From positions 19,530,001-19,594,000 of the forward strand of contig OZ260666.1 in assembly GCA_965285935.1 (NCBI GenBank): 64,000 nucleotides of DNA, written 5' to 3'. The translations under genes were made by a program, and so were the position numbers. This DNA is from Ophelia neglecta (taxonomy: Eukaryota). Under the pieces are notes generated by a model, which did no database searches, was not told the origin of the DNA, and was given only the letters and a program-made list of their open reading frames with translations. Shown here one piece after another: positions 1 through 64,000 of this stretch (the first letter of the stretch is position 1; the number at the start of each line of letters is the position of its first letter).

Positions 1-210
1 TATTATTGGGGTAGTGTCGGGACTTGTCACCCCGGTGTCAGTATAATGTGACTGGGTGGGGTTCCCTGTCTGGTGTTTACGGCAGGTACTCCAATGAGGC
101 AGCACTCTAAAGAGGGCATTGAGCCCACTGTCACAAGTATGCGCAGTGGCGATATGACCGATAAGTGTTGAAAGCCACGTAAAACCCCAAACAACAACAA
201 CAACAACAAC
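1..210 (+). mobile_element. tRNA-derived SINE, 3' part (cut by window edge) with (CAA)n tail
   Basis: Near-identical reverse complement of 12685-12880; ends aaagccacgtaaaaccccaaa(caa)n. Confidence 0.85.
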
Positions 211-1816
211 CTGTTTGTTACCAAGGTGCTACCAGCATGTACTGCAAGTCCTTTGTCTTTCTTTCAATCACGCAAATCATATTTTCACAGAAGTGTTTAA
301 GGTTATTAAAGCCCTTTGGCGTCCTTTAGCTGACCTTTTGCTTATTTCTCCATATAACAGAAAAGCAGGAGTAGGAACGAGACTTGTCGCCATGTTGCAA
401 TTTTGGATTTGGTAAATTTGGTCCATTATTAGAAAACCTAAAAGGGGCTACCCGAACTGAGCACCTTGTTCCTTGCTATCTGCTCAGGGCACGTTATGAC
501 AGGCCATACAATGGTTGCCGCTTTATAATTCAGATAATCCAAAAACAGAACCAAATAGCACCTTTTGGTTACCCGAATGCGTGTCGTTATCACGATAGAA
601 TAGAACTTGGTTGTAACAAATGAAGCAACAGTTAAGTGCATTTTATCAATTAAATCTCTTCCGGTGTTTAATGTGATTAAGAGTAAAAAAAACATAGCAC
701 CTTCTGGCTTTAGACCGACGCAATGTTGTTTCCAAACGAAGACACAATTGAATTTCCCTCATTCAGTAGTGTAAAGCTTCTATCAGTCGGATGCATGAAA
801 TATTGCATAATTATCCTTATATTCCAACATTCCCAATTTATTCTGTAGGCTGGATATATGACATTTCGTTCATAGTTTGCAAAATGACATTGTTATTCAT
901 TTCAGATTGATATTGAATGGCTGATTCGGCAATTTGATTCTAGTTGTAGGTGTTTAACTTGATTTATCACAATTAGGATGGATCGTATCTCACTATGCAC
1001 CCTTTTACATCAGAACTTCCTCATTTTGCAGCCATTAAGCCGTCGTTATAATGAGAGGTTATACCCGTTATGCCTGGGGCGAAGCACTTATTCCTTTCAA
1101 TGGCATGTTTTCTCTCACAAATTATCCAATTTACATCAGATATGGGAATTTATATTTCCTCGTAGATTCCTAAGAATTCCGTCTAACTGCTGGCAAGGTA
1201 ATTGAATAGTGGCCTATAAGACTAAGTATCCTCGCGTAAAAAAGTATAGTTAAGATAAACTGACAGATAGTTTCTATTTATTGGGACACACGATACTTAA
1301 TTTAATATTGAAGATATCATAATTAGTATTGTATTAGTTTGATTGTGATCATTGCGCAGCCCTAATTACTATTCAGAGCTTAAAGCGTCATGGATAGAAG
1401 TTTTGTAATACTAACATCAACTAACTTATAACCACCAATAGACCGGTTATAGTCATTCATTGAAGAGTAGGTACATAGTACAGAATTATAACAGGCATTT
1501 AATATGATGCTAGTAAGGAGTATCTGGGAATGACGCACACATGTGCAATGTTTATTTATTCCACCATTGGGAGTTTCCGGAAAAGGTACTGCTTATGCAT
1601 TTTCGGCTCTGACAGCTTACTAGCAGTGTCTGCAGTGGTCATAGGTCGGCGAGGGCTGTGCAAGGCACACTTGTTCCATTCCATGCCGATGCTGAAGCAG
1701 TGATAAGAAGACATTGTTTCTTCACCTTTCCGTTAACACCCTGTAGTGCTGCTTGTAGTGAAATAATGTCCAGGCTGACTAGGACTTTTTACCCCGCGGA
1801 ATAATATATTGGAAAT

Positions 1817-2023
1817 CAACCAGCCACGGCACAGATCATATATCGTCAAACCACGTCGAAATCTCCCAACCACGGCTCAGATCTGATATCGCCAAGCCTT
1901 GACACAGAATTGATATTGCCAAGCCCACGCCCATATTTAGAGTCGCCACGCGACAGCATAGACTGATTTCACCAAGCCACATCACAGATCTGCTATCGCC
2001 AATCCACGATACGAATCTAATAT
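1817..2023. repeat. Degenerate minisatellite, ~27-bp unit x ~8
   Basis: Consensus approximately gccaagccacgacacagatctgatatc. Confidence 0.7.
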
Positions 2024-5000
2024 GCAGCTGCAATGATCTTGATTAGATTTCAATTCTGACAATACGAAATCTCATATCATTTTTAATGTATATGTGAACC
2101 ATTGTTTTCCTTTTCGTTGTTCCATTGTTCAATTTTTGTCAATCCAATGGAACTCAGAAGCTAACAACAAGGACAATGCAGGTCTATTCTGAGACTAGTC
2201 ATATATAAACAGCGACGATAGAGTCAACTGGCGAGAGTTTGGCCTAACCTAAGTTACAATTAGGACCGGTTGGTGCATTGCTTCAAACCATCAGTGGCGA
2301 GACATGTGCCGTTTTTCCTGGACGGAACAAACAGTGAGAGTCATTTATCAGACGGTCGACGCTGGCTTCCCTCCAGACTTGTCAGGATTTGCATCACCAT
2401 TATTGGAAATACCTCTATTTTTCAATGCCGCCATTGAAAGAAGCATTAACAACATGGTTAAGTATGAAACCTAGCACACGCTGAGAGTGTGTGCTATATT
2501 GATGGCCAACCCATCAGCGTTATGTTTCTAAAGGAAATAGGAATCTGCATATATTCCGGTATAAAAAACCGTAGAAAATATCGCTAAAGTTTTTTCGCCT
2601 TTTGAACATATAACTAACAGATTAACTACAAATATGGGGAGAAAAAGCACTCCCACTGACTGCGCATATTCTAGCGAGAATTTGAGTTATGGTTCCCATC
2701 GTTCTCCTCTCGCTCTGGGCACGGACAATCAGTGATTGATATGGTATAATTGGTGATTGATTTGTTTCCAATTCGCGTGGCATTTCAACACAATGGTGCT
2801 AAAACAAGATGCCTCACTAAACCTATAAACACTATGCATTTAGACTTCGTTGGTATAGCATTTCAATAATCGGACACGGTTATAAGCAGTAGGCCGACTT
2901 CCCTTTTTATTATCGTCCATCCTTACAATGGTAAACGTTATTCAACTGGATGAATATCAGGAAGGATTAATTTCGTTTAGGAAACAGTAAATCTTTCATT
3001 ACTCATTTCGCTGGTTCTAAAACGATGCAACTTGGTGTCTGATTAATTTTGGCGGATTGTATACGTGGCCGACAAGGCAAATCATTGATAACGAAAAATA
3101 CATTCAGTCCTAAAACTATCCTGAACTGGCAACGGTAGCATAATTAGCTTTAAGTTTGGCAGATGAATGATGAATCCTGCATTTTGTGAAAACATGACCT
3201 TTTCACGGATTGTTTATATTCCAATTTAGCATTTTTTTGGAGGACGAGTCCTTCCAATCATTTATTGGCTGCCATGGGAACGAGTGACGAAGTTCTTAAT
3301 GTAATGATGACCTATATGGCAATAAATAAATAAAATCATAATCACGGTCACAAGAATTTCGTTTGCTACATTTGATTTGCTTTACCGGAAACGGAAATAT
3401 ATTTCAAAACGTTTCATGGACATTCAGGTCTGGTTTTAAGTATTCGTGCTATATATATATATTCGAAAGGGATATTACGATGCGGAAATATTCGTGGTTG
3501 CCATGGTTAGTGCCTGAAAACTTCAAAAAGCACTTTGCCCCTTAAGTATCAACAACCTAAGTCGACCAGTACATCATCGGAAAACATATAACTCAAGCTA
3601 CATTTTCAATTACACCTTGTTTATCATTTATTGAAATACTACGCACACATGTGCATGTTTAGGAATGAATTATGAAAAATTAAAACATAAATATGCGGAT
3701 GTCTATGTTTCAATGAAAACCGCTGGTCCGATCACCGCTTTTCCTCAACCAGAGAACAGGTGACATGTTTAGGGGGCTCAGTAAAGTAGATACTAATGTT
3801 AAATGGTAAACATGATGAAGTATGATAATTTGCTCGTACCTTAGTACATGTAATAGAATTAAACCAAAAACACCATGTGTTTGTGTCCAGTGTCTACAAG
3901 CGCATGTACTTGGTCATGCCACCGATTAAGGAGACCAAACTGACAAATAGTAAAAGTTGCACAGGCATTTATATCTCTTTTCATGTTCATTGCAATTAAT
4001 ATAAAATCTTATTTTTCATTATTTATTTTGCTTCAACATTTATTGATATTAGGGGTCATGATAGGGGCGGTATGTATCTGACGACTTCTGATAATTTGTG
4101 AGCATTTGAAATATTTACTTTACTAGGGAACCAATTAATTGACCAAAATCAGTAATAATTACCTGCTATCTGTGAGTAGAATTGTTATTCCTACCCATTG
4201 TAACGCACCTATTATCTCGCAAGTGTATCAATATGTATAATCTTATTCAGGTTTAAGAGTGGGGCAGATTCGTTACAAATAGTGTGCAAATTTAACATTT
4301 TGTGAAAAAGCATGACTTTTCAGGGATTGTACATATTCAAATATATATTTTTTTGGAGGGGGGTTTTAGTTTAGTATGTTGCTGTTGCTTCAAAACCCAA
4401 ATTAGGGAAAAGTGATGTTCAAGCCAGACCAAATTGTGTGAAGCAACGATGGACACATAATTAAATAGCGAGAATATATCAACTATTCTTTGTCCAAGAA
4501 TAGTTTGGGTCTTTGTGTATGGATAGTTAAATGTACTATTAAATTAGTTACCTTTTTGTGGTATTCATTTTGTATAGGGAAGCATGCACTTGATATCATT
4601 TTGAAAAAGAATATAAATGAGAGCTTTTTATTCCATTTATAACTGAGCCTGATTGTCTTCGGGGATATTTCCGACTGTTAATGTTAAATCCGATACATCA
4701 CTAGTGGGATTTCGGAAACGCCATTGATTGTTCACAAACACAGTTAGTCTCCATTAAGATATCGTTGTTATTATTGTGAAGCGCGTTTGGGTATGGCCTC
4801 CAGGAAGCCGACCATTCCCTGCGGAAAGTGGAACCATGTGGTTTATTGTGTAGAAAGGCAGCAAGCCACATGATTTCCATCACGCCAGTGCTTGCTCCAA
4901 AAACCTACAATATGTGTAATGAACACTGGCTTTATTTTTTTTTTAAATAATTCTACAAGGAAATTATACCGATGTCACTGGTGATTTAACAATTATTTTA

Positions 5001-5444
5001 CATATGCATCGATAGTTCACAGCGCAGAACATATACTAATCTGTCCAAATAACAATACTTATAAAACAGATTTGTAAATGATCTATGATTCTCGTATTGT
5101 TTATCTTAATTTGATTTATCCCTGACAACATTATGCAACCATGTGTTTTCGACTTGTTTTGAACTCCCTACTCATTCCCGTAAAATTTGGAGGTCCGGTC
5201 AGTTAAGTTACTAATGCTAATAACATATGAAGTGGAAGATGGCCAAACCACGAAACAAGAAACGCCATCATATGTTGTTATTCTCGGGATCTAAATGTCG
5301 CTAGGTTAGGACTACGTGTTTGACTTTGAAGGACCAGGGCGGTGGATCCTAATGATTTCGGACCAATATAATGGACTTTTTCTATTCATAAACTTACTTT
5401 ATAAATCCTGCATATTCGCCATTTGTATCAATAATAAGTAAACA

Positions 5445-5615
5445 ACATGGACATGTATATATAAATCATATGTTTATGTATAGTTAATTATATATATAAT
5501 ATCGATAGGTATGATTATATTAATCAAACCGATATGTAGAATTATATAAACCATATCGATATGTATCTATACATCATATCGATATGTATATTTGAATGAT
5601 ATCGAAAGTATAAAA
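5445..5615. repeat. AT-rich degenerate minisatellite (~23-28-bp unit)
   Basis: Recurring catatcgatatgtat core. Confidence 0.65.
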
Positions 5616-8600
5616 TATGAATTTTTTTGCCGATTTCACGTGCATCACATGGGACGCGAACAAAACACATTTATCATTAACCTAGTTGTGTTCGGCTACG
5701 TCATGTGCGTTTCACTTATGACCTTGAGAGGATCAAATATCTGTTAACGTATTCGGCCATGATGAATCATTTGGCGAACTAAGCTGAACGCTGCTTTCGA
5801 GACCTCAGGCCGCGCAGACCTGTCAACACCCGCGGGATTGCCGTGTAATCTGACATCTGTTAGCTAGCTCATATCCTAAGGGGTAGCCTTTGTTAGTCTT
5901 TTCATAGTAATCTCCAGTAATTTGGTTTCAACGAATTCCTGATTGTTTACAAGAACAAAGAAAGCGAATCAGGGGTCAACTGGAATTAACCCCATGAACC
6001 TGGCATAGTAATTGGCGTTTTATAGTATCATATTTATATGACCATCTACTTTGTTGATCATTACATACGAGCGTCGCCATTTTAGAGCATGACCCATTTC
6101 TCGGGGCTGAGTGATCAATGTTTTCTCCCTGATTGCAATAACAGAGAAATTATGGTAGAGTTACAAAATTCGGGATTACTCCATCAACTCAGTACGAACT
6201 TAACAGGGACTTTATCGTAAAATACTTTTCAGTTGTTCATGGTAACATGTCTTTTATTTGGCGACTACTTCCCTTATATATTGCCTTTTTAATTATGCAC
6301 CTTGCAAAAGATTAATACTCTTGTGAATAGCATTGTTTTACCTTAAATTAGTTTTATTAATTAGTTTTCGTGGACTGTATCTGGCGCTTCCATCATGCAT
6401 CATATTATTTGCCCAAGAATCCCGCAGGAAATCAGGATGTTCTGTAAATGAGCCGTCAACACAATATCAATTCAAAAGCTTTTGACATATTTTTATTTGT
6501 CGCCAGGGAGAACATAGGTGTTTAAAATATTTCGAACCGTGACAGTATGTGTGGTCCCCTGCTGAAACCTAGTGTTAAACAGATTGGACAATAAGGTATA
6601 CACACTATCTTTTTGTTTCTAAAACGGAAATCGAAAATTTGTGCATAGGAGGTTTTCAATATACTTATAAAAGTCAGAGGTTCTGTAATCTTTGAATGTC
6701 AGGGATAGTAGTGCATTCATGACCAAATGTGTGTAAAGCTTTTACTTATTGTTTTTAGCAGCCATATACGTATTTCTTGGATAGCTTGATCGTCAAGGAA
6801 CGACGACATGAATTACGTCATGGGACAAGTGCCGGGACCTGGCATGTCGTACATTAATTCATCGTCCACAAGGCAATGTTTCCTCGCAGAACTGACAGCA
6901 AAGAATTTATACTGACAGATATTTATTGACAGCACGTTTATTTTTTCACCCAAGGGAATATTTTCAGAGCACAATATGTCAATTACGTACATCTTATGAA
7001 AGGACTATGATCAATCGACAGCATTATTCCTGAAGTAGATGATCTTGTTAATGATACAGCCTACATATATCAAGGTTAAATGTCCATAGATGTCCAACCA
7101 TGCTAGCTTCTCTTGTGAAGGATTAGGGATAAATTACAACAATAGCAACCCATATTACCATAGATATATGCAAGCTGTTTATTCGCGTAACTAAAGAATC
7201 ACATCGTACAATCCACATATCACGAATTAGATGCTAATCATATTTTACAGCCAACGATGAATAGCACATTAGTGCAGTCGAGAGGTGAACTATTTTTGGA
7301 TGTTTCCTATGAAAACGGAAGACCAATATATAGAAGACGAAGAGCACTATTTGTGTAACCGAATCGAGAGATATTTTCATAGTCGCCCATGATGGAGTTG
7401 TTTGTTAATGAACAACCAAGGGTGCGGAAAGTGCTGGTAAAAATCCAATAAAAGTCGTTTCCATATGTGCCGAGTGGTGATTCGATCGACTGAAATATCA
7501 GAAAAAAATTAGACAAAGCCATTCGTTTGGGGCAAGCTCGCACATCAATCTTACTGACTTTGGATAAGGGGACCACGTTCCATAAGGTCAAGTGGACACA
7601 GTTATGTTACTACTTGACAGCTGAACAGCTGCTGTGATGCCATTAACATAGCAGAATAATACTCTCTGTTCTGGTGTAGTAATTTTTCTATTAAGCTTGC
7701 ACCAATATTTTCCGAAAGAAACGAACGAAAATATTTAGCTGAATAAATATCTGAATGGTAATTTCAAACAACGTTTTACACACACTGATTAACCTAGACG
7801 GTTCTGAATACTAGTGTACTGAGTTTCCAATTCCCACATTAATAAGTTCATGCCTAGCCATACGCTGTCCTGCCTTCCCCACGCCCCACAAACGCATACA
7901 CCACCCCTCCCGGCCACGTTGTGGACATAACAGAGGTTATGGTATGGTAAAAAAAAACATATCTAGAGTACGTCGCGCGGCACGGGCCGCACCTTACGCT
8001 TTCCCCATCGCACCTCACCCCTCCTCCCCGGCTCACAGACACACACCGATCTCTGTAACAATAATGTAACTGGTCAAATTAAATAGTCAGTTGCATCATC
8101 AATTTTGTTCATAACGATATCAGGAAAATTTGCTGGCATCACCCAGTTCATATTTAAGAAAAATCGGTATAGCTCCTGATTGTACTGATTCGATGATGAA
8201 AACGTTTTAATTAATCATAGGACAATGTTACAAGAGTATCCACACCTTTTCGTTTTACCGCACAATACTCGTGCAATAGCATTTTATATTCCTGGCGAGT
8301 ATTAAAGTTTGAATAACATACTTCGGGGTTATAAAAATATGAAATGTATGCATTTTTTTCGTAAAAACCTTTGCCAACTAACCACCTCCCAATGACACTA
8401 AAACCGACAGTCCAGTTTAAACTGCATCTACCACAAATTAATCAAAAATAAAACACATACGTAAGTACAATTTCTGTTGGTTTTCATAGCAATTGGCTTC
8501 TATAATAAGGCAACAGTACTTACTGTATGTGTTATAGACCACATTTGTTGGAAGGTAGAGATACGAAGTTGAGGACGGTCAGTTCACTCCCAAATCCAAG

Positions 8601-10445
8601 AATAAAGAGCTATTGAATTTTGTCCTTGTTGTCTGTGACAAAGTGTTCACTATTTTGCTGACTGGAGACGGACCAAATTAAACCACACATAGCCTGTACA
8701 TTAGAGATAGTATGAATTTGCATACATCTCCATCACGGTAATCCAGCCGTGAAATAAAAAGATGAAAGGCAGTAAGAGTTATTCCATTTCCAAATCGGGG
8801 GAATGGGGGGGGGGAGCGGAATGTCTCTCCCCCTCTGTTACAATTTGTTTGCCCACCTCCCAAGACCGACCCTAATACCATAATTCCCTTTACTAACCCC
8901 CCCTCCCCCCCTTAACTCAAAATATGTTCGCGTTACGCACGCCCACTGGTTTTCCTATCCTGCCCACCGACCCGTAGCGACCAGCAGTCTCGCAATAAAC
9001 GCAAAAACGGAAAATTTTCCTTGCTCCACACAACTCATTTATTACCCGCCTTGGCGTTCATTAAGAATTAGCTACCCCTCCAGGTGATCATTAAAAAACA
9101 CTCCTAGCATACATCCACTACTGCCATACCCCCTCCCCCAATAGCTACGGTACTTCATAAGCCCCCCCCCCCCCCCAGGTGATCGTTTAACTACATGTCC
9201 GCTCTCCTCCCCCCCATTGAAAAAAAATGACCCTTATCGGGCTGCAACACTAATGAATTGGTGTATTGCACCCCTATGGTAGATAACAGGAGATGCCACA
9301 ATGTCCATACACAATTATAAATAGTCAAGCTATAATCGAGAATGGTGAACCAAATCGGTCGTTAAACCCTTAGCATGGGGCATATTGATGAAGGCTATTG
9401 AGATATCGCTATATAAATATTTTGGAGACACTTGGCGGCTTCAGTGTCGGTTCATATTTTTGCCTCAACTATATCAGGTTGCAATTATAAACATGTGTCC
9501 CCTTGATAGAAAGAAGTATGCGACAAGCATTACCAGACTTTGTTCACATGGTAGCTAACCGTAATACTTTTTTCTGAGGTTTTACTAGATCCAGGAGAGA
9601 ATTGTATGATTAAAACGTATTGTATTAGGTTCATAGATAAAACGTATTTCTTATAATCATATAAAAATAAGCCATACTATCCAAATTGTATTCCAAACAA
9701 ACACTGTTACTCAATGACAAAATAATCAAGGTGATATTATAGCTGATTAGCAGTCCTCTTTCTTCTTGTATCTACGTTTTAAAAGGTTCAAAGTTCGTTG
9801 GGACATTTAACTCTGGATAATACTAACGAGACATGTGTTCCAATGACCTCGTAAAAAAAAGCAAAATACTTGTGCTGCCAATATTGCATGATTATATAGT
9901 TGTTGAAGGCTGCGAAATAGGGTACTCGCAAGGCCTCATTGTTTTATTACTGTTTCAAGTGCCTGCCCTTTGACTGAATGTGTATAACCAAGTCATGTCA
10001 ACAACTGGTGGATCAATACTCATGACATGCCGATGAAGGGTCACTAATGAAAAGTGTGTCGCGGACGGCAAACAAAAGCCAGTCTATGAACCGGAGGAAC
10101 AAACTAACGACCTTAAGTGGCTGTCTTTATGGTAGAGGTTTGTGTCGTTTGGCACCTGCTGGTCAACGCTTCACCTACACGGGAGACCATATAACTTCAT
10201 TGTCTTGAGAAGTGTTTCTACCAGATAGTACATATTGCATCGTTGAGCTCAGTCCATCTTAAACCTCCTAGATGATATGTCATATGTCCAGCGAATCGTT
10301 GGTTAAACCTCCAACACGAATCATGGAAACATTCGACTACTTCTCATTGCACGAGATAAGAATTCACTGTTAATGAATGTCGTTCATATCTATTTACAAC
10401 AAGGGATGATTGTAGGCCTTTAGGTGGCTGCTCCTGGGGACCGAA

Positions 10446-10482
10446 TATATGCACATTATATACACATTATATACACATTATA
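10446..10482. repeat. 12-bp tandem repeat x3 (tatatacacatt)
   Basis: Directly visible. Confidence 0.7.
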
Positions 10483-12684
10483 GATAAGGATTGCGCCCTT
10501 TGCTCTGCGAGGTATCCACTTCCGGTTTTTTCTCATTTAACTGCGCTTTATCAAACATGGCATTCATCATTCTACTTACATTCAGTAGTTTTCACTTTTG
10601 CAAATGCAAATTAAAAAAGCAAGTGAATTTGTCGGCCCTCAAGCGCTTCCTTTGCCAGTGAATGATATGGACCTCGAAGTATGTTGCTCAGAGACATGCC
10701 TCTAATGGGATATTACTGGAAGAGGTAGCGTTGCTGATGTTCCCGATGAATGACTACCGAATCACTCGACTACTGTTAATTGTAGAATTGCTTTGTCTGA
10801 CGGGAACCCACTCCCGGTTCTTCACGTTCTGTCCGCCAAACATACTGGACTTGCAATTCTATAAAAAAAAATCAACATGCGTTTATCCCGGCAGACATGC
10901 CAAATCAATATTCGAGAATATTCCGTTTAACGGTCAGTTGTAGGCCCACAAGCATTATTCTCCAATTTCCCATATGAAAATACACTTGTAATGAAATTAA
11001 CGGCCACTAAATTGAATATAACTTGCAATTTATATAATCAAAATTGGACAGATATAAACCCTTACTTGTTTGTATAACACTTTAACCGCCTTCAATATCC
11101 GTGGCATCAAGGAGCCGGTGTCGGGTGTCAATGGGATGGTGGTAGTCGACTAACGTCATGCCCTAGTACCATTCGACCGTATGCTTAAATACCTCGAGTA
11201 TTTTTACTTGATTGTTTTCTGACCAAATCTATTAGTTCTCCAACATCGATTTCTGTGGTTAATTGCAACAATCCCCTACTACTGGCGCCTACCTCTTTGT
11301 TGCGAGATTTCCAAAATTTACTTGACCTAATTCTTCCTAATACTGCCATCGCAACTTGATATTGTAACCTTAAAATAATCAGGTACGTCGTATGAATGTC
11401 GCAGCCATGCAATAAATATTAATATGAAGTGGGTGGTCTGATATCGGAATAGACATATGCTTTAATCACGTAGGATATATTGTGGTAGCCGGAGATAAAG
11501 AACCGCCGAATTCCCTGGGATGGGTGTTGGGGATTAATCATAATGTACTGGTTTACCCCTCACTTTAGATCACTTGACAGATTAAAGATATCCCTGTATT
11601 AAGCCAGGGTGCTCATGTTCGATTAAATCTGTTGCAAGAACTCCTCTTTGGCAATTTTGCGTTATAAAAATAAAGGGGAGGTCAAGTATATAAACGATAA
11701 TAAATTTCGTTAGCACTGTTTATTGGAGCACTGTTCATTGGTAATTATTTATCCTTTTCATTGACAAATTATATGCGCACAAATCAATCAAATCAATGTA
11801 CTTAGCTATGAAGTGTTGAAGAAACTGATAACTTCTCCCCTATACCTTTTTCTCGGATGCGGGTACTTCTAATGCAATTGTTGCAGCACAAACTATAAAA
11901 ATGCCGAACTTGATATTTGAAGATTTGGAAGCTTGCCACTAAATGTGGTACTTCTTTTGTAGCTTGCTGAACATTTAGCTGAACAATTTGAGGAAAACCG
12001 GATATCCAAATCAACGGTGACGGTTTCTTTGTTTAGAAAACCTTTCTTAAGAGCTTATCGTGACAGCCAGGGTGGCAAAGAAGCTTGTTGAGTGCTAAGG
12101 AACTGGGGCCTCTGTTTTACTAAGTGGAAAAGCAGTCTGCTAAATCACCTGATACAATACTGTCTGCAGACTAACTGTCTCGATCATTAAAATAATTAAC
12201 AAAACACCTTTTTCTCCTCGTCAAATCGGATGCTCATTCACCCTCCGTTGCTTTTTGTAAAACCCTGTAAATGTACTTCCTAATGTGACTAGTAAGAAAA
12301 ATGCCATCGCATTTAACTAAGATTCAAAAGGGATCTTACAGCGTCCATCTTCGCCAAACAGTAAAAATCTGTAATTTCTATAAATGTTGACATTTTATAG
12401 GTATTTCATGATTAATGTCTATCATATGTAATAAGTTGGGAAAAGCATACAATGTTAACTATTGCTTTATCCGAGGTAATGATAATTATGAATCATGTGG
12501 CTTATAGTAGACACTTAACTGTTTTGGTTGCAAACGGGGATGTTTTATTTGAGATGTATTGTGGTAAAAAATGAACCCGGGGTAGACATCCCGCATGTGC
12601 ACAATGGCGTCCATGTTGGATATCGTAAACAAGGAATCAGACATTGTACATAAAAGTGTTTCAGTAGCTTGAATTTGTCTAGGA

Positions 12685-12989
12685 TGTTGTTTGGGGTTTT
12701 ACGTGGCTTTCAACACTTATCGGTCATATCGCCACTGCGCATACTTGTGACAGTGGGCTCAATGCCCTCTTTAGAGTGCTGCCTCACTGAAGTACCTGCC
12801 GTAGACACCAGACAGGGAACCGCACCCAGTCTCATTATACTGACACCGGGTTGACCAGTCCTGATACTACCCCCGATATACCGGGCGCCTGGCAGGGGAG
12901 CTATCAGTACCAATTTTTACGTCTTAGGTTTGACGCGATCGAGAAGCGAACCCCGATCTCCCACTTGCGGACGCCCTAACCGCTCGCTT
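12685..12989 (-). mobile_element. tRNA-derived SINE with 11-bp target-site duplication
   Basis: The minus strand begins with a tRNA-like head (cgagcggttag...ggttcgcttct; A/B-box remnants), then a central domain and a caaacaac tail. It is flanked by TTTGTCTAGGA at 12674-12684 and 12990-13000, and a second copy lies at 1-210. Confidence 0.88.
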
Positions 12990-15203
12990 TTTGTCTAGGA
13001 ACCGTCAAATATTTCGATCTGAGCAAACCAAGAGTCTTATTTTGAAAATTTAAACTTTAATATAAAAAGTGCCAATCTTTATGCAATTGATCTGGTATAC
13101 ATTTATCTTCAAACTGCTGTTTGAATTAATCTACGAAATGTTCTTATGTTCCTAAAGTTCAACTGATGAAAGGAGATATACACTTAATGGTGTCATTCTT
13201 TTTTGCCATAAATACAACAGTTTGGTCATCGCACACTCAATATCACAAGTAGTATCGTTGTTCATAATATTGAAGAGATAATTTGATATCTTCACCTCAA
13301 TATAGTGTAAAGAAAACAATGGTAAAAACAGACAGTGTTTCATTATTTGTATAAATAAACACATCTCTCTCAATTTATGAATGGAAGAAATAAGCTATTG
13401 CCAATTGAGAAAGTCCGGACACATTACATTAATGTGTTTTACTTTTGCTGTAGTTGTAAGACAAATATGCATTGGCACTTCGTTAAGACAGAATGTTGTT
13501 ATGTTAGACAGGCAACCACCACTCCCCCTTGTATAATTGTAAGTTGACTCTTCCTAATAATTCAAGTCACGTCGACGCCACCAGTTCTGTCATTAGTCGG
13601 AGTCGACCTTTTCTCCATCAAAGGAAATAAACAAGCAGAGGCGAATGTTAAATTATCTGCTAATTGTATGGTCGATCTTTAATTGTTTACCAATAGTATA
13701 GGAATAAACCAATTGCCATACACACATGTGCACATGGACCTGAATATTTTTTACACGATTTGTTAAAGTGCTCCGGACGTTCAAATGAATACGTTTATCC
13801 GATAACCCTAACTGCCTAACTGTCCCGAAGTTTCATTTGTCTAAAACATATCGGCATCACGGCTTATATTGCTAATCCCTGCCAAATGTGGACTGCTGCA
13901 ATGGCTGACTTTTAATCAATAATTTCTGTTCTAGGGTTTCGGCGGTGGGCCAGTGCGCTCACAATATAGCTCACTGCCGTAAGCATTGAAAAAAAATAAC
14001 CCGGATTTTCCATTCTTTCAAATCCCACAGAGATTTACGCGTTTCCCAATAAAACACATGTTTTAAGCGCTATACCTTAATGTGAAAATACCTTTTTGGA
14101 CCGTTGCCACCCCTGTAACATTGCTTTGGTTTGAGCGACCAAAAAATATAATGGAGTAAAAGTTTGAGGATATTGAAGTTTATTATCTTAACAGGCAGGC
14201 AGGGAATATTGGCTGACAGGTTCCCATCTTAATTATCTTGTGATGGCTATATGAATCAATGTTTAGTGAAGCCTTCCTGGCTTGCGCAGCAATAAAACGT
14301 TCGCCCAGCTTTTGTTTACTGGCCGCAAGAAGACGCCTGGTGGTGTGAGTGATGATACAGAAATACATTTGACGGACGTAGTATGCCATTCTGCATTCTG
14401 TTTCACATCCAACAACTTATTCTACGATTGATATTCGACATCACAAATGTTTATGTTATTTATATTCACTTTCTCATGCACACAAACACTCATGACAACT
14501 GGGACTGGGCCAGATTCTGAACATACAGTATACATGTATTACGTTTAAGTTTAAATAATTCTGCGGCATAGGATTCATCCTGTATATTTGGTTAAAAATT
14601 ATACAAGGCAGATTTGGTTTATGGTTGTTTGGATAAACTGCTAATAAATCCAATGTTTATTTGATTATCAGGATTACTTCCTCTAGGTAAATTGGACATT
14701 TATGAACGTCACATACCATCATTGAGATCAAAGCAGACCAATAAAATCATAGAAACATGTCTATTGGGATTCAGTATAATGTTAAGTGCTCGTTACATAG
14801 TCGTTTAATGTGTGATATGCTAGGTTTATTACCAGCTTCATGACACCATTACAGCGGCAACTAACTTAACGGGGACAGGTTAACCACGGTGGTGTATCTC
14901 GTGGGCAGGAGCTCATGTCATAAGGGTTTATAGGTATCAATACTGGACACATAATGTACAAAACTATCGGGGATTTGATTGAATTATGTTTTTCCCCGAC
15001 GCCTGAACCTGAACACATAAATTCGACCTTGAAATGAAGTAGTAGTAAAATTCTGGCTGTTGGTGTCGGTGCTGCTATGACCTTCTACTTTGTTTATGAT
15101 GTAACCCATGTATTCTATGTGAACATGTGCATGATTTTAGTTTGTGTTTTTAGCTAAAAAGTCTTGCAGATACAAATAAGAGACACATACCATATACCGT
15201 TGC

Positions 15204-15441
15204 AATTATGGCTATTGATTAAACGCGGAGGTGCGGAGGCTATGCGGAGGCGGAGGTCATGAGTATTTCTGAGTGGCATGGAGCAAATAATCGTCAGCAA
15301 GGAAAGGGTTACGACGGAGGGTTAATTTTAGGGTTAGGGGAAGGGTTAGGGACAGGTTTGATAGGTCTAGTGCTCTGTTCTAATTTCTGGATTCACCTCC
15401 GCAAGGCTCCGCGCAACCGCTTTTAATCAAAAGCCACAATT
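15204..15441. mobile_element. MITE-like element with ~40-bp imperfect terminal inverted repeats and internal TTAGGG-like repeats
   Basis: Left aattatggctattgattaaacgcggaggtgcggag versus reverse complement of right end aattgtggcttttgattaaaagcggttgcgcggag; centre ttagggttaggggaagggttaggg. Confidence 0.7.
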
Positions 15442-18400
15442 ATATACATAAAATACCGTCAGAAGTGGTACAAATGATTACACAAGGGAGGAAACCGAAG
15501 TTCGTTTTATCTGCGGATTTTATATGAGATCTTAATGGTTTAACACAGCGGTGAAAATGCCGATCCGAACCACCATCTCAAACTTGTTATGTAGGTAATC
15601 CGTGTTGTAAACAAATGACACTCAAACTTTGGACATTTTATGAAAGTGGATTTGGCTTGGAGCTAGGAAACTCGACAGTCAAAGTTGTTGACACTCTAAG
15701 TGGGGCTCGTTATCCTTTTTAGCGCCATGTGACGTCGGGATGTCTACATGATGGTTTACAATTAACTGGCGGTAGTATTAGGGGGGGGGGGGGGCGACAT
15801 TGGAAACAAGCAGACGAACCCATTGCGATACACCAACATTTTGATGACACCATGATTTTGCAGTGCCTTGCGCTATTTTAGTGGCCAGACATAAATCAAT
15901 AGAAGCCTTCAATAGTCATAAGATCCCGAGGTTCCCTTGATGGTGCTAATGACTGTGATAATAATGGGGCTCTAAAAGCCGTTATGCTTATCAAAATCAT
16001 GTTATTTACTATTATTCTCAATAATACTAAAGCCATACGACTTTCAGCTGCCAAAATGTCGTTAAGATGATGATGTAAAAGAAATCAAGGCTCCTACGAT
16101 TTAAGCCTCACAATGTAGTATGTGTAGTTTATTGCCGGGTGGTACTACTTACCACCATATGGCGGTTCCGATGATAATTTGATATGCTACACAATATTTT
16201 AGCCTATTTTTATTCCACAAGCAATATCATCCAAATGCACAGGGCTAAAAGACGGCAGGCGCAAATGGACATCTCTGACGTCACAAGCCAGTAGCTACGT
16301 TACTTTAGCGTCCATGTTTACATTGGGAACAAGCAGCCACAGGCCAACACAGCAATACATCAATACCCTGCTCCCAAGCACTAAACTAAACTGTAATGCA
16401 AATAATATTACCAAAAAAAACATAGAATTGATACCGCTTACTATAAGAAATTGATCACAGCGTTTCATAGTGCAAGTCAGAACAAAAATAAAGAGTCAGC
16501 GGTCAAAGGAGAACAGAGGTAAAATATGCCCTTGGAGAATATATGATGGTCCAAAGACTTAAAATGTACAGACAAGTGATGATATTGTTTCAATTAACGG
16601 GTCCCAGCATCCGGCATTGCGTGCGCTGTAAATCTGGCCCTGCGATGCGCCGGGAGACAAAAGATGAAATTATCCCAATAAATACCAGACAAGATAAAGT
16701 ACAATAAGCACGGCGCATGACAAAGAATAATGCCTCACATCCAATTTATTTCGCAGATGAGTAGCGAGGATATACTGTCCCGTCATCTTTTTTCAGTAAT
16801 ATTTAACACATGGATAAGTAATTTGCATGATTATGGCTTTACAAAACACCCCATTCAAAGAACATATATTCGCTTTAACATTCTCGTAGTAATGCCGCCG
16901 TAACTTTGACCGGATGGACAGTTCTAACTGGTCTGTAGTGTGTTGCCTGATCACAGTCTTGTACCTGGGTCACTCAGTATGCGATGAAGACTTTAAACCT
17001 AAAGTATCGAATGGTAATAATATTTCATCGAACAGCGGTAATAGCGGGAAAGCATAATTAGCTGCCAAAGTAAAATGAGTCTCCACGAAAATAGACAAGT
17101 ATTTTCCACATTGATCAGGACTCTTTAACTCCGGACCCACGAAACATCGATCCTCAGTTAGAAGGGTTATTTTCAATTAGGTTGGACTATCTTTTCAAGT
17201 AAAGAGAACGTAAAATGACCGATTTGATGGTTTGACCTATTTATATAACTTATTACTTAGCAGATAATCAATACCCAGGGTTGGGTTCTGGAAGTTAGGG
17301 GACTTGCATTTTTTACTTAAGTCAGTATATAAAAATATAAAGGATTTGGCACATATTCTTGTCTCAGATTCACCTATAGGACAGAGAAAAATGGCCAACC
17401 TTCCAGAACTCCATTGCAGGTCCTTAGTTTAAAAGTATTTGAATCGAATAAAAGGAACACAAATTTTCATTCCTTTGAATTATTCATAATCACGATTAAT
17501 ACTACTTTTCAACCTGGAGGGCATCGTTACAAAAGCCAGCAATGGGAAGATTTCCCTAGTATAGAATACCGTTGAAGGCATGTAACGATCGACGATGAAG
17601 CGACACTAGTGGTTCCACGGGAACCAATTAAATGGTAAACAAAAACATAAAATCAATGCATGCATTTTTCATATGTCAAAAGCAATAACAAGTTGTAGTG
17701 AAGAACACATTATCCTTATGTAATGAGCACTTGAATGTTACCTTGAGGGTCTGGCCCTATATAGATGAATTATATAGTGCTTTCGGTGTCCTTTGTCTTG
17801 TGTCAGGACATGGAATCAGGCTTCCTCTATAGACAGTCGGAATCGTCTAAATAATTAAGGGTGGCAGTTTCACTGATAGCACTTTGTCACGTTATTGCAA
17901 GGGGAACCAAGACTAAGTGTGGCCAAAGAGTAATCAATAACAAAATTAAAAAATGAAAAATGGTGTGCACTGTTTCATGCAAAAGAAAATTGAAGATTAT
18001 CTGCAAATAATATGATTTGTGTCAATTCAAGCAGTCAATACAATCAATCTAGTTGTCAATAGTGAGTGTCATAATCAGTCAGTCAGCAACATAGTCAACA
18101 GTCAGTCACATAGTCAAAGAACAGGCAACAGTTAATCAATCATGAATATTGATATTGTTCTGAATTTTTCTACTTAGCTCAGGTAAAATATGGTTATTGG
18201 CGATGGTTGACCTCCCACGAATCCAGCTGACCTCCTGACAGTTCCTGGAATGGCTGATTTCTAACATTGGTCACAACCAGCTCCTAATGAACACAAGATA
18301 GGCACTAGACAGAACTCCCTATCTGTCCTATGAATATACACAGCACAGGTGGGGATGCAGTGTCCTATACTGTATGTGGATCCACCCCACCAAGCAATGC

Positions 18401-19049
18401 AATCTAGTTTAAACACCTAGAGTATTGCACCAGTTTCTATAATCTGTTCCTCTAGTGATATGCTAAAGTCTACTGAATATATCCTGTACATTTTCAGCAT
18501 GACTTGTAGCTTTCAACCTTCCTATATGCCTGTCCTACCTGTCCTGTATGTCCCTAGTCGATAGAGTCACACCCTGGTCTGTCAAGCCTCTGGTCATTCA
18601 GTCCATTGATACCACAGTGTACAACATTCAAGCACCTAACAGCCTAAAGATACAAGGATAGGCCCCGTCTGGTTGACTATTAGTATTGGTTAAAATTATT
18701 ATTCTATGCCTTTGGGATAGGCTACGCCTAATTAGTACATAAAAAATCAGTATCGCTACACACTTCACTCATTCAAAAATACATTGTTTTTTTTGTCGAG
18801 ACGTATTTTTGCTTATCATAAGACATGAAGTAATTAAGGATTAATATTATTATATATTAATGTCTTTCCTTGTGGGTAAATCATCTGCGAATTCATGTGT
18901 TACTTTTCATAATCTTACTTTCTGCCACACCATAAAAAAGTCACATATAACGATCATTTTAGAACTCAAGTACGCAACTTTGAACCAATATCATATCATA
19001 CTCAGTTTTTTTCCTAATTAACCCAAACGTCACGTGTGCACGATTTGTC

Positions 19050-20214
19050 AGTTTGGTTGCTTTGGTCTGGATGTCAATATTGTCTAGAAGTCTGGAAATT
19101 TGCATGGGTGGTGTGTTCAAAGTATAAGGGATATCAGATTTGTGGTGACGTTGGTCTGGTTGGACAGTAAATTTAATTATCTGGGAGTTAACATAGGGGT
19201 GGTGCCACTGTTTTGTATATTTATTCAGTTAACTCATTTCAGAATTTACGGCTGTGATGTGGTGGTGGTCTGGATGTCAATTATGTGAAGACGACTGGGA
19301 GTTAGCATGGGTGGTGGGTTGTAGGGATGAGAGTAATCACATTTGGGTTGAAGGTGGCCTGGTTGTCAATATAAAAAACATCTGGGAGATAACATATAAG
19401 AGGTGCCACAGTTTTAAATATTTATAAAAGTTACTTTTTTTTTAGAAATATCAGAAGCGGGTTGGCGGTGGTCTGGATGTCAATTTTGTTTAGTTTGATT
19501 TAAAAGTATGAGAGTAACCATATTTGGGGTCATCCTGGCCTGGTTGTCAATATAAATACATTGTCTGGGAGATATCAAAGGAGAGCGGACACTGCTTTAC
19601 CTATTTATGAGGGTAACTGTTTATAGAATTTCAAGATGTGTGTTGGTGGTGATCTGGATGTCCCATATTATTTCTTCTGGTCTGGGACTTAACATGGGTG
19701 GGTGTTATAAGTATGACAGTAGCCGCAATTGCAAAGTATACAAGTAAATTGTGTGGGAATTAACATTGAATACGTGCCACTGTTTTACTTATTTATTTAG
19801 GTAAATTTCTATATATTTAACAAATGTGGTATATTGGTGGTCTGGATGTCAATATTTTTAGTAGTTTTCCATTTAGCATGGGTGGTGGGTTATGAGTATG
19901 AGAGTAACCACATATTGGGTGACGGTGGTCTGACTGTCAACATAAGTAAATTGTCTGGGAGTTAACATAGGAAAGGTGCCATATTTTTGCATATTCATAT
20001 TGGTCACCCTTTTCAATAATAAAAGCTCTTTTGCGGCGGTGGTCAGGATGTCAATTTAATTAAGTACTCCGGGAGTTAACATGGTGGGAGAGTTAGTAGT
20101 ATGAGAGGAAAGACAGCAGGGTTAAGGTGGTCTGAATGTTAATATAGAATATAGGTTGACTTGGCATTAACATACGAGAGGTGCTACTGCGTTTGTTATT
20201 CATTTATGTTAGTC
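19050..20214 (+). repeat. Satellite-like array: ~6 diverged ~200-bp monomers (one higher-order unit)
   Basis: ggtctggatgtcaat-like motif recurs at ~19064, 19267, 19470, 19652, 19840, 20041; each monomer contains two ggtggtctg...ctgggagttaacat subrepeats. Confidence 0.88.
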
Positions 20215-21889
20215 TGGTTCCCTGCCAGTAACCGTTCATACTGTCATGAGCAGAATAATGGTTGGTAATTGCCAGTGCCTCATCTGGCTTTTTCTAATCG
20301 GTGGTCGCACGGAAGCGAAGGCGGACATGCACAGTTCTCATAGAGCGATACTTGAACGTGGTTAATACTGTGCTATTAAAGGCAAAGAAGTGTTATGATG
20401 CATATTAATGAGCGTCAACCGAAGATAATATGCTTCAAATGAAACATTGGTTGGGAAGTAGAGTGTTTTTAAAGAAAATTGTACATTTATGAGAAGTAGA
20501 GCCACTGAGCTTCACTATGATCCAGAACTGTTTTATCAGTAACAACAAAGGAAGAGACCTTGGGCATATGACAATTAGCAGAGTGATTAGCGCACTCGGC
20601 TGTATAGGTTCACGGATAGTCTAATTTCATACATTTTTCAATATATATATATAAATATATATGTATATTCGCCTTTCTATTTAATATCCGTGAGTGCACG
20701 CAGCCCATACCGGAACGCTTCATGATACAGTTGAAATATTTAATTTCTTGAATATACGAAATGGGACCGCAGTGCTACACAATGGCTATATAAATATCAA
20801 AAGAACGGTAGGTATGAAAAAGGCGTATTTGCTTTTCTTAAACTTGTATGAAACATTATTCAAAGCTGGCGGCTTTTTTTGAGAATCCATTTAGAGGTAA
20901 TATCCTTCTTCTCGGTACAATCATTGCTGATCTGCCATGAAAATACAGCAGAACATATTCCTGTATTAATGAGGAGGGATTCTTGAAAATGCAAACTTTT
21001 CTTTCTAACACAGTAGTGCATACCTAAACTAGTTTCGATTTTGCCCGTGAATGATTGCATTTTTTGCCGTCTCTTGCAAACATTATGCCAAATATATGAT
21101 GCTTAAGGGCTTACCATCAAAGTGGCTAACGGAACTCCGAAATAAATTTGTATTTACCTTTTACCTATAAATTCTGTCAGTAGGTCTTTCAATTCTGGCG
21201 CTTAATTTCCAAGACACCGAGGGACAAGCGTTTCCGTCATTCAGGCGAACTTGCCCTTGGGTATTTCATTGGGTAGGTCGAGCTAGTTTTTTCGCACAGT
21301 GCCTTTGGAATGAGTCTGCTGTTTGAAGCTACATACGTTTGAATGTTCATTTTAAAGTAATTACTTCGAATTCTAATTGTTTATCCACGGTACATTTGGC
21401 GTGAGGTGGTGAAGGGATACACTAATGCATTAGTGCACGCCTGAGGCAGGAAGTTGGAAACTACCTTCTTTCGGCATTGGAAAATGATTACATTAATAAT
21501 ATGATATCATTTCTCAGAATATAACAATCAATGTGTTAATGTTGCCCAGAGGACGGAGTTGGTCACGTGAATAATGAACACCGTTTATACTAGCCCAGGT
21601 AGAAAAGGATATCTCCTTTGAGGCTCTACAAAAGGGACGATTCATTTCCTTGATCTATTCGTCATTATGCTACCATGAACTCATACATGAGTTCCGACCC
21701 ATGGAACTATTGCAAACAATTATATGATTTATGCATGTAGGGAAACGGGGAGCTAGGGCCATAGGCACGTGACCATATCTATGTCATTTAATTATTACCT
21801 ATAATTATTATATAGTAGTATTTATTCAACTTATGCTTAACAACTTTGTAGTTGTACAGTAATAATAGCAGGACAGTATACAATAGATA

Positions 21890-22190
21890 GTATAATATAT
21901 AATTCTCTGTAAAGAAGAATCGCCGAATTATGTTATGTTATGTTCGGGATAAGCATGCACCTTAAAAGTCAACATAACAGAAAAAACACATGCACAATGA
22001 TTATAATATTGGATATCAAAGGAAAGGCAGTCAATTTCAGTAGTACAATAAATAGATTCTCTGTTAAAGAATCACCGGGTTATGTTATGCTCCGAAGTAT
22101 AGAAAAACTTATAAATCAACATCACGGAAGGAATCACATGCACAATACGTATAGTATAAAATATCAAAGGAAAGACAATACATTTCAAAC
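21890..22190. repeat. Diverged tandem duplication, ~150 bp x 2
   Basis: attctctgt..aagaatc..ttatgttatg..tcaacat..cacatgcacaat..atatcaaaggaaag occurs twice in succession. Confidence 0.7.
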
Positions 22191-22619
22191 ATTTATAAGT
22201 TCATTATGTCTTAGAAACCTTTTCGGGTGTACAGGGCCAAATTATAAACAACTTGTGGACTATTACTGTTTAAGAGTATATATTTTACCAATCTATAGAA
22301 GAAAGGGAACTCGTTTTCAGCTAATCTCCAAAGATAAAAGTTATTAATAAAAGTGAGTTGATCGTGTAACTGTTCCTTTCCTTTACGAATTGTTCAAAAG
22401 TGACGAAAAAAGAGAAGTGTAATAGGTCCAAATAGGTCCTAAATTGGCCTCATAATCTGTTAATGATCTTGTTACTCGTTGAGGGTCCATAATGCAAGTG
22501 TAGGGGGTTTATACAATTTGGCATGCAACGGTATCGCAAAACTAGAAAAAAACATTGGTAGTGCCTACAAAATAACCCATCAAAAACACATCAAAAGTCA
22601 GAACGCAGATGGCAGGACT

Positions 22620-22625
22620 TTTATT
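22620..22625 (-). promoter_or_regulatory. Candidate polyadenylation signal of gene A
   Basis: First AATAAA on the minus strand downstream of the stop at 23311 (~690 nt). Confidence 0.3.
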
Positions 22626-23310
22626 CCGTCATTTCAAAATGCACACGCTGCAAAAGGCCACTATTACTCAAACGTTAATGTAAAATATATAATGACATTA
22701 TAACCTATTAACATAACTTAATATATTAACATAATATGCCTGTAACTTCAATAAGTAAATGTAGATTTTCTTCTTTTTAACTATATGATAAAGCGTTTAA
22801 TACCTTATGGGCTTTGAGGGATACTTTCAAACAATATGATCATTAAAATGTCTACATTTATAACTGATCATACGATATCATATGATAATTCAACTGCCCA
22901 TAGGTAACTACTGATGATATTGTTATATAATATGTGTTTCAGTAAAAATCACATACGTTTTGCTATTTCCAGGTGCCACATACTTGGATACATGAACATT
23001 TAAGCAAGCTTAAATCAGCTTAAAAACATAAATATGGTTTTCTCTTAAAACCAAACCAAGCATATTGTCATTCAGAACAACTAAACTAATACTTGTGTAC
23101 AATATATATACATTATAACCAGTCTATTTTTAGTGTTCTATTCTTTTGATATTGGCTTAAATATAAATTTGTTGCATGCTAATATTTTTAATCCTAAATA
23201 AGTGTCCGTATATTATCAGTCATGTGTTGATACAAATAAATCCATTGATCTAGAACGTTTGATATTTGGTGGACCATTGGAGATCAAAGATAAACAGCCA
23301 ATGTTATAGG

Positions 23311-24900
23311 TTATACATATCGTTTTATCCAGTCAAGGTACCGAGACACTCGGGTAAAGATCCCGGGTAAATCACACGTCTCCGGCCCACGGCTTGTGAT
23401 CCCGTATACTGTGTACCTGCCATCGCTATCTTCACACTGCAGAGGGCTCCCGGAGTCACCCTGTTAAAATAAAAATAAAATAGGAAAAGTCCAACATTAG
23501 GATATTTCGATGAAAAGCCGTTCGAAGCATATCAATAAGCGAAATGTCGTTCTATCCCGACCAAATAACACCTTCTCTTGACTCCACAATTGAAAATCAG
23601 ATGAAGAATAGCAGAAAATTCAAGTCACTCATATACACATGACTAGATAAAAATATGACATTTGGTCAAGTATATCTAACTTGCCCGTGAGCAATGACTG
23701 AACGCCAGTTCTATAACAGGACCTTGATTTTGCAGTTTATTCTCTTATTGATGTTAAGTATTAGAAAATAAACAATATGAATTATATAAATTTGATCAGA
23801 AACTGAGGACTTACGAGGCAAACAGTTCTGTAGTTTGTACCAGCACACATAGTGTTTTCAGTTAACTGAGATACATACAGTCTGTTGCATGATTGACGCT
23901 CCAACAATGGTACACGTGCAGCTTGCAGTATATTCCTGTTACCAGTTCCTGAAAAAATAATTTAAACAAAATGGTTGATTTTGTTTCTTTTACAAAATGC
24001 ACTGCCTTAGTGATAGCCCTCAAAACTGAGAAAGATAATGGCATTTGGTTATATGTTACCTAAAGGAGCTAGTCATCTTACTATCGTAGGTTTATTTCAG
24101 AATGAAATCCAACATAATTGCAATTTGTACTAATCGGAAAACGACAACATTGATACATGAACAAGCGGCCCACCGTAAGTTAGACCCCATCCTGTGGCCA
24201 CGCAACTAGTCCCTGGTGGGGGTTCTTTCCCAGGGGAAGGAGGCAGACAGATAGGTTGTATGTAATCATTCCAAGTGACAGGAGAAGCAAGGCGAAACAG
24301 CGCCAAATCATTGTCGAACCCGGGAATGTAGTTTGGGTGCTGTATGGCACGGTCAACAGGTATAATACGTTCATGGGAGTCAGGCGTGCTTTGCCTGTGC
24401 TGACCAACTGTCACCGAGTATTGGGAAGTGGATGTACATCGCCTAAAGATAAACCTCCTAGTTATAAAACACAGTAAAACAGGTAATCCAGAGTCATACC
24501 GACCAACATTATCATGGCCATGAACATGTGATAAAAAGGCACCCTTTATCGATTGTCATTACACAAATGGTTATGGTTTTTAAAGTATAGTACATTTATT
24601 TAGTAAATATAAAGTATGTCAATGCACTAATTAGCTTATATATAATAATAAAGGGTGTTACGTACACACAGTGCCCGGCTGAGAGGAGCCACCTGTCTGA
24701 TATCAGCGCTCCTCCACACTGGGACTTGTGTGTGCGATTTACCTGGCACTCTACCATAACCTGCCATGGCCAGTCCCCGTACTCTGCGTCATAACCATTA
24801 ATAATCTCAGCTGGTGCAGTCCCATTCCGATCAGACTTGCGTCTATCAGTCAGGGAGGCCCCCGACGGCCGGTTTTTCACAGGCAAGCCACACTGTCTTC
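23311..24900 (-). CDS. Gene A C-terminal active S1 serine protease domain (4 exons)
   Basis: CGL..PAE|[16 protein letters not shown]; LSAGHC (His57); DNDLALF (Asp102); GDSGSPL (Ser195); [14 protein letters not shown] stop. Confidence 0.94.
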
Positions 24901-27900
24901 CTATTTATCAGGAGACAATTATCACATTGACTAAGAGCAGTAAATATGTCATTCATGCAGATTTAAGTGAACTATACAGTTCTCTTTCATACACAAGCGC
25001 ATTATTTCTCACATCACACCGCGTGCTGTAGATGTCGTGTGCTTTTTGGTTCTGCTACAATTACGTTGCTGACAACTGAATATGATGTCGGCCATTACAG
25101 TATAGCGAAAGAATGACACACATTAACAACATGCTTGAGTGTATAAACATTATTCATTCAAGGTATTTATTGTTTATCAACCAATTTTGTAAAGTTCCTT
25201 AAACTGGGGCTATAATGAATAAGCAAAAATAGTGGACACAAGGGAGACCATTGCTCGAAAATTATCTATTCATCAGGCGAACTGATTAGGTACCGCCAAC
25301 CACATGAACCCTAGTTCCCTAACTGTTAATATTGAAATTGCAATGAAATTAATTATTAGAATCTTTATCGATATCACATGAAATGAGAATTAATCCACAG
25401 TTTTCTATGATGCCAGTCAGGGCACAAAACAAAAGAACTGCCGGTCCACATAGGACATGTAATTATTTAACACAACATATGGCTAGAAAAGAAAAGAGAG
25501 TAAGATATTTATAATATACTAAGAAGTTACTTACCACTATTACAGATGTCTCCGGAGAATCCAGTACCTGAACAATCACAAGAGTACGTCCCTAGTCTCA
25601 CTATACATCTTCCTCCGTTTAGACATGGTCCCGAAGAGCACACATCTTTTGCTGCGATATAAGTACATAGGGCATGTAAGCGGTTTTTGCTATACAACAC
25701 ATGCGAAACATAGTTTTGGATTTTATGGTTTGCAACAAGGGTCTACATGAACATCTTTAGATGGATGAAAGTCAATTGGCATGTAAGTTATTCATTTGAT
25801 TTTACAAAACAGTAAAATAAGTTCATTGAGTATTAAATGTTTGAACGGCGTCTCTGAATACGACTTAGAGCAACTAGAAGGTCAATGAAATAGGTGCTTG
25901 GAAAAGAGCTCCGCCACTTGCTTATTAGCAGAATATGCTGCTTCGTTTATCTATATTGGCGCTTGTGCCCTCATTAACATTATTAGAACATTATTAGAAC
26001 ATTATTTTATGGTGATAGACATACAAGCTGCACTGAATGTTACATACTACTATAAGTATACGAAACCTGTTTGACAGCGATCCCCAGTGTAACGAGTGTT
26101 AGAACAATCACAAGAAGCAGCTCCTGCCCTCACTGTACAAACACCTCCATTTTCACACAAGGCGGAGGTACATTGTTTGACCTCTAAAACAAAATAACAT
26201 ATGGAATAAGAAACAAAATGTCGTTGTGCCAGTGCACCTATCGAAATAGTACATATATTAACTACTCAGCTTTAAACTCAGATATTGGAGACACTGATTA
26301 ACCTGATAAAAGTTATTAACGCTGTGTGATGACACGCGTCTTTATTTTGGTTTAAGGAGTTGTCAAATCAATATATAGAACGTCTCAAACATATTGATAA
26401 CCATTTGTTCGCTCTGCCGGACACCCGTTTGCGGTTAACAGACTATCCCAAAGATTTGCTCCAATAATCAAAAGTCAAATGAAAGTTTTGAAAGGCGTTA
26501 AACTGGTTACCTTCAATCCAATTTACAAATCGAGAGACCTTTGTAAAAAGACCAGGTGCGTATAGACATGTGCCAAATAAAGATCCTGGAATGCTGGCAA
26601 TTCCATACGCCACATAACTACCATCGGCCCGGGAACAATAAAGTCCTCCTCCATAGTCTCCCTTATAGTCAATACAAAATAAGTGTCCAAATAAATTGCA
26701 TACACACTAGTTTGAATTTTAGTTAGGCACTGGTTGGGTTATAATATGGCTCTAGAACGAACTCGTGACAACGCTTTATTATATAATATATTCAAAATGA
26801 ACAGTGCACATTGTGTCTATTTCCTCTGAATATTGTTGTGAACATACCAGGTGGCTTCTCAATATCTTAAACAGTTGTCCTATTCGTTGCGTGCTCATAA
26901 CCTTATTCATTAAACGGTGTGATATGTTATTGTTAAAATCATTAAAGTAAACAACAATAAAGACATGTAATTACGTCACAGACTGAACGCGTGTCATCGC
27001 CCGCACACATCATGTTGTCGTTGACATTGCCTTTATAATACCTGGGCTGATTACACACAGAGCGAGGGACCAGGGGAAGGACGACTTCTTGAAGGAATCT
27101 ATCACTTCCCGTTCCTACAATTCCAGATAAAGCTCATTGTGGCCTTAATTCATATTATATGATTACACATAGTATGCAAACAATGTGACGCTATATTGAG
27201 TAAGACATATCAAGGTAGCCGGATTTATTCTTTCCCTTGTTAGTTCTTGCTCTCTCTAAAACAAGTATGAGGATGGATTAATGTGCGTGGTATAAGGTGA
27301 TTTACTTAAGCTCTTCGCCTTTTTAGTTCTTGCTCTTTCTAAAACAATTATGAGGCTGTTTTAGGTGATTTACTTTAGCCTATAAGTGTGACTCACCTTC
27401 TGTGTCTCCCCAGCCTATTGAATAACAAGTAGAACCAGCTGGCGGTTCTTCGCCCGCTGCCGGGAGGCATATGGGCCTGACGTAGTTGTTCCAAATCATG
27501 GGAGTGGTCAGTCGAATCACCGCTATATTACTGTCCAGGTAATTCTCAAGCCCTTTATAATCTGGGTGAATGAAATACCGCGACACTACAAAGGTTTGCT
27601 GGTGGGAATCAAGCGTATCCAAGTCGTGAAATCCTATTCCAATTTGAATTTTGGATGGCGTCAGATCGTTCCCGGCATTGTCTTTCCTAACAATATAAAT
27701 ATTATGTTAGTTACAGAATTCGTTGTTTTAGTGGGTGAAGGGCACGTCCGGAAGTGACTCTCTGAGAACCGCGGATATTTATAGCACGCATGACGAGAAA
27801 CCAGAAAAAAAGCTAGACTCATTTAATATGACATGTCGTTTAAATATCACAATTCGTTTAATGATGTTTCGATGGCGAAAGAACTATAAGTTGATAAAAT

Positions 27901-39900: not shown

Positions 39901-42900
39901 AACCACATGCACCTATTTTCACGGAAATATCGTCCAAAGCGATGTCCCCATCATACGCAGTCCCTCTCACACCTTCCCAACCAATCTTTAGGAGGAAAAT
40001 GTTTGAATAATAAAACATTACAAATTAGTTTTGTTGATTTTAAAACGCTGTCTCTACATACTATAAGTGTTGATAGAAATTATTTATATGTTGCTAGGAA
40101 CGGAGAACCCCAAAACGTATGGATCCATAAAACAGAATTCAGAATTGTCCTCCTAGTCATATGTACATCTAATAAGGGCCAATGTCCGAGAGTAAGCGTC
40201 TAGGAGGTAATTGAGCCTCTGCAGTGTCTCCGGGGTAGTTGGTACTGACGGAGGGCATTTTTTATACATTCGCTTGAGGTCAATGCCTGATCATGTTTTT
40301 TCTGGCAATGTACAACAGTTCTATAAGCATCATGTAGCTTCGGATAGGGAGTTTACTGCCCATATTAAATGGATCATCCCCACATTGCTATCCCAGAAGA
40401 AAGGCTACTCCTCAACGAGTTTTTTAAAGTTGTATTTATTCCACACAGAAACATCGCTTGTCATGTATTAAAATCATAAGTGAGAAATCTTTCGGGGAAT
40501 ACAGAAAACTCTTTCGAGGTATTTTTAAAGTGTTCTACAAATATTTTTTCTCATGGGAAATAACAGATTCTTCCAATGATGCCTCTTAGCTAATAGATTA
40601 TGCAAAGGTAATTCTATTATATGATATTGCTTGAAAAAGAATTGAAGAAAAGAGAAGGTTTCGTTCTACGGCGTTATATCATTTAACTAGATGGCACATA
40701 AATCAATGAATCTTATATCTAACATAAAGCATGCGACATAATAAGGGTAGTAAACCTATTGCGTCCGATAGAAATTGCTCTATATTGATAATACTTGGTT
40801 AGATTCACCTTATTATAACCGGACCCTAAGTTGACTGTTGTGGAGTGGGTTAGCCACGAAGACCCCTTGTCACCGCTCTCACTCCAGACGACAGACCTGG
40901 TGTTCCCGGATTTCTCTTTATACAGTCTTAGTTCTCCTACTGTGCTTCCATACATGTGATAGGCGAACTCCACACAGTAGGTGTTCCCAGACAGTGTTTG
41001 GGTGCTGATCCTGCATTGTAAAACATAAGGGTACAAGTCTACACGTTCCTTGTATTTTTCTATATTGGTATCGAACAAAGTAGATTTTAGTGGCACGCTT
41101 TCTGCGTCCTCGGTCCTTTCATGCGGATTACGACAGGGGTCAATCCTAGGCCCGCTACTATTAGTGGCAAGGTTACAAGTAAATAAACTTACTCTTAACG
41201 TTATTTAAGTAGTATTTAATATCATAAAATTATGATATTTAGACCAGGTAAACTTTACATCTCACGTACTTTTAAATGATCAAAATACTATGATTGAGTC
41301 TACAGAATTTCTGGGAATTGTTATCGATTCATGTTTAACCTGGCGTCAACATATTCATTATATTAGTGGGAAGGTGGCAAGAGGCCTCGGCATGTTTATA
41401 AGCTAGGAAGAATCTTGACAAAAATACTCTTTTGTCACTATATTATTCATTTGTATTTCCATACTTCAGTTACTGCCCATAGCTATGGGGCATTGTTCGT
41501 ATTAGTTGATATTCGTATTATATTGATCCTTTGTATAAACTACAGTAATGAGCGGTTCAGCTGATAACCGTCTCAAAAAGAGATACGCCTTCTCAAACCT
41601 TCTTTAATAAGATGTGTATTTACCAATCCAGGTGTTATATAAATATTCCCTACAAATGTTTATTTACAAGGCTATTAGTGGAATTACACCTGGGTGTGTT
41701 GTCTTATCGTTCTCGTTTAATTGCAATATTTATAACTATGGCACAAGACAGTCGTCTTACATGCACGTTCTCAAAATAAAACCAAATGTAAAGCTTCGAT
41801 GTGAAACTTATCAAGCTATCCTTTCATATAACACTATATTGGACACGATTGATTACAATTGCTCAATTAATTGTTTTAAAAATGAATTAAAAGCCCTGCT
41901 CCTAACCTCAGGTTAGACAACACGAGATTTATGTAATATTGCCCTACGGCGTTGGAGGTCAGTAGCTCTTGTAGGTAAGCTTCGGGGGATTCTGCTCATT
42001 ACTTACTGGGCAAGATGGCCAGTCGCACTCATGTTCACTTTAGTATATTGTTATATCAGATTCTTGTTAGAGGTGTTCTCTTTTGCATACAGATTAAGAG
42101 CCACGTTGCTGTGCGACTGTAAATGTGTTAACCATTAATATTATAAACATTCAACTGAACACTGCGACAGTTCTTGCTTGCCGCGTATTAATGTACTTTT
42201 TGGAATGCTGTAGAACTATCTTGGGGCCAATAAGCTGCATTAGGTTCACCTACCCCTTTTGTAACTTTGTTACTTATTTCTGTTGAATTGCAATATGTTC
42301 AACTTGCATATGGCAATAAAGAGATTATATTATATTTTATTTTAGTAGGATTATTACCAACCATTTAAGGAGCTTGAAACGAGTACTGATAAGCCCCTTA
42401 TTTTAAACTACGTCATAGCCATTGCGTGTATTGTTATTGATTTCGCTTTGTCCACCAGGTATACATTTTCTTTTGATTATTCTTTGACAGCGTGGTTGAG
42501 CCAAGACAAGCAGAACCTCGGTGTTAAAAGTACAATTTTGAAATAAACAATACCTGGCGCTCTCTCCCTGGGCTTTCGAGGTCGCCTCGATGTAGACGTA
42601 GTAATCTGTCCCCCCGTGGCCGGAGTCTGGTCCCGTCCGAGAGGACGGTGTTGGCCCAGAGAGTCGATTCCAATCAAAGTTATCTGTTGGATCCTGAACA
42701 ATGTTACACGGATTTTCGAAGTCACATGTGATATCTGAAACAGTGACAATTCAGGCAAAAATATATTGTCAAATACATCATTTTCCATTTTTAAAGTATT
42801 TCAATATTAGAGCCTTAATCATGATGGAAAACTCTGATTAGTTTTAAAATGATAGCAATATGCCCCAAGTCAACTTTATATTTGACACTGCTTCAGGGAC

Positions 42901-44479
42901 AATGAAAATGATACATTTTGTAAGGACAATTTGCAAGCCAGCTAAATAAAATTACGTGCACATGAATGCTAAAAGATAATTATTTGATAAGATAAGAAGG
43001 TTCGGACTGAAATAGGATATGCATAATGTGTTTTATAGATGTCATCTTAATACTGCCTTCTGACTGTTATCATTGGTATTTGTATTTCCTCCTTGATCCC
43101 GAATTGCACTGGATTGTTCGTTGTTCTTACGCCTACAGTCATCATTTTCACCAAGTAATGATCGGCGCGATAAACATTGGTGTAAATGAAATGAAGCGTG
43201 CGAGATTGAACCTCTTTATATATAATTCGTGCGAGCTTGATAGATAACCTGTATGATTACTGGGCGAAGGCTATCAACAAAGTCTAGAAATGAATTTTGA
43301 ACACATACCTCGATGTGTTTTGGTAACCGAAAATATACGCATTCCCGCTCGCAATTTCATGCTGGACATTTGGTTTCAACTTTCAGAATTTTATGTTAGT
43401 AGTAATACATTTTCTTACCTTATACTACTCATTATTGCTACAAAGAATTAACGTGCAAATGAAAGTATAAATTTTGATTTCATATCATCCTAGCTGTTCT
43501 GGGTAGAGACCAGACGGTCTAGAGTTTTATTTTACCCACGAAGATAGACGATCAAGCCTCAGTGCTTAAAATATACTTTGTACTGAAGAATTGTGCTGGG
43601 AATTTTTTCCTATTACTTCGCTGATTGATCTACATTTTAGAAGATAGCAATCTATAGTATTTTACTTCCGGAAAGTTGATCACAATATGTGTACGCTTTA
43701 TTCATTTTCATTTGCATGTGACATACGTTTGTATACGTACCCTGTTGTGCTGTAGAGTCCACTCTGTAAAGAGAAAAATAAGGTATAACATGTGTATATA
43801 CCTTCGTTTTTACTGACCCAATAGCGTCCAAACCAAAATATATCAATTGTCTTTACAAATGTTTCACTTACATAGACAGGGAGTTTTAACAGGATATGAC
43901 TATATAACAATACTAACCTCAGTAGAAATATATTAACTTAATATAAGACCAATCGAAATAACTGTATATGCTTTAGTTGTTTCGTAAATTCAGGTTTTTT
44001 TAAAAATCAAAAGTACAATTCCATCGCATGCAACACATCAGTGATTTCTTAAGGTACCAACTGATCGGTTAGCTTTGAAGATGCCTTTGAATTCCGTGGG
44101 GTGAGTTGGGGGTGGGGGTGGGAGTGGGAGTGGTCTCATCTAGAAAAGAAGCACTCTGAAGTCTAGTTTCCAAAACACAAAATTCGCTGACACCATCACT
44201 GAGGCATTCTTCTCTTTAGAAGAAATGTGTCGCTTATTCTATAAGGAAAACATAAACCTAAAACACATTCTCCCTCCACTCCCCCCCCCCCCCAATTCCC
44301 CCGACCCTATGGAAATAGAGTGCGTTTCCCTTGTGTTCAATCGTTACATATCATCCGGTTGTTGTTATCAATAGCATTGTTAATAGTATTAAAAGTCATG
44401 TTCATTTATGAAATGTCTTTACTCACAAGCATAATATCAAGATGAATCCGAGCACGGGTCTTTTGTCACCAGGCATCAT
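23311..44479 (-). CDS. Gene A: secreted MAM/EGF multidomain polyprotease (5 MAM, 9 EGF, one inactive + one active S1/trypsin-fold domain), ~1711 aa
   Basis: Hand-spliced exons (5'->3'): 44479-44427, 43763-43741, 42734-42554, 41010-40809, 39985-39895, 39208-39016, 38914-38713, 38286-38196, 37674-37558, 36872-36680, 36579-36378, 35979-35889, 35373-35257, 34053-33861, 33612-33417, 32811-32721, 32516-32397, 31768-31649, 31327-31208, 30730-30544, 30366-30171, 29934-29844, 29658-29536, 29238-29122, 28219-27997, 27686-27397, 27114-26975, 26661-26511, 26183-26067, 25651-25535, 24900-24666, 24442-24174, 23948-23815, 23460-23311. All have AG acceptors and GT donors (one GC), phases are compatible throughout, the total is 5136 nt, and it ends WIKRYV-TAA. 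Confidence 0.9.
25535..26183 (-). CDS. Gene A two EGF domains between the protease domains
   Basis: 117-nt phase 1-1 exons: [26 protein letters not shown] and [26 protein letters not shown]. Confidence 0.92.
26511..28219 (-). CDS. Gene A catalytically inactive serine protease homologue domain (4 exons)
   Basis: CG..GR|[14 protein letters not shown]; LTGAFC (His57 to Phe); DSNIAVIRL (Asp102 to Asn); PICLP; GWG; MCAG; CDGDYGGG (Ser195 to Tyr); [10 protein letters not shown]. Confidence 0.92.
27240..27378. repeat. Short intronic tandem duplication (~83-bp period)
   Basis: ttagttcttgctct(c/t)tctaaaacaa(g/t)tatgagg at 27240 and 27323; aggtgatttactt(a/t)agc also occurs twice. Confidence 0.65.
28716..28824 (-). 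pseudogene. Decayed EGF pseudo-exon in gene A intron
   Basis: Acceptor ttttcttag, then TPNSCL / 1-nt frameshift / [28 protein letters not shown]-stop. The first Cys is missing and there is no GT donor at the expected position. Confidence 0.75.
29122..30730 (-). CDS. Gene A MAM domain 5 + two EGF domains
   Basis: [10 protein letters not shown].. (187 nt), [11 protein letters not shown] (196 nt), TWEGVRG..GDIALDD (91 nt), EGF exons 29658-29536 and 29238-29122. Exon lengths are identical to gene B 59912-57579. Confidence 0.92.
31208..34053 (-). CDS. Gene A MAM domain 4 + three EGF domains
   Basis: [10 protein letters not shown].. (34053-33861), [11 protein letters not shown] (33612-33417, GC donor), WEGVRG..GDIALDD (32811-32721); six-Cys EGF exons of 120 nt at 32516-32397, 31768-31649, 31327-31208. 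Confidence 0.88.
31368..31544. mobile_element. Tc1/mariner (pogo/Tigger-like) MITE in gene A intron
   Basis: TA|cagtgaaatctgacaattagggaca ... tgtcctttaggccaggttttactt|TA; imperfect TIRs, TA flanks, internal tgtcc(c/t)t subrepeats. Confidence 0.65.
32517..32627 (-). pseudogene. Half EGF exon remnant fused to the acceptor region of the next EGF exon
   Basis: Acceptor ttcctttag then [16 protein letters not shown] (3 Cys only), followed directly by intron-like sequence ending ttagttccag. Confidence 0.7.
35257..36872 (-). CDS. Gene A MAM domain 3 + EGF (4 exons; duplicate of MAM2-EGF)
   Basis: Same motifs and exon lengths (193/202/91/117) as 37558-39208. Confidence 0.92.
37558..39208 (-). CDS. 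Gene A MAM domain 2 + EGF (4 exons)
   Basis: [26 protein letters not shown] / [10 protein letters not shown] / WEGVRG..DIALDD / [22 protein letters not shown]; exons 193/202/91/117 nt. Confidence 0.92.
39895..42734 (-). CDS. Gene A MAM domain 1 (3 exons)
   Basis: [27 protein letters not shown] / [16 protein letters not shown] / [19 protein letters not shown]; exon lengths 181/202/91 nt. Confidence 0.92.
41105..42342 (+). mobile_element. Decayed, 5'-truncated non-LTR retrotransposon (L2/CR1-type ORF2 C-terminus + 3' UTR), antisense in gene A intron
   Basis: [15 protein letters not shown] (RT motif cf. [13 protein letters not shown]), [40 protein letters not shown], with stops and frameshifts; ends aataaa plus an (attat)n-like tail. 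Confidence 0.85.
43741..44479 (-). CDS. Gene A signal peptide exons ([25 protein letters not shown])
   Basis: Exon 44485-44427 (acceptor tttcaatag, donor gtgagt) and micro-exon 43763-43741 (tttacag / gtacgt) splice in frame into the first MAM exon. The peptide has basic residues, a hydrophobic core and an S-T-A cleavage motif. Confidence 0.72.
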
Positions 44480-47400
44480 GTACACCTATTGAAAGAAATA
44501 CAATTAAATACCTCATATGAATTGTTAAAGTGTGTTAAATGGAAATTCGTATAAAGTAGACTGCTGGATAATACAAAGGCATGTCTGGTCTTAGTAAAAA
44601 AAAAGTTGAAAAGGAGAAGTGGTGAAAACATTGCCGTTTATGATTAGCTGTAATAAATATATAGTTCAGAATAATACTGGGATTCATTCTGGCGGATGAA
44701 TAAGTGGCTCAGATAAATGCTTCCTCTTGATCTGTAGGATACATTTAAAATGTGGATACCTGTATCCGGCAATGCAACGGAAGTGATGCAATAGTACAGT
44801 ACAATAACCCTGCCCTAACCCACCAGTTAGAGCAACATTGCCAAACACACATACAGCGCTGAATTAGGACGGCTAAAAATATTAATCAAAAGGGTGCGAA
44901 CTTGGTGTACGTTTCCATTGAAGCAGGCATGTTTTATTTTCGATAATGTGCCTCCGTGCCTTATTCTCGATTATGTGCTTCGTGCTTATTTTCAATATTG
45001 TGCCTCACTATACAATATGATACGATCTAGTGAAAATAGACGACCACTGTTGCCAGCCATGTCTGTAGTACGTTTTTACTACACAGACAAGCGAGCTGGT
45101 CAAGGGAAAATCCCTTTCAAAGTTGTGCACCCTCGCTGTTGTTACAAATCGCTTAAGGCTTTTGGGGCTTAAGTGTGTCGGGACGTCTGAATAGCAAACA
45201 CCTGTACAATTTAACAATTTCCACGAATCGACAATCTATATCTCGCCTCATCATCCTGTAACTTTTATTAAAGTGTAATGATGGTCGGGCGTCTTCAAAA
45301 ACAGGTTTCAGTGTAAATGTATAAGAAACTTAATAGAAATACAGGAGTAATAATAACAAGGACTAGTACGCGGACCGGTTGAGAAGACCACTACCTGAGT
45401 GGTTTATTCCGCGCATAGCGCTTAGTGGAAGCACTTTCATAGGTAATAATTGATAAAATAAGCTAGCCATGCACTATTATAAATAAATGAAAAAAAACAG
45501 TAAATCTCTCCTGTATTTCTTCAATCCCTTGCATGATGCCTGCGTTTTATGATGTATGTTAAGTTATTTTAGTGCTGAGATAGAACGATATCAACATTAT
45601 CCAATTCTGTGTACAATTGGCTGTCTAAATTTTAATTGGCAACGTCGCCCATAATTGCACGTTTGAATGGCAATAACAATGTTGTACCTATTTAACTCGG
45701 TCATACCAGCAAAAAACGCAACTTCGGTACACTGGAGACGTCAATGGAAATGCACACTAAATCGGTCAAAGTTTTCGTTCAGCTCTATTAGCAATCAATC
45801 TGCGCCAATTACCGAGTTCAGTTTATATCGTACATTACATCGTACCAAAATGTATCTAGAGGTCTTAAAGCGTTGTTATTTCATGCCAAGGATAGCTCCT
45901 TTAACATGATGAATTTGCTCTAGCAGGTGCTGTTCTTGTATAAACGTTACGCTGATCTCGGACTCGGTTATGCTCGGCATTCGCTCGTCAATTTAGCCGA
46001 TTATTATCTGCTCGTGTTCATTAGTCGACACTACATCTCGTCGTCAGCTGGATTGATTCACCCCCTTATTCGAGGTAATAGTCTTGAACTCAATCTTTAA
46101 CCTACATTCAATATCAATTCTTCACTTAATACTTTCTTTGGTCTGTGGGATATCATTTCCAGTGTTTTTACATGGCACATTATAATAGCATATTTCTTTT
46201 TCAGCCCAGTGATCAACGTTTCGTTGCTATCGGCAAAAATCATGTATTTCTAAATGCATTGGCGAAGAAATGCAGCAAACATGACTTATTATTAAGCAGT
46301 TTCTATTTAATGCTTTAACTTATATATGTTATCATTTTACCCTCCCCCCCCCCCCCCCGAATACATTGTAGCCAATAAATATTTATATACCATGCTATAT
46401 AACATGTTTATAACATGTTTATTTCTCTCCTTTCATAACATATACATACGTATTGAAGCGTCTGCATAAATCGCGTGCACCCAGCCATGAACGATCTTAA
46501 AGTCAACTTAGTGTAACTATTTTGCCCCATTATCGGGCAATTAAACCTGCATCAAATTGAATTGGCGTCTGTATTAACAATATTGGCCCTCGTTTGTATC
46601 GAATCTAGTCTTCTACATTATTATATTTCTTCCTTATGACAAGCTATTGGATTTATGAAAACATTTCGTCCATACAAACTGGTGTATTTCATGTAAACAT
46701 GCGATCACGAATCTCGAAGACTTCCAAGGAACCTGCCCGCTAGCTGGGTAAATCTTAATATGCACACTTAATTCCTCACAGGTGGAGTGGCGTTCACTTA
46801 AATACCTACTTATATGAAATAAAAATACACTATGTCTCACGTGAGCGGTGCATGGAAAGTTTGCTTTCACCTGGTAGTTTACAGAAGGCATTATCTCAGG
46901 TTTGTCAACAGAAATTATATTAGTCACTATGTCACTATGTACCAAGACATCGCAAAACAAATATTGAACAGAAATATTGCAGGTCTGTTATGACGGGGGA
47001 TGGCAAAGTTCATAGACTCATTATGTCAGGATTCGGAGTTGACTGTCGTCTTTATGATGGCAGTTTGCTAGTCTCTGCCTAGATGAACTAATATCTAACT
47101 AGGCAAAGACATAGGGTAGACACAGAGTGAATCTTATACTTGACAGAAGGTTAATTCTTATATGATCCTATCCACCTTAAACGCTTGTTTTGTTTATTCT
47201 ATGACCGGTAGGGGCCGAGGATCATCCCTTCTGTACTGACGACATTGGCCAAGAAGCCGCCACCGGCGGGCTTTAAGGGCTTTTGCCCTGGGCTTCTCCT
47301 CCAATTAAAACAGATGAAGGAGGCTCCGGCGCCTGCAAACTTTGTCAATATTACTAATTAAGAATATTGGGAACTCTTCTGGGAGGGAAACTTATTCATT

Positions 47401-47589
47401 ATGACGTAAAACATGCATATGCTATGGACACAGCTGCGCTACATGCGATCTTTTCTTAGTTTCTTAGTTTTCAATGGTGTGTCTTATATTCACAGCAAAG
47501 TCCTTATACACATATGCAAAATTACACTTTAATATATAGGCAGAGCTTTTCTGGCATGAACTAAGTTACAATACAACAAGGGTTCTTAC

Positions 47590-47774
47590 CTTCGTACTAA
47601 CTGACATGACCTACCGTCAATGAATATCACGTTTTGCCGTTTTCACACGCACTGACTGTATGTCACGACTTTTCCTCTGTCTACAGAGTCCAGCACCGCA
47701 CGTCTTGCTTTCTCAAACCTCCTGATTGAATGAATGGCCATGAATGGCTTATGGTTAGCACGATTTCTATTTAA
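47590..47774 (-). promoter_or_regulatory. Candidate promoter and first exon of gene A
   Basis: TATA-like TTAAATAG (47774-47767) lies about 29 nt before an Inr-like CCATTC (~47745), and there is a strong donor AAG|GTAAGA at 47590. The signal-peptide exon has an acceptor, so an upstream exon is expected. There is no transcript evidence. Confidence 0.3.
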
Positions 47775-50116
47775 GCGGATCCAGCAGGTATGCACGGGAA
47801 TCAAGTCGTCCTTATTGTTTATTAAAGCAAAAGAAGCGTGGGCTGTTTGGCTGCAAATCAAACCCACCTGAAAGGAGAAATTACAGAAGAACCTACCCCA
47901 CTCCCTTCACCCTGCCCCTCTTAGCAGTTACTTAACAGTGTTACAGCCCCCGAATGCAGCTCTGCCCAAACCCCCCTCACCAGGTGCCCTCAGCCCGCCT
48001 CCCTCTATCAACATCCTATCAGTGCCTCTTACATGTGTCCTCTACCAATCACAAGATGTTTCCTTGTACCAGGGGGATTTTCTTTCTTGGGGGAATTTTT
48101 GACTAAGGCGACCAAGGAGTTTTTTGATCCGAAATACCTGGCATAGAAACATTGATAGCATGTGTAAACATGTGTCGTGGCACGATCAAAATTTATGACC
48201 AAGTTATATGCATGTGTGTTTATTCTTTATCGGGGTACACACCTTCAATATATCTTAATAGAGTGCTGTGGTCATGGTCTATGGTTTCTATGTTGTCAAT
48301 AGCTGTTCGTGAGTCACACGAATGGGATTGTCCAATAGCGGATCTAGGATGGGAGGGGTGAGGTTGGCCGGGTATGACAGTTTCTATCTACTATTAAGGT
48401 TCTCTTGTAATAGTCTAGCGATGGCTATCTTTATTCAGTGCTGTGTGCCCTGCGTTATTCGCTTGGGCGCCCCTATGGAAAGATCAGTTTCCAAGCAGAC
48501 ATTAACGTTAGTTAACATTTGATTTCAAGTTAAGATTGCTATTTGCGAAGTAGCTTGTGATTTGATCTATCGTGATAGTGTTTCGACATATCTAAAGGCT
48601 ACACAATTTGCACTCTGGTCCAAAACGAGTAAACTAAGGACAATAATTCCACCGTTCTGGTTACCCTTAAATATCTTCATACCATTAGTCTAACCCCTTC
48701 CGTTATGTTTTGACCCCTCCATTAACAGGGTTCACATTACCTGTTTACCTTATTAATGTTCTACTAGATCTATGCAGAGGTAACACAATTTCGGAATTAT
48801 TATTTCCGACGATAAGCGAAATATAGCGAACAACTGTTTCAAATCTCTTAATTATTTACCGTCTAACTAGACCTAAGCCGACAAAATGTTATACATGATT
48901 AGTAACAGTAATGCGGAGGAAGACCAGTTTGAGTTATTACTCGAAAAACAACTAAGACACCTCAATACGAATTAAAACCATATACGGACATAAGACAAAG
49001 AATGTTGATTCCCGAAATGTCATTGATACACGTAGCAAGGGGAGAAAACATTATAGGGCGTGTACGTGGTGTCTTGAAAAAAAAATACATTTCGTAATAA
49101 ATTGAAACAAGTCGAGTCTTGGAACAATGTTTGACCCAGACTGGGTTTCTACCTTAGGTCCATATGAAATCTGTCACTGCATCCGGATACAACCGGCATA
49201 CACACAGTATTGCAGATTTATGTGGTGATCACTTTGAACGACCTTTCGCAGTTATTTAATAGGTATAGACGGGAATACGCCAAAAACATGTGATATTTTA
49301 CTGTCACAATAATGTAGTTGCGAAAGTCGTGCATTTGGGATATTGTAACGCGCATACATTGATATAAAAATACAAATACAATCTGTAATATTGATTCCAT
49401 ATACATTTTCGTACTAATTAGTAATACTTATTAATTTTTGTTATATAGCATGCAAAATAGCGTCTTTTAGACCAGGATTTATTGCATCAGTTTAAAGATT
49501 ATGTACACAATATGTTAATGAGAATCAAATCGTCTGCTACTCTCCATAAAGTAGGAAATATCTTGTTCGCATAGTATAAACGAACGTCATCATTCAATCT
49601 GTTAATGAAAGCCTATAATTATCTTTAAAAATATTGAAATTGCATAATAGAACATTGATAACTTTTAAAAAAGACTGAACTCCGAAAACAGAATTCTATA
49701 CAGCACTACTTGATAATTATATCTGTATATACATCGATAAACATATATATATTGTATTATTGTCATACCTTTAAGAGTAAATACTATATTATCGTCAGTG
49801 ATATATTTTATATTTTGTCTAAGACACACTAATTTGTTTTGGAAATAGTCCAACCGGCCCCTAGATGTCAAATAATATTTGTGCTCCAGACGTTTGTTTT
49901 GAAGTTAGATCATTTGAGTGTCAATGGTTACCGGTCGAGAATAGCCTTCAATGATTAACATTACATCTCTGAATTAAAATATGCTATTCGCTTTCTACTG
50001 TAACACACATCATTTCCATCAGAAAGTTAAAGAATTAAATTGAAATAAAAAAATAAAATGCGAAGTTTTCGATGTGGTAAGTGCAAATTTCATTTTGTTT
50101 ATTAACTGGTAATAGT

Positions 50117-51530
50117 TTATACATATTTTCTTATCCAGTCAAGATGGGGAGAGACTCGCGAAAAGATCCCGGGCAGGTCACAGTGTTCGCTCCCACGGCT
50201 GACGATACCGTACACCGAGTATCTGCCATCACTATCTAAACATTGCAAGGGGCCTCCCGAGTCACCCTGTAAGGAACACAGGAAGTGTGTAAGAAGAAAA
50301 ATCACTGGAGCCACACACATGCACAGTACATGGTAAACATTATTCAAATGTAAAAATGAATTATTTGTACTTTAGTCCAGCTCAGATCCGTCTTCCAGTC
50401 TAACTGATCTGGTCAGTGCAATTTCACTTTCAATTTGCCTACCAGACTATTGACTGCTGTAAGTGTTTGGAATATGATTCACATTGCAACAATCGACAAT
50501 CACTTGGTTACCTTGCACACAGTTTTAGCATGGGTACCAGCACACATATTGCTGTCCGTTAATTCACCGCCATACCAATAAATACGTCGACACAGTTTCT
50601 GGTCAACCAATGGTATATTTACTGCTTGCAATATATTGGATCTGTCAGTGTAATTTCCTGGAATAATAAATCGCGCTGTATGCCCTCTGACATTTGTTTC
50701 TTCATTAATTCAATACAGGTTAATATTTCCTTAGTCATTAAATCTTACATTACATCAATAGTCATTTAAACCTATCGGTTGTTCAACGGAAATTTATTGC
50801 CCACCATGGAACAAACCCCATCCTGTGGCCACGCAGTTGGTTCCTGGCGGGGGTTCGATATCTGGAGATGGCGGCAGACAGACGGGCTGTATATAATCCT
50901 TCCCAGTGACAGCAGATGCAAGGTGAAACAAAGCCAAATCATTGTCAATAGTTCGTGGAGTTTCTGTGTAGTTCGGATGTTTGATCACGCTGATTACTCG
51001 TATGCTACGTTCATAAGTATCGTACGTGTCCAATCTGTACTCTCCAACTTTCACAGTGTATTCACGAGGGGAGTTACATTTCCTACGATTCATAAAACCA
51101 AAGTAAGGAATTCTCGTTGGAAGATCAATATAAAGCTTTCTCAGCAAGTGTTTTAAATCTAAATACATTAACAATAGTGTCCGTACATAAATGTAAGAAC
51201 ATATCTCTTACTTTAGGCCTATTGACTTCCTATTTTCTGATTTATGCTAATGGAGGAAAATCATGAGAAAGTAAACAAATAGGGTTGGCTCGTAAAAGTA
51301 ATAATGAATGACTTACGCGCAGTGGCCGGCTGACAGCACCCAACTTTCTGATATCAGTACTCCTCCACACGTGAATTTGTTAGTGCGATTAACTAGGCAC
51401 TCTACCAGGACTTGCCAAGGCCAGTCACCGTACTCTGTATCATAACCATTGACAAGCCTAGCTGGTGTTGGTCCGTCCTCCAGTGAGGGCTCCGATGACC
51501 GGTTCGACATTGCTAAGCCACAGCGCCGAC
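50117..51530 (-). CDS. Gene B C-terminal active S1 serine protease domain
   Basis: PAR|[16 protein letters not shown]; LSAGHC; DNDLALF; GDSGGPL; [14 protein letters not shown] stop. Confidence 0.94.
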
Positions 51531-54500
51531 CTATCATTCAAAGGTTGAGTTTGATTAGATTGATTTGGATAATATTCACAATATGAACTTAATATATATC
51601 ACTAGGGCAAATAACAAAAATACTTTTTCTTCAGCAAGGTGACATTGACACAAGAAGGTAATTTATGTCAATAGTAAGATATAAACACGACTTGGTTGAC
51701 TCAAAAATAAGAACCAATATCATTTACAAGAAAGAACACATCTCAAATGCTAATTATGAATAAAAAAAACATCGAAGAAATGTTAAATTATAGTAATAGC
51801 AGTTTCTAAGTTCCTGTTGGAATCGATGTACAAATTTGAGGCAGGTAAGCTTATTATATTAAAATAGACATGATGCTGACCACTATTGCATGTTCTTCCG
51901 GAGAACCCTGTGTCTGAACAATTACAGGAGAAGGACCCCTGTCCAACAACACACCTGCCTCCGTTTAAACAAGGAGCCGAGGAGCATGCGTCAATGGCTG
52001 GAAAGTCAAGTAATTTTCGTTAATTACGGTTTGCTGTACAAAACACATGTAAAATATAGTAATTTATGTTAATAATTTACAAAGTGAGGTCGGCCACTAG
52101 AAATCGATCTTAGAAATGTATTGTTGCTTATAAAATCGTGCAAATTATACAATCGCACAACGCTTCTTTTGGATGATTCAATAATATACCGCATGTCGTC
52201 AACATGCGAGAGATAGAAGGATTAGAAGGATTTCGACTACAATTGGTTGTTTTCACTAGCCACGACGACATACCTGCCGCATTCACGAGGATGCTCTATT
52301 ATACCCAATTAGAATAAATCTATCATTGGTAGACAAAATAACTTTAAATAGAACATAAACAATGTACCTGTCTGGCAGCGATCTCCTGTGTATCGAGTGT
52401 TTGTGCAATCACAAATAACAACATTATCTCGCACCTTACAAACACCTCCGTGCTGACAGAATGTAGACGTACATTGTTCCATTTCTGCGGGAAAATAGTA
52501 ATAACAATGATAATTATTAGCCACAAAAATTAGCAATAAAGTAATATCGCATATCTTTTCTTTATATGTCCAAGATAACAACCAATAACAAGACGGTCGT
52601 TGTATACAAGATGGCTTTAGGGCGTGTTATGAAACACTGGTTACATTTTGTACTACGGTATAAACACCTCTGTAAACGCATAGTTAATAAAGGCCAGTTG
52701 CCAATAAGTAAAATCGCGACAATTTTAGATTGGGGGTACATGCAGGTCTTCATTAACGTTTTAGGATCGCCCGGGCAGCCGGGAAAAATCAAGTATTGCC
52801 ACTGATCCACCCTCCAATTTCCGTTTGCATAATTTCAAAAAAAGGCCGTCATTTGCCATACCTGCTCCACTTTGTGCCAGGCACGAGTTAAGCATTTTCA
52901 TTTTCCGTGTCTCTTTATTGTTTCTTAATAAATAATCTTATTTTCTAATAGATTCAATACCGCCATGTTACCAATGTTCATTGTATTGCAACCATAAGCC
53001 CGTGTATCTGAGCGTTTAATTTCTTAAAGACTTGAACATAATACTGATGATTAAACGTCTGACACATCTATTATGTCCATAAAAACAAATTTGAGACGTT
53101 TTTTGAGTCAGGATATTTTTTCACATTTATAACTTGGTCGTTTGAAACTAACAATGGAAATTTAAGTCCAGACTTGTACCTTTTATTAGACATTAGGTGT
53201 TTGTTAATTGGGACCCCATGCCCTTGCGTTACCATCAACTAGGTCAACTATCCAAGCACCTCTGCCATTGTTCCTCATACTCAACCCAATTATTATTATC
53301 GTTTAAATGCTTATATTATTATTCCTATTATGATTGTTAATACGTTCCATTTGTTACCTTCAATCCAATCAATAAACCGAGAGACCTTCGTAAAAAGACC
53401 CGGCGCATATAAACAGGTTCCGCCAACAGTTCCTGGCACGCTGGCGATTCCATAGGCAACAAAACTCCCGTCGTCTCGGCGACATTGCAAACCTCCTCCG
53501 TAATCACCCTGAAACAATATAGTTAATTATAACTGGCCATATACGATAAACGTCCCTTTCCTCTGATTACACATATTTTTAATGTACCGTTTTGTACAGA
53601 ACCTACTTATTAGTTATATTATCAAAAACGGCATAAAAGTTAAACCTGATATTGAATAAATGTATCATGCTCAAGCTACATTGACAACACAACACTGCAC
53701 GTGGAACCAATAATACGGTAACGTTTTTGTGGTAAATATATTACTAACATGACGTGGAACAGCACCAAGGTTCATACATACAACACCATTCATTATTACA
53801 ACACCATTCATACATACAACAGTTAACTTTGAGTGACATATACAAATGCCCAATACCAAATTGAAATGTACACCATTCTATGTTCCAAAATATACTAGAG
53901 GGATTTTTTCTTTCTTCTTACCACACTGCCTCTCTGATTGGGAAATCGGGAAAATAATTTATCGTATAAAGCACTTTGGGCGAAACCATAGAAATTATAA
54001 CTACGTCACAAATGGATCTGTTTCTGTCTCCTGCGCACATCATGTTATCGTTGACATTGCCGCTATAATACTCAGGCAGGTTACACTCATATCGAGGGAC
54101 GAGAGGAAGGATGACTTCTCGGAGGATCCTATTGCTTCCCGTTCCTACAAATAACACATTTACTTCATTGTTTGAAATTTTAGATGCTAGCATGAATGCG
54201 AGAAACGAATTAAATGTATTCGGTTAATTTTGCCAATGTAACCGAGTAGGGATGTTTATTTATTAGGTATACTACTACCAAACGAAAGGGCGAAATGACA
54301 TAACGTACCTGACTATATCAAATTGTGCTTTAAGAACTTTAAAAAGGTTAAGTATAAAATTTGGTATCACCTTCAGTTTCTCCCCAGCCTGTGGCATAAC
54401 AAGAAGACTCAGAAGGCGGTTCCTCTCCTTTTGATGGCAGACAGATCGGCTGGACATAGTTATTCCAGTTCAATGGTGTGGTAAGTTGAATCATCGCAAT

Positions 54501-57500
54501 ATTACTGTCTAAGTAATTTACTAGTCCTTTATAATCAGGGTGAAGAATGATACGTGAAACAGAATATGTTTTCTGGTGAGAATCAAGCGTTGACAAATCG
54601 TGAAATCCTACGCCAATTTGACATTTAGATGGTATCAGATCCCTCCTGGCAATAACAACACGAGGTTAGCAAACAACCGTGTGACAGGGAAATTGGTGAA
54701 AACATGTGGACTAGGAATGCTTTTTATTCACATAACGCTGTCAGCTGATGAATTCATTCACTCAGTTAATCCGATTGAAAACAGATGAAATCACATTACT
54801 GAGAAACAATATATTTCTATTTTGTGGAACACTCAGTTAGGGTAACCGCTTGTTATTACCCAATATTGCGACTTTATTTCGAACATATTTACCATGAATA
54901 CCATTGATTTAGTCTGTAGAAGTACTAACTACATAATACTTACACACAAAATGCACCAGTGAGTATAAACTCCGAGGAAATGATAACCCCGGCACACTTT
55001 ATATAGTATGTACCATTCCCATATGTGTTGTAGCTGATTAAAGCGTGCCAAGGCCATTCCCCGTATGAACTGTCCTGTCCTCCGACAATACGTCCTATCA
55101 TAGACCCCTCCCCGGATCCTGCTGCCTCGTTCATTTTAATTTTACCACAGGACACGGCAGGTGTTTCTAAAAATTCCAAAGTGTTATATAAGGTGAAGTT
55201 TTAGGTACATTTACAAAAAAAAACGTTTGCCACACTACTTGAGAAAAAATGTTTGTCTTGCACATTGTGAAAAAATCCACCAAATGACTACACTAAAAAT
55301 TATACACTATATGTTGTGGCAAATCTCCAAGGAAGTAAATCAATAACCTATTATCCTGTTAATTTGTCTTATTTAGTGCCTGCAAAAAAGGATTATAAAT
55401 GACCTCACAGAAAGAAAAAGTTTGCAGGGGAATCATAAGAAAAAAAGTTGTTTGGAGGAGGCAAAATTATGTTTTGAAAAAAAAATCTCACCCCCCCCTC
55501 CCCCTACATTATCAAATGGTCGACCCCTAAGCATGGTAAGATGCTGTGCAAAAAGAAATATGCACAAGCGAAACAAAGCTCACAAAGGTTAGTTAGACAT
55601 GTTAGGCAAAATATATTGCATCATTATTGTTTGTCCCCTATGTCGACGAATTAGATGCTATTATGTGTAAGAAAGACAAACAATGTATTGAAAATACTCA
55701 ATATTCAAGTTAACATACTTTCTAATTTAGTCAGTACCAGATGCACAATAATTAATATATTGGACATTTTCTCACTCGGCCCTCATTTTGTACTTTTGTA
55801 CTGTGGATTCCTTTTTATCGTATAATGTAACATGGATGAAAGGGGCGCTAACTTAATGATACTTATATCGATTGAAAATAAATAAATTTCATTTCGACTG
55901 TGGCTCTACCATGAAGGCATCTTAAAAAGTCAAAGTAGTTTATACTCTAGATCCACTGAGCCCGGCTTCCCGAAACGGTCTCCGATCTTAATAGGATTTA
56001 TATCAGGACTAAAAGGGTTTGATCGGTCTAACTTGCTAAGTTTCTTCTTTAAATCTCGATTTGATCTTATACCGAGCCAATGTTGTAGTATACTGAATCC
56101 TGTGTAATGAGTAGGCCTCCGAAACACCAAATAACGGTCGCAGCTTATCATACTTATAACCCCCCACCCATGTTAACTCCCTGACTAGTAAAAAAATATT
56201 GACATCCAGATCACCACCAACACCTTTTTAGATTCTATAAAGAGTAACCTACATAAATATGTAAAGCAGTGTCCCCTCTCCTTTGACATCTCCCAGATAA
56301 TTTATTTCTATTGATAACCAGGCCAGGCTCACCCAAATATGGATACTTTCGTACTTTTAAAAAACCGCCTATTCATACTCCCAGGCTACTAAACATCCAG
56401 ACCACCGCCAACCAACAACTATTATTTCTGATAAAAATAAGCTATAAAAGTATTCAAACTGTGGCACCTCTCATATATTAACTCCTTGATATTTTGTTAT
56501 ATTGGCATTAGACCACCGTCACCTCAAATGTGTTTACTCTCATCCCTACAACCCACCACACATGCTAACTCCCAGTCGTCTAAACAGAATTGACATCCAG
56601 ACCACCGCCACACAACACCCGTAAATTCTGAAATGAGTAACCTGAATAAATATAAAAAAAAAGTAGTATCTCCTCTAGGTTAACTCCCAGACAATTTATT
56701 TTACTTCAATCAGACCACCGTCACCCCATATCTGGTAACTCTAATAATTTTAACACACCACCCATGCAAAGTGCCAGACTTCTAAACAATATTGAAATCC
56801 AGACCAAAGCAACCAAACTACATTTAATTCCGACACGACTTACATCATTGAATAATAAGGGAAGTGGCGCCTCTCGTATGTTAATTCCCAGACAACCTAT
56901 AATCTATATTGACATTCAGACCACCAAAACCCTTGCTGTCTTTCCTGTCATACTACCAAATCTCCCGCCATGTTAACTTACACAGTACTCAATCTAATTG
57001 ACATCCATACCACCGCCACAACAGAGCTTTTAATTCTGATAACTGTAAAAAATATTAATATGCAAAAAGTGCCATCTCCCCAAGTGTTAACTCCCAGACA
57101 ACTGACTTATGTTGACAGTCAGACCACCATCACCAAAGATGTGGTTACTCTCATACTTATAACCCACCACCCTTGCTAAATGGCCAACTACTAAACAATA
57201 TTGACATCCAGACCACCACCATCCCACATATGTTATATCTATAAAAAAAACCTATATAAATAAGTAAAACAGTGACACGTCTCTAATGTTAATTCCTTAT
57301 TTAGTCTAGCAGGGAGATAAATAAAGAACCTCTGCATATCTAACCAATCCTATATCGTACACCCATACAGCCATTAAAAAGTATAATAACAGGAGTGTAT
57401 ACCTGGCAGACCAAGCCAAATTACTAATTAAGAAGAGTCCATTGATCGGCTCAAAAGTATCAGGTACCAGCACCCACTGGCCCGCACATACATCAATACA

Positions 57501-60500
57501 TCAATCTGCAGCTTCCAAACAGCAAATTACCTTTTAATGCAAACACTAGAACATGTAACAATGACCAGTTGTATCTACCGTTCTGACAGCTAAGACCGGT
57601 GTATCCAGTTCCGGAACAGTTGCAGAAAAAGGCGTTTCCATAACTGGAACATGTTCCTTCATTTGAGCAAGGATTCGGTGAGCAAGGATCACTGTCTGAA
57701 ACGTGGTAATTTTGAGTTATAATTCCACATAGTAAAAAAAAACGAATTTTAATTTATAAATTGTATATGTCTATGGCAAATTTCCCCCCGTTAGATTTTT
57801 AAAACATTATGTATGTTGTCGTAGCCAACATTTGAATAATATTTGTGTTCTTTAACATACCTATTTGACATTTAGACCCCGAGTATCCTGTATCGGAGCA
57901 GTTACATGTGACCGAGATGGGATCCATGTTGATTATACAACCCCCTCCGTTTTCACATGGATCAGACACACAGGGGTCCATAACTAGCAGAATAAGCAAG
58001 GCATGTACCAAGTCAGTAACGAGTACAAGCGCACGTCTCACGTGCATTGTTATGATGATTGAATTGTACGACTAGAATTTATGAAAAACATTTGACATAA
58101 TTGCGGATAATGGAGAAATGCTAATAAAAATGCAAAAATCATAAGCCATTTTTACCCAGGAAGGTGCATGGTGGACGTGTAACCTTTATATCATCGATAG
58201 CAATATCTCCATCGTAAGCCGCCCCTCTTACGCCCTCCCAAGTGAACTGCATTGTATATACATGTACAAAGGAGTTTAATAACAACAACAAAAACAACAC
58301 ATGGTTATGAATCATACATAATGTCTATAACATGAAAGCAATTCAGGATTCCTAACTTAATTAGATTTTCCCCCCAAAATGTTGATTATACATGTCGATA
58401 CATTAAACTTAAAATGGTTTAAGTTAAATGTTTAATAGCAATGTTCATGCGACATGCGGGTAATGAATAAATAGGCAGAACTCCATATATTAAATGACTT
58501 AAGTAACATGGAGGTACTAAACAAGCTATTTAAATATGCCTTGGTGCAAATGGCCCACGAGACAAGGCAGACAGGTCATTAAGATGTTTGTGCGGAAAAT
58601 GCGTTAAAACTGATGGATGGGTGTTTATGTCAAGAGATTGGGCCTGCTTTTTTGCCATTTCCGAAATTCGCATTTCTTTAAGCAGACCTGAAAGACTAGC
58701 TAGTTTTGCGCTTATGTTATTTTCTTTCCTCTAACGACTGGTTATTTTTAAGGCATTCAGGACAGTCCAGGGACATATTGCTTTATTCTATAGGCCGGCA
58801 TGTTTTCTGGCCTAAACGGGTACCCCAAGCAATCATCGAATTATATTAATAGAAACGCTAGTTTGACAATATTATTATATATTCCCAATGACGCACACTG
58901 ACCTTCTGACCAGCGGAGACCGTGACTTGGGTACTCCATGTCTTCCAGGCATTCCCTTTGTTCCCTGTAGAACTCCAATTGTATTTCTGACCGGGGCCGT
59001 CCAAGTATAACGAGAGTCTCCCAACAGAAGAACCGTACATATGATAGGCAAACTCTACACACCAAACGGCACTGCCAGTCAACGAGGGCGTACTTAGTCT
59101 TATTATTGCGTGAAATCAAGAGAGAAATCGTAAATTATTATCAAACAAGTCTAGCTTATTTGCAAAAATAAACAACCTTCTGTACGGATAAATATTCGTT
59201 GGTCGATTAACATGCGGCTTGGCAAAGAAATGTAATGAATGGCCTTGCAATAAACAGAATAAAAGCAATAAGATCTTATTTGTATATAAGGAAAATGTGA
59301 TTTTGAACAATCGCGAAGGTGCGGAGGTCTCCATTACTTTTGGGGCTTTTTGCCATATAGCTGAACTTGTTTATAGTATGGTTGTCCCGCTCACCACAAT
59401 TACTGAAGCAATTTTTTGATTAGGTTGAGTCTGAAGCCCCTTTTACTTTTACGCGTTCATATCAGATAAAAGCACCAGTCCTTTGGAATCAAGCACATCC
59501 GAAATAAGCTTTGTTAACTGCAGTGGTCCAGATTACCGTACTAAGGATAATAACTGCTATTTGGCAATTGCTTCCAAAAACCGGTTGAGACCCTATAGGA
59601 TCTCCTCACGTTATGAATCATAGGTAATCATAATCATAGGTAAAGGTCCTTGTTTCCTTCTAGCTTTATAGCATGAGTAGTTGTGTAAGGACTGAACTAG
59701 CTGGAGTGTTGCGGAACAAATGTACCTAGCCTTGTCTCCTTGTTGTTTGTATGATGCTTCTAGATATACGTAATTCTGTGATCCTAAATGTCCAGAATCA
59801 GGGCCAGTATTTCGAGAAGGTGTAGATCCTCTCATGCGAAACCAATCTAATGTATCTGACTTGTCTTGAACCAAACTGCAGAGGTCATTTTCAAAATCGC
59901 AACTATATCCAGCTGCAAAGACAATAATCAATTAGAAGTGCTCTGTGTGCTGATAAAGTGTTTATACTCTGGGTCCGGTTCTGGAAGGAGCCTTAACTAT
60001 TAAGATAGATGCAAATCAGGATCAAAAGCTTAATTTTCCTTTAATTGCTAATCGGGGTTTTGTAAGCTAAATTCGGTCTTACACCTAACCATTTTGGTTG
60101 TACACGTAATTATGTTCAACGGAAATACACATTTATGCGACCGAAGCTAATCGGTGATAGTTTTATCTTATCCCTTAACATAAAAGCGCTTGCAAAAACG
60201 GGGCCCTGAACATTACACACAAGTAATTTTTTTGAACGATTATGATTGGTCATTGATTTAAGAACATCCTTTAAAGATTATCCCACGGCCCATTGATAAT
60301 AGTGTTACTTCCTGCTAACACAATGCTATTAGCGGTCACTTAATGTCCACGTTAGGTTGTTTTATTAATATCATAAACGTAGACATTGCACGCCACACGT
60401 TGATCAGTCAAGTTGTCCGTTAGAGGGGAAGTGGTAACGGACTGGGGGTTTATGCTGAATTTTTGCAAAACACCGACAATAGAGATCAGGATTTGTCTTC

Positions 60501-63418
60501 TTTCACATTTGTTTTAGAAAATGGAATGACTCTTGGAACAAAACAATAGTTAATAGTAGATCAAACCAAGCACCCTCTCATCACTCCCTGATAATCAAAA
60601 TGGAACCACTCTTATCTATTATTCGGTTTGTGTGAATATCATACAGCTTGTTTTTCATATATATATGCTTATAGCGTGATATAGTAGTGTGTCTATGATC
60701 CCTACAAAATTGGTATAGTTCTACCTGTAACAACTTACTGATAACAAAGTGAAATGGAATGTTCTCAAATTTGGAATTAATATAAAAATTATATGAAACT
60801 ATCCCTACCTATTTGAAACAATTAACCGTAAAATCGACAAACTATGGTTGCTAATTTAAATCTATGGAGAAGAAGTACTAACATTAACTCATACATAACA
60901 TGCAAGAATCTTGCCACACAAGATATTTCAGACAAACAAATTGAAACCTTTTATCGGGAAAAATGTGTATTGCGTCATATTTGTAATATACAGCTTTGCG
61001 AAATAGTATACAACTGATGTACCAAGTTGACATTCTGATCCAGAATACCCTATGTCCGAGCAGTCACAAGCGTAGGAGTTGCCTTTTCTCGAGCAGACGC
61101 CACCGTGAAGACATGGTCGTGAAGCACAGGGATTGTCCGCTGCATGACAAATAAATGATTTTGTTTGAGGATTGTAACTAACTAAAGCAATCCAGTCCCC
61201 GTGCAAGATGTAAAGCAAACCCTGATGAACTCAATATTGGGATTAATATAAATATGGTAATAAAGAACAAGACATATATGTAAATATACAATGACGGGTT
61301 CGTGAATCTAAGGGTATGGTGCGAAAAGAGTACCTCTCGCGTCTACAAAATGTTTACTGTGCGGGAGCTTTTGACTTGTTTATTAATGTTTGTGGGCTGT
61401 GTCTGCTGGTTGCTGATTTAATGCACTTTTCATTGATGTGGCCTTGTCTGGCGGGTATACACTCTCTTGTTTACTTACCAAGTTGACATTTCGATCCAGA
61501 ATATCCTGTTCTCGAACAATCACAAGAATAGGAATTGCCTCTCTTAACGCAAACACCGCCATGAATACACGGCTGGGAATCACAAGCATCGTTTTCTGTA
61601 TGAATAATAAACTTGCATTAAGAAGAATGTAACGAAATAAATACCCGAGTACCGTTAACTGTATTAATTTATTCTTGATCATTAATAACAATATCATTTG
61701 GGAAACAAATATGTAAATACAATTTCGTTTGTAGTACCTCAATGCTAAATACGAAAACAAATGTATTAAGTAACAATATGTCCTTCATCAAAAAAAAATC
61801 TACTCCTAATTTATTAATCTGAAGCTTCCAACTGACATATTGCCGGTTTAGAAAAGTTCCAGCTGGTAATCAACCCCTAACATGCAGACAAAGTGAATAC
61901 AGCGCGTTTTTACAAGTTTGCTAACGCATTATTTTATCTTGATCAGGAGTGAATTATACATGGACGATAGAAGTGTCCTACCAATATCACACCGGGGCCC
62001 ATTGTACCCTGAATTGATGCAGTCACAAGTATAGGACTGCCCGTTACTTAAACAAACACCGCCATGCAAACAAGGGTTCGGTGCACACGGACCAATTCCT
62101 GTCAAAAATGGAATGCATATTTAATGATTGTATTGCGGCATTTTTGGTTTAGGGAACAATATTGTAAGGAAATACTGATGTTTTAACAGCGGTTTTTATA
62201 CTTGTCAACAATAAAATATTTTTTTACACCGGGAAATTCTACGAACTAAATTAACATATGTGTATGATAGTCGGTGAAGGTGGTCAATTAAGTTCTAATA
62301 TATATGTTTATATAACCTTGAGAGCCGCATGGTCCAGAATCCACAGTTATATCATCCAAGGCCAAGTCCCCCTGGCCACCACTCCCTCGCACGCCCTCCC
62401 AGCCAATCTGCAGATATTAAAATATTTGATGAACAACTTTGCAAATAACTAGAGCAAAACAATAAGCATCGCGTGTAGTACAATATATTGTGGCCTATTC
62501 CAATGTTCGGGGTAAAACAAATGATAATATTCTGACTTAATCATGTGCCATTGATTTGCAAGAGGTCACTTTTATATTCTCGTACTCCTGCTCAGTAATC
62601 GTTGCCTAATTCAACTGATTGGACCTTAATCACTAATAAGTCGTGGGGAAGCGCGCTCGGCTCATTCCCTCTTGATTTTTTTCAGTGGTATCCGAGCTGC
62701 GCACTTCTATATTCCAGTCACATGCGGTTCAGACAGGGATTTAGACCCTCTTAACCATTTGTCTCGTTTTGCAAGCTTCTTGATATTGCGTTAGTACTAG
62801 TAATCTAGCAGTTTATGAGTGTATTCTCGCATATTGTAACACACTCTAAAAAAATTTAACAGGTTAATATTATTGTAGACTCGTTGCTTATTTTATTTAG
62901 ACAAGTACTGATTGCTGTAAACTGTGGCATGACACGGCAGATCTATTTTCTGACAAATCAGTGTACTATGTTTTTCAATGTCTTAAAAAATAGTAATAAC
63001 GCGACACTTTGGCATACGTCCCTTTTATAACGTACCATGAGACAAGTAAATGTGACTATAGTTTTTGCTAACGAAAAAAAATGGAAAGCCATTGCCTTTA
63101 CTATTATGGCATGTTTATAGAGGCCACCGTGTAGGTAAACCCTAAACGTAGGAATCAGAAAGTCTTAAACTTAGTTTACCAAAGCTCTTCTGGTCACCAA
63201 CACAGATTGAACTTACCTTGTTATATCCTGCTCCCAGGGTTACAGTTGTGTAGTACGTTGACCAAGACGTCCCCTTGTCACCGCTCTCACTCCAGATAAC
63301 AGACCGAGAAATCCCGGGACCCTCCTTGAATAGTCTCATTTCTCCCATCGACCTTCCGCGCATGTGGTAGGCAAATTCCACACAGTATGAGTTGCTTATT
63401 AAAGGTAGTGTCATTAAC
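50117..63418 (-). CDS. Gene B (5'-partial): paralogous MAM/EGF polyprotease with inactive + active S1 domains
   Basis: Exons: 63418-63217, 62407-62317, 62098-61982, 61595-61479, 61139-61023, 59912-59726, 59098-58903, 58246-58156, 57983-57861, 57695-57579, 55166-54944, 54645-54371, 54144-54005, 53508-53358, 52484-52368, 51997-51881, 51530-51317, 51082-50805, 50657-50512, 50266-50117. All introns are GT-AG and phases are compatible (1056 codons after the first split codon); it ends WIRKYV-TAA. The first visible exon is the middle exon of a MAM domain, so the gene continues beyond 64000. Confidence 0.9.
51881..52484 (-). CDS. Gene B two EGF domains between the protease domains
   Basis: 117-nt exons [21 protein letters not shown] and [20 protein letters not shown]. 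Confidence 0.92.
53358..55166 (-). CDS. Gene B catalytically inactive serine protease homologue domain
   Basis: GR|[14 protein letters not shown]; LTGAFC; DSNIAMIQL; CDGDYGGG. These are the same three triad substitutions as in gene A. Confidence 0.92.
53771..53821. repeat. 18-bp tandem repeat x3 (ttcatacatacaacacca)
   Basis: Directly visible; it explains the MNGVV repeats in the spurious ORF 53671-53859. Confidence 0.65.
56148..57296 (-). repeat. Second copy of the ~200-bp-monomer higher-order repeat, inverted and circularly permuted, in gene B intron
   Basis: 56148-56819 is the reverse complement of 19050-19716; 56837-57296 is the reverse complement of 19756-20214. Confidence 0.88.
57579..59912 (-). 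CDS. Gene B MAM domain + two EGF domains (counterpart of gene A MAM5 block)
   Basis: [10 protein letters not shown].., [49 protein letters not shown]; exons 187/196/91/123/117 nt. Confidence 0.92.
59972..60205. mobile_element. Degenerate PIF/Harbinger-like MITE in gene B intron
   Basis: CTG|ggtccggttctggaaggagcctt ... aagcgcttgcaaaaacggggcc|CTG; 3-bp CTG duplication; the TIR matches 16 of 25 positions. Confidence 0.45.
61023..63418 (-). CDS. Gene B partial MAM domain + three EGF domains
   Basis: [24 protein letters not shown] (202 nt), [15 protein letters not shown] (91 nt), three 117-nt six-Cys EGF exons. Confidence 0.9.
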
Positions 63419-64000
63419 CTAGGAAACAAATTCGATAAACACAGAATACAGTTCTAACTTCACACTGGACTGAAATAGCTTTAATAATATGATTAATAAT
63501 ATGTAAATGCTCCTATGTTATATCTGTTAAATAATTTTGAAGACTTATTTTTGAGTGATGTTGACCTCGTTATGATCGCGTTATCGGAGTTCAGGCCGCA
63601 ATTTTTTAAATCGATGTGTACACGTGTGTAATCTAATGAAATGAACATTCTACGAAATCAAATGAGAAGCCAAATATGGTATTAGTTACTTTGTGATAAC
63701 GGTTAGGGAAATTATTTACATTCGTGTTCAAATATTTCAATATTTCAATGCTAAAACAACCAGGATGGATATCGGAGACGACGTGGTCCTATTCGTCACT
63801 ATTTGCTTTTATATTGTATGGCAGCCATGGACGAACAAATATACTTTTTCTTTAGCTTGTTTTATGGCAATGATATTGGGTTTCATAATAAGACTGGAGA
63901 TACAGAATGTAATGACAAGTGTAGGCAACATAGATAGTGGAGCAGACTCGGTGGGCTGTCCATCCGGCTTGTGGTTCTTTACTATTATACGAAAATAACA

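Follow-up and report, generated by a model that had tools for sequence, protein, structure and literature searches.

The minus strand of the window, by which we mean the whole 64,000-nucleotide stretch of Ophelia neglecta contig OZ260666.1 analysed here, carries one complete gene (gene A, 44479-23311) and all but the first three exons of a paralogue (gene B). Whole-genome Pfam scans place 4 Trypsin and 12 MAM exon matches on this strand of the window. The 34-exon model of gene A put forward by an earlier, sequence-only reading of the same DNA joins phase-compatible exons into 1716 codons and translates without an internal stop; its stop codon ends at 23311, the start coordinate given in that reading. 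The encoded order is a signal peptide, five MAM and seven EGF domains, a catalytically dead S1 protease domain, two EGF domains and an intact S1 protease domain (arrows mark predicted cleavage sites throughout):

44427..44479, minus strand: exon 1, start codon and first 17 signal-peptide residues, phase 2 donor (paralogue comparison)
43741..43763, minus strand: exon 2, 23-base mini-exon with the signal-peptide end, small residues and then QQ (conserved in A, B, D and F)
39895..42734, minus strand: MAM1, exons 42734-42554, 41010-40809, 39985-39895 (MAM profile 1-59 and 70-123)
part of 35257..39208, minus strand: MAM2-EGF, exons 39208-39016, 38914-38713, 38286-38196, 37674-37558 (Pfam, phases)
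part of 35257..39208, minus strand: MAM3-EGF, exons 36872-36680, 36579-36378, 35979-35889, 35373-35257 (Pfam, phases)
part of 31208..34053, minus strand: MAM4, exons 34053-33861, 33612-33417 (GC donor), 32811-32721 (Pfam, phases)
32516-32397, 31768-31649, 31327-31208, minus strand: three EGF exons after MAM4 (Pfam, phases)
part of 29122..30730, minus strand: MAM5, exons 30730-30544, 30366-30171, 29934-29844 (Pfam, phases)
29658-29536, 29238-29122, minus strand: two EGF exons after MAM5 (Pfam, phases)
28727..28819, minus strand: EGF-like exon, degenerate, with four cysteines and without a Pfam match; probably not spliced in
26511..28219, minus strand: pseudoprotease, exons 28219-27997, 27686-27397, 27114-26975, 26661-26511 (Pfam, residues, dN/dS)
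25535..26183, minus strand: EGF pair between the proteases, phase 1-1 exons 26183-26067, 25651-25535 (PF00008)
23311..24900, minus strand: active S1 domain, exons 24900-24666, 24457-24174, 23948-23815, 23460-23314, stop 23313-23311 (Pfam, residues)

Exon-by-exon Pfam matching assigns three exons to each MAM domain, which cover positions 1-59, 61/70-123 and 133-157 of PF00629 and carry four conserved cysteines per domain in translation. Each EGF domain occupies one exon and matches PF00008/hEGF, not EGF_CA, and each protease domain is spread over four exons that tile the Trypsin profile at positions 1-43, 43/48-130, 137-176 and 178-220. Splice chaining was done with the phase pattern fixed for each exon class; a single phase pattern runs across all splice sites, and the sole GC donor lies at 33416. 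The MAM2-EGF and MAM3-EGF units share 92% identity across 2.1 kb, introns included. Recent unit duplications make introns look conserved between the units of this gene.

The sequence-only reading had given gene A a signal peptide and no transmembrane segment, and both statements hold. The signal peptide is divided between two mini-exons (44479-44427 and 43763-43741), a layout also present in paralogues B, D and F; exon 1 is identical in paralogue D, and the mini-exon motif S-x-A/S-Q-Q is kept in A, B, D and F and joins in frame. Scans for a signal peptide on a single phase-1 first exon gave nothing convincing, and it was the comparison with B and F that showed the two mini-exons. No transmembrane segment was found in gene A, where the only hydrophobic 19-mer lies within the protease core and the protein ends where the protease domain ends. 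Ahead of the dead protease lies a third EGF-like exon (28819-28727), which is absent from B and F and survives as a remnant in D. Because joining it to the acceptor at 28219 creates a TGA at that junction, it was left out of the model, and it is probably not used in gene A.

Gene B has the layout MAM-EGF3-MAM-EGF2-dead-EGF2-active, with the same tail as gene A. Both of its signal-peptide exons and its first MAM exon lie past the window end (window-equivalent 64820-66622); the remainder is as follows:

57579..63418, minus strand: gene B stalk in the window (exon model)
63418-63217, 62407-62317, minus strand: MAM exons b and c
62098-61982, 61595-61479, 61139-61023, minus strand: three EGFs
59912-59726, 59098-58903, 58246-58156, minus strand: second MAM
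57983-57861, 57695-57579, minus strand: two EGFs
53358..55166, minus strand: pseudoprotease, exons 55166-54944, 54645-54371, 54144-54005, 53508-53358 (F57, N102, Y195; R↓IVGG)
51881..52484, minus strand: EGF pair, exons 52484-52368, 51997-51881
50117..51530, minus strand: active S1 domain, exons 51530-51317, 51082-50805, 50657-50512, 50266-50117 with stop (H, D, S; R↓LVNG)

Exon-level Pfam matches and open reading frames thus bear out the layout claimed for the two paralogues, (MAM,EGF)n-EGF2-dead S1-EGF2-active S1. A and B do share it, but a family of two was an underestimate: they belong to a tandem cluster, decaying in part, that comprises at least 6-9 genes and spans ~630 kb of the same contig, and a second cluster of MAM and trypsin exon matches lies at 38.49-38.60 Mb. 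Stop-free reading frames of 1716 (A), 1145 (B), 1111 (D) and 2303 (F) amino acids, D and F being located outside the window, all end EGF2-dead-EGF2-active. The dead-then-active pairing that had been claimed is kept in these four complete paralogues and also in more distant copies on the contig, whose first domain is dead and second active with other substitutions (S195T; A57 with N102). The number of MAM domains varies among copies from 2 to 7. Two members look decayed, and some copies may be non-functional: gene C has an in-frame TGA within its active domain, and gene E is without an active domain.

DNA similarity among paralogues A, B and F is restricted to predicted exons, and the B and F matches to the gene A pseudoprotease stop at exon borders. 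In the flanks, open reading frames of at least 70 amino acids picked from window positions 1-23300 and 44600-50100 had no Pfam match, and Rfam gave no match over the whole window. As judged from these gene models, A and B belong with other intact genes to a lineage-specific family that expanded in tandem. Each predicted protein appears to consist of a signal peptide, a variable stalk of MAM and non-calcium-type EGF domains and a fixed EGF-EGF-pseudoprotease-EGF-EGF-protease tail.

The second protease domain is an S1A serine protease: its four exons tile positions 1-220 of the Trypsin profile, A, B, D and F all have His57, Asp102 and Ser195, and the GDSG motif is kept. The activation site of gene A is E↓IING; the residue before the predicted cut is Glu in A, D and F but Arg in B (R↓LVNG). 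The S1 pocket (T189/G216/G226 in gene A) is uncharged, so the C-terminal protease is probably chymotrypsin- or elastase-like in specificity, an assignment made by analogy from a few residues.

In the first protease domain of gene A the whole triad is replaced (H57F, D102N, S195Y). In the triad comparison the dead domains have F/Y57, N102 and Y195, while R↓IVGG and D194 are retained together with Cys42/58/122/136/168/182/191/201/220, which are all of the disulfide cysteines. A tree separates the dead domains, all of them in one clade, from the clade of active domains (support 98/99). Conservation was measured among paralogues of this one genome, where the dead domain has a dN/dS of 0.12-0.21, the active domain one of 0.13-0.28 and every module a value between 0.08 and 0.33 at dS up to ~1.5. 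With its profile covered, its triad replaced and selective constraint present, the first domain classifies as an S1A pseudoprotease. These comparisons indicate that the catalytic residues were lost prior to the expansion of the family and that the pseudoprotease has been under strong purifying selection since. We consider it likely that the dead domain functions as a non-catalytic binding or regulatory module, and since R↓IVGG, Asp194 and the tethering cysteines are kept under purifying selection, a module that can be switched by cleavage is a fair reading.

The best overall explanation, which we favour with modest confidence, is a conserved secreted MAM-EGF family in which a cleavage-switched dead domain is paired with a protease. 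The MAM-EGF stalk would bind a target or self-associate, like the MAM domains of meprin and receptor phosphatase mu. An external trypsin-like enzyme would cleave the pseudoprotease at R↓IVGG; the freed Ile end would pair with the retained Asp194, and the dead domain would adopt an active-like shape presenting a binding or cofactor surface, comparable to those of HGF, protein Z and insect clip-domain protease homologues. The C-terminal protease would be turned on by a separate cut, at its own Glu or Arg site, and both cleaved domains would remain tethered to the chain via a Cys-to-Cys122 disulfide. This specific mechanism is a tentative proposal by analogy, in which the R↓IVGG site, D194 and the cysteines are the parts read from sequence. 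A cleavage-switched cofactor function is plausible, and analogy likewise suggests the roles given to the stalk and a part in recognition or in a cascade (immunity, clotting, egg coat).

Five of the six dead domains of the F/Y-N-Y type keep R↓IVGG, D194 and the tethering cysteines across dS of ~0.5-1.5, and the dN/dS of the dead domain is equal to or below that of the active domain. Both observations count against a simpler alternative, an ordinary secreted mosaic protease whose dead domain is neither switch nor cofactor but a folded spacer or a generic module for binding, and in which R↓IVGG survives for folding or through inheritance. This alternative draws on the one upstream dead domain of gene E that has L↓IVGG, so that the cleavage site is not invariant, on polyserase-2, which has two inactive domains and no known switch role (PMC1435904), and on the highly lineage-specific architectures of trypsin proteins in general, which come without known special mechanisms (PMC6767649). 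We regard it as unlikely, though deserving of real weight.

An extension of the cleavage-switch explanation concerns the more distant paralogues, whose activation sites read F↓IVGG and would fit the uncharged S1 pocket (T189/G216/G226) of the active domains. Family members might then activate one another, as fused cofactor-proteases in a self-contained extracellular cascade with variable MAM stalks for target recognition (immunity, clotting, gamete recognition), a scenario that we think improbable.

The exon phases, short introns, lack of internal start exons and conservation make a single-chain secreted architecture highly probable for these gene models. The last dead-domain exon (exon d) ends in a phase-1 donor, not a stop, and the EGF exons do not end in a stop either; each protease domain begins with an exon that has a phase-1 acceptor and neither a Met nor a signal sequence. 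Introns of 634, 350 and 207 bases lead up to the active domain; in the introns preceding the protease domains of A and F (207-634 bases), neither a start exon nor a signal exon was found. With one open frame running through all blocks in four paralogues, a mere head-to-tail arrangement of independent genes or alternative transcripts, one each for a MAM/EGF adhesion protein, a pseudoprotease and a protease, is very unlikely. Gene C might suggest such an arrangement, since a long MAM/EGF array separates its dead and active domains by ~50 kb. Contigs from three public DNA runs (one sample) that cover the stretch cross the introns without splice joints. They differ from the assembly by variant letters and a 6-base deletion at 28163, and since these fit paralogue D, shorter by 2 residues at this point, they probably represent reads from paralogous copies, not alleles. 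Birth and death within the cluster (the TGA of gene C, the missing active domain of gene E, the degenerate EGF exon in A and D) could suggest a non-functional array of recently duplicated pseudogenes or a gene-model artefact, but the uninterrupted frames of 1111-2303 codons in A, B, D and F and the low dN/dS in every module leave that reading scarcely credible.

At the level of annotation, the MAM-EGF dead-plus-active family is a real, lineage-specific variation on known multi-protease proteins. If expressed as modelled, it would naturally fuse a conserved dead protease homologue with the protease that is probably its partner, both carried on a modular adhesion stalk, whose length would change within the family through recent unit duplication. 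The role of dead protease domains beside live ones, a question that in insect immunity and vertebrate clotting requires two separate proteins, could then be addressed in a simple setting.

A 1.84-billion-protein library was searched with the dead-domain exon, and the best 150 matches were examined. None of these combined MAM, EGF and two trypsin domains in one protein, and no protein of another species among them was closely related, the dead-domain exon matching at 46% identity or less. Orthologues with ~35% identity could rank below these 150. The only one with a MAM domain (P0025) also has SRCR, 14 LDLa and 3 trypsin domains. The same query returned trypsin fragments only from the ESM Atlas. 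The earlier claim that no characterised protein joins MAM/EGF modules to a dead-active pair thus stands among the best 150 matches, but dead/active pairing (PMC1435904) and trypsin-MAM mosaics (PMC6767649) were already known separately.

Several S1 domains per chain (predicted here from continuity of the reading frame), EGF-EGF-protease units resembling factors VII, IX and X and protein Z, and best library matches that are generic CUB, LDLa or SRCR polyproteases could all suggest membership of a characterised family: ovochymase/oviductin, polyserase, Nudel or the vitamin-K-dependent clotting factors. There is very little chance of this. Scans of the gene A exons found MAM and EGF only, with no CUB, LDLa, SRCR, SEA or Gla modules; the EGFs are plain, not calcium-binding; the protease domains are only ~30-46% identical to library proteins among the best 150 matches; and PDB sequence searches place them closest to trypsin/TTSP/granzyme types, with no specific kinship. 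The accessory modules (CUB; TM, LDLa) and close kinship that would mark a polyserase or ovochymase are absent.

Polyserase-1 (TMPRSS9), polyserase-2 (PRSS36) and polyserase-3 (PRSS53) likewise have several S1 domains per polypeptide. Polyserase-2 carries one active and two triad-deficient S1 domains, and its domains, like those of polyserase-3, stay on one secreted chain (PMC1435904). Unlike the gene A family, the polyserases have neither MAM/EGF modules nor EGF pairs between domains, the active domain of polyserase-2 comes first where here the dead one does, and they are vertebrate genes rather than a tandem, expanding family. The ovochymase/oviductin proteins of the amphibian egg envelope and the CUB-rich polyproteases are secreted and have 2-4 trypsin domains separated by small extracellular modules, but these spacers are CUB modules, in some cases accompanied by LDLa and Fz, instead of MAM and EGF, and identity is ~30-41%.

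The EGF-EGF-S1 unit is shared with factors VII/IX/X, protein C and protein Z, the last of which is a dead-domain version of the unit that acts as a cofactor. The vitamin-K-dependent factors have Gla and a calcium-binding first EGF, whereas the gene A family has neither, nor any Gla-like exon beside its EGF pairs, and both of its units are fused behind a MAM stalk. The protease intron layout also differs: the Asp102 and Ser195 codons are on separate exons here, unlike in clotting-factor genes. In HGF/MSP, cleavage at the zymogen site turns a dead S1 domain, still disulfide-linked to the chain, into a binding surface; these proteins have PAN/kringle modules and no active protease on the same chain, the gene A family being the opposite on both counts.

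Arthropod clip-domain homologues (SPH/CLIPA, masquerade-like) have a non-catalytic S1 domain that is cleaved and then serves as cofactor for an active protease, and cleavage is required for this action (PMC6901238, PMC4372372). A clip domain is absent here (a single cysteine precedes the cleavage site within ~25 residues, and the exon has no further Pfam match), and whereas clip-type cofactor and protease are separate gene products, the two would here be fused in cis. Enteropeptidase-like MAM/LDLa/SRCR polyproteases such as P0025 have MAM and trypsin domains in common with our family, as do the trypsin-MAM mosaics common in the sea anemone Nematostella, which are a lineage-specific expansion with several trypsin domains in some members (PMC6767649). 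Neither is reported or seen with EGF arrays or a fixed EGF2-dead-EGF2-active tail. Trypsin domain architectures are reportedly poorly conserved across animals (PMC6767649), and the gene A family adds a further documented case of such architectures being invented lineage by lineage.

The genome containing the window is that of an animal and spans 762 Mb; the window itself has a G+C content of ~38% and no gaps. Whole-genome scans with Pfam models placed 4 exon-sized Trypsin matches and 12 MAM matches on its minus strand, and found the same contig to be dense with Trypsin and MAM matches at 19.55-19.84 Mb, 20.14-20.16 Mb and 38.49-38.60 Mb. When the minus-strand open segments were listed with their splice sites by phase, a single repeated exon grammar was common to them.

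Exon grammar of the minus-strand open segments (acceptor-donor phases in order)
MAM module: 3 exons, phases 1-2, 2-0, 0-1
EGF module: 1 exon, phases 1-1
S1 protease domain: 4 exons, phases 1-2, 2-1, 1-0, 0-1

Exon-by-exon Pfam analysis agrees with these units: four exons tile the Trypsin profile in both protease domains (1-43, 43/48-130, 137-176 and 178-220), three tile the MAM profile (1-59, 61/70-123 and 133-157), and every EGF exon is a full plain EGF. No Pfam family was detected in the flanks (1-23300 and 44600-50100) in the 12 scanned of the 37 open frames of at least 70 aa, and no Rfam family across the whole window. Gene A (window 44479-23311, minus strand) appears to mark the cluster's left edge.

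The start of gene A was located by comparing upstream regions with those of its paralogues, which are the neighbouring gene B and genes C to F further along the contig. The signal peptide is split over two mini-exons, a structure shared with B, D and F, in which a conserved start exon of ~50 bases has a phase-2 donor (GTAAGT/GTGAGT) and a second mini-exon of 23-26 bases ends S-x-A/S-Q-Q.

Window 44479-44427, minus strand: first signal-peptide exon of gene A
Window 43763-43741, minus strand: second signal-peptide exon of gene A

The resulting signal peptide starts basic, continues with a hydrophobic core and carries small residues at -3 and -1, followed by QQD. With both mini-exons included, the 34-exon model, whose translation the sequence-only reading had proposed as a check, runs through 1716 codons without an internal stop, and its stop codon ends at 23311. 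The predicted order is signal peptide, MAM, MAM-EGF, MAM-EGF, MAM-EGF3, MAM-EGF2, dead S1 (a pseudoprotease), EGF2 and active S1. There is no transmembrane segment or GPI-type tail in the gene A model, in line with the sequence-only reading, and its sole hydrophobic 19-mer corresponds to the buried strand ahead of residue 57 in the first protease domain.

Two splicing details of gene A deserve description. The second exon of MAM4 ends in a GC donor (AAG|GCAAGG at 33416; window 33411-33417, minus strand), all other exon-ending donors being GT. Exon 28819-28727 (minus strand), which separates the last EGF from the dead protease, is EGF-like with four cysteines and has no Pfam match; spliced to the acceptor at 28219, it leads to a TGA. 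Its counterpart is a shorter remnant in gene D and is absent from B and F, and we treat it as a putative decayed exon. The MAM2-EGF and MAM3-EGF units (37300-39700 and 35000-37299) are 92% identical over 2.1 kb, introns included, which marks them as a recent internal tandem duplication that lengthened the stalk, and indicates that the stalk still lengthens by duplication of units.

Gene B has the predicted order signal peptide, MAM-EGF3, MAM-EGF2, dead, EGF2 and active (23 exons, 1145 aa), with its first three exons past the window end (window-equivalent 64820-66622). We mapped the exons of gene A onto 210 kb of DNA beyond the right end of the window.

Contig 19679000-19692200, plus strand: gene D, an inverted segmental duplicate of A with 90-94% identity, introns included
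Contig 19614267-19674781, plus strand: gene C, a 60-kb run of phase-compatible exons
Contig 19698259-19724636, minus strand: gene E, with six MAM and two dead protease domains

Gene D, which lacks three of the MAM units of A, retains two MAM domains, and its ORF of 1111 aa is intact; gene F has seven MAM domains. Gene C contains 9 MAM domains (the third exon being absent from the first) and more than 60 EGF exons. Near its start lies a divergent dead protease, and at its far end an active-type protease tail nearly identical to that of B, whose second exon is interrupted by an in-frame TGA; the run may represent a single giant gene or two genes. For gene E, the 6.5 kb downstream yielded no active protease. 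In more distant copies, at 19.818-19.823 and 20.157-20.162 Mb, the first domain is defective (S195T; A57 with N102) and the second intact. Further MAM and trypsin exons form a second cluster at 38490000-38603000 of the same contig, and at two 3-kb loci within it the readable catalytic residues are all unreplaced (His, Asp and Ser at one; Asp and Ser at the other). The layout (MAM,EGF)n-EGF2-dead-EGF2-active, read earlier in two paralogues, thus holds for A and B, but the number was too low, as D, F and the distant copies belong to the family too.

Several independent lines of evidence agree, indirectly, in placing the stalk, dead and active domains on a single predicted chain. Exon d, the last of the dead domain, has a phase-1 donor and no stop in all copies, and the first exons of both protease domains have phase-1 acceptors and neither a Met nor a signal sequence. 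The introns ahead of the active domain measure 634 (A), 350 (B) and 207 (F) bases and contain no candidate start exon. One open frame is kept across 22-47 exons in A, B, D and F, whose pairwise synonymous divergence ranges from ~0.1 (A-D) to ~1.5, and the predicted exon borders mark the limits of DNA similarity of A to either B or F. The search for public runs yielded three, all from one sample and none recorded as RNA; over 23301-29300 they consist of DNA contigs that span introns and show no splice joints. These contigs display a 6-base in-frame deletion at 28163 and many single-letter differences in 23301-29300; since gene D has two residues fewer at the deletion site, these differences probably reflect contigs of D matched to A at ≥95% likeness and not alleles.

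The two protease domains differ consistently in their catalytic residues.

Catalytic residues (positions 57/102/195) and activation sites of the protease domains
A, B, D, first domain: F/N/Y, R|IVGG
F, first domain: Y/N/Y, R|IVGG
E, downstream dead domain: Y/N/Y, R|IVGG
E, upstream dead domain: R/D/F, L|IVGG
C, first domain (divergent): S/D/N, R|IAGG
A, D, second domain: H/D/S, E|IING
F, second domain: H/D/S, E|IVNG
B, C, second domain: H/D/S, R|LVNG

In the first domain of A, B, D and F, Asp194 and Gly193 are retained, as are the usual cysteines, among them Cys122 and the one that precedes the cleavage site, so a cut dead domain would remain tethered. The activation sites of the live domains vary: A-E|IING (A, D), A-E|IVNG (F), A-R|LVNG (B), S-R|LVNG (C) and G-F|IVGG (distant copies).

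Window 24666-24900, minus strand: activation-site exon of the live domain, gene A
Window 51317-51530, minus strand: activation-site exon of the live domain, gene B

The X-Glu|Ile-Ile site resembles the pro-dipeptide found in granzymes and neutrophil proteases, although here it lies inside the chain. The S1 pocket of the second domain (T189, G216, G226) is uncharged, and its specificity is therefore probably not trypsin-like.

Both domains are under constraint. Comparisons among A, B, D and F give dN/dS values of 0.12-0.21 in the dead domain, 0.13-0.28 in the active domain, 0.17-0.33 in the last MAM and 0.08-0.21 in the EGF pair, from which the A-D comparison was left out because near-identity leaves too few changes for a ratio. 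Phylogenetic analysis groups 7 dead domains in one clade and 5 active domains in another (support 98/99), indicating that catalysis was lost before the family expanded. These comparisons show a family of intact genes for predicted secreted mosaic proteins, in which a conserved, constrained pseudoprotease precedes a live protease.

From this architecture we infer how the proteins could work. The MAM-EGF stalk would bind or self-associate, and a trypsin-like enzyme would cut R|IVGG, flipping the dead domain to an active-like shape whose surface could act in binding or as a cofactor for the adjoining protease. The latter would be switched on by another cut, with both domains staying disulfide-tethered. 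A recognition role would be consistent with the tandem birth-and-death pattern and the faster change of the MAM domains, though neither is proof of it; the sequence favours none of immunity, clotting, gamete coat or gut as a setting. The earlier interpretation is partly supported: its dead-then-active architecture holds, and the constraint and retained cleavage site of the dead domain make a switchable cofactor plausible, but the family exceeds two genes.

A HMMER scan of the dead-domain exon against 1.84 billion representative proteins returned 3953 hits, of which the best 150 were listed; identity was ≤46%, and the top hits were multi-protease proteins. Local HMMs made from the family's MAM and EGF exons found MAM domains in one of these 150 proteins and family-type EGF in another one. 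The MAM-bearing protein is SRCR-MAM3-LDLa14-Trypsin3 by Pfam, and the other library proteins checked with Pfam are CUB, LDLa, SRCR, SEA or Fz polyproteases. The closest PDB sequences are ordinary trypsins, prostasin, enteropeptidase, TMPRSS2 and granzymes. In agreement with the sequence-only reading, which recognised no known protein combining a MAM array, EGFs and a dead-then-active pair, the exact layout is absent among the best 150 of the 3953 hits, in a library without the source species and where orthologues of ~35% identity may rank lower.

The EGF-EGF-S1 unit is the layout of factors VII, IX and X, of which protein Z is a dead version. The family described here resembles them in this unit, but lacks both a Gla domain and calcium-type EGFs, and carries Asp102 and Ser195 on separate exons. 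Clip-domain protease homologues are non-catalytic, need cleavage and play a cofactor role (PMC6901238, PMC4372372). In polyserase-2 one domain is active and two are triad-deficient, and all of them remain part of a single secreted chain (PMC1435904). In Nematostella, trypsin proteins hold at least 15% of all MAM domains, a trypsin-MAM clade is expanded and two or more trypsin domains occur in several proteins; across animals, trypsin architectures are poorly conserved (PMC6767649). Compared with these systems, the family is a lineage-specific polyprotease architecture rather than a new category.
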